A stretch of 38,384 nucleotides of DNA, taken from Candidatus Caldatribacteriota bacterium. GTDB lineage: Bacteria > Atribacterota > Phoenicimicrobiia > Phoenicimicrobiales > Phoenicimicrobiaceae. Each line of letters begins with the position of its first letter. Within the stretch, counting starts at the first letter, position 1. Below the pieces are notes generated by a model. That model saw only the letters and a list, made by a program, of their open reading frames with translations. It was not told where the DNA came from and made no database searches. The stretch lies in NCBI GenBank assembly GCA_034660595.1, contig JAYEJO010000093.1, forward strand, positions 1 through 38,384, written 5' to 3'. Below are positions 1 to 38,384 of this stretch, piece after piece. The position numbers were made by a program, and so were the translations under genes.

Positions 1-798
1 ACCGGTATTTCCCTTGTCCCTGCGGTAGGAAAAGAAAAGTTCAGGGTGGTCTGCCGTACAAATCCGGTTAACAAAAATATTCTTTTCCGATAGCCCGGCT
101 TCAATCAATTGCCCATAGTTTGCTTTTCTTAAATCAAGGCTCCACCCGCTTTTATTTTGCAGGAAAATCGGTTCACCATTATGTTTAACTTCATTTAACC
201 AATAATCATCAATTTTATTTTCCTCTTTGATACTGTAACAGCAGGGACCGATGGAGGGAAAAATGGCAGCTAAGCAGGAGCAGGGATTGGTTTCAAAGAT
301 TTTTTTCATCTTTAACAAAGTTTTTAAGGTTAATTCCAATTCTGTTCCTCTTCTTCCACTATGGATTAACGCAATAGCTTTTTTGACAGGGTCTAAAATA
401 AAAACGGGAACGCAATCAGCATAACACATTAAAAGAGGTATACCGGGAATATCCGTAATTAATGCGTCGGTTTGTGCAATTCCCTTAGAATATTTTAAAG
501 CTCCTTTGCCTTTATCTTCTTTTTTTACGAGAGCTATTTTATCTTTATGGACTTGTTGAGCAGTTACCGCGGTTCGATAATCAATGCCTAAAGCATCTAA
601 AATAATTTTTCTGTTTTCTGCTACGCGACTTTCTTCATCGCCTACATTATAAGATAGATTAAGATTATTAAAGGGGGTTCTGCTTACACCGCCTGTTCGA
701 GCGGTAAAAGCATTTACTACTAAGTTGGCATTGTCTAATTCTCTACAGTTGAAATATTTTATTTGCCCAAGTTCTTTTAATTTAAAATCCTGGTTCAA
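1..798 (-). CDS. pgeF: YfiH/PgeF (DUF152) family protein (peptidoglycan editing factor / purine-nucleoside-phosphorylase-like); C-terminus cut by window edge
   Basis: Not in the ORF track because it runs off the window. My minus-strand translation from TTG at 798 reads LNQDFKLKELGQIKYFNCRELDNANLVVNAFTARTGGVSRTPFNNLNLSYNVGDEESRVAENRKIIL...IALIHSGRRGTE...ICTADHPELFFSYRRDKGNTG. These are the family motifs (FTxRxGGxS, NR, HSGxRG, C...FxSYRRD). TTG is the only plausible in-frame start after the upstream TAA, so the start is uncertain. Confidence 0.8.
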   Translation of the reverse strand, partial: MNQDFKLKELGQIKYFNCRELDNANLVVNAFTARTGGVSRTPFNNLNLSYNVGDEESRVAENRKIILDALGIDYRTAVTAQQVHKDKIALVKKEDKGKGALKYSKGIAQTDALITDIPGIPLLMCYADCVPVFILDPVKKAIALIHSGRRGTELELTLKTLLKMKKIFETNPCSCLAAIFPSIGPCCYSIKEENKIDDYWLNEVKHNGEPIFLQNKSGWSLDLRKANYGQLIEAGLSEKNIFVNRICTADHPELFFSYRRDKGNTG

Positions 799-844
799 AT
801 TATCTCTACTTTTTGATAATATTTTTTAATACTTACACTGTATC

Positions 845-886
845 AAAATAAAAAAGGGTAAGATACTTCAACGGAATTTCTTACCC
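845..886 (-). terminator. Rho-independent terminator forming the expression platform of the glycine riboswitch
   Basis: Minus strand reads GGGTAAGA-aattccgttgaagta-TCTTACCC followed by TTTTTTATTTT. The 5' arm overlaps the 3' P1 strand (AGGG) of aptamer 2, as in glycine-ON switches. Confidence 0.7.
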
Positions 887-895
887 TGTCTTTTT

Positions 896-1070
896 ACCTG
901 AGAGATTTTTCCAGAATATTGGAAATTACCCCTTCGGTGTTTATTGAAAAACTTTCCAGAGTTCTGTCCGGCAATGGTCCTTTTGCCTGAGAGTTTAAAT
1001 GTATCATACATCTTGCCCCTTCGGCTTCTTTTCTGTAATAGAAAAGACCTCTCCCATTGCTTTCATCCAG
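896..1070 (-). promoter_or_regulatory. Tandem glycine riboswitch (two aptamers)
   Basis: Aptamer 1 on the minus strand: GGGAGAG..hairpin..GCCGAAGGGGCAA..hairpin..CTCTCAGGCAAAAGGAC. Aptamer 2: CTCTGGAAAG..CACCGAAGGGGTAA..hairpin(tttcca/tggaaa)..CTCTCAGGTAAAAAGAC. These are the conserved glycine-aptamer cores in the usual tandem arrangement. Confidence 0.85.
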
Positions 1071-1144
1071 AATAAAATCTATTTGATTATGTTAATTTTG
1101 AGTAAAAACAATTTTGCATATTAAACATATTTAGATAAAAATTA

Positions 1145-1200
1145 TAAACTACATTCTCTATACGACATCTATTTAAAAAATCCTTCTTTTTTTTTGAAAA
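1145..1200 (-). repeat. ~55-nt upstream module, copy A (paralogue of 22146..22199)
   Basis: Minus strand reads TTTTCAAAAAAAAAGAAGGATTTTTTAAATAGATGTCGTATAGAGAATGTAGT. By hand alignment it matches the mraZ-upstream copy at roughly 46 of 56 positions. Confidence 0.6.
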
Positions 1201-1231
1201 TATTTATAATTTTTTTCACAAACAACTAAAT

Positions 1232-1263
1232 TCGTATCTCGTATCTTGTGAATCGTATCTCGG
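1232..1263. repeat. 7-nt-periodic array, class 2 (TCGTATC units)
   Basis: tcgtatc|tcgtatc|ttgtgaa|tcgtatc|tcgg, read directly from the sequence. Confidence 0.8.
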
Positions 1264-1264
1264 G

Positions 1265-1299
1265 ATATAGCGGATAGCGTTTAGCGTAGAGCGTATAGC
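1265..1299. repeat. 7-nt-periodic array, class 1 (AGCGNNT units)
   Basis: atAGCGGATAGCGTTTAGCGTAGAGCGTATAGc. It matches the reverse complement of 27785..27816 at 30 of 32 positions. Confidence 0.85.
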
Positions 1300-1319
1300 A
1301 TCACGGCGTTGCCGTGATG
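1299..1319. repeat. Perfect 9-bp palindromic hairpin CATCACGGC-gtt-GCCGTGATG
   Basis: Read directly. It abuts the class-1 array. Confidence 0.7.
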
Positions 1320-1424
1320 AACAAAAAAGATTGCTAATCTAACATATAGCTGATTATATTCATCCCGTCATGGGTAGATATAAGGCCTGCCCCTATAATT
1401 TATTCATACTCGGTTGATTTAATT

Positions 1425-1456
1425 GGAAAATTGGTGAATCGGGAAATTGGTGAATT
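1425..1456. repeat. 16-nt tandem direct repeat (GGAAAATTGGTGAATC / GGGAAATTGGTGAATT)
   Basis: Read directly. It lies immediately downstream of the nrdG stop. Confidence 0.7.
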
Positions 1457-1463
1457 GTTATCC

Positions 1464-2174
1464 TCATCTCCAATAACAATTGGGAACATATTTTTTAGCT
1501 TTTTCTGATAGTTCCTGAATCTTTTCATCAGAATAGGGTTTTATCTTTTGAAAAGAAGGGTCGAGGGTCTTCTCTAAAGGAGAAAAATTCTGTAATACAT
1601 ATTTTTTCGCTCCGGTAATATGCCTGGCAATTTCCATAATGGTCTCAACGGAATGCAATAAAGGTACTACGGTAGTGCGAAATTCATAATCAATCTTTGA
1701 GTTCATTATTAATTCAATACTATCTTTTACTTTCTCTAACATTATTTTATCTTTTATGCCCACGGCCTTGGAATAATTATCAAAATCCAATGATGATTTA
1801 ATATCCATGGCAATATAATCCACCAAAGCAAAATCAAGGAGATTTTCTAATAATTTCGGATTAGTACCATTAGTATCCAGCTTTATTAAAAAACCTTTAT
1901 CTTTTATTTCTTTAAAATATGCAGGTAAATCGGGGTATAGGGTGGGCTCTCCTCCGCTCATACATATACCATCAATAAAATCTTTTCTCTCTAAGAGGAA
2001 GTTATCTATTTTTCTCAGGGAAATGTTAGGAAAATTTTCCGGATGTAATATTAAATCACAATTATAGCAGAATGGACATCTAAAGTTACAGGCAGGAAGA
2101 TATAAAGTAGAAACAATTTTCCCCTCCCAATCAATCAGAGAGGTCTCAATCATCTGCTTTATGGTAATGTTCAA
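1464..2174 (-). CDS. nrdG: Anaerobic ribonucleoside-triphosphate reductase activating protein (radical SAM)
   Basis: 236 aa with CNFRCPFCYN (CxxxCxxC) near the N-terminus, directly downstream of nrdD. The track start is TTG, overlapping the upstream stop as TTGA. An ATG 21 nt downstream (2153) is an alternative start. Confidence 0.9.
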   Translation of the reverse strand: MNITIKQMIETSLIDWEGKIVSTLYLPACNFRCPFCYNCDLILHPENFPNISLRKIDNFLLERKDFIDGICMSGGEPTLYPDLPAYFKEIKDKGFLIKLDTNGTNPKLLENLLDFALVDYIAMDIKSSLDFDNYSKAVGIKDKIMLEKVKDSIELIMNSKIDYEFRTTVVPLLHSVETIMEIARHITGAKKYVLQNFSPLEKTLDPSFQKIKPYSDEKIQELSEKAKKYVPNCYWR

Positions 2175-2425
2175 ATTGCTGCTTCCTCTCTAATCTCCTC
2201 TAATCGAGGGGCATTTCCTCTCCATATCTTGATCTCGTTATCCTCATTATCTGCGATTACTATAGAAGGAGTAGATGCAATATTATAATAACTTGCTTCA
2301 GCCAGACCATCAACCGAATCTACATCAAAATATTGAACTTCTGCCTCTTTTTCTAATTGTTTTCCCAGATTTTTAGCTTCCGGACAATGGGGACAGTTTT
2401 TTTGCCAGAATATTTTTATTTTCAT
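2171..2425 (-). CDS. Small thioredoxin-fold / glutaredoxin-like protein (CPHC)
   Basis: 84 aa with WQKNCPHCPEAK as the redox motif. It sits between nrdD and nrdG, where glutaredoxin-like proteins are commonly found in class III nrd operons. Confidence 0.75.
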   Translation of the reverse strand: MKIKIFWQKNCPHCPEAKNLGKQLEKEAEVQYFDVDSVDGLAEASYYNIASTPSIVIADNEDNEIKIWRGNAPRLEEIREEAAI

Positions 2426-2442
2426 AATATTTTCACTCTCTT

Positions 2443-4869
2443 CTAAATTTTATTCGTTAGTTTATAATTTCCGGAATGCCGATCTTTTAGTTCGCCGATC
2501 TTATTTTTATTCCAATTGGTTATTTTGCTATAATATCCCACTATCCTGGTTACTCCATATACATCTTCGCTCCCGCATCCATTGCAGTTCTCTTGTAATC
2601 CTCTGCTAACCTCGTTGCAGACATTACATATGGTAAACTCAGGCGAAATAGTAAGTTGAGAACACTGAGTATGTTCCCAAACTTTTTTAACTAAATTATA
2701 GATGCTCTCCGGTGAAGGCCGGCTTTCTCCTACAAAGGCGTGAATTATCGCCCCGCTCTTTATTAAAGGATGGAACTTACTTTGTTTAATAATTCGAGTG
2801 ATTAAATCTACCGGTGCTGAAGCAGCAAAATGGATACTATTAGTATAATAACTTTCATCTCCATTGGAATTTCCTTTTACAACTTTTTTGCTATCCGGAA
2901 ATTCCCGTAAATCGATTTTAGCTAACCTTCCCGCTGCGCTTTCAGCGGGAGATTCCTCCAGAGACAATTTTAAATTGAACTTCTTGCTATACTCTCTGCA
3001 CTTTAAACTCATAAAGGATATAATTTTTAATCCCAACTTAAAAATATCTTCACCTTCATGTAGTTGTTTGCCGGTAATATGCTGGACTGCTTCGTTTAAC
3101 CCGATTAATCCTATTAAGTAAGTTCCTTCATCCAAATTTACATAAGGCCTGCCATCCAAGGCTATCTTGCCTATTTGCCATAAAGGTCCGCTGGGATCTT
3201 CCATCATTGTCTTTAAAAACTTTTTCTTCTGTAAATGGGCTTTGACTGCTAAACATAAAGCCTGATCGATTTTATGGAAAAATAACTTTAAATTATCTTC
3301 ATCATTAAAGTCGAGAGAGGATTCGTAAATATTATTGTCAGGGAAGGTCCTGTAGGCACATTGAGGGAGATTAATAGTAACATTCTGTATCCCGGCAAAT
3401 CTTAACTTCTCAGGATACTGTATCATTTCCTGATCAGTTATCTCGGTCTTTAATCGGCAGCAGGCAGCCAAATTTATATCGTCCCTATCAAAAATAAAAT
3501 AAGGTGAACCGTTCTCGGAAGCTATTTCACAGGCATATTTTAATAGTTTTTTCTGTTCAGGATCCTCGAAAGATTTACTATCAATGTGCAGATCCATCTT
3601 AGGAAAAGCAAAAACTTTTCCGTGGTAATCCCCTTCTCTCCAAACTTCCATCAAAGCTCTCAAAAATAGTTGGGATTCTTTTTCGTAATCTCCGTAATTT
3701 TTTCCGGTATACTCCCCCCCCGGTCCGATTGCCGGTATATTTTTAAGATAGTGCGGGATACCGAGGTGAACATTGAAATCCAGGAAAAGACTCTGTCCTC
3801 CTCTGGAAAAGGCGTTTTGCGAACCGCTAAATATTAAATATTGGGCTTCTTGTTTTATTTCTTTAAAAGGTAGATTTACCAAAAAAGGGGCATACATGAT
3901 ATTTAAATAACCAATACCTAAAGCGCCCGCATAATAGGCCTGCATAGAAGCCAAAAAAGTATTTAAATGCCCGGTTAAGGTTCTGGTATGCTTGGCCGGA
4001 GCGGAAGAGGTATCCAAATTTTCTAATTCAAGACCATATTTCTTTAGAAATTCGAGAGAATGACCGGAACAATAAATTCTCGGATAGCCCAAATCATGAA
4101 TATGAATCCATCCTTTTAAATGGGCATCAGCTACTTCTTTGGAAAAAACTTCTTGCAGCATATATTGTTTGATAGTATTTTCGGCAATGATCAAATTTAT
4201 AGCTTCCGGATTATTGGTTCCAATATTACTATTTTCTTTACTCTTGGAAAAAAACAGTTGTTTTAAATCAAAGGTAGGCATCCCGATAATCTTTTGCTTT
4301 CTCCACTTATGTTCATATCCTCTGGTAAACAGCTCATTGTCAACCAATTCTCTAATCAAGGAAGTGGAAATCTCACTCAAACTTAAATCGACTATCTTTT
4401 TTTCTACTGCCTTGGCTATCTTGGTAGAAACATTTAAAGGTAGTTCCGCTTCTTTAACCAAAGCTTGAATGATTTTCTGCCTATCCCAGGGGAAAACATT
4501 CTCAGAGGTTGGAGTGGAAACCAGCAGAGAAAGCTCAGTTGTGCTTCCATGGTTTTCTACTTTTTTTCTAACTTTTAAGTCCTCTCTAATCCTGCTCCTT
4601 TTATCCCGATACAAAATATAAGCTTTTGCAACTTTTACCAAACCTTCTCTAATTAAGACCTCTTCTACTATATCCTGCACTTCTTCTACATGCGGAACCA
4701 AATCCTTAAATCTTTTTTCTAATTTTATAACTACCTGTTCGGTCACTTTTTCTGCTATAGTTTTATTTTTTTCTCCTGAGGCTAACGTAGCAGCGAAAAT
4801 AGCTTCGTTTATCTTCTTTTTATCAAATTCTACTAATCGGCCTTCTCTTTTTTTGATGGTCTGTATCAT
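2443..4869 (-). CDS. nrdD: Anaerobic (class III) ribonucleoside-triphosphate reductase
   Basis: 808 aa with an N-terminal ATP-cone. The C-terminal Zn site is CNVCNEV...CNGCGS, followed by the glycyl-radical motif TRIVGYY. RBS is GAGG, 7 nt before the ATG. Confidence 0.95.
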   Translation of the reverse strand: MIQTIKKREGRLVEFDKKKINEAIFAATLASGEKNKTIAEKVTEQVVIKLEKRFKDLVPHVEEVQDIVEEVLIREGLVKVAKAYILYRDKRSRIREDLKVRKKVENHGSTTELSLLVSTPTSENVFPWDRQKIIQALVKEAELPLNVSTKIAKAVEKKIVDLSLSEISTSLIRELVDNELFTRGYEHKWRKQKIIGMPTFDLKQLFFSKSKENSNIGTNNPEAINLIIAENTIKQYMLQEVFSKEVADAHLKGWIHIHDLGYPRIYCSGHSLEFLKKYGLELENLDTSSAPAKHTRTLTGHLNTFLASMQAYYAGALGIGYLNIMYAPFLVNLPFKEIKQEAQYLIFSGSQNAFSRGGQSLFLDFNVHLGIPHYLKNIPAIGPGGEYTGKNYGDYEKESQLFLRALMEVWREGDYHGKVFAFPKMDLHIDSKSFEDPEQKKLLKYACEIASENGSPYFIFDRDDINLAACCRLKTEITDQEMIQYPEKLRFAGIQNVTINLPQCAYRTFPDNNIYESSLDFNDEDNLKLFFHKIDQALCLAVKAHLQKKKFLKTMMEDPSGPLWQIGKIALDGRPYVNLDEGTYLIGLIGLNEAVQHITGKQLHEGEDIFKLGLKIISFMSLKCREYSKKFNLKLSLEESPAESAAGRLAKIDLREFPDSKKVVKGNSNGDESYYTNSIHFAASAPVDLITRIIKQSKFHPLIKSGAIIHAFVGESRPSPESIYNLVKKVWEHTQCSQLTISPEFTICNVCNEVSRGLQENCNGCGSEDVYGVTRIVGYYSKITNWNKNKIGELKDRHSGNYKLTNKI

Positions 4870-4902
4870 TTTGAAACCTCATTATAAAATATATTTGTTA
4901 AT

Positions 4903-4937
4903 TAGTCGCTAGTGAATAGTCGTTAGTCGTTAGTATT
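4903..4937. repeat. 7-nt-periodic array, class 4 (TAGTCGT units)
   Basis: tagtcgc|tagtgaa|tagtcgt|tagtcgt|tagtatt, in the nrdR-nrdD spacer. Confidence 0.8.
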
Positions 4938-4950
4938 AAATACAAGTTCT

Positions 4951-5042
4951 CAGTTGCCAGATAAAAAGTTAGTTGCTACAGTTAACCATCCTGATATTAA
5001 TTCTTCAACCGGGTAACCGGTAAACTGGCTAACTGGCTAACC
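4951..5042. repeat. Inverted pair of class-3 (GGTTAAC/CTGGCTAA) 7-8-nt arrays
   Basis: 4951..4987 reads cagttgccag..agttagttgctacagttaacc. 5009..5042 reads ccgggtaaccggtaaactggctaactggctaacc. The arms are imperfectly complementary. Confidence 0.6.
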
Positions 5043-5109
5043 ATCTTTACGAGATATGAATCAGGCTCCTGCAGAAAAAAGAAATTCCTATACAATTAAA
5101 TAATCTATT

Positions 5110-5559
5110 TTATTTGCTAATCCTTCTTATCTCTTTTACAAAGCTGCTTAGATCCTTAAATTGCCTATATACCGAGGCAAATCTTACATAAGCTACTTCA
5201 TCTAAATCTCGTAATCTGGAGATAACCAATTCTCCGATTAGACTACTCTTAATTTCATTAACTCCTTCACTTTTTATGGTCTCTTCTATGTTGTTTACTA
5301 AATTATTTATAGTCTCTATGCTAATCGGTCTTTTTTCGCAGGCTTTAATAATGCCGTTGGTAATCTTTTCTCGAGAAAAAGGTTCCCTCCGACCATCTTT
5401 TTTTATTACCATCAGGGGAATTAAATCAATTCTTTCGTAAGTAGTGAATCTTTTATTACATTTTTTACAAATTCTTCTTCTTCTGACTACTAATTCATTT
5501 TCTATGTGCCTGGATTCAATTACCCTGGTATCGTAATAACTACAATAAGGACATTTCAT
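5110..5559 (-). CDS. nrdR: Transcriptional repressor NrdR (Zn-ribbon + ATP-cone)
   Basis: 149 aa beginning MKCPYCSYYDTRVIESR...CKKCNKRFTTYER, followed by an ATP-cone. Confidence 0.95.
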   Translation of the reverse strand: MKCPYCSYYDTRVIESRHIENELVVRRRRICKKCNKRFTTYERIDLIPLMVIKKDGRREPFSREKITNGIIKACEKRPISIETINNLVNNIEETIKSEGVNEIKSSLIGELVISRLRDLDEVAYVRFASVYRQFKDLSSFVKEIRRISK

Positions 5560-5590
5560 TTTGCACCCCTAAATACAGGATCACATTTAT

Positions 5591-5619
5591 AGTATTACAC
5601 CATATATAGGAAATGTCAA
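5591..5619 (-). promoter_or_regulatory. Candidate sigma70-type promoter of nrdR, with a possible NrdR-box half-match in the spacer
   Basis: Minus strand reads TTGACA-17 nt-(TGt)AATACT. The spacer tttCCTATATATGGTGT matches the ACACwATATaTwGTGT NrdR-box consensus at about 11-12 of 16 positions, mainly in the right half. Confidence 0.4.
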
Positions 5620-5640
5620 TATAAATTGTTAAAAATATTT

Positions 5641-5692
5641 AAAAAAATAAGACAGGTGTCCCCCGTTTTCACGAGGGCAGGCCCGCCCTGTC
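5641..5692 (-). terminator. Second structured hairpin plus T-run downstream of ftsZ
   Basis: Minus strand reads GACAGGgcgggcctgccctcgtgaaaacgggggacaCCTGTC followed by TTATTTTTTT. The interior contains the palindrome AGGGCGGGCCTGCCCT. Confidence 0.5.
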
Positions 5693-5700
5693 TGTGAATT

Positions 5701-5734
5701 ATAAAAAGAAGGGCACAATTCATTGTGCCCCTAC
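5701..5734 (-). terminator. ftsZ terminator, which is also a REP-like hairpin copy
   Basis: Minus strand reads GTAGGGGCACAAT-GA-ATTGTGCCC followed by TTCTTTTTA. The 25-nt core is identical to 27634..27658 in the opposite orientation. Confidence 0.65.
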
Positions 5735-5791
5735 ACTTAAATCCCGTTCTCTTTAACTCGATACTAGTTATTCTGTACGTCTACGCTATCT

Positions 5792-6850
5792 TTATTTTTT
5801 CTCCCTTAAAAAGGTGGGTATATCTAAATCGTTATAACTTATCTTATCTTTATCGAAATCAATCTCCTCAAGTTTGGGTTCTTCTGAAATTTTCTCTAAG
5901 GTTTCAAATCCCGTAGCTATCACAGTTACCTTTACTTCATCATTTAATCCTTTGCTAATTACCGCTCCAAAGATAATATTTGCTTCCGGATTAGCTGCCT
6001 TGGAAATTATTTCAGCAGCTCTATTAACTTCATGCAAGGTTAAACTTGAACTCCCGCTAATATTAAACAACAACCCTTTAGCTCCATCGATTTTTGTATT
6101 TAAAATTGGACTGTTTACAGCTCTTTGAGCTGCTTCAATAGCACGGTTTTCACCACTGGCTCTTCCTAATCCCATTATAGCTGTACCGGCATTTTCTATA
6201 ATCATTTTTACATCCGCAAAATCTACATTTATTAAACCCGGCTCGACTACAATTTCGGTAATTCCCTGAATGCCATGTAGCAGAACCTCATCAGCAATTT
6301 TGAAAGCATCCAATACAGAAGTATTTTCCTCAACAATCTGAAGTAATCTATCGTTAGGTATTACAATTAAAGTATCTACACATTCTTTTAATAATTTTAT
6401 TCCTTCCTCAGCCTGCCTCATCCTTTTATGACCTTCAAAAGAAAAGGGCTTAGTCACTACTCCCACCGTTAAGGCACCCAGGTCTTTAGATATCCGGGCA
6501 ACAATAGGTGCGCCACCGGTTCCCGTTCCGCCCCCCATTCCAGCGGTGATAAATACCATATCTGCACCTTTTAAAGCTTTGGTAACCCTTTCTTTGTCTT
6601 CTTCCGCCGCTTTACGGCCAATTTCAGGATTCGATCCACTACCTAAACCCTTGGTTATCTTACTGCCAATTTGTATTTTTTGTTCTGCATTAGAAAAGGC
6701 TAACACTTGAGCATCAGTATTTACGGAAATATAATTAACGCCTTGTAATTTTGCATCAATCATTCTATTAACAGCATTCCCGCCGCCGCCGCCTATACCG
6801 ATTACTTTTATCTCGATAAATTCTCCTACTTTATTATTAAGGTTAAACAA
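5792..6850 (-). CDS. ftsZ: Cell division GTPase FtsZ
   Basis: Contains [17 protein letters not shown] and [13 protein letters not shown]. The track ORF starts at TTG 6868. I prefer the TTG at 6850, which has a GGGAGG RBS 7 nt upstream. Confidence 0.95.
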
Positions 6851-6906
6851 TTTATAACCTCCCTGCAAATAATGGAATATTTACCTATTTAAAGGCAATA
6901 AAAAAA

Positions 6907-8145
6907 TTAAAAGAAATCTTTCAACCAACTGATGATTTTGGTAAAAATGTTTTTTACTTTTGTTTTTCTTTTGGTCAATTTAAACGATCTTCCGATAGAA
7001 TATTTTTCGGTAGCAAAACTTAACAAGCCAATTGCTTCAGAATAGGATGGGTGATTTACCATATCTGCTAACTCCCCTTCATAATGGGGTCTCCCTAATC
7101 GAGAGGGTAAATTTAAGACCTGTTCTGCAACCTCTGGGATACCGGACAGCAAAGAACTTCCTCCGGTTATAACTATTCCTCCGGGAATCATGTTATAACA
7201 CCCGGATTTTCTAACTTCAGTTCCTACCAAACTAAATATCTCACTTACCCGGGGTTCAATTATTTCTACCAGATACTTTGGGGATACATTACACTTATCC
7301 TTTCCATTTATACTGGAAATTTCTACTAATTTTTCAGGAGAAACACTATTTTCAACTGCACTTCCATAACTAATTTTTACCTTTTCGGCTTCTTCTATAG
7401 AAGTTCTTAAACCAACGGCTAAATCATTAGTTATCTGGACACCTCCTACCGGTAAAACTGCAGAATAAGCCAATCCACCTTCAACAAAAATTGCTATTTT
7501 AGTAGTCCCTGCACCAATATCAATCACTAAAACTCCCAATTCTTTCTCAGCATTACTTAAAATTGCATTACTGGAAGCCAGGGTTCCAAAAATTATTTCC
7601 TCAATATCCAACCCTGCCCCTTCTACACATTTGACTAAATTTTGCATGGCGGTAATTGAACCGGTTATAATATGGACTTTACACTCTAATCTTGCTCCCG
7701 ACATTCCCAGAGGATCTGATATCCCGCTCTGGCCGTCAACTATAAATTCGCGGCATAAAGTATGAATTAATTCTTCCTCCGAAGAAACTATTCCAGCTTT
7801 TGCTGCTTCTATAACTTTTTCAATGTCGTTTTCAGTAATTTCCGGGGATTCTCCGGAAATAGCAATAACACCTTTACTATTTACAGATGTTATATGACTT
7901 CCGGCAATAGAAACAAAAGCAGAATTAATACGAGTTCCTGCCATGCGTTCAGCGCTTTCAATAGATGCTTTTACTGATTGAATAGCTTGATCTAAATCTA
8001 CAATTACTCCCTTTTTTATTCCTGATGAGGGGGCTGTCCCTATACTAATGATTTCTATCTGGTCATTCTCTCCTAATTCACCTATAACTGTACAAATTTT
8101 TCCGGAACCTATATCCAAACCAACCACAATATCATCTATTCCCAT
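6907..8145 (-). CDS. ftsA: Cell division protein FtsA (actin-like ATPase)
   Basis: Contains VGLDIGSGKIC, DIGAGTT and ITGGSS. The track start is 8151, but the ATG at 8145 has better GGGAGG spacing (8 nt). Confidence 0.95.
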   Translation of the reverse strand: MGIDDIVVGLDIGSGKICTVIGELGENDQIEIISIGTAPSSGIKKGVIVDLDQAIQSVKASIESAERMAGTRINSAFVSIAGSHITSVNSKGVIAISGESPEITENDIEKVIEAAKAGIVSSEEELIHTLCREFIVDGQSGISDPLGMSGARLECKVHIITGSITAMQNLVKCVEGAGLDIEEIIFGTLASSNAILSNAEKELGVLVIDIGAGTTKIAIFVEGGLAYSAVLPVGGVQITNDLAVGLRTSIEEAEKVKISYGSAVENSVSPEKLVEISSINGKDKCNVSPKYLVEIIEPRVSEIFSLVGTEVRKSGCYNMIPGGIVITGGSSLLSGIPEVAEQVLNLPSRLGRPHYEGELADMVNHPSYSEAIGLLSFATEKYSIGRSFKLTKRKTKVKNIFTKIISWLKDFF

Positions 8146-8230
8146 ATTCATAACCTCCCGTATGCTTTAAAATATCATACACTACCAAGAAATTAAAGTA
8201 AACAAACTGATGTCTTTTATTTTACAAATA

Positions 8231-9046
8231 TCATTTTTTTAATTTTATTACTAAACTGTCTTTGAAGCGAATATCTATATATTCTACTAATAATTTTTCC
8301 CTTTCAATTTTTGCCAGGGCTTCTCTTAACAGGTTTTCCTTATTACTAATCACCTCTGGCCCATTTACTCTGATTTTTAAGGTATTGTCCTTACTACAAA
8401 TCATAAAATCATCAGGAGATAATATTTCTACCCGGTAAAATATCTTGGGCAGTATCACTTCTGCCGAATTAATACTCTCTAATGCCGTCCTAAATTCAGG
8501 TTTACCTATAATTTTTCCTATTTTTATTTCATTAATTTCTAACCCTAATATCAAAGGCAGGCAAAATTCTTCCTCCGGTCTATCAATTTTAGATAGAACA
8601 ATTCCCTCTTTAGTGGAGGAAAAATATTCTTCTCCAATACGGACAATTGCCACTGCTTTTCTTTCTGTTAAGGAAATAATAATTTTATTAGGTATTACCC
8701 TTTTTATTTCTACCTCTTTTATCCGGGGTTCCTGAGCTAAAGAATCTGTAGTTTTTTTTAGATCTAACTTAAAGATATTTTCGCCAAATTGTATCCCGGA
8801 CTTATAAAATATTTCGTCCTCACTTAGATAATCATTCCCCTTAATAATAACCTCTTCGATGTTGCAAAAGTTTGAACTGAATATAAAAGTAAAAAAATTC
8901 CAGCCTAAAAAACCTATGGCCAAATAAAAAATTAGTATTTTGATTATTCTTACTGTTAAAGGCTGATTCTTTTCGCCTTCTTCTTCCTCCTCCAGTTCCT
9001 CATCTTCTTCTTCCATCCATTCTTCATTCTCGTCAGTTATTTTCAT
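8231..9046 (-). CDS. ftsQ: Cell division protein FtsQ/DivIB (POTRA) with poly-acidic N-terminal tail
   Basis: 271 aa. The N-terminus is acidic (EEWMEEEDEELEEEEEGEK), followed by one TM helix and then a POTRA-like IEEVIIKGNDYLSEDEI. Its position upstream of ftsA is canonical. Confidence 0.8.
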   Translation of the reverse strand: MKITDENEEWMEEEDEELEEEEEGEKNQPLTVRIIKILIFYLAIGFLGWNFFTFIFSSNFCNIEEVIIKGNDYLSEDEIFYKSGIQFGENIFKLDLKKTTDSLAQEPRIKEVEIKRVIPNKIIISLTERKAVAIVRIGEEYFSSTKEGIVLSKIDRPEEEFCLPLILGLEINEIKIGKIIGKPEFRTALESINSAEVILPKIFYRVEILSPDDFMICSKDNTLKIRVNGPEVISNKENLLREALAKIEREKLLVEYIDIRFKDSLVIKLKK

Positions 9047-9135
9047 CTACTCTGTCTCCGTTTTATGCCATATATGATATACAAATTTATTCTGGTCGCT
9101 TTCTTTCTGGATTCATCACGGGAACACTGTAATGC

Positions 9136-9229
9136 TACTATATACTCGATACTATCTTATTCGGACTACTGATTTCTTTTCTGTCTTTTCTTAACCAGTT
9201 AACCAAGTAACCAATTAACCGGTTAACTA
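9136..9229. repeat. Class-2 (CGATACT) then class-3 (TTAACCA) periodic arrays
   Basis: 9136..9173 reads tactatatactcgatactatcttattcggactactgat and shares the 17-nt actatatactcgatact with the reverse complement of 22841..22871. 9191..9229 reads ttaaccagttaaccaagtaaccaattaaccggttaacta. Confidence 0.75.
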
Positions 9230-9254
9230 ATTCTTAGTGATACGTTATACGAAA

Positions 9255-10181
9255 TTAGGGTTCTCCCAAAATCTCCATTTCACGTTCTAATTTTATTCCA
9301 AAATTTTTCTTTACTCTTTTCTCAATCTCTTCAATTAAATATAGCATATCTCCGGCTGACGCACCGCCATTATTCACAATAAAATTAGCGTGCCTGGTAG
9401 AGACCTCTGCTTTGCCCCGAGATAATCCCTTCGCTCCAACCTTTTCTATTAATTCTCCGGCATAATAACCCGGTGGATTTTTAAATATGCTGCCCGCGCT
9501 AAATTTATCCAAAGGCTGGCTGGTTTTTCTGATTTCAATATTTTGTTTTATCTTAGATTCAATTTCTTCTTTATTCCCCTTTTTCAGCAGCAGAGTTGCT
9601 TCTAAAATTATCACCGATTTGCCTTTTAAATTACATTCACGATAATTAAAATCTAAATTAGATTTGGAGGTTATTTCTATTTTATTTTCCCGGGTTAAAA
9701 AAGTTACATTTTGTACTATATCTGCTATGCAATTTCCTTTAAAACTAGCATTATTAATTATTGCTCCACCCAAAGCTCCGGGAATGGCACAGGCAAATTC
9801 TAACCCGCTCAATTCTCTATTCAAAGCCATCTTACTCAGATATACTAATGAAACTCCTGCACCTACCTTTAAAATTTCATCAGAAAATTCTATTTTTTTA
9901 AAACCTTTATTTAAGTTAATTACTAAACCTCTTATACCGCTATCCAAGATTAATAAATTTGTTCCATTTCCCATAACCCGGAAAGGTATATTGTATTCTC
10001 GGAAAATAGAAACAACTTTTTTTAAATCTTTGATATTGCCGGGGCTGCAAAAAGCATCAGCGGGTCCGCCAATTCTTAATGAAGTATGATTCTTTAATGG
10101 CTCATTGTATTTAATTATACGGTCAATACCTTGTTTTTCACACTCATTTTTTATGATATCTATATTTATGTTCATTTTCAA
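9255..10181 (-). CDS. murB: UDP-N-acetylenolpyruvoylglucosamine reductase
   Basis: 308 aa with an FAD-binding N-terminus (LRIGGPADAF, GNGTNLL) and a MurB C-terminal domain. It starts 5 nt after the murC stop. Confidence 0.9.
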   Translation of the reverse strand: MKMNINIDIIKNECEKQGIDRIIKYNEPLKNHTSLRIGGPADAFCSPGNIKDLKKVVSIFREYNIPFRVMGNGTNLLILDSGIRGLVINLNKGFKKIEFSDEILKVGAGVSLVYLSKMALNRELSGLEFACAIPGALGGAIINNASFKGNCIADIVQNVTFLTRENKIEITSKSNLDFNYRECNLKGKSVIILEATLLLKKGNKEEIESKIKQNIEIRKTSQPLDKFSAGSIFKNPPGYYAGELIEKVGAKGLSRGKAEVSTRHANFIVNNGGASAGDMLYLIEEIEKRVKKNFGIKLEREMEILGEP

Positions 10182-10186
10182 ATAAA

Positions 10187-11575
10187 TTAAAATCCCTCTG
10201 TTTTCTTCAATTGTTTAGCCAATTCCTGGCCAACAGTCCAAATATCTCCCGCACCCATAGTTATTATTATATCTCCGGGCTGAACAATTTCAGATAAATA
10301 ACTTAAAATATCATCTTTGGAAGGCAAATATCTTATCTGCCTATGGTTGGTTTTTTTAATTTCCTTAAATATAGTCTCTCCGCTAACTCCGGATATCGGT
10401 GATTCATTAGCTGAATAAATATTATCAATAATTACACAATCGGCGTCAAAAAATACCTTACCAAACTTTTCTGCTAAAAGTTTAGTTCTGCTGTAGCGGT
10501 GGGGCTGAAATACAGCAATTATTCTTCTGTTTTGCCAACTGCTTCTTAAAGCACTTAAAGTTGCTTTAATCTCGGTAGGATGATGAGCATAATCATCAAT
10601 AATTAATATGTTGTCCTCGGTACTGGCAACAATTTCCATTCTTCTATGTACTCCCCGAAAGGTTTCCAATGTTTTAGCAATTTCCCTAAAACTTATTCCC
10701 AGTTCCAGGGCAGCAGCAATTGCTGCTAAAGCATTTAAAATATTGTGATATCCGGCGACTTTCAAATAAAGGTCACCTATTTTTTCGCCCTGCCAGTATA
10801 TTTTTGATTTAGAATTCAACTTATCTAATTCTATATCTTTAGCCATAAGATCCGCTTCAGTAAATATTCCATAAGAAACATAACTTCTCTCACATTGTTT
10901 TGCCAGTTCATTTACATTATCGCAGTCCCTACACAAGATAATTCGTCCATTATCGGGGATATTATTAATAAATTTCCTAAAATCTTTTAGAATATTTTCT
11001 ATATTTCCATAATGATCTAAATGATCATCTTCTATATTTGTAACTATAGCCATCTGTGGATTCAATTCCAAAAACGAACCATCACTTTCGTCGGCTTCTA
11101 CAACTATATGATTACCTTTCCCTAATTTAGCATTATTTTTAAAATTGTTCAGCTCCCCCCCTACTACTACGGTAGGATCGAAACCGTTTCTTTCTAATAA
11201 TAGGCTTATCATGGAAGCAGTGCTGCTCTTTCCGTGTGTACCGGCAATAGCTATTCCATATTTGTTATCCATAAGTCTCGCCAGCATTTCAGCCCTTTTG
11301 ATTATGGTAATTTTTCTATCCCTGGCACCACTTATTTCCGAATTAGATTCAGGGATTGCCGATGAAATTACTACTAAATCTGCACCTTCTACATTATCTT
11401 CATTATGACCTTTAAAAATAGTTGCTCCTTTATCAGCCAATCTTTTAGTTATCTTTGAAGATATGAGGTCGGAACCACTGATCTTGTGACCTGAATCAAT
11501 AAGGATTGAGGCTAGGCCGCTCATTCCCGACCCGCCAACTCCAATAAAATGTATATGTATTTTTTTTTCATTCAT
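10187..11575 (-). CDS. murC: UDP-N-acetylmuramate--L-alanine ligase
   Basis: Contains IHFIGVGGSGMSG and GTHGKSST. The track start is GTG 11590, which lies inside the AAAGGTGGA RBS. The ATG at 11575 is preferred. Confidence 0.93.
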   Translation of the reverse strand: MNEKKIHIHFIGVGGSGMSGLASILIDSGHKISGSDLISSKITKRLADKGATIFKGHNEDNVEGADLVVISSAIPESNSEISGARDRKITIIKRAEMLARLMDNKYGIAIAGTHGKSSTASMISLLLERNGFDPTVVVGGELNNFKNNAKLGKGNHIVVEADESDGSFLELNPQMAIVTNIEDDHLDHYGNIENILKDFRKFINNIPDNGRIILCRDCDNVNELAKQCERSYVSYGIFTEADLMAKDIELDKLNSKSKIYWQGEKIGDLYLKVAGYHNILNALAAIAAALELGISFREIAKTLETFRGVHRRMEIVASTEDNILIIDDYAHHPTEIKATLSALRSSWQNRRIIAVFQPHRYSRTKLLAEKFGKVFFDADCVIIDNIYSANESPISGVSGETIFKEIKKTNHRQIRYLPSKDDILSYLSEIVQPGDIIITMGAGDIWTVGQELAKQLKKTEGF

Positions 11576-11596
11576 TAAATATAATTCCACCTTTAT

Positions 11597-11623
11597 CTCG
11601 TATTGCGTATCGCGTATCGCGTT
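11597..11623. repeat. Class-2 heptamer array (CGTATCG), left arm of an inverted pair
   Basis: ctcgtattgcgtatcgcgtatcgcgtt. It is about 22/26 complementary to 11807..11832. Confidence 0.8.
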
Positions 11624-11806
11624 AAAAAAATCATAAGTTTTAAAGGGTAGATATCTCTCCTGTTATGCTCTACGCTAAACAGGTTTTGAATTTTGAGCTA
11701 TGGTTTTTTCGTTTTTTGTTTTAAGTTTTAATTTTAATTACATATTCGTTTGATTTATAAAATCCGTATAAATAATTATATATAGAAATTTTCCCAAATA
11801 AATATG

Positions 11807-11832
11807 AACGCGATACGCAATACGCGATACTA
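11807..11832. repeat. Class-2 heptamer array (CGATACG), right arm of an inverted pair
   Basis: gaacgcgatacgcaatacgcgatact. A 183-nt AT-rich core lies between the arms. Confidence 0.8.
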
Positions 11833-11894
11833 TATTATAATTTCAACAAAATTATTAATTTTCCTGCTTTGTTGGTAAAATACTTCTTTTATTT

Positions 11895-13004
11895 TTAATT
11901 TTTTTTAATACAATCGAAAATATAGTCTGCTATCTTCTTGGCTGAATTTTCATTACCTAACCCTCTGCTCTTCTTAGACATTATTTCTAATTGATTTTTA
12001 TCTTTTAATATATCGAGCAAAACCCGGGCTAATTTCTTATCGGATAAATCCCTCTCGAAAATTAATATCGCAGCCCCTTCTCTTTCAAAAATTTTAGCGT
12101 TGATTACCTGGTGATCATGAGTAGCATAGGGGTAAGGTATTAAAATTGCCGGCAAACCATAAGCGCTAACCTCAGCCAAAGTTGTAGCTCCTGCCCGACA
12201 GATTACTAAATCAGCTAGAGAATAGGCTTTTTCTATATCGTGCAAATAAGGTTCTACCGAAAATATTTTATGGCTTTCTCCCAACATTCCTATAATATTA
12301 TCATAATCATCTTGCCCGCTAATCAATAAAACTTGCCAGTTGTTTTTTATAACTTCTCTTATTAAATCGATACATCCCAAAACAGCTCTATTAATTGAGG
12401 CTGCTCCCTTACTGCCTCCTAACACCAATATAGTTTTTTTTGAAGAATCAAGATTAAATTTTTTATGCTCTCTGTCTGTGCTCTGTTTAATATTTTTAAA
12501 ACGTAGGGGGTTGCCCATAAAAATCAATTTTGCTTTACTGCTAAAATATTCTTTTGATTGATTAAAGCTTAAAAATGTTGCTCTGGTAATACGAGATAAA
12601 AATTTATTGGTAATCCCGGGTATTACATTTTGCTCGTGGACAAAAGTTGGAATGCCTAATATTGAGGCCATCAAAACAACCGAACCGCTCACATAGCCCC
12701 CCGTTCCAATAACTATATCCGGTTTATACTTTTTTATAATTTTATATGACTGAAATAAAGAAATTAAAAAAATGACGATAGCTGTTAAATTTTCAAAACA
12801 TATTTTCCGCTTAATGCCCCGGGCTTTAATTTTTTCAATTTTAAAACCTTCCAGAGGAATAAGTTTTGATTCCAGACCCCTTTCGGTTCCCACAAATAAA
12901 ATATCATTTTTTATATCTCTGCCTTTTATCTCATAAGCTAAACTAATTCCAGGATATATATGTCCCCCTGTTCCACCACCCGAAATTATCACCTTTAATG
13001 CCAT
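11895..13004 (-). CDS. murG: UDP-GlcNAc:undecaprenyl-PP-MurNAc-pentapeptide GlcNAc transferase
   Basis: Contains GGGTGGHIYPG. The track start is TTG 13007, which abuts the ftsW stop. The ATG at 13004 is more likely. Confidence 0.93.
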   Translation of the reverse strand: MALKVIISGGGTGGHIYPGISLAYEIKGRDIKNDILFVGTERGLESKLIPLEGFKIEKIKARGIKRKICFENLTAIVIFLISLFQSYKIIKKYKPDIVIGTGGYVSGSVVLMASILGIPTFVHEQNVIPGITNKFLSRITRATFLSFNQSKEYFSSKAKLIFMGNPLRFKNIKQSTDREHKKFNLDSSKKTILVLGGSKGAASINRAVLGCIDLIREVIKNNWQVLLISGQDDYDNIIGMLGESHKIFSVEPYLHDIEKAYSLADLVICRAGATTLAEVSAYGLPAILIPYPYATHDHQVINAKIFEREGAAILIFERDLSDKKLARVLLDILKDKNQLEIMSKKSRGLGNENSAKKIADYIFDCIKKN

Positions 13005-13007
13005 CAA

Positions 13008-14123
13008 TTACGCTCCCTGTTCTTTTACTTTGTACCGGGAAATATTTAATAAAATTCCCGCGCAAAACATATTTACAATTAGAGATGAACCTCCATAGCT
13101 GATAAAGGGTAAGGTAATGCCGGTAGTGGGAATCATCTTGGTCACTACTCCAATATTTATAATGCTCTGAAAAACTATCATTGAGGTAATACCTGCCGCC
13201 AACAAAGTCCCAAATTGGTCAGAAGAATCTAAAGCTATCCTGACTCCGCGCCACAACAATATTATAAAGAGAATAATTATTACCACAGTGCCTATAAACC
13301 CTAATTCCTCACCGATTATTGAGAAGATAAAGTCAGTATGTTGATCGGGGAGATAGAAATATTTTTGTTTACTCTCTGCCAATCCGATTCCTAAAATTCC
13401 ACCGCTTCCCAAGGCCAATAGAGATTGAATTATGTGAAACCCGCTATCTAAAGGATCTTTCCAGGGGTCCAAAAAGGATAACAATCTTGCTCTTCTATAT
13501 TCTTCTCTTGATAATATCAAAATTCCCAAAGGAATGGCTGCAGCTATCAGGGCATAAAGCTGAACTATCCTGGTCCCCCCAATAAATAACATAATAAAAG
13601 AAATGCCCAAAATAATTAAGGAAGTACTAAAATCTGGTTCATTCAAAATTAATAAAAACATTATTAACATAATAATTAAAGGGGGTAATACCCCTCTAAT
13701 AAAGGTTTTAATATCTTTTACTTGTTTTCTGGTTAAAGATTCTGCCATGTATAAGATTAAAGCAAATTTTGCGATTTCGGAAGGCTGAAAGGAAAAAAAT
13801 CCTATCTTAATCCATCTTCTTGCTCCGCCGGCAGTCCTCCCGATACCGGGAACATATACCATTGATAGCAATGCAATGGATAAAATTAAGATAGGTAGAG
13901 TAAATTTTTTATAATAATGATAATCGGTATATATGGCGAAAAAAAATACTACCAGGGCTATTATAGCATAAATTAATTGTCTTTTTAAAAAATAATAACT
14001 ATCTCCATACCATTTATAGGCCATAATGTAACTTGAACTAAAAACCATACATATACCGATAGCCATAAGTATAATTACTACTATAAAAAGCCATAAATCA
14101 GGAGATTTTTTTTCTAATAACAT
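13008..14123 (-). CDS. ftsW: Peptidoglycan glycosyltransferase FtsW (SEDS family)
   Basis: 371 aa polytopic membrane protein with SEDS motifs (PSEIAKF, TDFIFS, LPFISYGGSS). Confidence 0.9.
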   Translation of the reverse strand: MLLEKKSPDLWLFIVVIILMAIGICMVFSSSYIMAYKWYGDSYYFLKRQLIYAIIALVVFFFAIYTDYHYYKKFTLPILILSIALLSMVYVPGIGRTAGGARRWIKIGFFSFQPSEIAKFALILYMAESLTRKQVKDIKTFIRGVLPPLIIMLIMFLLILNEPDFSTSLIILGISFIMLFIGGTRIVQLYALIAAAIPLGILILSREEYRRARLLSFLDPWKDPLDSGFHIIQSLLALGSGGILGIGLAESKQKYFYLPDQHTDFIFSIIGEELGFIGTVVIIILFIILLWRGVRIALDSSDQFGTLLAAGITSMIVFQSIINIGVVTKMIPTTGITLPFISYGGSSLIVNMFCAGILLNISRYKVKEQGA

Positions 14124-14144
14124 CTAAGTATAACCTCTATTGTA

Positions 14145-14232
14145 TAGTTAGTTGGTTAACTGGTTATTTGGTTAAATAGTTTAAAACGAAATCTTCAACT
14201 AATTAACCAAGTAACCAACTAACTAGCTAACG
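14145..14232. repeat. ~35-bp imperfect hairpin built from class-3 7-8-nt units
   Basis: The left arm is tagttagttggttaactggttatttggttaaatag. The right arm is caactaattaaccaagtaaccaactaactagctaacg. The outer 14 bp pair perfectly and the loop is about 16 nt. The hairpin fills the mraY-ftsW spacer. Confidence 0.8.
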
Positions 14233-14237
14233 ATATA

Positions 14238-15188
14238 CTAAATACTGGCTATTCCAATAATACCCAGTATTAATCCCGCTATCCAAAAGCTGATAATAAT
14301 TTTAGGTTCTTTCCAGCCACAGAGTTCAAAATGATGGTGAATAGGGCTCATCTTAAAAATTATTTTACCTCTTAATTTTACCGAAGCAACTTGAAGTATC
14401 ACTGATAGAGTTTCAATCACAAATATCCCCCCTATTATCAGTAGAAACAACTCTGTTCTAGTAAAAATTGCTACCGAAGCAAGTGCCCCACCCAAAGCCA
14501 GAGAGCCTACATCTCCTAAAAATATCTTGGCCGGGTAAAAATTATAGATTAAAAAACCGAAAGAGGTTAAGGCGACTATCAGGGAAAATAGGCTCATGGG
14601 CAATATATTTTGCATATAGGCAATTAAAGCAAAACTAAACATAGAAATAATTATCAAGCCGGCTGCCAGTCCATCTAAGCCATCAGTTAGGTTTACCGCA
14701 TTGACCGAACTAATCATCACCAAGACCACAAAAGGCACAAACATAATTCCTAAATCTATACTATTTTTTATAAAAGGAAGATAAATTTCTGTACCTAAAT
14801 CAGTGTTTTGTAGAACACCACAGGCAACTATTAAAGCAAGAGCAATCTGGAGCAACAGCTTCTGCATGGTAAGAAGACCTAATGACCGCTTCTTAAGATG
14901 TTTAATTAAATCGTCAATTAAGCCGATAAGGCCAAAACCGACAGTGGCAGCTAACGACCATAAAACATATTTATTGTAAGGGACAAGGAGTAAAACTACT
15001 ATTATTAAAGTAAGGATAACTATTACCCCTCCCATGGTAGGTGTTCCCATCTTATGTTGATGAAGATCCGGCCCTTCCTGACGAATTTTCTGTCCCACAT
15101 TATGTTTTTTTAAATATTTTATAAAAAACGGCAGAGCAATTACCGGGATTATAAAAGAAACTAATAAAGTTAAGGGCCAATGGGTCAT
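14238..15188 (-). CDS. mraY: Phospho-N-acetylmuramoyl-pentapeptide transferase
   Basis: 316 aa polytopic membrane protein with NLTDGLDGLA and SPIHHHFE. Confidence 0.95.
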   Translation of the reverse strand: MTHWPLTLLVSFIIPVIALPFFIKYLKKHNVGQKIRQEGPDLHQHKMGTPTMGGVIVILTLIIVVLLLVPYNKYVLWSLAATVGFGLIGLIDDLIKHLKKRSLGLLTMQKLLLQIALALIVACGVLQNTDLGTEIYLPFIKNSIDLGIMFVPFVVLVMISSVNAVNLTDGLDGLAAGLIIISMFSFALIAYMQNILPMSLFSLIVALTSFGFLIYNFYPAKIFLGDVGSLALGGALASVAIFTRTELFLLIIGGIFVIETLSVILQVASVKLRGKIIFKMSPIHHHFELCGWKEPKIIISFWIAGLILGIIGIASI

Positions 15189-15198
15189 TATCTCCTCC

Positions 15199-16632
15199 TT
15201 AGGTAGGATTATTTTTTTGATACTCTTTTTGTAAATATTCTAAAATCTCTTCCATCTTCATTTCCCGGGAACCTTTTAACAGGATATAATCTCCGGGTTT
15301 GATCAGATTTAATAGCTTATTAGCTAAATTTATCTTCTCGTTTTTCCCAAAAGAAAAAACTCTTTCTTCTGCCATCCCCTCTTCTTTAGAAGACTGAGCG
15401 ATTATCTTTCCTCCCGGACCTACAGTTATCAGTATAGCAATAGATAATTTTGCTACTTCTTTCCCTATTTCCCGGTGGTAAAAATCGGTCTTTTCTCCTA
15501 ATTCCAGCATATCTCCCAAGATGGCTATCTTTCTATTTTTTTGCGCAACTTCTGTTAAAGTTTCTAGAGAACTTTTTACTGATAATGGACTCGCATTATA
15601 GGAATCATTCAGTATTTTAATGTCCTTGTAAAAGTTGCTCAATTGCATATGCAGATCTAACGGTTTAAAAGAAGATAAACATCTTTCGATTAAATCTAAT
15701 TCTATTCCCATTGCAAAAGCAGCCGCAGAAGCGGCAAGGGCGTTATAAATATTATGCCTTCCTAATAAAGGGAAATATATTTCTTTATTTACACTATTTT
15801 GTACTACAAGGGTAAATTTCATTCCTTTATCGCTAACTATTCTGATATTGTCAGCCATAAAATCACTTTTATTTTCAATACCAAAAGTATATACTTTCTT
15901 ATCTTTAACAATTTCCCGCATCCTAAAAAAATAAAGGTCATCTCTGTTTAGAATAGCTATACCGTCTTTATCCAATGATTGTAATAATTCCGATTTAGCC
16001 TTAAAAATATTATCCTTTGAACCTAATAAACCAATATGTGCCTCGCCGATATTGGTAATCACTGCCAAATCAGGAGGAATAAAATCGGTAAGAGTTTTTA
16101 TCTCACCCAAACCCCTCATTCCCATCTCTGCCACCAACAGCTTATGTGATTTATTAAGCTGCAGCAGAGTAAGGGGAATTCCGATTTCATTATTGTAATT
16201 TCCAGAGGTTTTTAAAAGAGAGAATTCCTGAGATAAGATATGAGCAATAATTTCTTTGGTCGTGGTCTTTCCGTTACTGCCGGTTATACAGATATTAAAA
16301 GTTTTAAATTTATCCTTATAATACTTAGACCAATCCTGCAAGGCAGAAAGAGTATCTTTTACTTCTATGATAATTTTATTTTTATCTATTTGCTCATTCT
16401 GTAATAAAGTGTTCTCGCCTTTACAGACTACTGCCCCAACCGCTCCTTTTTTAAAAGCTTCAATAATAAAATCATGTCCATCGAAACTGGGCCCAATTAT
16501 AGCAAAAAATAAATCACCTGGAATTAAAGTTCGGCTGTCTATGGAAATCCTGTTTATTGAGCAATCTTGGTCTCCCTGAATTATCTTTCCAGAGACAGCT
16601 TTTATCAATTCTTTAATTTTACAATTTTCCAA
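15199..16632 (-). CDS. murF: UDP-MurNAc-tripeptide--D-alanyl-D-alanine ligase
   Basis: 477 aa with the GSNGKTTTKE P-loop and a Mur ligase middle and C-terminal domain. The TTG start lies 4 nt after the murE stop. Confidence 0.9.
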   Translation of the reverse strand: MENCKIKELIKAVSGKIIQGDQDCSINRISIDSRTLIPGDLFFAIIGPSFDGHDFIIEAFKKGAVGAVVCKGENTLLQNEQIDKNKIIIEVKDTLSALQDWSKYYKDKFKTFNICITGSNGKTTTKEIIAHILSQEFSLLKTSGNYNNEIGIPLTLLQLNKSHKLLVAEMGMRGLGEIKTLTDFIPPDLAVITNIGEAHIGLLGSKDNIFKAKSELLQSLDKDGIAILNRDDLYFFRMREIVKDKKVYTFGIENKSDFMADNIRIVSDKGMKFTLVVQNSVNKEIYFPLLGRHNIYNALAASAAAFAMGIELDLIERCLSSFKPLDLHMQLSNFYKDIKILNDSYNASPLSVKSSLETLTEVAQKNRKIAILGDMLELGEKTDFYHREIGKEVAKLSIAILITVGPGGKIIAQSSKEEGMAEERVFSFGKNEKINLANKLLNLIKPGDYILLKGSREMKMEEILEYLQKEYQKNNPT

Positions 16633-16636
16633 TCTT

Positions 16637-18109
16637 TTATCTCCCTGTCAAAATATTTCTCACTACTTCTTCATCATTATGATGGATAGCTCTGTTATGA
16701 TAAACCTGCTCATTCTCAGGCCCTTTTCCGGCTAGTAAGACTATATCTCCTTCTTCGGCTTTTTCTAAAGCATGTTTAATAGCCTCTACCCGATCGGTGA
16801 TTATAATATAATCTTTATCTGTTTTTTTAACTCCCTTCTCAATCTCTTGGGCAATTTCTATAGGATCTTCACTTTTAGGATTATCCGCAGTTATTACTAC
16901 GTAATCACTATATGTCCCTAAAATTTCTCCCATAGTAACCCTTACCTTATTATATTTCTCTCCACCATGCCCAAATACAGTAATTATATTATGAGGAGCA
17001 AAATTTCGTAGATTCTGCAATATATTCCCTAACCCATGATAATTGTGGGCAAAATCTATAACAATAGTATAATTCTGACCATATTCAAGTAATTTATATC
17101 TCCCCGGAGCTCCATAAAATTTACTAAAAGCTCGGGAAATGGTATCAAGAGGAATCCCCTGAGTAATGGCTGTTGCAGTAGCTGCCAGAGCATTATATAT
17201 ATTATATCTTCCGCTAAAATTTAAAAATATTTCAGTATCCCCGATAGGTGTTTCCACTATAAATGACGAATTTTTAAGCTCCATTTTTATATTCTTAGCT
17301 CTAACCTCAGCTTGTTTCTCTATCCCGTAAGTAATCAAATTAACCTTATTACAGTCTATAAAATCTTTACTGTGCTCTTCATCAATATTAATTATGGCGA
17401 ATTTTTTAGAAACCTCTTTTCTGCTTTCATTTAAGCTTAAAAATAATTTTTTCTTGGCTTTTAAGTAATTAGAAAAGTTTTTGTGGATTTCGAAATGTTC
17501 CTTGCTGATATTAGTAAAGATGGCTGCATCAAAATCGCATCCTTCTACGCGGGATAATTGCAAGGCATGGGAAGATACTTCCATTACTACATAATCAGTT
17601 TTTTGTTTAACCATTTCTTTGAGGGCTTTCTGTAAATCTATTGATTCCATAGTAGTCATATGGGAAGAGTTAATATTATTAGCAATTATATTTTGGGCTG
17701 TCCCTAGAAGCCCTGTTTTGTATCCCGCTTCCTGAAAAATAACTCTTAGCATATAAGTAATAGTAGTTTTACCGTTTGTTCCGGTTACTCCAATTAATTT
17801 TAATTTTCGCGAAGGAAAACCGTAAAATTGGTTAGCTAAAATTGCCAAGACTTTACGGCTATCATCTACCCTTATTATAGTAATGCCCCGCCTGGGAGGA
17901 ATTTCTTTTTCTACTATCAGTGCAACAGCTCCCCTGTTAATGGCTTCATCGATAAAATCATGTCCATCGGAAGTAAAACCTTTTATACATACAAATAAAA
18001 AATCTCTCTTTATTTCCCGAGAGTCGTGATAAATTCCTTTGATATTTAAATTTAGGTCACCGATAATTTCTTTAGCGTCTAAATTTGTTATTAATTCACT
18101 CAATTTCAT
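16637..18109 (-). CDS. murE: UDP-MurNAc-L-Ala-D-Glu--diamino acid ligase (DNPK variant of the DNPR motif)
   Basis: 490 aa with GVTGTNGKTT. The diamino-acid motif reads DNPK (codons at 16874..16885). Confidence 0.92.
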   Translation of the reverse strand: MKLSELITNLDAKEIIGDLNLNIKGIYHDSREIKRDFLFVCIKGFTSDGHDFIDEAINRGAVALIVEKEIPPRRGITIIRVDDSRKVLAILANQFYGFPSRKLKLIGVTGTNGKTTITYMLRVIFQEAGYKTGLLGTAQNIIANNINSSHMTTMESIDLQKALKEMVKQKTDYVVMEVSSHALQLSRVEGCDFDAAIFTNISKEHFEIHKNFSNYLKAKKKLFLSLNESRKEVSKKFAIINIDEEHSKDFIDCNKVNLITYGIEKQAEVRAKNIKMELKNSSFIVETPIGDTEIFLNFSGRYNIYNALAATATAITQGIPLDTISRAFSKFYGAPGRYKLLEYGQNYTIVIDFAHNYHGLGNILQNLRNFAPHNIITVFGHGGEKYNKVRVTMGEILGTYSDYVVITADNPKSEDPIEIAQEIEKGVKKTDKDYIIITDRVEAIKHALEKAEEGDIVLLAGKGPENEQVYHNRAIHHNDEEVVRNILTGR

Positions 18110-18134
18110 AAAAAATACCTCTGAATTATAAATA

Positions 18135-18160
18135 GTGTATAGCGTATAGCGTATAGTATG
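18135..18160. repeat. Class-1 heptamer array
   Basis: gtgtatagcgtatagcgtatagtatg, immediately upstream of the murE RBS. Confidence 0.8.
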
Positions 18161-18199
18161 AAAGATAAGATGTTTGTCCTCCAGTTAAATTCCGTATAT

Positions 18200-18228
18200 A
18201 GTATATCTTATTGCCTATTGTGATTCAA
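18200..18228 (-). promoter_or_regulatory. Candidate sigma70-type promoter for murE-murF-mraY
   Basis: Minus strand reads TTGAAT-17 nt-TATACT, about 90 nt upstream of the murE ATG. Confidence 0.4.
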
Positions 18229-18279
18229 TGTGTGTCAGGAGCGATCCTTTTACACGGTTTGACCAACTAAAAACTTAAA

Positions 18280-18309
18280 GTGTATAGCGTACAGCGTTTA
18301 GCGTATAGG
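18280..18309. repeat. Class-1 heptamer array
   Basis: gtgtatAGCGTACAGCGTTTAGCGTATAGg. A 23-nt stretch is identical to 27548..27570. Confidence 0.85.
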
Positions 18310-18412
18310 AAAAAATACTCTGTACAACATTTTTTTTCTTATCTTTTTTTATTGCTCATATCTTTTGTCATGGCTATGAAAATGGAAATCCGTCTTTTTT
18401 TATCTTCTAACA

Positions 18413-18440
18413 CTGGATTCCCACTTTCGTGGAAATGACA
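18413..18440. repeat. REP-like hairpin ATTCCCAC-TTTC-GTGGAAAT
   Basis: ctggATTCCCACtttcGTGGAAATgac. The leading ctggattc recurs at 9107..9114. Confidence 0.5.
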
Positions 18441-18482
18441 GAGGAAAATTGGCTTTTGTATTTCGTCTTCTTCTTTCTCTAA

Positions 18483-18515
18483 CTCTACGCTCTACGCTGT
18501 ACGCTCCACGCTATC
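18483..18515. repeat. Class-1 heptamer array, inverted orientation
   Basis: ctctacgct|ctacgct|gtacgct|ccacgct|atc. It is complementary in class to 18280..18309. Confidence 0.85.
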
Positions 18516-18530
18516 TGCTTTTTTCCTTCG

Positions 18531-18560
18531 CGCGATACTCGATACTCGATACACGATACT
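18531..18560. repeat. Class-2 heptamer array (CGATACT)
   Basis: cgcgatact|cgatact|cgataca|cgatact. It overlaps the first two bases of the ftsI stop codon (18559..18561). Confidence 0.85.
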
Positions 18561-20247
18561 ATCTTTCATTGGTTGGTACCGATAAGTAAGGGAGAACTTT
18601 GGAAGCAATCTCCTGGAAAACCGGAGCAGCCACTGTGCCACCATAATAACTCCCTTTGGGTTCGTCTAATAAAACCAGGATAGATATTTTGGGATTCTCT
18701 GCGGGAACATATCCCACAAAAAATGAACTATATTTATCTTCAGAATATTTACCGGTAGAAAAATCAAATTTTTGAGCAGTCCCGGTTTTTCCTGCTGCCT
18801 GATATCCTGCAAGCTTTGCCCTTGTACCAGTTCCGTCATTCACCACTTGTTCCAATATTTCACTCATAGTTAAGGCAGTATCAACTGATACTACCTGTCT
18901 TACCGGTTTTGGCTTAAATATTTTAATTTTATTTTGTGCTGAATCCAATATTTCCTTCACTATCATCGGTTTCATCAAAGTCCCTCGATTAGCTATTGCC
19001 GATACTGCCATTATCAACTGAATGGGGGTTACAGAAATTTCTTGACCTATAGATAAAGAAGCCAGGGATATTTTTGACCAATCCTTTGTGCTTCTTACCA
19101 GGCCATTTGTTTCGCCGGGTAAATTTATTTCAGTTAGTGTCCCAAATCCAAACCTTCTAATCGATTTTTCAAAAACCTTTTCATCTAATCTCGTCCCGGT
19201 TTGAATTACTCCTATATTACAGGAATTTTTTACTATATCGGTAAGATCTTGAGAACCATGTTGATGTATATCGTGAAAAATAGTCCCATTGTATTTTATC
19301 CACCCCTTACAATAAAATTGGTCATTTAAATTGGCTACTTTTTCTTCCAGGGCGGTAGCTATGGTAACAATTTTAAAGGTAGATCCCGGCTCATAGGCAT
19401 CAGTTACTGCCCTATTCCTCCAAATATCACGGGGGTATTGATTAAAATAATTGGGATCATAGGAAGGTTTTATTGCCATTGCTAAAATTTCCCCGGTTTT
19501 AGGTTCTACTACAATAGCAATTCCTGTTTTGGCTTTAGATTTTTGAAAAGCTTTATCCAAAGCTTCTTCGGTAATATATTGGATAACTTCATCAATGGTT
19601 AATACAATTGAATGCCCGTCCTTGTGACCGGTTGGTTCTTTAATACTTAAAGGTACCTTGCTTCCTATAGCATCTCTTTCTAAAATTACTAAACCAGGCA
19701 AACCTTTTAGTTCTTTATCAAAAAATGACTCCAAACCCTCCAGCCCTTGATTGTCTATCCCCACAAATCCTATTAAATTAGAAGCCAAATAATTCTTGGG
19801 GTAATATCTTTTGCCCTCATCTAAGAAATCAAATCCCTCTAAGTTTAATTTTTTAATCTCTGCCACTTCTGTTTCTGTTAACTTCCTCTTTATCCATACA
19901 AAAGATTTTTTCCGGTTTAATTTTTCCAGTACATCTTTCGTTTTTAAATTCAAGATTGAAGATATTTTTTGGGCAGTTTCTTGAGGATTTTCAACTTTAG
20001 GGGGAATAGCAAATAAAGATTGAACATTAATATTCACGGCTAATTTTTTATAATTTCTATCATAAATGTTACCTCGTTCTCCTTCAATAGAAAAAGAAGT
20101 GAGGTGTTCTTGTTGGGCAATTTCTTTAAATCTATTACTTTGGATAATCTGAATGTTATATAATCTATAAATTAATGAAAAATAAAGAATTATAAATACT
20201 ATAAGTAAAAAAATAATACGTTCTTTTTTCTCTTTGGAAAGCAACAA
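18559..20247 (-). CDS. ftsI: Class B penicillin-binding protein / septal transpeptidase
   Basis: 562 aa with an N-terminal TM helix, a PBP dimerisation domain, and the STFK, SCN (SxN) and KTGTA motifs. The start is TTG with a GAGGG RBS. Confidence 0.9.
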   Translation of the reverse strand: MLLSKEKKERIIFLLIVFIILYFSLIYRLYNIQIIQSNRFKEIAQQEHLTSFSIEGERGNIYDRNYKKLAVNINVQSLFAIPPKVENPQETAQKISSILNLKTKDVLEKLNRKKSFVWIKRKLTETEVAEIKKLNLEGFDFLDEGKRYYPKNYLASNLIGFVGIDNQGLEGLESFFDKELKGLPGLVILERDAIGSKVPLSIKEPTGHKDGHSIVLTIDEVIQYITEEALDKAFQKSKAKTGIAIVVEPKTGEILAMAIKPSYDPNYFNQYPRDIWRNRAVTDAYEPGSTFKIVTIATALEEKVANLNDQFYCKGWIKYNGTIFHDIHQHGSQDLTDIVKNSCNIGVIQTGTRLDEKVFEKSIRRFGFGTLTEINLPGETNGLVRSTKDWSKISLASLSIGQEISVTPIQLIMAVSAIANRGTLMKPMIVKEILDSAQNKIKIFKPKPVRQVVSVDTALTMSEILEQVVNDGTGTRAKLAGYQAAGKTGTAQKFDFSTGKYSEDKYSSFFVGYVPAENPKISILVLLDEPKGSYYGGTVAAPVFQEIASKVLPYLSVPTNER

Positions 20248-20286
20248 TTATTTCCGCCCTCTTTAACCTATACTGCTACAAGTATA

Positions 20287-20727
20287 TTATTTTAATGCTC
20301 CTAAAATCAAGTCATTTATCTTATTTAGGTCAAAACTAGCCCAAAAATTCTTTTCCTTCTTATAATTGTTACTGATTGCCCCGATATCATTTGCGGAATT
20401 AATCTCGGGAGCGGGATTTAAAGCAATAAATTTAACTTCTTTTGGTCTAATCATTCCTAAATGATTACAAGCAATTTTTTCAATTCTATCTAAAGCAGAA
20501 AGAGTCTCGACGGCAAGTTCAAGTTTTTTATTTTCTTCCCTCAAGGCTATTTTTTCATTTTCTAACTTTATTAATTTGTATCCCAATTCAGTTAATATAA
20601 TGTTATTAGAAATATAAAAAATCGCTATAGAAGTGACAATAATTACAAAAATTAAGAATGACCCAAAAACAATTATGGTATTCTTGTTTTCGTAATTACC
20701 GGTAGCTATAGCACTGCTCCCTCTCAT
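20287..20727 (-). CDS. ftsL: Cell division protein FtsL-like (single TM helix + coiled coil)
   Basis: 146 aa with a TM helix, then a leucine-rich coiled coil and LSALDRIEKIACNHLGMIRP. Its position between rsmH and ftsI is canonical. Confidence 0.65.
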   Translation of the reverse strand: MRGSSAIATGNYENKNTIIVFGSFLIFVIIVTSIAIFYISNNIILTELGYKLIKLENEKIALREENKKLELAVETLSALDRIEKIACNHLGMIRPKEVKFIALNPAPEINSANDIGAISNNYKKEKNFWASFDLNKINDLILGALK

Positions 20728-20733
20728 ATTTCA

Positions 20734-21666
20734 TCACCCCTTTAATTTTATTATTCTCTCTGCCACTCTCAATTTAGCGCTTCTTGCCTTAGGATTATCC
20801 CTTACTTCCTCCGAAGAAGGTCTAATTGGTTTTTTAGTTATAATTTTTAATCCGTAATTCCCCTGGTTTTTTCCTTTTCTCTCTACTTCTTTAAATAGAT
20901 ATTTAACTATTCTATCCTCCAGTGAATGATAAGAAATAACACATATCCTTCCCTTATTCTCTAAAACTCTAATTGCCTGATTCAGCCCCTTTTCCAAGGC
21001 CTCAAGCTCCTGGTTTACTTCAATCCTGATAGCCTGAAATACCCTGGTTGCAGGATGAATTCTCCAGGTATGCCTCTTTTTAGTCTTAGGAAGAGATCTT
21101 ATTACTAAGTCAGCTAACTGTTTGGTTGTAGTAATGGCCTTCTTTTTTCGTTCTGCCACAATTAAGCGGGCAATTCTCCTGGAAAACCGTTCTTCTCCAT
21201 ATTTTTCAAATATTTCAGCTAAATTTTTTTCAGAATAACTATTGACTAAAATATCAGCGTTAAATTCTTGAGTTAAATCCATCCGCATATCCAAATAGCT
21301 GTCTTGTTTAAAACTAAATCCTCGTTCTTTCTTTTTTAGTTGGTGAAAGGACACTCCTAAATCAAAGATTATCCCCGAAATTGTTTTAATCTTTAAATCA
21401 GATAGAATCACTTCTAAATTTTTAAAATTACCTTTAACTAACTTTACTTTATCGATATAACTTTTTAGTTCTTCTTTTGCTGTTTCAATTGCCTCTTTGT
21501 CCTGGTCGATGCCGATCAGTGAACCCTGGGGATAAATGTTCTCCAAAATAGCTTTGGAGTGCCCTCCACCACCTAAAGTGCAATCGATATAAACACCTCC
21601 TTTCTTTAAGTTCAAATAATTTAAGATTTCTTTTGTTAACACAGGAGTGTGAAAGGAATTTGCCAT
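20734..21666 (-). CDS. rsmH: 16S rRNA (cytosine1402-N4)-methyltransferase
   Basis: 310 aa with HTPVL, DCTLGGGGHS and SYHSLEDR. Confidence 0.95.
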   Translation of the reverse strand: MANSFHTPVLTKEILNYLNLKKGGVYIDCTLGGGGHSKAILENIYPQGSLIGIDQDKEAIETAKEELKSYIDKVKLVKGNFKNLEVILSDLKIKTISGIIFDLGVSFHQLKKKERGFSFKQDSYLDMRMDLTQEFNADILVNSYSEKNLAEIFEKYGEERFSRRIARLIVAERKKKAITTTKQLADLVIRSLPKTKKRHTWRIHPATRVFQAIRIEVNQELEALEKGLNQAIRVLENKGRICVISYHSLEDRIVKYLFKEVERKGKNQGNYGLKIITKKPIRPSSEEVRDNPKARSAKLRVAERIIKLKG

Positions 21667-21669
21667 AGA

Positions 21670-22101
21670 TTATCCTTCTTGTTCGTATATTCTTTCGGCA
21701 ATATCTTCGTATGAACTTTCAACTTCTTTAAAATATTTTTGCCATACATCTTTACTCCAGATCTCTATCCTATCTAAAACCCCGATAACCATAATTTCTT
21801 TATTGATCTGAGCGTAATCTCTCAAATATTTCATAATAATGACTCTGCCTTGATTGTCCATGGTGCAATCAGTAGCCCGGGAAAACAGTATTCTCTTAAA
21901 TGCTCGGGCATCTCTCTGACCCAGGGGGAGCAGCTTCATTTTTTCAGATAAATTTTTCCATTCTTCCAGAGGATATACAAAAAGACAAGTATCAAGACCG
22001 AAAGTGATAATAAAATTATCGCCTAAAGATTCTCGGTATTTTGCCGGGACAATCAATCTTCCCTTTTCATCTACAGAGTGTTCATACTGTCCTAAAAACA
22101 T
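21670..22101 (-). CDS. mraZ: Transcriptional regulator MraZ
   Basis: 143 aa beginning MFLGQYEHSVDEKGRLIVPAKYR, with a second DxxGR repeat (DNQGRVII). Confidence 0.95.
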   Translation of the reverse strand: MFLGQYEHSVDEKGRLIVPAKYRESLGDNFIITFGLDTCLFVYPLEEWKNLSEKMKLLPLGQRDARAFKRILFSRATDCTMDNQGRVIIMKYLRDYAQINKEIMVIGVLDRIEIWSKDVWQKYFKEVESSYEDIAERIYEQEG

Positions 22102-22123
22102 AAAATCTCCTTTATATTATATC

Positions 22124-22150
22124 CTCCACTTCTCTCCACTTTACTCCACT
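22124..22150 (-). promoter_or_regulatory. Putative MraZ operator: three direct AGTGGAG boxes with 10-nt phasing
   Basis: Minus strand reads AGTGGAGtaaAGTGGAGagaAGTGGAG, ending 22 nt upstream of the mraZ ATG. MraZ operators in other bacteria are 3-4 short direct repeats at about 10-bp spacing. Confidence 0.65.
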
Positions 22151-22199
22151 ACATACAGTATACTACATCTTTTTGAAAAACCCTCTTTTTTTTTGAAAA
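22146..22199 (-). repeat. ~55-nt upstream module, copy B (paralogue of 1145..1200)
   Basis: Minus strand reads TTTTCAAAAAAAAAGAGGGTTTTTCAAAAAGATGTAGTATACTGTATGTAGT, immediately upstream of and running into the first MraZ box. Confidence 0.6.
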
Positions 22200-22350
22200 T
22201 AATTTGATTTTTTTTAAAATATTTGAAAATACCGTATATTTAGCGTCTTTTCTATAATAGATACGCTATTTTTCAGCGTATTTTTTGGGAAAATAAAAAA
22301 GCTGACTTAAATATTGGTTCTTAAGTGGGGCATTTTTGAGGAAAAAGGAT

Positions 22351-22390
22351 AAAAAAAAGACACACAATAAATATTTTATTGTGTGTCTTT
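22351..22390 (-). terminator. Rho-independent terminator of rnpB
   Basis: Minus strand reads AAGACACACAATAAaatattTTATTGTGTGTCTT followed by TTTTTTTT. Confidence 0.8.
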
Positions 22391-22405
22391 ATATCTATCT
22401 ATTTT

Positions 22406-22780
22406 GATAAGTAGATCGTATAAGCCGAGTTCTGTCCCTTTATAAATTCATAAAGGTGGTAATCATCTATCTGGGACGTAAGTTACCTTACGCCTCTTGC
22501 GACCTACCCGAAGATTCAGCGGGCCACCACAGCTCTTCCTATTTGGTCTTGCTCCGAGCGGGGTTTACTAAGCTTGTTAGTCACCTAACAACTGGTAGGC
22601 TCTTACCCTGCCTTTTCACCTTTACCGAAAACACTCAAATTGAGTGCCCGGCTGTGTATTTTCTGTAGCACTTTCCTTAAGGTTACCCTCACTGGGGGTT
22701 ACCCAGCGCTCTGCCCTGTGGAGCTCGGACTTTCCTCGAAAGAAATAGTATTTCTTCCGCGATTACCTGATCTACTTATC
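22406..22780 (-). ncRNA. rnpB: RNase P RNA, bacterial type A
   Basis: Minus strand contains GAGGAAAGTCCGAGCTCCACAGGGCAG, GGTAAAGGTGAAAAGGCAGGGTAAGAGCCTACC, GGAGCAAGACCAAATAGG and ACAGAACTCGGCTTATA. P1 is formed by GATAAGTAGATC and its complement at the two ends. Confidence 0.93.
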
Positions 22781-22801
22781 AAATATTCTTTTTTCAATTT
22801 T

Positions 22802-22830
22802 AAAATACCATTTTAATCTAATAAAGTCAA
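22802..22830 (-). promoter_or_regulatory. Candidate promoter of rnpB
   Basis: Minus strand reads TTGACT-17 nt-(TGg)TATTTT, an extended -10 about 21 nt before the mature 5' end. Confidence 0.4.
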
Positions 22831-22840
22831 TTCTTAAAAT

Positions 22841-22871
22841 AGTATCGAGTATATAGTATTGAGTATCGAGC
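22841..22871. repeat. Class-2 heptamer array (AGTATCG orientation)
   Basis: agtatcg|agtatat|agtattg|agtatcg|agc. Confidence 0.8.
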
Positions 22872-22968
22872 TAAGAAAGAGAAAGATAAGAAATTAAGGG
22901 AAAGTAGAGAAAAGATGTAAGCGTAATCTTTTTAATCTAACTGCCCTACCCAAGTTTATACTAATGAG

Positions 22969-23685
22969 CTAATCTTTCCAAATTAGAATCCGATTGCAAT
23001 TAGGACAAATTAATATCTTTCGATTCTTTTGTAATTGATAAATAACATCACTGGGAAGGTCAAGATAACAGCCTGGACATATAGAACCATCAACTTTTAC
23101 AATGGCTTTTCCGCCTTTCTCTTTTCTTAAAAGTTCATATTCTTTTAAAAGATGGTCATCGGTTATTTTATTTAATATCTCTCCCCTTTTGATATTCAAA
23201 GAGTTCATATTCTTTTCAATACCTAACATTGCAAAATCTATTTCCTCTTTACATTTTTTAAGCTCTTTCTCTTTGCCTTTCAAGTCTTCCTCGAGATTAC
23301 AAACTGATTTATTAAGATCTTCTACTTCTTCCATCATATCTAAAATTTCTTCTTCAATGCCATTTTTTTCTTCTTCGTACTTGGCTATTACCTTTTGTAT
23401 TTGTTTAAGCTCCTTAATATCAGATATCTTTCCTCCGTACAAATCATCTTTATGTTTATTAATTTTATTAGATTTTTCGACTAAATCCAGTTCTTTTCTT
23501 TTTAATTTGATCTGCAAACTCTTATAATTTTCATTTTTATTTTTTAAACTATCCTTCAGCCCCTGAATTTTTTTGGTAATCCCTTCTAACATTAAAGGCA
23601 AACTTTTCTTTTTTTTCTCTTCTTCATCAATATCAATATCAATTTTCTGTAATTCCAAAAGAATATCATATTGTTCTTCTATCAA
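22969..23685 (-). CDS. Coiled-coil / C4 zinc-ribbon protein (COG1579, DUF164-like)
   Basis: 238 aa. A long Glu/Lys-rich coiled coil is followed by CPGC...(19 aa)...CPNC. The start is TTG. Confidence 0.7.
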   Translation of the reverse strand: MIEEQYDILLELQKIDIDIDEEEKKKKSLPLMLEGITKKIQGLKDSLKNKNENYKSLQIKLKRKELDLVEKSNKINKHKDDLYGGKISDIKELKQIQKVIAKYEEEKNGIEEEILDMMEEVEDLNKSVCNLEEDLKGKEKELKKCKEEIDFAMLGIEKNMNSLNIKRGEILNKITDDHLLKEYELLRKEKGGKAIVKVDGSICPGCYLDLPSDVIYQLQKNRKILICPNCNRILIWKD

Positions 23686-23727
23686 TAACCTATTCCTCCT
23701 CTCTTCGTAGTTGCAAAGCCCATTAAA

Positions 23728-23767
23728 ACAAAAAAACCTTACTTCTTATATAAAAGAAGTAAGGTTT
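23728..23767 (-). terminator. Rho-independent terminator after the tRNA
   Basis: Minus strand reads AACCTTACTTCTTttatataAGAAGTAAGGTT followed by TTTTTGTTTT. Confidence 0.8.
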
Positions 23768-23858
23768 TTATAAAATTCTGGTATTTTTATAATTTTTTGT
23801 TTTATCATAAATTCCACACTACCTGTATTATCAATAAAATTAATAATTACCAATTTTT

Positions 23859-23934
23859 TGGTGGGCCCACCTGGATTCGAACCAGGGACCGACCGGTTAT
23901 GAGCCGGTTGCTCTGCCAGCTGAGCTATGGGCCC
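23859..23934 (-). tRNA. tRNA with anticodon CAT (elongator Met type; Ile2/lysidine identity not excluded), CCA encoded
   Basis: I folded the cloverleaf by hand: GGGCCCA ta GCTC agctggca GAGC a ACCGG CTCATAA CCGGT cggtc CCTGG ttcgaat CCAGG TGGGCCC a CCA. G1-C72 is paired, so it is not an initiator. Confidence 0.93.
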
Positions 23935-23959
23935 GTTAGCCAACATTATCTTCGTTAAA

Positions 23960-23987
23960 AGTATATCAGATATGTTTATAAAGTCAA
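23960..23987 (-). promoter_or_regulatory. Candidate promoter of the tRNA
   Basis: Minus strand reads TTGACT-16 nt-(TGa)TATACT, about 25 nt before the tRNA 5' end. Confidence 0.5.
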
Positions 23988-23995
23988 GAATATTT

Positions 23996-24054
23996 TCGTA
24001 TCTCGTATAGAATTAGTTAGCTAGTTAGTTGGTTACCTGGTTAGCCAGTTAAGG
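23996..24054. repeat. Class-2 (TCGTATC) then class-3 (TAGTTAG/GGTTA) arrays
   Basis: ttcgtatctcgtatag..ttagttagctagttagttggttacctggttagccagttaagg. 24017..24044 matches the reverse complement of 14204..14231 at about 27 of 28 positions. Confidence 0.85.
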
Positions 24055-24103
24055 AAATAAAAGAAAGATAAAAGTAGGGGTATATTGCATCCACCCCTGT
24101 AAC

Positions 24104-25132
24104 TTATTTTAGATGCAGGCTCTTTAGCTGACCGCAGGCAGCAGAAATATCATCACCCTTTGATATTCTTATAGTGGTTGGGATCCCTCTGGCGGTCAGC
24201 TTATTTTTAAAGAATTTAACCTGGGAAGCAGTGGGTGCCTGCAGTAAGGAATCGGGTGCAGGATTAAAAGTAATTAAATTTACTTTAGAATTAAATCCAC
24301 CAATCAGTTTAGCTAATTCGTTTGCATAAATCAGTGAATCATTCACTCCTTTAATTAAAATATATTCAAAAGTAATCTGCCTTTTAGTTTTTTCCGCATA
24401 ATTTTTGCACGTTTCTATCAGATCGGGCAAGGGATACATATTATTTACCGGCATTAGGTAAGACCTTAATTTATTCTCCGGGGCATGCAGAGAAACTGAT
24501 AGCTCTATCTGCCAATTACGTTCTTGTAACCTTTTTATTGCCGGTATCACCCCACAGGTAGAAATGGTAATCTTTCTTGCCCCGATATTGAAAGCATCTT
24601 TTGAATTCAATATACAAATGGCTTTTACAACATTATCATAATTATCTAAAGGTTCACCAATGCCCATAAATACAATATTATTGAGATTGGATTCAATCTT
24701 TTTCTTTACAAATAAAACTTGATTTAAAATCTCACTAACTGTAAGGTTTCTGGTAAAGCCTTTTTTACCGCTTTCACAAAACAAACAGTTATATTTGCAG
24801 CCAATTTGGGAAGATATACATTCAGTCGCTCTTTTACCGGAAAATATAAGAACACTTTCTATTAAATTCCCATCTTCTAATTTAAATAAATATTTTTCGG
24901 TTTGGTCTTTCGATTTAGCTAAATTTACCAACCCTATCTTGCTTATGTAAAAATTTTCTTGAAGTAAGTCTCTAAATGATGCTGGAAGACCCAGCATATC
25001 TCCGAAGTCTTCTATCCCTTTCCTATAAAGCAAATCAAATAATTGAGCTGCCCTATATTTTTCAACTCCTAACTTTTTAACCTCTTCTTGTAATTCGTTT
25101 AAGGTAAATTTTTTAATATCTTTCTTTTGCAT
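24104..25132 (-). CDS. rlmN: 23S rRNA/tRNA adenine-C2 methyltransferase, radical SAM (RlmN/Cfr family)
   Basis: 342 aa with the GCKYNCLFCESG (CxxxCxxC) cluster, GIGEPL, ITISTCG, SLHAP and a C-terminal ACGQL. Confidence 0.9.
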   Translation of the reverse strand: MQKKDIKKFTLNELQEEVKKLGVEKYRAAQLFDLLYRKGIEDFGDMLGLPASFRDLLQENFYISKIGLVNLAKSKDQTEKYLFKLEDGNLIESVLIFSGKRATECISSQIGCKYNCLFCESGKKGFTRNLTVSEILNQVLFVKKKIESNLNNIVFMGIGEPLDNYDNVVKAICILNSKDAFNIGARKITISTCGVIPAIKRLQERNWQIELSVSLHAPENKLRSYLMPVNNMYPLPDLIETCKNYAEKTKRQITFEYILIKGVNDSLIYANELAKLIGGFNSKVNLITFNPAPDSLLQAPTASQVKFFKNKLTARGIPTTIRISKGDDISAACGQLKSLHLK

Positions 25133-25150
25133 AATACAATTTTAATCTCT

Positions 25151-26203
25151 TTATTTTTTAATCTCTCTTTTTATGTTTTCAGCAAATTCTTTTGCTTTTT
25201 TGTCTATCTTCAAGGCATTCATTATTGACCCGGGGTCATTGGCGATAGATGTTAAAGCAAAATAAGGAGGCAATCTGAATCCTTTGTTAATATTTAAGGC
25301 CCCTATTAACTGTTTAGCCACACAATCACTCCCCGAATTTCCGGAAACCACAAGGGAAAATAGAGTTTTATCCCCAAATTTCACCCTCTTATAAAGTACA
25401 GTCATCCTATTTATAACCGCCATAAGCTTTGCGGATATTGCATCGTTATAATTGGGGCATAACCAGATGATACAATCAGCCTCTTCTATCGCGGGGAGAA
25501 TTTCTTTTACCATAATCCCCCCATAAAAACAGCTTTTTTCTTCACTATAATGAATACAGGTTTTATAAGAACACCCCCTGCAGTCTACTACGGTCCCATT
25601 TTCTACGTGGAGTTCTCTTATATCTTCGCCACCAAGGTTTTCTTTTACCATTTTCCAAAGCATAAGAGTATTAGATGTCTTAAACAAACTCGAATGCAGC
25701 ACAAGTATCTTTGGCCTATTAATTAATTTTAAGTTCTCCTTCGTTAATTTTTTTACTAATTCTTTGGCCTGTTCTTGGTAAATCTCTACGAGAGGCAGGT
25801 TATACATTTTTTGCCAGGTTAGAAAATTATTGAGATTTTGATTGGCCTCTACAACCGGATGACCGGGGAATCTACACCCCATCTGATTGGTTAAAAAAAT
25901 TATCTTTTGAGCGGTGCTCTTAGTAAATAGCGCACTCGAACTTTGGATTATAATTACTGCTCTTGAACCTAAAAGGGCATCATCTCCCCTTTTCTTTATT
26001 TTTAAAAGCATTTCAAATAGAGGAATATTAAATCCGCATTCATCTAATTCGATAGCAAATATAATCTTTTTATTTTGTAAATCAACAAGAAAATCCTTAA
26101 TGGTTTTTATAATTGTTAATTGACAATTTTCTGTGGCTATTTTGATGACTTCGGCAAAACTACCCGATATTTTCCCCGGCATAACCAAATAAATCATTTC
26201 CAT
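25151..26203 (-). CDS. Two-domain flavodoxin-fold protein; the C-terminal half resembles NADPH-dependent FMN reductase / iron-sulfur flavoprotein
   Basis: 350 aa. From about aa 165 it reads KILVLHSS...VDCRGCSYKTCIHYSEEKSC...ILPAIEEADCIIWLCPNYNDAISAKLMAVINRM, the FMN-reductase pattern plus a CX2CX4CX8C cluster. The N-terminal ~160 aa is a second alpha/beta domain with no motif I recognise. Confidence 0.6.
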   Translation of the reverse strand: MEMIYLVMPGKISGSFAEVIKIATENCQLTIIKTIKDFLVDLQNKKIIFAIELDECGFNIPLFEMLLKIKKRGDDALLGSRAVIIIQSSSALFTKSTAQKIIFLTNQMGCRFPGHPVVEANQNLNNFLTWQKMYNLPLVEIYQEQAKELVKKLTKENLKLINRPKILVLHSSLFKTSNTLMLWKMVKENLGGEDIRELHVENGTVVDCRGCSYKTCIHYSEEKSCFYGGIMVKEILPAIEEADCIIWLCPNYNDAISAKLMAVINRMTVLYKRVKFGDKTLFSLVVSGNSGSDCVAKQLIGALNINKGFRLPPYFALTSIANDPGSIMNALKIDKKAKEFAENIKREIKK

Positions 26204-26230
26204 AAAATAATTTCCTCTTTCGGTGATTAT

Positions 26231-27475
26231 TTATAAAATATTACCCAATTCCTGATAACTTTCTTTAATTTTCTCTATTAAGTTAACTGGAAGGTCTAAT
26301 CTTTCAATTTCAGTTCCTGATTTAAGCAATCTATTTTTCGCCCCCATAAATACCCCTCCCATAAAGGTTGCACTATAATGCCATTTCCCGCTCATAGTGG
26401 CGATAAGAGGATAACTCCCGGAAGATAAAGCAGGAGCTACATAAGGTTTAAAACCGGTCTTCCTTACTTCCAGGTTTGCTTTTACGGCCTGAGCGGTAAG
26501 CATCTCTGAAAGACTTTCATTATATTTTTTTAAGCTATTAGCAATTACCAAACCCCGGCCATGAGGACCAAAGGCTCTGCCTTCTCGATTATATTCAGCG
26601 GTTTCAGTATTTTGTTTTGAGTAGTAGACTGCCCGGGCATGCATCACTCCTAACCCATATCCTCTTATTTGGTCTGCTGCTAATCCTTTAAAATCAAACT
26701 CTCCGCTTGTGTCTTTACTACCGGTTAGAAAAACAGCTTTACACAATAAGTCTACCGGGTCTGAGATAATTGCAAATATCCCCTTAAACGATTTTTCCCG
26801 GGCTTTTCTGGCATAATCAGAGATTATCTTAGAATTTCCCTCGAACTGCTTCATTCTCACATCTTCCTGTTCTTCTCCCAAAGAAGGAACTCCTACAGTT
26901 GCGCAAAATACAAACATGTCACAATCAAAAATATTCTCTTCTCTTAACTGGTAAACATCAGGAAACCTCCGAACAGTAAAAGGAGAAAATATCTGATTTG
27001 CCTCTAATTCCCATCTTTTTAACGCATTTATATTTTTATCATATATTCCGATAGATTCAATACAACTTCCTCCTAATAATCTCAAGCCGGTAAGGAGGGT
27101 TCCTCCTACATCACCCAATCCTACAATATTCACTTTCCACCGGGAGGGAAATTTATAAGTTAACACATCTTGCCAGTTAAGGTATTCGGTATTAAGTGAA
27201 CTCAATCTTTTTTCTTTTATTCTTTGATTAAGCCATGGGGGTAAATCATAATCAATTTTCTTGGATTTTTGCAGCAGGTGGATGCCCTCTTCTTTTAAAA
27301 AGATTAGTGATGGGTCAGTAATACTAAAATATCTTCTGGATTTTAAGGGGTTTATCCGGTTAAGTACATAAATTATTTCTTTGCTCTCTTTGGCTTCGAT
27401 TTCGGATATTCTATTTAATTCACTGTATTCCGATTGGGAAATTAGTATTTTATCTTTTAATTTATAGAAGAACAT
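26231..27475 (-). CDS. Lactate/malate dehydrogenase-fold protein with ~110-aa N-terminal extension
   Basis: 414 aa. VNIVGLGDVGGTLLTGLRLLG is a Rossmann GxGxxG, SDPVDLL corresponds to the LDH NPVD segment, and HAR and GPHG correspond to the Arg171 and His195 regions. The alignment is by eye only. Confidence 0.6.
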   Translation of the reverse strand: MFFYKLKDKILISQSEYSELNRISEIEAKESKEIIYVLNRINPLKSRRYFSITDPSLIFLKEEGIHLLQKSKKIDYDLPPWLNQRIKEKRLSSLNTEYLNWQDVLTYKFPSRWKVNIVGLGDVGGTLLTGLRLLGGSCIESIGIYDKNINALKRWELEANQIFSPFTVRRFPDVYQLREENIFDCDMFVFCATVGVPSLGEEQEDVRMKQFEGNSKIISDYARKAREKSFKGIFAIISDPVDLLCKAVFLTGSKDTSGEFDFKGLAADQIRGYGLGVMHARAVYYSKQNTETAEYNREGRAFGPHGRGLVIANSLKKYNESLSEMLTAQAVKANLEVRKTGFKPYVAPALSSGSYPLIATMSGKWHYSATFMGGVFMGAKNRLLKSGTEIERLDLPVNLIEKIKESYQELGNIL

Positions 27476-27500
27476 CTTTAATTTTCCCCCTCACCCTAAC

Positions 27501-27521
27501 CCTCTCCCTCCGGGGGAGAGG
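27501..27521. repeat. GC-rich hairpin CCTCTCCC-tccgg-GGGAGAGG
   Basis: 8-bp perfect stem, 25-45 nt upstream of the LDH-like start codon on the transcribed strand. Confidence 0.6.
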
Positions 27522-27537
27522 AAATAAAGAATATTTG

Positions 27538-27570
27538 TTTAGCGTAGAGCGTACAGCGTTTAGCGTATAG
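27538..27570. repeat. Class-1 heptamer array, left arm of a foldback
   Basis: tttAGCGTAGAGCGTACAGCGTTTAGCGTATAG. Confidence 0.85.
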
Positions 27571-27633
27571 AAATACAATAGTATATTATAAATAATTTTA
27601 TAGTAATTTTGGAATTGTTGGTTATAATTAGAT

Positions 27634-27710
27634 GTAGGGGCACAATGAATTGTGCCCTCCCCATATTGTTACTTAAAATCTCTTGAGGGCACGATGCATC
27701 GTGCTCCTAC
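27634..27710. repeat. Pair of REP-like hairpins (GTAGGGGCAC...GTGCCC / GAGGGCAC...GTGCTCCTAC)
   Basis: 27634..27658 reads GTAGGGGCACAATGAATTGTGCCCT, the exact reverse complement of 5710..5734. 27685..27710 reads GAGGGCACGATGCATCGTGCTCCTAC. The two hairpins are mutually inverted. Confidence 0.8.
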
Positions 27711-27784
27711 ATTATAATACTTCTTTTATTCTTTCTTCTTTTTGCCTAACGAGCTAACTATTTCTATACTATATACTAATTTTC

Positions 27785-27816
27785 CTATACGCTACACGCT
27801 AAACGCTATCCGCTAT
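27785..27816. repeat. Class-1 heptamer array, right arm of a foldback; overlaps the stop codon and last codons of the megaprotein ORF
   Basis: ctatacgctacacgctaaacgctatccgctat. Its reverse complement matches 1266..1297 at 30 of 32 positions. Confidence 0.85.
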
Positions 27817-30800
27817 TTTTCTTCTGTCTGCTATCCCTTTGGTACGCCGTAAAAGTTCAAGGCTATTTCCTAAATAATGAGAAGGACTAAGATTTAAATT
27901 ATACTCCATATCTTCTCCCTGGTCAGGATATCGGGGATAAATAATTACTTCTCCCAAATGATCAAGTGTCAATTTCCTTTGTTGAATTACCTGGTATTCA
28001 TTTTCCAGAGCTTCTATTATAGTTAAGGCATTTTCAATACAAACTTCGGAAAAATTATAGACGGTTTTTGCAGAAACATTTTTAATAAATGAAGGGAAAG
28101 TATAGGGTAGTATCTGATTAACAGATCTAACTAAATTTCCCTGAGTCCTTATTTTTCTCTTTAATGCGTCTCCGCCAATAAAGGGATACAATTCACTTTC
28201 ATTAAACCAAAGCCTGAGATTGGGAATAAAATGGGCACAATCAACATCTCTATTTAATATAGTTGCTATCTCTTTTCCACTACCGGATAGTGCTCCTACA
28301 ATTATTTTTTTGATTTTAATATCATATTCTTTAAATAGGGGCTCAAGGGTCTTTATTCTATGCCCTTTATGTAAATAGTCATCAATAAGAATTACGGGCA
28401 TATCAAATGAATGAATCACCTTAACCTGATTTTCCAGGCTCATATAATTGGGGAAGGCATCAATCTCAAAACTTCTCATATCGGAAGCAAATATTTTTTC
28501 CGTATGGAGAGATTTAGTTACCGTGTTAGGTACTACCATCTTATGTAGTATCTTCCCAAAGGGCACACACATTGACTTTCCTAAAGTTCGAGGGGTTAAC
28601 GGCGTTGTGGAAACATTATTTATCTTACAAATTTTCTTTACAATAGTCTGGTTGATTAAATTTATATTAAATGGTAAAACAACATTCCCGGGATAAAAAG
28701 TAGTAAGTGATCTTAATAATCGTTTACGGGATACTATAACTGATTTTTTGATGTTTAAATTTTGGCAGAAAGGTTCTTTTATTATAGTCTCGGTATCCAG
28801 ATTGACTATACAGGGTTTACTCATATCCACTACAAATACCGGATTATCTTTATCGCTGAAAGGTAAGCGATAAAACCCCGTAAGTTCTAAATTCTCGTTT
28901 AAAGAAGTCAAAGGGTAATCATTTAATATGTTCCTGAATATTGCATAATCATAATCTTTCTCTATACAGAAAGACAAGGTTTCGGTAAGAATAGCCTGCT
29001 CAAGATTTTCAAGTCCTGATCCATTTTCCATATCACTTACGGTAAAAATACCATCAATAACTATAGTACGGCCAACTGAATTTTCCCGGATATACTCAGA
29101 TATTAAATTATCCTTAAACTCCTGGAAAAGAATGTTTGAACGAACCCAATGAAAGGCTGAAAACCCTAATATCTTTCCATTATGGCGGACATCACGTAAC
29201 AGTAGAATTCTCGGGTTTAATTTACGAGTAAACTCAAGCAATTTTTTGGATGCTTTATTTTGATTATATTTAGAAAGTACTTTCTGACAAAGTTCTTTTA
29301 TTAAATTCGGGATAATATCTTCAATTACCTGCACATCAGTAGAGATAGTCTGTATTATACTCTTATATTGTGGCTCTCTCTGGTATAAACTATTTTCATA
29401 AATATATTTTTGGGCTAAAGGGTCGATAAGTCTGGAAATATCTCTATTTTCATCAATATTATTTCTTATCTGAGTTGAACTTATTTCTTCATAACAAGGT
29501 GTAAGATTAAGTCTTATCATCTCTCCCTTTATTTCTTTAATAGCTTCTTGAATCCTTTCTTCTTTCTCATCTGCAATATGTGGGGTTTTTCTATCAAAAA
29601 TAATATGAGAAAAAGTATGTATGAAATTTTTTCTTTTATTTTTTTGGTAAGCTGAAGCATTTAATACAACATCACTGCCTACTACAATGTAAACCTCGGA
29701 AAAGGGGAAATTTTCTCTCAAAGTCTTTAAATCATCCGGATTGGCAATATTAACCGGTAAATCTTCAGGATATAAATATACATTAAGTTCATCGGCAATA
29801 GAAATATTTATTATATTCTTTCTGAAGAGGTGTGGTTGAGTTCTTTTAGACCAGGAAAATTCATCAACTGCTAAATATATTTCAAATCCGAGTATTTCTA
29901 TTGCTTTTATAATCTCTTTATGGCTTAAGGAAAATGGGTCAAAAGCTCCTGGGAAGAAAGCTATTTTGTCTGGGATTTCAAGGTTTATGCTCCCCTTGAA
30001 AAAATTGTAATCAGAGATAAATTTATACATATATTTAAGCCCAATACAATTTATTAAAAACATCAGGCCTTCTTTATTTACAGGAGCCAACAGTGTAAGA
30101 ATTTTTTTAGCAATAAGTTTAAATATATGGTTTTTCTCTTCTAAGCTGAGATGTCTTGAACCAAATATTTCCTTACCAATAACTCTAAATGCTGCCTGTT
30201 TCACCTTTAAATTATAGTGTACAAAGCCATTCAAAAGAATACCAATCATCTTGCTAAGCCTGTTTTCATATGATTTCTCTTCTTCTGAAAATCTTTCCCG
30301 GTACTTAGGGTAATTAGCAATGGCTATACCGATGGTTCTAAGAAGTAATGAGCTTAATTTGGGATCTGATTGTTTGATTTTTTCTATTAAATCATCAACA
30401 AGTTCCTCTAACTCATTAGGTCTAAGATAGAGTATTAATTGACCCAAATAGTAAGGAATATATTTAGTAAACTGATAATCTTCCATTTCTAAAGCCCGTA
30501 ATAGTTCAATGGCTATATCATTCCTCTGTTGAAAAGATAAGGAAGGCATTAAATTTACAAGAGCTTTACCGGCCAAATTTCTAATATCTTCTATGCCGCT
30601 AACTTTCAAAATATTACAAAAATGCAAAGCAGTGTAGATTTCTTCCTGCTTGCTCTTTAGGGTATGTTCTAATAAAAGTTCTATCTGGATTTTTTTAATT
30701 ATTCCACTGGTTGAAGTTTTAAGGTTACTTAGAAATATATACTGTATCTTTTCTATATCCCTTCGATAAAATTCGATATACTTCTTTACGATACTTTCGT

Positions 30801-32739
30801 CCAAATTTAATAATTCAACTATCTTCATATTTAAATAATTTTCGGCAGGGAACTCTGAGGCAGAAATATTACCAGTAAATATTTTTCTTAAGTTATTTAT
30901 AAATCTAAAATTTTTATCAATTCGAGGCGTTAAATCATAGACTACCTCTAAAGCAGTAAGTCTAAGTTTAGGATTCTCCTTCTTTAACATTTTTATAATA
31001 TAATCAAATAATACCTTTACGGATTTTTCATCTGAGCAGATTGATACATGTTTGGCGGTTTTTATCAAACACAGTTGGATTTCGTCATTGGTATACAGGT
31101 GCTTTTTATAGTGTTTTAAAATACTTTTTCTGTAATTGCTTACCTGATGATTATTGCGACAGTTAGAAAAAAGAGAAGAAATCATATTCTCAGTACTATC
31201 AATAATTCGAGATTGATGAAAAGCAATCTTTTTATGGTCCGGCTGTAAAAAATATTTTAAATATCTTTCCAATAAATTAACACTGGTAATCGCGGGAGGT
31301 TTTAGGGTAACGTTCTGAGGAATCTCTTTGCGGTAATCTTCGTCAAAACTGGCAATTAATAAACCGATAAGTTTTGCGCTCCTCCTTCTTATTTCATCTT
31401 CCGGATGAGTTAACTGTTCGTATAAATATCTCAGGGTAATCATCTTCTGTTTTTGAGTCAAGTAGGCAGAATACTCATTGAATATTTGTAGATATTCCCG
31501 TAGATTGTTCCAATCTTTTTCACTTCGAGCTAATTCCAAAAGTGAATTAAGAGAAGACTCATCTCGAAGTTCGTGCATTAAATTTATATTATGTTCTATG
31601 GAAAGAAATTTTATATTCTGGATAACTTCCTGGCCCTGCATGAGAGGATAATACGGTTTTCTATCTTTCTTATAAGGACTTATCCCTTCCTTCTCTACAT
31701 CTACATTTACCCCTAAATTTATCATATAATCTTCAAAGTCTTTTAATTTCTCGTAAACTCGGCAATATCTTTTTCTTTTTTCCTCATCAACATTATCCAG
31801 TTTGTCTAAAATTACTTGAAAAGAATCTTTCAGGCTAAAAATTCTCATCTCCTCTTTGGGCCCGTTAATAATATTTTTAACCCGAAAATCAGAATAAATT
31901 AATATAAGTGATTCTAAAGGTAAATTTTCTAATTCTAAATCCCAAACAGAATGATTAACTGCAATATGTCCGATATAAGGGATATTATGTTTTTTAAACC
32001 ACATATCGGTATAGTAATAATGTAAATGGGGAGTTCTTTCTACCTCAATGTCCTTGCATCCATATTTTCCGATATCATGCCCTGCTGCTGCTCCCGAAAT
32101 CCTCCCCAAATCCACGGGAAGACCCAGATTATATAACTGCCTGCCGATAAACAAAGCAATCCAATTTACCCCGCATATATGGTCTAAAGTATTGAACTTT
32201 AAAATTTCCTGGCTTAATTTCATCATCTCATAGATATATTCATCATTAAATGCTTTTAAAAATCTTTTATATTCAGCAGGGTTCTCCAGTTTGCTTTTTT
32301 CGTCAAAAGTTAAAAAATTAAGGGGATATTTGCCGTGAAAAGTAGAATCACCGGACGACTTTTGGAACTTCAAAATTACTCTTAAAAATTCTAAATAGAG
32401 TAAGAAAGCTTTTCGGCAATCAGGGGAGATATCCTTAACAGATAGATCTACTGTTTCGGGAAAAGATTTATATAGGGTAAATTGATAAACCTTATAAAGC
32501 CAGTTAGAGGAATTATGTTTTTTGTCTATATTAACAAGCAAGTCTTTACACAAAGAATATACTGCCTGACAGGTGTAATTTTTATTTTCTACCATAGATG
32601 ATAATTGTTTTAAAAATAGAGGATTTTCGATATATTTTCTAACCAACTCTTTATCTAAAGAAATATTATCCAATATCTGTGTGTGTAAAATCTTTTTAGA
32701 TATTTTTTTATATAATTCTTTAACCGTAGTTTTGCTCAT
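27799..32739 (-). CDS. 1,646-aa multidomain protein of unknown function: HD phosphohydrolase + helical repeats + NadD/NMNAT-like nucleotidyltransferase + GNAT-like + PRTase-like
   Basis: Single uninterrupted ORF with an ATG start and an AGGATGG RBS.
- HD domain: LDHICG...GAAAGHDIGKYG...YSDF (aa ~187-285).
- NadD-like domain: FFPGAFDPFSLSH (aa 928-940) and EEISSTQIRNNIDENRDISRLIDPLAQKYIYENSLY (aa ~1084-1119).
- PRTase-like domain: MPVILIDDYLHKGHRIKTL (aa ~1447-1465).
That this is a real CDS is well supported; the product call is motif-level only. Confidence 0.85.
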   Translation of the reverse strand: MSKTTVKELYKKISKKILHTQILDNISLDKELVRKYIENPLFLKQLSSMVENKNYTCQAVYSLCKDLLVNIDKKHNSSNWLYKVYQFTLYKSFPETVDLSVKDISPDCRKAFLLYLEFLRVILKFQKSSGDSTFHGKYPLNFLTFDEKSKLENPAEYKRFLKAFNDEYIYEMMKLSQEILKFNTLDHICGVNWIALFIGRQLYNLGLPVDLGRISGAAAGHDIGKYGCKDIEVERTPHLHYYYTDMWFKKHNIPYIGHIAVNHSVWDLELENLPLESLILIYSDFRVKNIINGPKEEMRIFSLKDSFQVILDKLDNVDEEKRKRYCRVYEKLKDFEDYMINLGVNVDVEKEGISPYKKDRKPYYPLMQGQEVIQNIKFLSIEHNINLMHELRDESSLNSLLELARSEKDWNNLREYLQIFNEYSAYLTQKQKMITLRYLYEQLTHPEDEIRRRSAKLIGLLIASFDEDYRKEIPQNVTLKPPAITSVNLLERYLKYFLQPDHKKIAFHQSRIIDSTENMISSLFSNCRNNHQVSNYRKSILKHYKKHLYTNDEIQLCLIKTAKHVSICSDEKSVKVLFDYIIKMLKKENPKLRLTALEVVYDLTPRIDKNFRFINNLRKIFTGNISASEFPAENYLNMKIVELLNLDESIVKKYIEFYRRDIEKIQYIFLSNLKTSTSGIIKKIQIELLLEHTLKSKQEEIYTALHFCNILKVSGIEDIRNLAGKALVNLMPSLSFQQRNDIAIELLRALEMEDYQFTKYIPYYLGQLILYLRPNELEELVDDLIEKIKQSDPKLSSLLLRTIGIAIANYPKYRERFSEEEKSYENRLSKMIGILLNGFVHYNLKVKQAAFRVIGKEIFGSRHLSLEEKNHIFKLIAKKILTLLAPVNKEGLMFLINCIGLKYMYKFISDYNFFKGSINLEIPDKIAFFPGAFDPFSLSHKEIIKAIEILGFEIYLAVDEFSWSKRTQPHLFRKNIINISIADELNVYLYPEDLPVNIANPDDLKTLRENFPFSEVYIVVGSDVVLNASAYQKNKRKNFIHTFSHIIFDRKTPHIADEKEERIQEAIKEIKGEMIRLNLTPCYEEISSTQIRNNIDENRDISRLIDPLAQKYIYENSLYQREPQYKSIIQTISTDVQVIEDIIPNLIKELCQKVLSKYNQNKASKKLLEFTRKLNPRILLLRDVRHNGKILGFSAFHWVRSNILFQEFKDNLISEYIRENSVGRTIVIDGIFTVSDMENGSGLENLEQAILTETLSFCIEKDYDYAIFRNILNDYPLTSLNENLELTGFYRLPFSDKDNPVFVVDMSKPCIVNLDTETIIKEPFCQNLNIKKSVIVSRKRLLRSLTTFYPGNVVLPFNINLINQTIVKKICKINNVSTTPLTPRTLGKSMCVPFGKILHKMVVPNTVTKSLHTEKIFASDMRSFEIDAFPNYMSLENQVKVIHSFDMPVILIDDYLHKGHRIKTLEPLFKEYDIKIKKIIVGALSGSGKEIATILNRDVDCAHFIPNLRLWFNESELYPFIGGDALKRKIRTQGNLVRSVNQILPYTFPSFIKNVSAKTVYNFSEVCIENALTIIEALENEYQVIQQRKLTLDHLGEVIIYPRYPDQGEDMEYNLNLSPSHYLGNSLELLRRTKGIADRRKIADSV

Positions 32740-32893
32740 TAATTACCATCCTAAAACATTTTATAGATTAATCATTTTATCCTATTTTAGGTCCATCAAT
32801 TTAAGGCATCACTCAGAAAAGATTTAACCTTTTCTTTTGAATATTGCACAAAAATGGTAAATATATATTAATAATAATTCTTTTATAATATTT

Positions 32894-32923
32894 ATTATAA
32901 CTGAAAACTACCGCATTTTACAA
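32894..32923 (-). promoter_or_regulatory. Candidate promoter of the megaprotein gene
   Basis: Minus strand reads TTGTAA-18 nt-TATAAT. This would give a 5' leader of about 150 nt. Confidence 0.3.
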
Positions 32924-33070
32924 TTAAATAAGATATTTACATATACGAGGATATTTAAGAATATCTTATATGGCTCCTGTATTCCAGTGGAGGATTTATT
33001 AGATCGGGAGATAATAGGGGAAACATAATTCTTATTGCAATTTATTATTTCTTTATTTTAAAATGGTTTT

Positions 33071-34270
33071 CTATTCTTTTGTTTTAACCTTCTCGAATGT
33101 TCCAAATTTCATAATTTTTTCATTTTCCATCATAATTTTACCTTTAGCAATAACATGTTTTATTTGAAGAGTGTTCTTATCCAATACTATTAGATCTGCA
33201 TCTTTGCCTTCTTTTATTTCTCCTTTTTGCTCTAATTTTAGATGTTTGGCAATATTCGTAGAACTTACTCTTACTGCGTCTTGTACAGACATTTTTTCTT
33301 TTTTTATTATATCAATAAATTCTTTGTATAAAGAAGAGACTGAAGCAACAGTCATACCAGTAATTTCTTTCTTTTCATTAAATTTAGGCATACTACCATT
33401 TCCATCTGTACTTATAGTAATTCTTTCTATAGAAACTCCATTTCTAACAAGCCTTTTAATAACCTTACTTGGTTTTAATCTTCCATTTAACTCATCCTCT
33501 TCTGGGATCCCAGTAGTTAAATCTATATACCCACCAATTTTACCAAACTCTATAGCACTTTTAAACAAATCTTCATTTCTATTTAAATGGGTTGGCGCAA
33601 ACTGCTCTATTGGTATTTCAGTGTTTTTTGTAATCTCAAATAGTGGATTTAATCCTATCTTTTCGCTTCCTATATGAATATGTACAATGCCCACTTTCCC
33701 TGTTAACATCCCGCCAACTCTTGCCTTAGATGTCACCTTCGTTAATTCATCTACTGTAGTATGAGAAGATCTATGATCTGATAAGGAAATTTTTACTCCA
33801 ATTACTTTATCTATCAACATTATATCAGATAATATATCTCCGGTAATTGTTGGCGAAGGATATTGATAAGCTCCGGTATATATCCATGTACTTATACCTT
33901 CATTTTCCAATCCTTTCGCTTTCATTAAAAGAGCTTTCAATGATCTGGCAAAACCATCTGTGCCTAACAATCCTATTACTGAGGTTATTCCTGCTTTGAT
34001 AAATTCACTTAATTGAATTGGCGGCGTGCGGTATTGGGGGCCACCTTCTCCCCCAGCACCATTAATGTGGACATGTTGATCTATAAAACCAGGAATAACT
34101 ATACACTTTGAAGCATCAATTATTTTTATATTTTTATCTAATGAATTTGCAGCTGACTCTGTAATATTTTGGTCAATTAAAAATATTTTGTTATTTGCAA
34201 TAAGTATATCTTTATTTCCATCATATTCAGGTGAATATATTTCTCCTCTTTTCATTAATATAAAATTCAT
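33071..34270 (-). CDS. iadA: Isoaspartyl (beta-aspartyl) dipeptidase
   Basis: Collinear with E. coli IadA as I recall it: PGFIDQHVHINGAGGEGGP, GITSVIGLLGTDG, GVKISLSDHRSS, THLNRN, STDGNGS, GKDADL. The track start is GTG 34282, inside the GGAGG RBS. The ATG at 34270 is preferred. Confidence 0.9.
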   Translation of the reverse strand: MNFILMKRGEIYSPEYDGNKDILIANNKIFLIDQNITESAANSLDKNIKIIDASKCIVIPGFIDQHVHINGAGGEGGPQYRTPPIQLSEFIKAGITSVIGLLGTDGFARSLKALLMKAKGLENEGISTWIYTGAYQYPSPTITGDILSDIMLIDKVIGVKISLSDHRSSHTTVDELTKVTSKARVGGMLTGKVGIVHIHIGSEKIGLNPLFEITKNTEIPIEQFAPTHLNRNEDLFKSAIEFGKIGGYIDLTTGIPEEDELNGRLKPSKVIKRLVRNGVSIERITISTDGNGSMPKFNEKKEITGMTVASVSSLYKEFIDIIKKEKMSVQDAVRVSSTNIAKHLKLEQKGEIKEGKDADLIVLDKNTLQIKHVIAKGKIMMENEKIMKFGTFEKVKTKE

Positions 34271-34350
34271 TTCAACCTCCACATATTTGTCAACTATTTC
34301 TCAATAATTATTTTAAACTTTCCTAAGCAAAAATAAATAAATCCTACCTT

Positions 34351-35244
34351 TTATTCGCCCACTTTACCTTTTGTAATTTTAGGATTAATTTCTTCCCTTA
34401 ACCAATCTGCTAATAAATTAACACCAAATACTATCAATACCAATGCTATCCCAGGAAAAACAACGAGCCACCATTTTCCAGCATAAATATAATTTTTCCC
34501 TATAGATATCATCATTCCAAGAGACGGCTCATTTATCGGAACTCCTACACCAAGAAAACTTAGTGTAGCCTCCAGCATAACTGCAGCTCCAAAATCGACA
34601 GCAGCAACTACCAATATGGGCGGTATTGCATTAGAAAGAATATGTTTAAACATAATCCTTAAATCATTAGCTCCAATCGCCCTTGCGGCACTAATGTAAT
34701 CCTCTTCTTTTACACCGAGAACGGATCCTCTCATTGTTCTTGCATATCTTACCCAATCAGTAATAATTATAGCTAAGATCACTGTGCCAATACCATGGTT
34801 CTTTAGAATTCCTAAAAATAGCATAGCTATCAAGGTAGTAGAAAAGGAAAATATAGCATCTGCTAATCTCATTGTTACAGCATCTAATAAGCCTCTATAA
34901 AATCCTGCTAAAAGGCCGACAGTCACGCCTACTGTTCCAGCGATAATAATCACGCTAAAACCAACAGTAAATGATGTTCGGCAACCATAAAGTATGGTAC
35001 TTAATATATCTCTTCCTTGATCATCGGTGCCTAAAATAAAGGGAGCTTCTCCGCCTTCCATCCAAATAGGTGGTTTTAGAGAATCCTCTAAATAAAGACC
35101 TTCCATATCATATGGATTTTGCGGAGCAATTATAGGAGCAAAAATAGCCCCGGCTAACATAATTATAAGAATTAAAGAACCTGTTACTGCTGATATATCT
35201 TTAATATAATGATAAAATCTTTTTGATTTAAAAATTCTAATCAC
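34351..35244 (-). CDS. Peptide/nickel-type ABC transporter permease (DppC/OppC-like)
   Basis: 297 aa, about 6 TM helices, N-terminal OppC-type segment (GTDDQGRDILS) and EAA-loop region (ISAARAIGANDLRIMFKHILSNA). The start is GTG with an AGGTG RBS. Confidence 0.9.
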   Translation of the reverse strand: MIRIFKSKRFYHYIKDISAVTGSLILIIMLAGAIFAPIIAPQNPYDMEGLYLEDSLKPPIWMEGGEAPFILGTDDQGRDILSTILYGCRTSFTVGFSVIIIAGTVGVTVGLLAGFYRGLLDAVTMRLADAIFSFSTTLIAMLFLGILKNHGIGTVILAIIITDWVRYARTMRGSVLGVKEEDYISAARAIGANDLRIMFKHILSNAIPPILVVAAVDFGAAVMLEATLSFLGVGVPINEPSLGMMISIGKNYIYAGKWWLVVFPGIALVLIVFGVNLLADWLREEINPKITKGKVGE

Positions 35245-35253
35245 AATTTACAC

Positions 35254-36222
35254 CTATTCATATCTTATTTTAGGATTAATATACCCATATAGAATGTCCA
35301 CAATAAGGTTTGCGCAGAGAATAAGAATAGAAGTAATCATTACGTAGGCAACTATAACTGGATGATCTGTTTCATATACTGCTGTTAGCAATAAATTTCC
35401 TGCCCCAGGCCATTGGAATATACTCTCTGTTACTATCGAAAATGCTATTAATTCCCCAAATTGCAAACCTGCCATTGTTACTACTGGGATAAGCGCATTT
35501 CTTAATGCATGTTTAAATATTATAATTTTTGGTGGCAAGCCTTTTGCCCAAGCAGTTCTTATATAATCCTCTCTTAACACTTCTAACATTCCTCCTCTTG
35601 TTAATCGGAGAAGTACTGCAAGTTGATAAATGCCCAAGGTAAAAGCTGGGAGAATTAAATGCCGAAGACCACCTACTGTCAAAAAGCCAGTTCTCCAGTT
35701 TCCTGCTATTTTTATTACTTCACCCCGCCCAAAGGTAGGCAAAAATCCTAATTTAACTGAAAAAATCATAATAAGTAATATTCCAATTAAAAAAGTAGGA
35801 AGGGAAATTCCAAAAAGTGATCCGGCCATAATAAGCCTATTTATAAAGTATCGAGGATTTAATGATACTAATACTCCAAGACCAATTCCTAATATAAGAG
35901 CTATAAGCATAGCACTAATAGCCAGTTCAATACTTGCTGGTAACCTTTCCAAGATAAGTGCAAGAACAGGAGTCTGAGCAACATAAGATAATCCGAAATC
36001 GCCACGGAGAGCATTCTTCAAAAAAACAAAATATTGAATATAAAAAGGTTTGTCCAAACCCATTTTACTCCTAACTTCTTCCTGCTGCGCCTGTGTAGCA
36101 TAGCGACCTGCTAGGGTAAGCACGGGGTCTCCGAAAAACTGAAAAATACCAAAACACACAAACGAAACAACAAGAAGGACTACAACTCCTTGCATTAATC
36201 TTCTGACAATACATTTATACAT
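35254..36222 (-). CDS. Peptide/nickel-type ABC transporter permease (DppB/OppB-like)
   Basis: 322 aa. The EAA-loop region is EDYIRTAWAKGLPPKIIIFKHALRNALIP. Confidence 0.9.
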   Translation of the reverse strand: MYKCIVRRLMQGVVVLLVVSFVCFGIFQFFGDPVLTLAGRYATQAQQEEVRSKMGLDKPFYIQYFVFLKNALRGDFGLSYVAQTPVLALILERLPASIELAISAMLIALILGIGLGVLVSLNPRYFINRLIMAGSLFGISLPTFLIGILLIMIFSVKLGFLPTFGRGEVIKIAGNWRTGFLTVGGLRHLILPAFTLGIYQLAVLLRLTRGGMLEVLREDYIRTAWAKGLPPKIIIFKHALRNALIPVVTMAGLQFGELIAFSIVTESIFQWPGAGNLLLTAVYETDHPVIVAYVMITSILILCANLIVDILYGYINPKIRYE

Positions 36223-36225
36223 AAT

Positions 36226-36288
36226 AAAATAAAAGGTGGTTGAGGTTAATACTGACTAACATAATTAAAAATTATTAGCCTCAACCAC
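36226..36288 (-). terminator. Intra-operon stem-loop / partial terminator after the binding-protein gene
   Basis: Minus strand reads GTGGTTGAGG-33 nt-CCTCAACCAC followed by CTTTTATTTTATT. Confidence 0.45.
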
Positions 36289-36299
36289 TATTTTGCCCC

Positions 36300-37853
36300 C
36301 TATTTCTTAAGTGAAATTTCTTTGAAAAGTATCCAGGTGTCTGCCCGAGGTGTAAACTCTATACCTCGTCCTTTGTAAACAGCATATGAATCTTCTTGAT
36401 AGTGAAGGGGAATAATCGCTATCTTATCATTCATAGCAATTCTGTTTAATAGCCTTAACTTATCCGCCCTTACTTTGGGATCGACTATTAGGGCTGATTC
36501 TTCGAGAAGCTTATCCAATGTTGCATCACTATATTCAGCACCGTTCAAACCGCCATAACCTTTCTCTACATTAACGCTATGTATTAATTTGGTAAAAGAA
36601 CGGCCATAATCATAAGATCCGTCAAACCACCCTATCAGATAGAAATCCAGTATATGTTCATCTAATTCAGGGAAGAAGATTGCTTTTGGCTTAGTATCAA
36701 GCTCTACTTTAATTCCAACTTTTGAAAGTTGCTTTGCTACTGCCTCACAAATCTGTGCATCTCGAACATATCTGTCATTGGGACCAGTAAGTTTTATATT
36801 AAAACCATCGGAATATCCCGCTTCAGCAAGCAATAATTTCGCCCTTTCAGGATCGTAAGCTGGACGTTTAAGCGAAGAATCATAACCAACGGTTGGTGGA
36901 TCTGGAATCTGAGCAGCTGGAAATGCATGTCCGAACATTACCTTTTCAATTATCTCATCTTCATTGATTGCCAAGTATATTGCTTTTCTTACTCTAATAT
37001 CACTGGCTGGAAAACCCGGTTCGTTTCTAAGACCTAAATATATAGCTCTTCTCGCAGGACGAGTAACTACTTCTATATTAGCATTACTCGCAACGGTTTC
37101 AAAAAGTTCGACAGGTACATCCTGCAGAATATCTACTTGTCCGGTTGCAATAGCAGCTAAACGGGTAGATGGTTCCGTAATCGGAGTAATTACGGCATTC
37201 TTAATCGAAGGTGCTTCACCCCAATAATTTTCATTTGCGGTTAATTTAAGATAAGAGCCCTTTACCCATTCAACAAATTTATAAGGACCGGTTCCAATTG
37301 GGTTTTGTCCTATCTCTCCAATAGAACGGGATTCAGTAGATTCCTTATCCATAATAAAGACTTGATGTAGGTTTTGCACAAAGTAAGGAATCGGTATTGT
37401 TGTTTTTACATTTATGGTCCATGGATCGCCATTAACTGTTTCAACCGATTTTATTATTCCTCCAAAGGCTAAAAATTCTGACACTGGATAGGGTTCTTTT
37501 AATCTATTGAATGTAAATTTGACATCCTCCCAGGTAAAATCGTTACCATTGTGAAATTTTACTCCCTTTCTTAGGGTAAATCGCCAGGTTGTATCATCTG
37601 TTCTTTCCCAAGAAGTTGCTAATCCAGGCTTAAGTTCACCTGCGGCATCCCTGTATAAAAGACCTTCAAATATATTACCCATCACAGAAAGATTACAATC
37701 AGAGTCTGATCCGTGAGGATTCATAGTTTGTGGAGGTGAACCTACTGCAACATTTATACTATCTTTGCCGGCAGCAATTCCACCCACAAAAACAGTCATG
37801 ATCAATCCTAAAACTAAAAGCAAAATAACAATAATAGATGTTAATTTTTTCAT
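36300..37853 (-). CDS. ABC transporter substrate-binding protein, family 5 (DppA/OppA-like)
   Basis: 517 aa with an N-terminal signal/anchor helix and no lipobox Cys, and SBP_bac_5-type sequence throughout. RBS is AGGAGG. Confidence 0.9.
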   Translation of the reverse strand: MKKLTSIIVILLLVLGLIMTVFVGGIAAGKDSINVAVGSPPQTMNPHGSDSDCNLSVMGNIFEGLLYRDAAGELKPGLATSWERTDDTTWRFTLRKGVKFHNGNDFTWEDVKFTFNRLKEPYPVSEFLAFGGIIKSVETVNGDPWTINVKTTIPIPYFVQNLHQVFIMDKESTESRSIGEIGQNPIGTGPYKFVEWVKGSYLKLTANENYWGEAPSIKNAVITPITEPSTRLAAIATGQVDILQDVPVELFETVASNANIEVVTRPARRAIYLGLRNEPGFPASDIRVRKAIYLAINEDEIIEKVMFGHAFPAAQIPDPPTVGYDSSLKRPAYDPERAKLLLAEAGYSDGFNIKLTGPNDRYVRDAQICEAVAKQLSKVGIKVELDTKPKAIFFPELDEHILDFYLIGWFDGSYDYGRSFTKLIHSVNVEKGYGGLNGAEYSDATLDKLLEESALIVDPKVRADKLRLLNRIAMNDKIAIIPLHYQEDSYAVYKGRGIEFTPRADTWILFKEISLKK

Positions 37854-38085
37854 TTTATCCTCCTGATATAATTTTTATTTTATTTATAAGTGAATTGATT
37901 TGAATTATAATGTATTCGCATCAATCACAACTGAACAATAAATAAATATTTTTCCTTACACCCCCCTTTTTTTTCTTTAGCACAGAATCATTTTTACCCT
38001 ATTTTAACCATGGCAACACCCCTCAATGTTGATATCCAAACATCTATTCATTTCCTTACATCCTAACATCTTATATGAGTTATAA

Positions 38086-38307
38086 TTACACTGCTACAAC
38101 TTCTTTTACTTCAGGAATTTCTTCCTTTAATGCTCTGCCAATACCCATTTGTAGAGTCATCTCTCTCATGGGACAACCCGCACAGGCACCGGTTAATTTT
38201 ACTTTTACTACTCCATCTGGAGTCACTTCTACCAATTCAACATCTCCACCATCTGCTTGAAGAGATGGTCTTATCTTCTCTAAAGCTGTCTCTACTCTTT
38301 CTTTCAT
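38086..38307 (-). CDS. NifU C-terminal-domain (Nfu-like) Fe-S cluster carrier protein
   Basis: 73 aa reading LEKIRPSLQADGGDVELVEV..DGVVKVKLTGACAGCPM. RBS is AGGAGG. Confidence 0.8.
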   Translation of the reverse strand: MKERVETALEKIRPSLQADGGDVELVEVTPDGVVKVKLTGACAGCPMREMTLQMGIGRALKEEIPEVKEVVAV

Positions 38308-38384
38308 TACTTCCTCCTAAAAATAAATTATTGATTACACAGATTAACATAACTACAAATCTGATTTCCTCAACTTTAACTAAA

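Follow-up and report, generated by a model that had tools for sequence, protein, structure and literature searches.

Why would a riboswitch that senses glycine stand in front of a gene for a peptidoglycan editing factor? PgeF cleaves Ser or Gly, and not Ala, from peptidoglycan precursors to which MurC has misligated Gly or Ser, and the homologs of E. coli, S. enterica, B. subtilis, and G. stearothermophilus hydrolyze UDP-MurNAc-Gly and UDP-MurNAc-Ser, not UDP-MurNAc-Ala (PMC12280929). Glycine supplementation leads to Gly-containing muropeptides in pgeF mutants, and whether PgeF expression is regulated "remains to be seen," according to the same 2025 paper (PMC12280929). Here, we analyzed a stretch of 38,384 nucleotides (the window) from an uncultured sediment bacterium of the Atribacterota, in which a canonical tandem glycine riboswitch (1070..845) lies directly 5′ of pgeF, with all elements on the minus strand (Table 1). 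The original prediction for this locus knew of no description of such a circuit, and we likewise found no relevant paper in the literature searched that links a riboswitch to pgeF or yfiH. We consider it likely that the element is a functional ON-type, termination-based tandem glycine riboswitch that controls a gene string begun by pgeF and that derives from a duplicated gcv switch.

Table 1 Features of the pgeF leader and its neighbors in the window
Feature	Position	Strand	Details
Glycine aptamer 1	1066..965	-	RF00504, 65.7 bits, E 1.3e-11, full model 1-94
Aptamer 1 P1	1060..1054 with 977..971	-	
Aptamer 1 core sequences		-	GGAGAG, CCGAAGGGGCAA, CUCAGGCAAAAGGAC
Glycine aptamer 2	962..883	-	RF00504, 48.5 bits, E 9.7e-10, searched alone
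Aptamer 2 P1	961..957 with 888..884	-	CUCUG with CAGGG
P0 leader strand and kink-turn (CUG-GAUGAA)	1061..1070	-	Pairs with linker CAG, 966..964
Intrinsic terminator (expression platform)	887..845	-	9-bp stem, then UUUUUUAUUUU
Conserved leader-upstream motif, putative promoter region	1141..1196	-	AAAAAAAAGAAGGATTTTTTAAAT-AGATGTCG...TATAAT; promoter function putative
Alternative promoter candidate, extended -10-like	1118..1127	-	TGTTTAATAT; promoter function putative
Spacer between terminator and pgeF	799..844	-	46 nt, with weak Shine-Dalgarno-like AGUAGAGA
pgeF (YfiH/YlmD/DUF152 family)	1..798	-	TTG start at 798; window edge cuts at codon 266 of 275
nrdG (anaerobic ribonucleotide reductase activase), upstream neighbor	1464..2174	-	Radical_SAM, 70.8 bits

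RESULTS

Two glycine aptamers joined by a kink-turn

In a covariance-model search, each aptamer passed the RF00504 gathering score of 32 bits, so the tandem glycine riboswitch that had been read from the sequence is borne out. Its cores had been placed at 896..1070, where both were indeed found, but the element extends further, as P1 of aptamer 2 closes at 884. The conserved core nucleotides of RF00504 (GGAGAG; CCGAAGGxGCAA; CUCAGGCAAAAGGAC) are complete in aptamer 1. The core of aptamer 2 reads GGAAAG, ACCGAAGGGGUAA, and CUCAGGUAAAAAGAC, with a single deviation in J1/2, where GGAAAG replaces the consensus GGAGAG. The same deviation is fixed in the gcv-operon paralog described below, suggesting that it is probably tolerated. 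Near-identical copies of aptamer 2 in L019, L023, and L026 scored 58.4, 59.3, and 45.5 bits with RF00504.

The element has the tandem architecture with a P0 helix and a kink-turn. This leader-linker contact (CUG-GAUGA ... CGGA-CAG) lies inside an end-to-end alignment to RF03166 (1070..882, E 1.2e-19), and all three P0 pairs were 100% paired in both the 39-sequence and the 38-sequence sets. RF03166 (glycine-GGAnGA) is the sole tandem model in Rfam and wins the clan competition in E-value mode, but we rejected this assignment because the window scored 90.8 bits (and L009 91.9) against a gathering score of 110, whereas both aptamers pass RF00504; the match is explained by model length alone, RF03166 being the tandem-length member of its clan.

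A terminator whose 5′ arm overlaps aptamer 2

Downstream of the aptamers, AGGGUAAGA (887..879) pairs with UCUUACCCU (863..855), followed by a U-tract (U6-A-U4) that ends at 845. The 5′ arm of this terminator and the 3′ strand of aptamer-2 P1 (CAGGG, 888..884) have AGGG (887..884) in common, as read from the sequence, an overlap that points to the glycine-ON design already anticipated for this leader. The terminator fold has a free energy of -14.3 kcal/mol (z = -3.5; none of 200 shuffles was equally stable) and is present in the ligand-free MFE structure of the entire leader, and across 39 sequences 99.7% of its cells are paired, including one AU-to-GC compensatory pair. On structure, this is an ON-type platform coupled to aptamer-2 P1, with switching itself as a prediction. 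A simple terminator scan missed this terminator because of its loop of 15 nt; the 5-bp linker hairpin that the scan flagged (971..956) is not a terminator.

The element shares its two aptamers, P0/kink-turn, and conserved cores with the B. subtilis-type gcvT tandem switch (RF00504, ON, intrinsic terminator), along with the competition between the terminator 5′ arm and the 3′ strand of aptamer-2 P1; induction by glycine is predicted here. It differs in having pgeF as its first gene instead of gcvT, gcvP, or a transporter, and in the GGAAAG of J1/2 in aptamer 2.

Candidate promoters of the leader

Two candidates for the promoter lie upstream of P0. The conserved motif at 1141..1196, in which TATAAT can be read at 1146..1141, is common to pgeF-type and fhs/gcv-type leaders about 110-130 nt 5′ of P0, and its 16-mer AAAAAGAAGGATTTTT (1191..1176) occurs once in the 38 kb window; a consensus promoter scan called no site in this interval. 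At the position of the other candidate (1118..1127), relatives carry TGtTATACT or TGtTATAAT, and this block is the sole upstream block kept in L013 and L134, in which the upstream motif is deleted and the riboswitch is intact. The spacer that separates the terminator from pgeF also has a promoter-like match (TTGATA-17-AATATT, 846..818), which is within chance, with 2 sites found against 4.0 expected. The 3′ part of this spacer is also conserved in relatives without the riboswitch.

The downstream gene encodes a YlmD-like PgeF

The original prediction had placed a DUF152/YfiH gene, and not a gcv gene or a transporter gene, 46 nt after the terminator, and profile searches agree. From its TTG start, at the position of which L020 has ATG, the gene encodes a protein that scored 231.5 bits with PF02578 (cutoff 22.9) and 160.9 bits with NCBIfam TIGR00726, "peptidoglycan editing factor PgeF" (cutoff 141.15). 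With NF007998 ("purine nucleoside phosphorylase YfiH," an enterobacterial equivalog), it scored 84.7 bits against a cutoff of 369. Judged by these profiles, the protein is a YlmD/Firmicute-like PgeF and not of the E. coli subtype, although E. coli PgeF/YfiH and YlmD of B. subtilis and G. stearothermophilus belong to the same Pfam and NCBIfam family. Full-length homologs of 275 aa are 79-93% identical, and among solved structures the best matches are 6DZD (163 bits) and, for YlmD, 1T8H and 6T0Y (143 bits). The His, Cys, and His active-site motif blocks are conserved, as QVHKD, YADCVP, and HSGRRG are matched in alignments by QTHED, FADCVP, and HAGWKG in 6DZD and by the equivalent blocks in 6T0Y. 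The catalytic residues within these blocks are presumably those known for the family.

The gene order ftsZ-nrdR-nrdD-grx-nrdG-[riboswitch]-pgeF is kept across relatives, and ftsZ, nrdR, nrdD, grx, and nrdG were found directly upstream by tblastn in the window and in relatives, associating the locus with the dcw cluster. Like ylmD, pgeF lies downstream of ftsZ and closes the dcw/mur cluster at its distal end. FtsA, FtsZ, and a POTRA (FtsQ-like) gene were found in relatives, and the mur/fts names of further window ORFs, from mraZ to ftsQ, come from ORF order and size, not from a search. An exact-protein look-up of NrdG, aimed at extending the left edge, returned only contigs of 2.4-2.6 kb that end at nrdG, and context beyond the window edge was therefore taken from homologs at 79-93% identity. 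Apparent insertions in nrdD, nrdG, and soxA′ of L004 are scaffold N-runs. The nrdG gene itself is context only and is outside the regulated unit. For known PgeF and YlmD, no metabolite regulation has been reported (PMC12280929), whereas pgeF of this locus has a glycine sensor at its 5′ side and is joined to a string of flavoenzyme genes.

The wiring to pgeF is conserved in Atribacterota

A glycine riboswitch 5′ of a DUF152 gene, as found in the window, recurs in related genomes: among 16 Atribacterota species representatives, 8 have it at the same distance from pgeF, as do 56 metagenomic contigs, and the start codon follows the aptamer-2 marker by 143-147 nt in 52 of the 54 classified contigs among these 56. 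The pgeF wiring is conserved, not a one-off. No riboswitch was found at 64 pgeF loci outside Atribacterota, all of them searched with core-motif regular expressions and 19 also with Rfam. It is also missing in 6 of the 16 related species, in which the same genes are kept, suggesting that riboswitch control is dispensable.

Compared as whole-segment identities only, the riboswitch has the highest mean pairwise identity of the locus (93.4%), against 76.7% for the upstream region, 82.6% for the spacer, and 84.1% for the pgeF coding sequence. Across pgeF-type and gcv-type paralogs, 98.1% of cells were paired (33-53% in slid controls), and 10 pairs had compensatory changes, against 2.3 ± 0.9 in shuffles, none of 500 of which reached the observed number; as the sequences are closely related, this covariation support is moderate in depth. 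Compensatory changes between the paralogs affect 5 of the 7 pairs of aptamer 1 P1, and 99-100% of cells are paired in aptamer 2.

Within the pgeF-type clade, aptamer 2 is better conserved than aptamer 1, the opposite of the trend reported for GCV ON switches (PMC6944388). Core mutations of aptamer 1 are present in L019, L023, L108, and L136, and aptamer 1 is ghost-like in L026 and L131, which keep aptamer 2 and the terminator. The latter two resemble the type-2 singlet with a ghost aptamer (Ruff et al. 2016, PMC5066625) and fit the tandem-to-singlet decay model, whereas the copy in the window has remained a full tandem.

The riboswitch is a paralog of the gcv-operon switch

The element is a close paralog of the canonical riboswitch that the lineage itself carries in front of fhs-gcvH-gcvPA-gcvPB-gcvT. 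In that switch (e.g., in L135), whose operon in some cases also includes an AGCS symporter gene, the tandem region of ~190 nt has very high identity to that of the window, with long identical stretches, and both the upstream motif (AAAAAAAAGAAGGATTTTT) and the ON terminator logic are as in the pgeF-type. The two types differ in P1 of aptamer 1 (GUAGGGG/CCCUUAC in the gcv paralog, GCAAUGG/CCAUUGC in the pgeF-type), in P3b of aptamer 2, which is often longer in the gcv paralog, and in the terminator (GACAGAGCAGAAAUA... in the gcv paralog). They also differ in target, a classical glycine-cleavage/C1 operon in one case and pgeF in the other.

A flavoenzyme gene cluster follows pgeF in relatives

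Beyond the window edge, all 16 species-level Atribacterota relatives have a five-gene SoxA/SoxB-like flavoenzyme cluster (archaeal L-proline-dehydrogenase/HcnABC-like) 3′ of pgeF. The string consists of pgeF and the genes for a 2Fe-2S protein, a SoxA-like FAD subunit, a 4Fe-4S protein, a SoxA-A3/BFD protein, and a SoxB-like DAO subunit, here written pgeF-fer2-soxA′-fer4-A3-soxB′. Gaps between pgeF and the next gene are 11-45 nt in 7 species representatives and 25-44 nt in the riboswitch-bearing L026, L023, L097, and L128. Such short gaps suggest that regulation probably extends over a six-gene operon, and that the riboswitch probably also precedes the flavoenzyme cluster.

The spacer is long in the closest relatives of the window with downstream DNA (230 nt in L212 and 187 nt in L009). 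In L009, L212, L006, and L105, spacers of ~190-300 nt contain a conserved promoter-like element (TTGCAA-18-TAGTAA), two strong hairpins (hairpin repeats), and a TATAAT-like box near the start of fer2, a gene preceded by its own strong ribosome-binding site (GGGAGGAAGGU). The flavoenzyme genes may therefore be transcribed from a promoter within this spacer, either in addition to read-through from pgeF or in place of it. The longer pgeF-fer2 gaps showed no canonical terminator, and an Rfam E-value scan of L009 for a second RNA element between pgeF and the flavoenzyme genes returned only noise.

The cluster has the subunit and domain set of heteromeric DAO-superfamily amine dehydrogenases (PMC4575208), with Fer2_4 (117.7 bits), Pyr_redox_2 (127.8), SO_alpha_A3/Fer2_BFD (SO_alpha_A3, 68.2), and DAO (246.9) modules plus a 4Fe-4S protein. 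We compared it with archaeal L-proline dehydrogenase (1Y56), sarcosine oxidase SoxAB, HcnABC, and opine and D-hydroxyproline dehydrogenases. Matches to the archaeal enzyme reached 292 bits (1Y56_B) and 82.8 bits (1Y56_A). Unlike in those systems, SoxA is split into three small genes without the folate-binding C-terminal domain, and no subunit reaches a curated family cutoff; scores stayed below the substrate-defined subfamily cutoffs for soxB (219 versus 529), soxA (172 versus 1164), ThiO (133 versus 251), and D-amino acid dehydrogenase DadA (105 versus 383).

DISCUSSION

The element upstream of pgeF is a standard glycine riboswitch of a known class, and its target, pgeF, is new and plausible. 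In the mechanism that we propose, the leader RNA would start from a promoter ~45-125 nt upstream. When glycine is scarce, the 9-bp terminator hairpin (887..855) and the U-tract would form, and the transcript would end at ~845. Glycine bound to the aptamers would stabilize aptamer-2 P1 (961..957 with 888..884), which would sequester the AGGG that seeds the terminator, so that RNA polymerase would read through into pgeF. High glycine would then most likely induce an amidase that strips MurC-misligated glycine (or serine) from UDP-MurNAc precursors, and most likely also a heteromeric amine dehydrogenase of the sarcosine-oxidase/archaeal proline-dehydrogenase/HCN-synthase family, whose substrate may be glycine. 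As a physiological rationale, we infer PgeF editing under glycine excess. The riboswitch would have originated by duplication of the gcv-operon riboswitch of the lineage, including its upstream promoter-region motif.

The flavoenzyme cluster is an equally good reason for glycine control as PgeF editing, and pgeF could be a mere passenger, co-induced because it happens to be the first gene: the switch would have been selected, in front of an already existing pgeF-flavoenzyme operon, to place the SoxA/SoxB-like amine dehydrogenase, a candidate glycine-oxidizing complex, under glycine induction. The gene string is found both where the riboswitch is present and where it is absent, with a gap of 11 nt in L022 and L025, which lack it, and glycine catabolism is what known glycine ON switches control (PMC6944388, PMC12452182). 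The DAO subunit is moreover related to sarcosine oxidase beta (TIGR01373), to glycine oxidase ThiO, and to the P. horikoshii proline dehydrogenase beta subunit 1Y56_B, at the scores given above, and its family includes the glycine-using HCN synthase (PMC4575208). However, the riboswitch is in every case directly 5′ of pgeF and is never found in the pgeF-fer2 interval, even though insertions of 25-308 nt are tolerated there; the published biochemistry links PgeF directly to glycine (PMC12280929), the flavoenzyme subunits fall short of every curated family cutoff, and in the sub-lineage of the window the flavoenzyme coupling is the less certain link. We therefore hold a passenger role of pgeF to be possible, if doubtful. 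The reverse, a switch dedicated to pgeF with the flavoenzyme cluster of the window's lineage using its own promoter in the 190-300-nt spacer, appears rather unlikely: the promoter-like element, hairpins, TATAAT-like box, and ribosome-binding site of fer2 would fit it, but the spacer hairpins lack U-tracts, leaving nothing obvious to stop read-through, no known RNA element was found in the spacer with Rfam, and just 25-44 nt separate the genes in several other riboswitch-bearing lineages.

Recent neutral duplication could also have left a copy of the gcv riboswitch upstream of pgeF that is now being lost and has no regulatory importance. Its absence in 6 of 16 species, the deletion scars in L020 and L018, and the aptamer-1 mutations and ghosts described above are what such decay would leave. 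We nevertheless consider it very improbable, as the window copy has both aptamers and the terminator intact, 99% of pairs are kept in 39 distinct copies, whose conservation exceeds that of the flanks and the coding sequence, and even the relative that has diverged furthest (69% PgeF identity) retains the element, including its aptamer 2 and terminator. Decay into ghost-aptamer singlets is also a known route by which function is preserved (PMC5066625, PMC6944388). Most improbable of all is a link to purines, raised as an alternative in the original prediction, in which glycine, as a purine precursor, would tune salvage by a YfiH-family protein with purine nucleoside phosphorylase or adenosine deaminase activity. 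Purine nucleoside enzyme activities are reported for family members (PMC6978800; PMC12280929), and PDB homologs are named "purine nucleoside phosphorylase," but the protein passes the PgeF equivalog while staying far below the cutoff of NF007998, its gene lies, like ylmD, at the distal end of the dcw/mur cluster, there is no purine gene among the neighboring genes examined, and the paralogous co-regulated operon encodes glycine cleavage, not purine synthesis.

With the riboswitch read as a duplicated gcv switch controlling the string begun by pgeF, the locus offers a natural example of regulon expansion, in which the duplication took in both a riboswitch and its promoter region; subsequently, the new copy was reduced from tandem to singlet in some sister lineages and lost in others. 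The leader of ~350 nt (window ~1200..799) is a testable construct, and the SoxAB/proline-dehydrogenase-like iron-sulfur cluster can be flagged as a candidate anaerobic glycine (or glycine-derivative) dehydrogenase. More tentatively, and with some doubt of our own, JS1-type Atribacterota may run a two-branch glycine-excess regulon from one duplicated riboswitch, with fhs-gcvHPT for glycine cleavage and C1 oxidation in one branch, and in the other a damage-control operon that would combine PgeF proofreading with an oxygen-independent SoxAB/HcnABC-like iron-sulfur flavoenzyme oxidizing glycine.

In conclusion, a glycine sensor wired to pgeF in a deep-branching uncultured phylum gives a first hint of PgeF regulation and supports the view of glycine load as a relevant stress. 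If the two-branch regulon is true, it would be the first metabolite-regulated peptidoglycan proofreading, and comparative genomics would thereby provide independent evidence that misincorporated glycine exerts a real selective pressure in nature.

A tandem glycine riboswitch in the pgeF leader

The 5′ leader of pgeF carries a genuine tandem glycine riboswitch whose terminator competes with P1, and the original prediction proved correct in its coordinates and description of this locus, whose features all lie on the minus strand. Both aptamers exceed the RF00504 gathering score of 32; aptamer 2 was masked by clan competition in the wider Rfam scan and was therefore searched separately. RF03166, the Rfam tandem-length model, can be aligned over its whole length with 1070..882 (E 1.2e-19), the leader-linker P0 helix and kink-turn among the matched parts, but its 90.8 bits fall below the family threshold of 110; the element is accordingly classed as a canonical RF00504 tandem rather than as the GGAnGA variant.

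The terminator hairpin folds at -14.3 kcal/mol (z = -3.5; 0/200 shuffles were equally stable) and appears, together with both aptamers, in the minimum-energy fold predicted for the entire ligand-free leader. In aptamer-2 P1, CUCUG (961..957) pairs with CAGGG (888..884), and AGGG (887..884) belongs to both this 3′ strand and the terminator 5′ arm, the overlap that had been predicted, so that the terminator cannot form together with ligand-stabilised P1. The arrangement is the usual one of glycine-ON switches acting by transcription termination, and the RNA is a regular RF00504 member that would work as the B. subtilis gcvT switch does. Bound glycine would stabilise aptamer-2 P1 and keep the terminator from forming; transcription would then run on into pgeF and probably into the flavoenzyme genes that follow it in relatives.

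Coordinates of features in the window and in contigs of relatives or metagenomes retrieved for comparison (L numbers)
Feature	Location	Strand	Details
Glycine aptamer 1	1066..965	-	RF00504 full length, 65.7 bits, E 1.3e-11
Glycine aptamer 2	962..883	-	RF00504, 48.5 bits, E 9.7e-10, region searched alone
Terminator hairpin	887..879 AGGGUAAGA : 863..855 UCUUACCCU, then UUUUUUAUUUU ending at 845	-	Directly 3′ of aptamer 2
pgeF ORF	TTG start 798, runs off window at base 1	-	266/275 codons, DUF152 protein
A-rich upstream motif	1176-1196	-	Also fhs-type leaders, e.g. L107, L112
nrdR-nrdD-thioredoxin-like-nrdG module	2171-6868	-	Inserted between ftsZ and pgeF
Short tandem arrays	1232-1262, 1266-1299, 1421-1450, 4902-4934, 5007-5042, 9191-9232, 11594-11622, 11808-11830, 14153-14231, 18132-18560, 22839-22870, 24014-24051, 27541-27816
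Bacterial RNase P RNA class A	22404-22778	-	309.6 bits
tRNA with CAU anticodon loop	23862-23934	-	70.9 bits
1646-aa ORF	27799-32739	-
Intact tandem 5′ of pgeF	L013, L015, L016, L017, L027
Mutated aptamer-1 core	L019:1733-1970, L023:5729-5966, L108, L136		Species L019 (GGAAGAU), L023 (GGGAAAU; CCAAGGG)
Aptamer 1 degraded to ghost-like stem	L026:5746-6023, L131		Species L026 (69% PgeF identity): aptamer 2 and terminator only
No riboswitch	L012, L020, L021, L022, L024, L025
Uninformative	L014, L018		N-run (L014); deletion or misassembly joining leader to codon 5 (L018)
Deletion scar	L020:5840-6000		Upstream micro-repeats and terminator U-tract kept, both aptamers gone
Leader-upstream motif joined directly to pgeF codon 5	L018:2140-2400		Deletion or misassembly
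nrdG-pgeF distance only ~50 nt	L012:1180-1231		No riboswitch
nrdD interruption	L025:2050-3525
fhs/gcv-type riboswitch operon	L135:848-8816; also L098, L109, L112, L118, ~50 metagenomic loci		Own terminator
Riboswitch ~560 nt upstream of peptidase C69 (dipeptidase) gene	L093:721-1410 / L195		Large insertion in aptamer-2 P3b
Riboswitch upstream of fhs remnant, then M20 peptidase	L166 / L211
Riboswitch upstream of DegT-family aminotransferase, then gcvPA-gcvPB look-alikes	L110:431-3000		Large insertion in aptamer-2 P3b
G+C-rich hairpins	L009:8870-8950; L212:5205-5270; L003:7925-7955; L021 and L024 just after nrdG

The pgeF gene and its neighborhood

The TTG start lies 46 nt after the terminator U-tract, and the predicted DUF152/YfiH identity of the gene was borne out by profile matches to PF02578 (231.5 bits) and to NCBIfam TIGR00726, 'peptidoglycan editing factor PgeF' (160.9 bits; cutoff 141.15). 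Among solved structures, 6DZD and the YlmD entries 1T8H and 6T0Y match it best, and the aligned motif blocks QVHKD, YADCVP, and HSGRRG, with their His, Cys, and His, are conserved. Named homologues come from Atribacterota / 'Candidatus Caldatribacteriota' MAGs, and 'Ca. Sediminicultor' species are among the GTDB scan matches.

The upstream neighbors nrdG, a thioredoxin-like gene, nrdD, and nrdR were confirmed by tblastn, as was ftsZ; the order and size of the ORFs further upstream suggest a complete dcw cluster running from mraZ to ftsZ. The position of pgeF is thus the distal end of this division/cell-wall cluster, the place that ylmD occupies in Firmicutes. The nrdR-nrdD...pgeF order also occurs in one Negativicutes locus (L028) and one Bacillota locus (L029). 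In L025, nrdD is interrupted by ~1.5 kb of in-frame-looking coding sequence, probably an intein, that is absent from the window and the other relatives. Many apparently intergenic stretches of the window hold unrelated units of 7-8 nt repeated 4-5 times in short tandem arrays (TCGTATC, TATAGCG, AATTGGAA, TTAGTCG, AACCGGCT, TTAACCAA, TATCGCG, CTCTACG, CGATACT, and others), with comparable arrays in the intergenic spacers of relatives.

The window ends inside pgeF, and the downstream context was taken from contigs with 79-93% identical PgeF. There pgeF is followed by five genes, encoding a 101-aa 2Fe-2S protein (Fer2_4; fer2), a 366-aa Pyr_redox_2 FAD protein, a 165-aa 4Fe-4S protein, a 90-aa SO_alpha_A3/Fer2_BFD protein, and a 384-aa DAO-family protein, an order found in 16/16 Atribacterota species representatives from GTDB and usually followed by a Liv-type amino-acid ABC transporter. 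Proteins 1, 2, and 4 together make up a split SoxA, matching TIGR01372 in three consecutive segments. The best solved relative of the DAO protein is 1Y56_B, the beta subunit of the Pyrococcus horikoshii L-proline dehydrogenase complex (292 bits), followed by heterotetrameric sarcosine oxidase beta, dimethylglycine dehydrogenase, and glycine oxidase. These heteromeric DAO-superfamily dehydrogenases also include the glycine-oxidising HCN synthase (PMC4575208). In the profile search, no cluster subunit reached a curated, substrate-defined family cutoff, so no substrate is assigned to the complex.

Distribution, decay, and origin of the riboswitch

Of the 16 Atribacterota species representatives, 8 have the glycine riboswitch in front of pgeF, and six species have none. 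Where aptamer 1 is mutated (GGGAGAG to GGAAGAU or GGGAAAU; CCGAAGG to CCAAGGG) or ghost-like, aptamer 2 and the terminator are intact, so that an ON switch is decaying from a tandem to a type-2 singlet. Crum et al. (PMC6944388) report stronger conservation of aptamer 1 in GCV ON switches; the pgeF switch departs slightly from published trends in keeping aptamer 2 while aptamer 1 decays (L019, L023, L026).

When metagenomes were scanned with an aptamer-2 20-mer, 120 stretches matched; of these, 56 have the same riboswitch 5′ of pgeF and two are chance matches; the pgeF start falls at +143 to +147 from the marker in 52/54 automatically classified stretches. The riboswitch was never found between pgeF and fer2. 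At the pgeF loci of other phyla that the GTDB genome scan also returned (largely Verrucomicrobiota, with some Bacillota and Negativicutes), a core-motif search found no glycine aptamer in 64/64, and Rfam was also negative at 19 of these. Taken together, these surveys indicate that the riboswitch-pgeF association is real, conserved within part of one phylum, and evolutionarily labile, not general.

The pgeF riboswitch bears marks of selection. Across 39 distinct pgeF-type copies, standard pairs fill 99.1% of aptamer cells and 99.7% of terminator cells; pairs that vary mostly do so by G-U wobble (G-C or A-U to G-U), and the terminator has one compensatory change, AU to GC. When the paralogues described below are combined, 10 pairs changed on both sides vs 2.3 ± 0.9 in column shuffles (0/500), and slid controls were 33-53% paired. 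The riboswitch itself shows a mean pairwise identity of 93.4%, higher than the 110 nt upstream (76.7%), the 46-nt spacer (82.6%), or the first 600 nt of pgeF (84.1%).

A very similar tandem riboswitch precedes a 565-aa formate-tetrahydrofolate ligase (FTHFS, 864 bits) in 50/120 metagenomic stretches and gcvH (148 bits) in 4 more. The L135 unit reads riboswitch-fhs-gcvH-gcvPA-gcvPB-gcvT, then what looks like an alanine/glycine:cation symporter gene, with gcvP, gcvT, and the symporter named from size, order, and N-terminal sequence; this is the classical glycine-cleavage target. Operons in which a glycine riboswitch is followed first by fhs are not commonly cited. Over the ~190-nt tandem aptamer region the two types closely resemble each other, with long identical stretches, and both have the motif AAAAAAAAGAAGGATTTTT[A/T]TAAAT ~110-130 nt upstream of P0. 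Compensatory changes in aptamer-1 P1 (pgeF-type GCAAUGG/CCAUUGC vs fhs/gcv-type GUAGGGG/CCCUUAC) and the length of aptamer-2 P3b set them apart, and their terminator stems are unrelated. The similarity and the common motif point to duplication: the pgeF riboswitch is a copy of the lineage's gcv riboswitch plus its presumed promoter region, or the copying ran in reverse. The full motif, AAAAAAAAGAAGGATTTTT(A/T)TAAAT(A/T)GA(T/C)G, occurs once in the 38 kb window and could be a dedicated promoter, an UP element, or a protein-binding site adding a second control layer.

Discussion

What is new here is the target, pgeF, not the RNA class. Full-text literature searches found no relevant paper linking a riboswitch to yfiH, pgeF, DUF152, or ylmD, in agreement with the suggestion that such a circuit is undescribed, and none linking a glycine riboswitch to sarcosine-oxidase-like or proline-dehydrogenase-like genes. 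MurC misligates glycine and serine onto UDP-MurNAc, PgeF homologues from four species remove Ser or Gly, not Ala, from precursors, and pgeF mutants fed glycine make Gly-muropeptides; the authors noted the regulation of PgeF as unknown (PMC12280929). Glycine control of pgeF is coherent because of this established knowledge. A purine role for the YfiH-family protein, also raised in the original prediction, finds no support in profile scores or in the neighboring genes examined. Elsewhere, glycine ON switches serve detoxification via glycine cleavage (PMC6944388; PMC12452182), and we prefer to read the pgeF regulon as a glycine-excess response with two arms, proofreading and oxidation.

The pgeF-to-fer2 gap is 11-45 nt in 7/16 species, three of them with the riboswitch (L015, L023, L026), which leaves no room for a promoter or terminator; in the other nine it is ~50-300 nt where measurable (L020 ends at pgeF), the added sequence being made up of hairpin repeats that are G+C-rich and lack U-tracts, micro-repeats of heptamers, and a promoter-like TTGCAA-18-TAGTAA element. 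L212, whose PgeF is 91% identical, is the nearest relative of the window for which downstream sequence exists, and its spacer of 230 nt is of this type. Co-transcription is therefore very likely in several lineages, and plausible but unproven in the window's own. These data cannot separate the two-arm response from control of pgeF only in the window's lineage, nor from pgeF being a passenger 5′ of the real target, the dehydrogenase. The G+C-rich perfect hairpins (GGGCACGAUGCAUCGUGCCC; GGGCACAAUUCAUUGUGCCC; GGGCAGACCUUGUGUCUGCCC) recur in intergenic spacers of AT-rich relatives, resemble REP-like or mobile hairpin elements, and explain much of why the pgeF-fer2 spacer varies in length.

Within the limits set by its patchy distribution, the downstream-cluster confound, and an organism without an experimental handle, the regulon is unusual and biologically suggestive. 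A two-arm response to excess glycine would complement the gcv operon, itself under the sister riboswitch.

Follow-up and report, generated by a model that had tools for sequence, protein, structure and literature searches.

The window analysed here, a 38,384-nt stretch of DNA, comes from the genome of an uncultivated sediment bacterium of the JS1 clade of Atribacterota. Its dcw genes include ftsI, murE, mraY, ftsW, murG, murC and murB, and nrdG, nrdD, nrdR, a glycine riboswitch and the genes for RNase P RNA and tRNA-Met are also present. Spacers between these genes hold STRR-type long simple sequence repeats: tandem arrays with units of 7 or 8 nt, mostly in three to five copies (Table 1). A preliminary description, made from the sequence alone, had proposed a dispersed, STRR-like 7-nt family rather than independent microsatellites, in a genome that is not cyanobacterial. 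Both proposals were borne out, and 8-nt units occur as well.

Tandem arrays in the intergenic spacers

Arrays with periods of 7 and 8 were called by Tandem Repeats Finder. The window contains 17 arrays of at least three copies, compared with a mean of 0.015 per shuffle in 200 dinucleotide shuffles of the spacers (maximum of one array in any shuffle), a frequency well beyond that expected from composition. All 17 fall in the non-genic 14.8% of the window, in agreement with the intergenic placement first reported, and two arrays clip gene ends. For instance, the 1646-aa ORF takes its last five codons and stop codon from an array, and the ORFs of relatives stop just upstream of that point. The claim that almost every long spacer is filled went too far: of 13 spacers that measure 100 bp or more and lie inside 1232-27816, nine hold an array, and Tandem Repeats Finder called none between 27817 and 38384. 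Within this one genome, heptamer families (AGCGTAT, GTATCGC, AGTATCG and ACTAACG) occur alongside octamer families (GGTTAACY and AATTGGNN).

Most ranges listed in the preliminary description are periodic as stated, with self-identity of 0.64-0.87 at lag 7 or lag 8 against 0-0.2 at neighbouring lags. The weaker parts are 9136-9173 (only 0.48 at lag 7), the left portion of 4951-5042, and 23996-24010, which consists of only two units. Three long matches between distant arrays are likewise genuine after a one-base shift of register, with counts of 29/31, 22/22 and 26/27.

Assembly error does not account for the arrays: the Logan assembly of a separate run, SRR26901924, reproduces window positions 22527-18484 at 99.98% identity, including the first two arrays after ftsI. 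The contig ends within the second of these, as is expected where a repeat is dispersed. Other near-identical assemblies end at arrays, short of any full spacer.

Table 1. Arrays and an enclosed segment in the window, with the period called by Tandem Repeats Finder (the sense strand is the minus strand)
Feature	Coordinates	Strand	Called period	Units	Position and other properties
5' arm	27785..27816	-	7	AGCGGAT AGCGTTT AGCGTGT AGCGTAT, G+T-rich	Overlaps end of 1646-aa ORF
3' arm, partner of 27785..27816	27541..27567	-	7	CTATACG CTAAACG CTGTACG CTCTACG, A+C-rich	Ends 64 nt before start codon of ORF 26231-27475; whole spacer with both arms, predicted folding z = -8.2
Octamers, then two heptamer units	23996..24051	-	8 (24014-24051)	(TAACYRRN)5	8 nt upstream of tRNA-Met -35 box; predicted promoter TTGACT-16-TATACT at 23987-23960
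Unpaired A+C-rich heptamers	22841..22870	-	7	CGATACT type	10 nt upstream of RNase P RNA -35 box; predicted promoter TTGACT-17-TATTTT at 22830-22802
Outer 5' arm	18533..18560	-	7	(AGTATCG)4	ftsI stop codon within first unit; identical in independent assembly
Inner 5' arm	18483..18512	-	7	(AGCGTRN)4	Predicted -1.23 kcal/mol per nt with partner; contig of independent assembly ends inside it
Inner 3' arm	18282..18308	-	7	CTATACG CTAAACG CTGTACG CTATAC	
Outer 3' arm	18132..18156	-	7	(CTATACG)3	Ends 22 nt ahead of murE start codon, with conserved GAGG ribosome-binding site a few bases further on; position common to six loci (window and five relatives)
5' arm, octamers	14204..14231	-	8	(TTAGYTRG)3.5	6 nt past mraY stop codon; spacer, predicted z = -4.6
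3' arm, octamers	14153..14175	-	8	(TAACCARN)3	Ends 23 nt before ftsW start codon
5' arm	11808..11830	-	7	(GTATCGC/GTATTGC)3	64 nt past murG stop codon; murG>murC spacer, predicted z = -5.5; arms, -1.60 kcal/mol per nt
Segment between murG>murC arms	11623..11807	.			Inverted relative to orthologous spacers of loci L002 and L004
3' arm	11594..11622	-	7	(GCGATAC)3-4	Ends right before murC ribosome-binding site
Octamer array	9191..9232	-	8	(GGTTAAYY)5	22 nt past murB stop codon; self-complementary, self-folding
Octamer array	5007..5042	-	8	GGTTAGCC type	67 nt past nrdR stop codon; weak partner only, at 4951-4990; spacer without excess folding (z = -0.4)
Unpaired A+C-rich heptamers	4902..4934	-	7	(ACTAACG)4.7	Ends 32 nt before nrdD start codon
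Octamer array	1421..1450	-	8	TTCCAATT type	Soon after nrdG stop codon
Two adjoining A+C-rich heptamer arrays	1232..1299	-	7 (1232-1262, 1266-1299)	CTATACG type, then GATACGA type	Downstream of nrdG, ~166 nt upstream of glycine riboswitch

Paired layout, anchoring and predicted folding

Most arrays belong to complementary pairs, and in the pairing analysis about half of the arrays had no partner. In a pair, the G+T-rich array begins at the stop codon of the upstream gene or right next to it. The A+C-rich array finishes some 20 nt short of the following start codon, immediately ahead of the ribosome-binding site, or else immediately ahead of a promoter -35 box, and further repeat modules are nested between the two. 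G+T-rich arrays begin within 5 nt of a stop codon in 17 of 52 cases (null mean 1.7, maximum 6). As the preliminary description had noted, arrays are also frequent just upstream of ribosome-binding sites, 23 of 46 A+C-rich arrays ending 15-40 nt before a start codon (null mean 4.8, maximum 12). The inverted pairs that it described are likewise common and are almost always in one order, with the G+T-rich arm first in 25 strongly complementary pairs and the reverse in one. Even among unpaired arrays next to stop codons, 17 of 20 are G+T-rich on the sense strand.

Arms are matched to their own partners. Their predicted pairing energy is -0.84 kcal/mol per nt, compared with -0.59 +/- 0.06 for arrays taken from other junctions, and none of 300 permutations was as strong as the observed value. 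The predicted stems are 20-30 bp long, and arrays form the basal stems in four spacers, with folding z-scores of -3.8, -5.5, -8.2 and -4.6; structure prediction gave no excess folding for two other array-bearing spacers. A scan found no terminator-like site in any dcw spacer, so the arrays are presumably transcribed. Three arrays lie upstream of promoters, which makes a role in the downstream transcript unlikely for these.

Several features of the stems count against a function in RNA. Sense and antisense strands of the window fold about equally well, and a general sense-strand folding advantage is also present in array-free lineages and thus reflects base composition. The stems contain 15 G-U pairs and 10 A-C mismatches, a difference that is not significant, and mismatches are mostly transversions. 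The lack of a G-U excess gives no sign of selection on sense RNA over a DNA palindrome. Likewise, the G+T-rich-first order reads the same on either strand and is therefore, by itself, no proof of a link to transcription.

Relatives and known repeat systems

Arrays occur at the same dcw gene junctions in 19 of 19 JS1 relatives, and JS1 loci hold 112 period-7/8 arrays in 288 kb; a separate listing of 20 JS1 loci has 119 arrays. In contrast, Tandem Repeats Finder called no array in six deeper Atribacterota loci (102 kb), and dcw loci from other phyla contain 62 in 822 kb. The same array type is present on 22 further low-GC contigs, where 91 of 100 arrays lie outside ORFs that make up 80% of the sequence. 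We are confident that the arrays are a real, dispersed and lineage-wide family of STRR-type repeats. Periods 7 and 8 are favoured in unrelated phyla and at all G+C contents, and the paired layout is also seen in dcw loci of Planctomycetota and Desulfobacterales.

Position is conserved to a much greater degree than content. The window and 15 of 18 readable JS1 relatives have an array whose first base lies on the ftsI stop codon or directly at it, yet at least five unit families are represented there. Similarly, three different arrays are found among JS1 loci immediately ahead of the murE ribosome-binding site, and some array is kept there in nearly all relatives. Between relatives that are ~90% identical in DNA, the type of unit, the number of copies and the sequence enclosed are wholly changed. 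Spacers vary from 36 to 1956 bp in length, with synteny otherwise perfect, and a junction that is filled in one locus can have a short "empty" spacer in another (25 bp in locus L020 vs 323 bp in the window; 54 bp vs 304 bp). One spacer contains a 1.6-kb two-gene element with 17-bp terminal inverted repeats of its own.

Modules are common to different junctions, in both orientations. The 185-bp murG>murC segment matches L002 16979-17176 in the plus orientation, whereas the flanking genes are in the opposite orientation. This is the one case of inversion among the enclosed segments, most of which keep their orientation across relatives. The arrays are part of a fast-changing set of small, dispersed intergenic modules specific to JS1-clade Atribacterota.

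Knowledge of intergenic heptamer repeats goes back to 1990, and the kind of repeat described here is not new; the novelty lies in the phylum, the unit families and a paired layout anchored at stop codons and ribosome-binding sites. Tandem 7-nt units beyond chance, dispersed non-coding copies and several families per genome place the arrays in the STRR-like class, known from heterocystous cyanobacteria (Calothrix, Nostoc/Anabaena), where repeats are also intergenic and occur inside operons. Here the phylum and unit sequences differ, 8-nt classes are present, and the layout is mainly paired and anchored. To our knowledge, no unit in the window matches a published STRR consensus, and membership of the cyanobacterial sequence families was rejected given the atribacterial host.

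STRRs are not the sole precedent, as had been supposed, since heptamer arrays are known in Xanthomonas, Nostoc, Beggiatoaceae, Bacteroidetes and Haemophilus. As cited in two later papers (PMC4679880, PMC4692102), Mrazek (2007) found that, in many bacteria, long simple sequence repeats most often have 7-nt units, described them as intergenic and phylogenetically scattered, and proposed an origin by slippage. That survey predates any Atribacterota genome, and the portions of it cited there describe neither pairing nor anchoring. Intergenic heptamer arrays are reported from Beggiatoaceae, cyanobacteria and Bacteroidetes (PMC4679880). In marine Beggiatoaceae, TAACTGA occurs as 2-6 forward copies just upstream of start codons, including those of essential operons, and the octamer class TAACYRRN resembles it. 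However, the Beggiatoaceae use essentially a single unit, with 169 direct sets vs one indirect (PMC4679880), and TAACTGA overlaps or replaces the ribosome-binding site, whereas JS1 arrays have many units, are mostly inverted pairs, and leave a canonical GAGG intact a few bases downstream of their ends. Membership of the TAACTGA network was rejected on this last ground and because Tandem Repeats Finder called no TAACTGA array in the window.

The GGGAATC (Xanthomonas) and GGGGAYT (Nostoc) arrays are also intergenic heptamers at conserved gene junctions, vary much in length and sequence among close relatives, and include some inverted pairs (PMC4692102). Unlike the JS1 arrays, which lack G-tracts, they are G-rich and have been studied as quadruplex formers. 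In Haemophilus influenzae, RNase III cleaves a 5'-UTR hairpin in which (ATCTTTC)n of hmw1A makes up one arm, the only mechanism with experimental support for such an arm (PMC12721329). A comparable arm of a long hairpin near a start codon is predicted for the JS1 heptamer arrays, which are presumably transcribed. However, hmw1A is a single phase-variable locus whose array pairs with a non-repeat G-rich stretch, whereas in JS1 both arms are arrays and dozens of loci are involved.

REP/BIME/REPIN mosaics and MITEs (PMC3733652, PMC3116915, PMC3184786) are comparable as small, dispersed intergenic modules that combine into mosaics in both orientations and, within operons, fold into hairpins of RNA or DNA. 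The arrays consist of tandem units rather than imperfect 20-40-nt palindromes tagged with GTAG or CGTC, and REP/BIME membership was rejected; GTAG is confined to separate, REP-like hairpins (e.g., 27633-27710) nested within array stems. As in MITEs, inverted repeats (here, the arrays) flank a short non-coding core, of 29-420 bp. Comparison of filled and short spacers revealed no target-site duplication at the murG>murC borders, and other junctions hold no copy of a whole element, only common modules of 60-200 nt.

Possible functions of the arrays

The best overall explanation, to which we assign roughly even chances, is that dispersed JS1 arrays come in pairs and act as RNA stems. Slippage favouring 7-8-nt units would create and resize arrays, and recombination or non-autonomous transposition would carry them from spacer to spacer; recombination between inverted arms could also flip the DNA between them. 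A foldback or mobile-module origin had been suggested in the preliminary description, and the modules common to different spacers and the one inversion lend it support. On the polycistronic RNA, paired arrays would close each spacer with an imperfect double-stranded stem of 20-30 bp and loop out inserted sequence. The stem may then be a substrate for a double-strand-specific RNase of the RNase III type or, alternatively, a protective hairpin at new RNA ends. By either route, the dcw transcript would be split into stable sub-operon mRNAs. Such a processing or stabilizing function, also anticipated in the preliminary description, draws its support from structure prediction and is proposed tentatively, at somewhat less than even probability. 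Against it count the strand and mismatch features of the stems given above, the unpaired arrays, the two spacers with no excess folding and the arrays that precede promoters; complementarity of the arms is also expected from co-insertion of a foldback element.

A close rival is that the arrays are a tolerated, functionless by-product, for which the probability is also appreciable but short of even. A slippage bias towards 7-8-nt units, together with foldback or mobile modules, would fill unconstrained DNA, and contact with stop codons, ribosome-binding sites and -35 boxes would mark where purifying selection halts the arrays. The wholesale change between ~90% identical relatives, the "empty" spacers, the array that ran over a stop codon and lengthened a protein by five residues, the two-gene element within one spacer and the absence of wobble-pair asymmetry in the stems are all in keeping with this explanation. 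So is the period preference that spans phyla and G+C contents, as a polymerase property would; slippage is Mrazek's proposal, as cited in PMC4679880. It fits poorly with the outermost position of arrays, which is far more frequent than expected from the fraction of spacer length that they occupy, with retention of an array at the ftsI stop codon and murE ribosome-binding site despite changes of family, with the near absence of one arm order, and with the G+T bias of unpaired arrays beside stop codons.

It is rather unlikely that the arrays are periodic binding sites, whether for an RNA-binding ribosome loader (S1-/Csp-like, as proposed for TAACTGA repeats), a DNA regulator or a nucleoid protein. 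The placement of A+C-rich arrays just 5' of ribosome-binding sites and of three -35 boxes, where an UP element or activator site would lie, would suit such a protein, as would the GTAT/ATAC core common to heptamer units, and a preprint reports that deletion of heptamer repeats alters recO promoter activity in Nostoc (10.1101/2022.06.06.494920). However, a sequence-specific binder is hard to square with one site at which eight or more unit families, of two periods, replace each other, sites 7 bp apart leave one face of B-DNA, and no candidate protein was identified. Least probable by far are inverton-like switches, in which recombination at the inverted arrays would turn round a regulatory segment lying between them. 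The opposite orientation of the murG>murC segment in the window and L002/L004 would fit such switches. However, it is a single case, between species rather than within a population, the segment has no strong promoter among the matches listed, no recombinase-like product was seen by eye among the window ORFs read, and most enclosed segments are constant in orientation.

An extension of the RNA-stem explanation, which we regard as doubtful, is an intercistronic RNA "clasp" class defined across phyla by geometry rather than sequence. A G/U-rich arm on the stop codon and an A/C-rich arm ahead of the ribosome-binding site would put invading DNA into a loop and preserve operon function, whether by RNase III-type processing or by placing the ribosome that has just terminated beside the following start. 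The nearly absent arm order might then be one that selection disfavours, as it would present a C-rich, G-poor arm first, e.g., to Rho. If so, the same layout in dcw loci of Atribacterota, Planctomycetota and Desulfobacterales would be convergent.

JS1 bacteria are abundant in the subseafloor, and with dozens of species-level genomes of identical gene order they form a useful comparative set. The arrays fragment short-read assemblies of these genomes and can shift gene ends, which is relevant to annotation. Since they turn over fully yet keep their position, pairing and one arm order, comparison within JS1 turns the question of what STRRs do into specific tests: whether the stems are cut, whether pairing affects expression of the gene downstream, and why one arm order is missing.

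Periodic arrays and their gene neighbourhood

The repeat arrays of the window belong to a dispersed, lineage-specific and fast-changing family that prefers periods of 7 and 8, occurs as paired arrays with one favoured arm order, and is anchored to stop codons and ribosome-binding sites. Tandem Repeats Finder recovered period-7 and period-8 arrays of 3–5 copies at essentially all of the positions in the preliminary description, and a simple lag scan of the window returned runs at lags 7 and 8 only. Self-identity at lag 7 or 8 is 0.64–0.87 inside the ranges first described, where the weak items are 9136–9173, the left part of 4951–5042, and the two-unit 23996–24010. Once A/T-only units were removed and at least 3 copies required, 17 arrays were left, compared with 0.015 per dinucleotide shuffle of the spacers (maximum 1, 200 shuffles), and all 17 lie in the non-genic 14.8% of the window. 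Three long matches reported between distant arrays were reproduced at 29/31, 22/22 and 26/27 positions after a one-base register shift. The statement that arrays fill almost every long spacer was too strong, since they occupy nine of the 13 spacers of ≥100 bp within the range described, and none was called beyond 27816. Misassembly was also considered. A separate assembly, built from a different sequencing run, is 99.98% identical over 22527–18484; it takes in the two arrays that come first after ftsI and stops inside the second. The arrays are therefore real and break short-read assemblies.

Every gene of the window is read from the minus strand. First come a 1646-aa ORF, three enzyme genes, rlmN, tRNA-Met, a zinc-ribbon gene, and RNase P RNA; these are followed by mraZ-rsmH-ftsL-ftsI-murE-murF-mraY-ftsW-murG-murC-murB-ftsQ-ftsA-ftsZ (the cell-division/wall, or dcw, cluster), and then by nrdR-nrdD-nrdG, a glycine riboswitch, and a yfiH/pgeF-family gene. 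MurE is 82–91% identical to MurE of JS1-clade Atribacterota, such as Candidatus Sediminicultor, and the exact MurG protein of the window is not on record. Neither the window nor any mapped Atribacterota relative has a murD between mraY and ftsW (13008–15188 of the window) or elsewhere in the dcw cluster. Rfam matches in the window are confined to RNase P RNA, tRNA-Met, and the glycine riboswitch, with none in the array spacers.

Features beside the arrays (window positions unless a relative is named; L002, L004, L008, L009 and L016 are loci of Atribacterota relatives; X>Y is the spacer between genes X and Y)
Feature	Position	Strand	Details
YfiH/PgeF-family gene	about 1–780	-	ORF; Pfam Cu-oxidase_4, E = 9e-69
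Glycine riboswitch aptamer	965–1066	-	65.7 bits; ~185 nt upstream of the YfiH/PgeF-family gene
Hairpin ATCACGGCGTTGCCGTGAT	1300–1322		Small dispersed module beside arrays; also in murB>ftsQ spacers of L002 and L009
GTAG-tagged GC-rich hairpins	5710–5735; 27633–27710		Also in spacers of L002, L004, L008 and L009; e.g., GTAGGGGCACAATGAATTGTGCCCC plus an inverted second copy
185-bp segment between inverted murG>murC arms	11623–11807		Orientation opposite to L002 16979–17176 and L004 11341–11471
Conserved block in ftsI>murE	18193–18229	-	Sigma-70-like TTGAAT-17-TATACT; conserved even in array-less L016
Three GTGGAG repeats	22124–22150	-	10-nt spacing; directly 5′ of mraZ
G-tract segment	27488–27525	-	Sense strand GGAGGGAGAGGGTTAGGGTGAGGGGG; four G-tracts, TTAGGG telomere-like; hairpin CCUCUCCC/GGGAGAGG; directly 5′ of and overlapping the ribosome-binding site of ORF 26231–27475
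1646-aa ORF	27799–32739	-	Single weak Pfam match (cytidylyltransferase-like domain, residues 928–1093); kept in JS1 relatives
mraY>ftsW spacer of L008	L008 9826–11781		1956 bp; 1.6-kb element between complementary heptamer arrays; two tandem DUF1670 genes with helix-turn-helix motifs; ends a perfect 17-bp terminal inverted repeat, CATATGCCCCCAGGTCT

Several of these features are separate from the arrays themselves. PgeF strips wrongly incorporated glycine or serine off the peptidoglycan stem peptide, and glycine-sensing control of a PgeF-family gene would be biologically sensible; to our knowledge, control of such a gene by a glycine riboswitch has not been described. The GTGGAG repeats, which we take to resemble the MraZ operator boxes of other bacteria, form a period-10 array with no relation to the heptamer family. 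The four G-tracts represent a possible quadruplex.

Anchoring, pairing and turnover

On the sense strand, arrays beside the upstream gene consist of G+T-rich units (AGCGTAN, GTATCGC, GTATATC, GTATCTC, AGTATCG, TTAGYTGG), and those beside the downstream gene consist of their A+C-rich complements. A stop codon lies ≤5 nt from the start of 17 of 52 G+T-rich arrays (null mean 1.7, maximum 6), and half of the A+C-rich arrays (23/46) end 15–40 nt ahead of a start codon (null mean 4.8, maximum 12). At the ftsI stop codon, for example, the window and 15 of 18 readable JS1 relatives have an array that begins on the codon or immediately at it, and this site draws on at least five unit families across JS1 loci. 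Shortly upstream of the conserved GAGG of murE, CTAnACG, AATTGGnn, and ACGmwAT arrays substitute for each other among relatives. In the window, the 1646-aa ORF takes its final five codons and its stop from an array; the ORFs of relatives end just before it, and one relative (L020) has a 25-bp spacer without an array. Three of the unpaired A+C-rich arrays precede other signals: two lie 8–10 nt 5′ of the −35 boxes of the promoters of tRNA-Met and RNase P RNA, and the third is upstream of the riboswitch.

Complementarity between partners at the same junction is −0.84 kcal/mol per nt, versus −0.59 ± 0.06 with arrays of other junctions, and is reached in 0 of 300 permutations. The G+T-rich arm comes first in 25 strong pairs and second in one. 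As an inverted repeat reads alike on both DNA strands, this order is by itself silent on the direction of transcription, and its use as a transcription polarity was rejected for pairs; the 25:1 ratio is a bias between two possible kinds of inverted repeat. Only unpaired arrays are therefore informative on strand, and of the 20 that lie ≤10 nt from a stop codon, 17 have a G+T-rich sense strand.

Twenty-five Atribacterota loci share one gene order, yet five junctions vary widely in spacer length, including ftsI>murE (100–646 bp), mraY>ftsW (16–1956 bp), murG>murC (36–436 bp), and murB>ftsQ (45–346 bp). The spacers are mosaics in which modules of 60–200 nt, 75–93% identical, recur at different junctions and in both orientations. 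The murG>murC segment of the table is inverted in the window relative to L002 and L004. No target-site duplications were seen at array borders on reading the sequences. For strain-level copy number, the nearest full-length relatives are only 90–92% identical, and the Logan contigs of 99.9% identity end at the arrays.

Other small elements are found in the same spacers. The GTAG-tagged hairpins are a REP/REPIN-like family nested in array stems, and a longer GTAGGGGTTCGATTTATCGAACCC...CCCCTAC module is repeated in several relatives. The 1.6-kb element of L008 looks like a mobile element within an essential operon.

Proposed readings: transcribed stems or a by-product of slippage

Four array spacers are predicted to fold well beyond shuffles (z = −3.8, −5.5, −8.2, and −4.6), with the arrays as nested basal stems of about 20–30 bp, and two array-bearing spacers fold no better than shuffles. 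No terminator-like site was found in the dcw spacers, and the arrays should therefore be transcribed. On the transcript, each spacer would be closed at its base by a long imperfect duplex of the two arms, a duplex of this length being the type that RNase III cuts. A heptamer hairpin of Haemophilus hmw provides an experimental precedent for RNase III cutting (PMC12721329), and intercistronic stem-loops are known to determine the relative amounts of operon products (PMC4423207). The favoured reading is of transcribed stems that would serve in RNA processing or stabilization. The conserved ftsI>murE block probably contains an internal murE promoter, and transcripts from this putative promoter would include the 3′ array without its 5′ partner.

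Close behind is a rival view, which sees in the arrays a by-product of slippage and mobile modules; the same origin has been proposed for heptamer repeats at large (see the summaries in PMC4679880 and PMC4692102). Its standing is due to tests for RNA-level selection, which gave nothing. Of 54 JS1 spacers, 41 fold better as the sense strand than as the antisense strand, but so do 14 of 17 spacers of array-less lineages; the advantage is therefore compositional, and the comparison was rejected as a test. The second test, of G-U pairs versus A-C mismatches in the stems, gave 15 to 10, an excess that is not significant. A pure by-product is nonetheless at odds with the near-absence of one arm order, the strand bias of unpaired arrays at stop codons, and the fixed boundaries that keep an array although its sequence family changes. 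Taken together, the preliminary description is confirmed in its observation and supported in part in its interpretation.

Distribution among relatives and other phyla

Across 288 kb of the JS1 clade (the window and 19 relatives), 88 period-7 and 24 period-8 arrays were counted, with at most three of any other period. Six deeper Atribacterota loci (102 kb) have none of period 7 or 8 and few of other periods, and dcw loci of other phyla (822 kb) have 39 of period 7, 23 of period 8, and 13 of period 9. Arrays of the other phyla cluster in Desulfobacterales, one Planctomycetia locus, and one Omnitrophota locus. Beyond dcw, the family appears to be genome-wide in JS1-like genomes, because 22 low-GC contigs, presumed JS1-like, carry a class-1 (AGCGTAT-type) array outside this region; 91 of 100 arrays there are outside ORFs. 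A metagenome scan for (ACGCTNN)x3+ACGCT matched at least 55 viral contigs, and every G+C content was represented among the matches listed. Heptamer arrays are thus general among bacteria, and ACGCTNN x4 was rejected as a JS1 marker.

The kind of repeat is already known, as STRR or heptamer-rich long simple sequence repeats. Among the examples are the TAACTGA repeats of Beggiatoaceae, which lie just ahead of start codons (PMC4679880), and the GGGAATC repeats of Xanthomonas (PMC4692102); a preprint describes changed reporter expression upon deletion of heptamer repeats in Nostoc (10.1101/2022.06.06.494920). Literature searches found no account of such repeats in Atribacterota. What is new is the phylum, the unit families, the co-occurrence of unit classes of 7 and 8 nt, and the arrangement in pairs anchored to stop codons and ribosome-binding sites.

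In unrelated phyla, dcw spacers with 7/8-nt arrays of their own are seen in Planctomycetia (locus L056), Desulfobacterales (L071, L046, L058, and L070), and Omnitrophota (L029), with units such as TGAGTTG/AACTAAC and ATTGGAAT/CCATTATT. Their layout matches, with a G+T-rich array past the stop codon and an A+C-rich array ahead of the next start. The Planctomycetia and Desulfobacterales loci suggest that the paired layout is general and has been overlooked.

Follow-up and report, generated by a model that had tools for sequence, protein, structure and literature searches.

The window, a stretch of 38,384 nucleotides of contig JAYEJO010000093.1 from a Candidatus Caldatribacteriota bacterium, carries on its minus strand an uninterrupted ORF with an ATG start, whose product of 1,646 residues is called the megaprotein below. 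The initial annotation, made by motif reading, had described this ORF as an orphan standing alone between two repeat-filled spacers of about 330 and 323 bp. The ORF and the spacer lengths were confirmed (Table 1), but the gene is neither orphan nor isolated: it heads a conserved cluster of three genes, and its homologues fall into more than 2,600 clusters and occur in at least 190 species.

Table 1. Features of the megaprotein locus, with positions in the window and the basis of each assignment.
Feature	Position	Strand	Basis
Upstream spacer, 331 bp, AT-rich, presumed promoter region	32740..33070		sequence
Megaprotein ORF, 1,646 aa, module gene 1	27799..32739	minus	ORF list and translation; full-length homologues of ~1,600-1,650 aa
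N-terminal helical region, aa 1-139	32323..32739	minus	AF2 N-half model; poorly conserved, column identity 0.36
HD phosphohydrolase domain, aa 140-345	31705..32322	minus	Pfam HD in relatives; invariant ligands
HEAT/ARM-like alpha-solenoid, aa 370-914	29998..31632	minus	AF2, Foldseek, Pfam HEAT in relatives
NadD/NMNAT-clade nucleotidyltransferase, aa 915-1127	29359..29997	minus	Pfam, NCBIfam, Foldseek, profile searches, conservation
GNAT-like fold, aa 1128-1335	28735..29358	minus	AF2 secondary-structure order, Foldseek, Pfam in relatives, conservation
Type-I-PRTase-like alpha/beta domain and C-terminal helices, aa 1336-1640	27820..28734	minus	Pfam, AF2, Foldseek, conservation
Downstream spacer, 323 bp, inserted palindromic element	27476..27798		repeat analysis; comparison with relatives
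LDH/MDH-like NAD-binding dehydrogenase, 414 aa, module gene 2	26231..27475	minus	domain searches, conservation, conserved position
FMN_red-family flavoprotein, 350 aa, module gene 3	25151..26203	minus	domain searches, conserved position

A conserved three-gene operon in strict anaerobes

In 66 of the 70 informative loci the gene for an LDH-like dehydrogenase lies directly 3' of the megaprotein gene, with a median gap of 12 bp and many 4-bp overlaps, and in 63 of them both partners are present with the FMN_red gene as the third gene. The co-variation with these two genes, which the initial annotation had suggested surveying, is strongly positive. No fourth conserved gene was found among the informative loci, and the flanks vary. 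The three genes form a self-contained operon headed by the megaprotein gene.

The downstream spacer is indeed filled with repeats, while in the upstream spacer only short AT-rich matches were found. Two inverted arrays of the heptamer (TAGCGTN)n, at 27537-27570 and 27785-27814, enclose inner hairpins (27632-27712), and a heptamer array doubles as the last five codons and the stop codon of the megaprotein ORF. Most relatives have -4 to +60 bp at this place, and the 323-bp spacer owes its length to a palindromic heptamer-repeat element inserted specifically in this lineage. The upstream spacer matched no Rfam family at gathering score, and no riboswitch or other regulator that might hint at a ligand was found.

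The dehydrogenase partner has the LDH-type Rossmann domain and substrate-loop Arg of the LDH/MDH-family L-2-hydroxyacid dehydrogenases, with SDPVD in place of NPVD. GDVG, R207, R281 and H305 are invariant, R207 standing in the alignment at the Arg of the LDH substrate loop GETRLDL. By motif reading a Met occupies the position of the LDH catalytic Asp, and the catalytic half was not recognised by LDH profiles. The flavoprotein partner resembles the iron-sulfur flavoprotein Isf in its FMN_red fold and in four invariant cysteines (C208, C211, C216, C225), which form a compact motif some 45-60 residues into the domain, at a similar place to the four-Cys motif of Isf; no solved structure was matched by its sequence. 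Both partners differ from these known families in carrying extra N-terminal regions of ~110-160 residues.

The megaprotein belongs to a widespread, uncharacterised family of ~1,600-residue multi-domain proteins in Clostridia, Negativicutes and Atribacterota, all with the same architecture. The hosts are strict anaerobes, from the gut (Oscillibacter, Dysosmobacter, Anaerotignum, Megasphaera, Lachnospiraceae) to subsurface Atribacterota. Relatives are publicly annotated as 'cytidyltransferase' or 'nicotinate-nucleotide adenylyltransferase' (NaMN adenylyltransferase). Neither a characterised member nor a paper on the family was found in a literature search, nor was a dedicated model found among those of Pfam and NCBIfam.

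Nucleotide-centred defence systems often contain large multi-domain proteins in which HD, nucleotidyltransferase (NTase) and PRT-like domains are combined, and the module occurs in varied genomic neighbourhoods; both points would fit an anti-phage or conflict system making or destroying a nucleotide signal or NAD. Such a role is highly improbable: none of the three proteins matched PADLOC-DB (E<=0.01), no mobile-element genes are consistently adjacent, the gene is single-copy and adjoins a cell-division cluster in Atribacterota, and the ~55% identity between Atribacterota and Clostridia megaproteins across 1,640 residues is unlike that of fast-evolving defence genes.

Domain architecture and conservation

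Domains were assigned from Pfam and NCBIfam scans, from profiles run against solved structures, and from AlphaFold2 (AF2) models compared by Foldseek, with whole half-models as queries and the best 50 matches listed per search. Residue conservation was read from 68 full-length megaproteins of different species, some domain profiles being built from up to 81-82 species. From the N-terminus the protein consists of helices, an HD domain, a HEAT/ARM-like solenoid of ~550 residues, a NadD/NMNAT-clade NTase, a GNAT-like domain and a type-I-PRTase-like domain, and all five regions read from motifs in the initial annotation survived these analyses. The window protein alone gave no Pfam match for HD, GNAT or PRT, and these three assignments rest on relatives and models. 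Conservation is highest in the HD, NTase and PRT-like domains (mean column identity 0.62-0.67 over 68 species, compared with 0.40 for the GNAT-like domain and 0.36 for the N-terminus). A systematic loss of catalytic residues, which would imply a purely structural protein, was looked for in the 68 species, and the residues were found to be invariant. Since the key residues of the HD, NTase and PRPP-loop-like segments never vary among the 68 proteins, these enzyme domains look active.

The HD domain shows the H...HD...D ligand pattern. Across 68-81 species no variation was seen in the residues first pointed out (H187, H221-D222 and D284) or in H240 and H263, and we read these six candidate ligands as a putative two-metal centre. 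Pfam HD matched 19 of 29 divergent members (best E 2e-5), whereas the window protein gave no match to it at E<=1. Matches of the HD profile in the PDB were marginal, namely an OxsA-like protein (E 0.02), an HD-GYP protein (E 0.047) and one other. Membership of the YqeK (COG1713) Ap4A hydrolase subfamily was rejected, as no YqeK model was among the NCBIfam matches of the megaprotein at E<=1 and no YqeK structure in the PDB matched the 81-species HD profile at E<=10.

The NadD-like assignment of residues 915-1127 was upheld by Pfam CTP_transf_like (E 1.6e-4), by the NadD model TIGR00482 (E 1.3e-11) and by Foldseek, where the top 46 PDB matches were all NadD/NMNAT (E down to 9e-8, TM 0.66-0.77 relative to the target). 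The 82-species profile matched the P. falciparum NaMNAT across the whole domain (E 3.6e-8). The characteristic motifs are GxFDPF[ST]L[SG]H, DEFSWSK, GSD..Y1031 and ISSTxIR. In the first, the equivalent of (H/T)xGH reads [ST]937-L-[SG]939-H940, with H940 invariant, Ser (51) or Thr (17) at position 937 in the 68 sequences, and the motif Gly (939) replaced by Ser in 50 of them, the window protein included. G1021 and D1023 of the NTase G-x-D motif are invariant in 68 species, and the second signature, ISxTxxR, is present as ISSTQIR with S1087 and R1092 invariant and S1088 in 67/68. Y1031, also invariant, aligns in the P. falciparum NaMNAT alignment with the Trp of the NadD segment GxD...W, which we take to be the base-stacking Trp of NadD structures.

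The best sequence match of the domain is to NadD-like proteins of the VPA0413 type (PDB 3h05; NCBIfam PRK08887; E 4.5e-9), with which it shares the P-S-L-G-H form of (H/T)xGH and a W-x-K segment at the place where canonical NadD has PPHK. VPA0413 itself, unlike the megaprotein, is a single-domain protein of 177 residues; it gives no functional anchor because its PDB entry is named 'uncharacterized protein' and no paper on it was found in a literature search.

The NadD/NMNAT matches, the annotation of relatives and the existence of NadD-YqeK fusions (PMC9426524) would fit a housekeeping NadD that has gained a YqeK-like HD hydrolase and extra domains by fusion and serves ordinary NAD biosynthesis. 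We consider this improbable. The score against TIGR00482 (44.8 bits) does not reach the equivalog cut-off of 112.45 bits, and other NadD models (PRK00071 models) gave 18-34 bits against cut-offs of 150-197, so that the domain scores well under half of every NadD equivalog cut-off. The HD domain matched no YqeK model in NCBIfam at E<=1 and no YqeK structure in the PDB at E<=10, and neither the LDH-like nor the flavoprotein partner, both obligatory, has a part in the NadD step. Furthermore, NadD is near-universal, in contrast to a megaprotein confined to strict anaerobes and present in two copies in one genome.

For the GNAT-like domain, the AF2 model of residues 1134-1314 fits the order beta-alpha-alpha-beta-beta-beta-alpha-beta-alpha-beta, with an insertion. 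Foldseek retrieved FeeM (2g0b; E 5e-5, TM 0.62) and more than 10 viral GNATs, and Pfam Acetyltransf_1 matched 7 of 81 members, in agreement with the original proposal. The acetyl-CoA loop Q/R-x-x-G-x-G/A is absent between the fourth strand and the next helix, where the sequence reads ...SDMENGSGLENLEQ..., and the column identity of 0.35-0.40 is the lowest among the assigned domains.

Citrate lyase ligase (CitC) pairs a GNAT-like domain with the same NTase fold in one chain. The megaprotein might be a CitC- or PPAT-like enzyme of CoA, pantetheine or a prosthetic group. Its NTase would then either produce an acyl-adenylate or transfer an adenylyl group to phosphopantetheine, a CoA-like moiety would bind to the GNAT-like domain, and the PRT-like and HD domains would act on a phosphoribosyl group such as that of the citrate-lyase prosthetic group. 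Pointing this way are a Foldseek match to a viral 'citrate lyase ligase' (E 8e-4), one Pfam Citrate_ly_lig match, one PanZ match and matches to PPAT structures (E 3e-6), as well as a second Crassaminicella paralogue situated between panB and panD. On the other hand, CitC and PanZ each gave no more than one weak match of this kind, the two domains stand in the reverse order to those of CitC, and the PPAT matches cover the N-terminal motif only, the NadD/NMNAT matches being stronger and spanning the full domain. Only a single locus shows the pan-gene neighbourhood, and unrelated genes intervene there; neither citrate-lyase genes nor a conserved ACP, CitG or CitX-like gene were found nearby. On balance this explanation is quite unlikely.

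The PRTase-like assignment, likewise first made by motif reading, gained some support from Pfam Pribosyltran, which matched 29 of 71 isolated C-terminal domains, though always weakly (best E 4e-3); the next most frequent family matched 3. Foldseek gave a single match to an OPRT-containing UMP synthase (E 6e-3, whole half-model query). What the domain has in common with type I PRTases (PF00156; OPRT, PRPP synthetase) is the succession of hydrophobic strand, acidic pair, loop and helix. The strand P-V-I-L-V-D-D, with D1453 invariant and D1454 in 65/68, leads in the AF2 model into a loop and then a helix, and the R5P-loop motif of PRPP synthetase aligns at VILVDD. It differs from them in its sub-threshold sequence matches and in its loop, L-H-K-G-[YH]-R (G1459 in 65/68, R1461 invariant), which stands in place of the canonical PRPP-loop [ST]-G-x-[ST] and has no Ser/Thr at the canonical positions. 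Unlike type I PRTases, it is found almost only inside the megaprotein family; nearly all complete sequences among the 374 clusters with the GNAT/PRT C-terminal module are ~1,600 residues long.

The helical-repeat region appears in the AF2 model as ~26 consecutive helices of high confidence (N-half all-helical, pLDDT 88). ARM/HEAT proteins make up the best 50 Foldseek matches listed for the N-half, headed by importin, CAND1, SF3B1 and PP2A-A, and weak Pfam HEAT matches occur in 13 of 29 divergent members.

A solenoid of this size is a typical protein-binding scaffold, and the close spacing of the genes, which often overlap, suggests that their products form a stoichiometric complex. The megaprotein could be mainly regulatory or scaffolding, its solenoid holding the two partners, whose activity it controls, and its nucleotide folds acting as sensors, as the PRT fold does in PurR and PyrR, or adding a nucleotidyl group to a protein and removing it, as GlnD does. 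Pairs of NTase and HD domains that set and remove a nucleotidyl mark have precedents in GlnD and SpoT, and the non-canonical PRPP loop and the missing acetyl-CoA loop would suit such a role. However, the full set of HD ligands and the catalytic motifs of the NTase are invariant, which indicates catalysis rather than mere binding, and the second paralogue occurs without the partners. To our knowledge, the substrates of NTases with the NadD-like fold are small phosphorylated molecules or carboxylates rather than proteins, which also speaks against regulation. We judge such a role unlikely.

A proposed nucleotide module

The nicotinate and nicotinamide PRTases described so far belong to type II rather than type I, and this counts against the mechanism proposed below. 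The initial annotation had envisaged a phosphoribosyltransferase followed by an adenylyltransferase, with the HD domain degrading or proofreading the product. That logic is consistent with the folds and with the NadD-YqeK precedent (PMC9426524), but, as far as can be read from sequence, a non-YqeK HD domain, the HKG[YH]R loop, a GNAT-like domain devoid of the acetyl-CoA loop and the low NadD score speak against straightforward NAD or Ap4A chemistry.

Among known systems the nearest is the NadD-YqeK pair of Firmicutes and mycoplasmas, encoded as a fusion or in an operon (for example JCVISYN3A_0380), where the policing of NadD products by an HD hydrolase has experimental precedent (PMC9426524). 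Like the megaprotein, the fusion joins a NadD-type adenylyltransferase to an HD phosphohydrolase in one chain, with HD ligands kept and ATP-binding motifs kept at least in part, and in both the HD domain could credibly hydrolyse the dinucleotide products of the NTase or Ap4A-like compounds. The megaprotein differs in that the HD domain comes first and is not of the YqeK type, a HEAT-like solenoid of ~550 residues precedes an NTase far below the NadD cut-offs, and GNAT-like and PRT-like domains as well as two obligatory redox partner genes are added.

Our preferred reading, which we hold tentatively and at slightly less than an even chance, is that the module makes and turns over a dedicated adenylylated ribonucleotide (dinucleotide-type) metabolite coupled to the redox partners, and is not a housekeeping NadD. 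The PRT-like domain would bind or make a mononucleotide bearing ribose-5-phosphate, and the NadD-like domain would adenylylate its phosphate to give a dinucleotide-type product. The HD domain may cleave the pyrophosphate or a phosphoester bond of this product, or of a mis-made analogue. The solenoid would keep the active sites together and perhaps offer a docking site to the two partners, which would themselves catalyse, or else depend on, a redox conversion of that metabolite. A bolder version, in which the three genes are a self-contained pathway that builds, redox-modifies and recycles an undescribed dinucleotide-type cofactor or signalling nucleotide specific to strict anaerobes (among them abundant gut Clostridia and Negativicutes, besides Atribacterota), seems rather doubtful at present.

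Few bacterial proteins without known function are as large and as well conserved as those of the megaprotein family. The conserved operon is a small, clonable unit, and the question of its function is therefore directly testable. Where the labels 'cytidyltransferase' and 'NaMN adenylyltransferase' are taken at face value, a step of NAD biosynthesis would probably be mis-assigned in metabolic reconstructions. Should the module prove to make or police a nucleotide cofactor, it would supply a missing piece of anaerobe metabolism and broaden what is known of NadD domains paired with HD hydrolases.

Family distribution and the three-gene module

The 1,646-aa megaprotein is encoded by an uninterrupted minus-strand ORF with an ATG start. 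The adjoining minus-strand ORFs, one ending at 33071 and the other starting at 27475, leave spacers of 331 bp upstream and 323 bp downstream, as the initial annotation had it (about 330 and 323 bp). That annotation also regarded the protein as an orphan standing alone, and neither view held. More than 2,600 homologue clusters (E≤1e-3) came up in a search of a 5.8-billion-protein collection, and when GTDB was scanned with one genome for each species, relatives turned up in at least 190 species. The best 120 of the more than 2,600 clusters were nearly all full-length (about 1,625-1,660 aa) except for three truncated entries, with identities to the megaprotein of 84-91% in Atribacterota metagenome bins, which places the window in an Atribacterota genome, and 51-57% in many cultured Clostridia (Tepidibacter, Thermohalobacter, Crassaminicella, Alkaliphilus, Caloramator, Fonticella and Caminicella). 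Among the at least 190 species, carriers in the Clostridia were Peptostreptococcales-type taxa, Oscillospiraceae, Lachnospiraceae and Clostridiaceae, and other carriers were Negativicutes (Megasphaera, Acidaminococcaceae), Atribacterota and one Flexilinea bin. Public names of the homologues are 'cytidyltransferase' or 'nicotinate-nucleotide adenylyltransferase'.

We fetched 85 homologue loci (L-numbers), 70 of them with at least 2.6 kb of downstream sequence. The gene for an LDH/MDH-like dehydrogenase (LDH-like) lies directly downstream of the megaprotein gene in 66 of these 70, and both the LDH-like gene and that for an FMN_red flavoprotein are present in 63; the megaprotein gene thus heads a conserved three-gene module. 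The gap to the LDH-like gene has a median of 12 bp, and many pairs overlap by 4 bp, which fits translational coupling. Tepidibacter, a second Atribacterota genome, Candidatus Formimonas and Crassaminicella share the same order, the megaprotein gene being followed after 11-37 bp by the LDH-like gene (413-417 aa) and then the FMN_red gene (348-351 aa). Other cultured carriers of the module include Sedimentibacter saalensis, Proteiniclasticum ruminis and Clostridium tunisiense. When the flanking ORFs of all 85 loci were clustered, no fourth conserved gene emerged and the surroundings varied by lineage; with its partners conserved, the module is therefore self-contained.

Both partners are absent at L005, L010, L066 and L079, whose neighborhoods contained no common replacement genes, and the flavoprotein gene alone is absent at L028, L048 and L053. 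Crassaminicella thermophila (CP042243.1; L004, L005) carries two megaprotein paralogues, one within a normal three-gene module. The second, partnerless one directly adjoins an APH/fructosamine-kinase-like gene on its upstream side. On either side of it lie panB, accompanied by a DUF2520 Rossmann gene, and panD, and the 20-kb locus contains no panC. This position of one paralogue, together with weak profile and structure matches, speaks for CitC/PPAT-like CoA or acyl-adenylate chemistry, which we nevertheless consider improbable for the family.

At L071 (Flexilinea sp. MAG from goat jejunum, a Chloroflexota bin) the LDH-like gene follows about 1.4 kb downstream of the megaprotein gene, and the flavoprotein gene comes next; this module either came from Clostridia by horizontal transfer or is a binning artifact. 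Recurrent extra neighbors in the 85 loci (L015, L018, L046, L057 and others) were glutamate dehydrogenase (8), FAA-hydrolase family (6), Fur-family regulator (5) and rubrerythrin (5) genes. Positions a few hundred bp upstream are taken by the Fur-family and FAA-hydrolase genes and by most of the glutamate dehydrogenase genes. A link to peroxide stress is one possible reading of the pairing of Fur-family and rubrerythrin genes, and mere lineage synteny the other; lineage synteny is probably what all four kinds of neighbor reflect.

The LDH-like protein keeps the GDVG dinucleotide-binding loop, has SDPVD in place of the LDH NPVD, and carries an invariant R207, which in alignment falls on the Arg in the 'GETRLDL' substrate loop of LDH. 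R281 and H305 are also invariant, and by motif reading they would occupy the positions of the carboxylate-binding Arg and the catalytic His of LDH, the partner Asp being replaced by Met. LDH profiles failed to recognize the C-terminal half. The FMN_red protein has four invariant cysteines (C208-x2-C211-x4-C216-x8-C225) about 45-60 residues into its flavodoxin-like domain, presumably at a place similar to that of the cluster motif in iron-sulfur flavoproteins (Isf). A PDB profile search matched no solved structure to this partner by sequence.

Domains and active sites of the megaprotein

The five fused regions read earlier from motifs were all upheld, by evidence that differs between them. For the NadD/NMNAT-type NTase (aa 915-1127) Pfam, NCBIfam, structure-profile and Foldseek searches all gave matches: Pfam CTP_transf_like at E 1.6e-4; NCBIfam TIGR00482 (NadD) at E 1.3e-11 and 44.8 bits, against a cut-off of 112; and, with an 82-species profile searched against the PDB, VPA0413 (3h05; 4.5e-9) and P. 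falciparum NaMNAT (3.6e-8), the latter across the entire NTase domain, with PPAT aligned only in part. An AF2 model of the C-terminal half (pLDDT 78.9, pTM 0.81) gave in Foldseek 46 top PDB matches that were all NadD/NMNAT (best E 9e-8, TM to 0.77). That the megaprotein is a plain housekeeping NadD seems to us quite improbable. A search of the flanks of the fetched loci showed no canonical nadD or yqeK.

PDB sequence searches with the full protein and a 40-member profile gave NadD/PPAT and a marginal HD match only, and none for the HEAT, GNAT and PRT regions; no Pfam or NCBIfam model covers the roughly 1,400 residues outside the NTase. Pfam HD did not match the megaprotein of the window itself but matched 19 of 29 divergent relatives (best E 2e-5), and the candidate metal ligands are invariant. 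The PDB sequences nearest to the HD domain (aa 140-345), at marginal E-values, were an OxsA-like and an HD-GYP protein, and no YqeK structure was matched. The HD fold is thus assigned from sequence profiles and conserved ligands, because the structure searches used half-protein models with 50 matches listed for each, most of these being NadD or ARM/HEAT proteins.

The region of about 500 aa described as HEAT/ARM-like repeats (solenoid, aa 370-914) is all-helical in the AF2 model of the N-terminal half (pLDDT 88, pTM 0.85), and the top 50 Foldseek matches were importins, CAND1, SF3B1, the PP2A scaffold subunit and designed armadillo proteins. In the GNAT-like region (aa 1128-1335) the modeled order of strands and helices fits GNAT topology, and Foldseek matches to the C-terminal half-model included FeeM (5e-5), which is an N-acyl amino acid synthase of GNAT fold, as well as numerous GNAT acetyltransferases of viruses. 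Acetyltransf_1 was the commonest Pfam match of isolated domains, though in 7 of 81 only, and the acetyl-CoA loop motif is absent. The type-I PRTase-like fold (PRT-like, aa 1336-1640) is suggested by many weak Pfam matches (Pribosyltran in 29 of 71 isolated domains, the next family in 3; best E only 4e-3), by modeled topology, and by one weak Foldseek match among the 50 listed for the half-model, an OPRT-containing UMP synthase (6e-3). The ribose-phosphate loop of PRPP synthetase aligns with 'rpVilvDDllhkGyR' of this domain, where the loop past the acidic pair reads HKG[YH]R rather than the canonical [ST]-G-x-[ST]. Only 374 clusters (50% identity level) came from exhaustive HMMER searching with aa 1125-1646, and no stand-alone relatives of known function were among them; nearly all complete sequences had the same architecture of about 1,600 aa, so this C-terminal module is essentially confined to the megaprotein family.

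Conservation was assessed in an alignment of 68 full-length megaproteins, each from a different species. Invariant in all 68 are H187, H221, D222, K225, H240, H263, D267, D284 and R286 of the HD domain, G931, F933, D934, P935, H940, W963, G1021, D1023, Y1031, S1087 and R1092 of the NTase, and N1405, T1406, T1408, K1409, D1453, R1461 and E1514 of the PRT-like domain, where D1454 is present in 65. Mean column identity is 0.67 for both HD and NTase, 0.62 for PRT-like, 0.50 for the solenoid, 0.40 for GNAT-like and 0.36 for the N-terminal 139 aa. The systematic loss of catalytic residues that the initial annotation had named as evidence against its proposal was not seen, and all three domains look catalytic. 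By analogy with HD-GYP, PgpH and YqeK-type enzymes, the six-ligand HD pattern would correspond to a two-metal site. A regulatory scaffold or sensor is, in our estimate, an unlikely role for the megaprotein.

Repeat elements and surroundings in the window

Features of the window, with coordinates.
Feature	Coordinates	Strand	Remark
Glycine riboswitch aptamer	965-1066	-	above Rfam gathering score
RlmN, CT398-like zinc-ribbon protein, MraZ, RsmH genes	20287-25132	-	downstream of module
Bacterial RNase P class A RNA	22404-22778	-	above Rfam gathering score
tRNA gene	23862-23934	-	above Rfam gathering score
FMN_red gene	25151-26203
LDH-like gene	26231-27475	-
G-rich segment	27476-27540	-	immediately before LDH-like ATG
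Downstream spacer	27476-27798
Inverted heptamer arrays (TAGCGTN)3-4	27537-27570, 27785-27814		in downstream spacer, around hairpins 27632-27712
Dispersed heptamer repeat	1269-1298, 11668-11680, 18137-18156, 18282-18308, 18488-18512, 27537-27570, 27785-27814
Megaprotein gene	27799-32739	-	1,646 aa
Upstream spacer	32740-33070		AT-rich
Isoaspartyl dipeptidase and Opp-type transporter genes	33071-37853	-	upstream of module

The downstream spacer represents an insertion. The corresponding junction measures -4 to +60 bp in most relatives, and among the fetched loci only L006, the closest Atribacterota bin, has a similar spacer (363 bp). Heptamer arrays also occur in other intergenic parts of the window, with 11 matches to GTTTAGCGTATAG (≤2 mismatches) against 0.8 expected. 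They are mostly inverted around cores of about 200 bp, which are not the same in the 18-kb and 27-kb copies. We take the repeat for a MITE/REP-like family of elements in this Atribacterota lineage. One array supplies the final five codons and stop of the megaprotein ORF, which probably explains its length of 1,646 aa, where most Atribacterota homologues among the matches listed have 1,641 aa. One element copy came between the megaprotein gene and its partner, and in doing so replaced the final five codons of the ORF.

A promoter/terminator scan gave counts no higher than in shuffled sequence and no terminator in either spacer; with no terminator-like site in the downstream spacer, co-transcription with the partners may persist. 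The G-rich segment ctctcccccggagggagagggttagggtgaggggg, nearly identical in L006, may be a structured ribosome-binding region, brought by the element or retained after its insertion. Rfam searches of the window and eight related loci gave no gathering-score match to a riboswitch or leader upstream of the megaprotein gene.

The upstream genes encode an isoaspartyl dipeptidase (TIGR01975, E 3.7e-147) and the binding protein and two permeases of a peptide ABC transporter, a neighborhood absent upstream in L002 and L013, the two other Atribacterota loci with upstream sequence. By synteny with L002, the cell-division (dcw) cluster begins at the RlmN-to-RsmH genes; in L002 the module also adjoins this cluster, but without RlmN between.

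Proposed function and relation to known systems

Beyond the domain architecture, the active-site conservation and the operon, which are established, we infer, tentatively and with a little less than even confidence, a nucleotide-making and -hydrolyzing megaprotein with redox partners. The PRT-like domain would bind or form a mononucleotide bearing ribose-5-phosphate, which the NadD-like domain would adenylylate to a dinucleotide-type product. Here the invariant Y1031 is the aligned counterpart of the Trp in the 'GxD...W' segment of NadD, a residue taken to stack on the base. The HD domain would hydrolyze the dinucleotide-type product or its mis-made analogues, the solenoid would organize the active sites and perhaps dock both partners, and the LDH-like and FMN_red proteins would catalyze a redox step on the same metabolite or make use of one. 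A defence system is very improbable, and PADLOC returned no match.

Of known arrangements, the NadD-YqeK pair or fusion comes closest, and the megaprotein family likewise has a NadD-clade fold and an HD hydrolase. It differs in that its NTase fails the curated score test for NadD proper and its HD domain fails YqeK membership outright. In mycoplasma NadD-YqeK fusions the HD domain hydrolyzes NaAD and its cytosine and uracil analogues (PMC9426524), and the idea that an HD domain polices a NadD thus has experimental precedent. This NadD-YqeK work alone was relevant in the literature, where no paper on the megaprotein family or on VPA0413 was found. What is new here is the pairing of a NadD-like transferase with an HD hydrolase in a greatly elaborated form, tied to two redox proteins; there is a genuine though modest chance that the three-gene module represents a new cofactor or signaling-nucleotide pathway of strict anaerobes.
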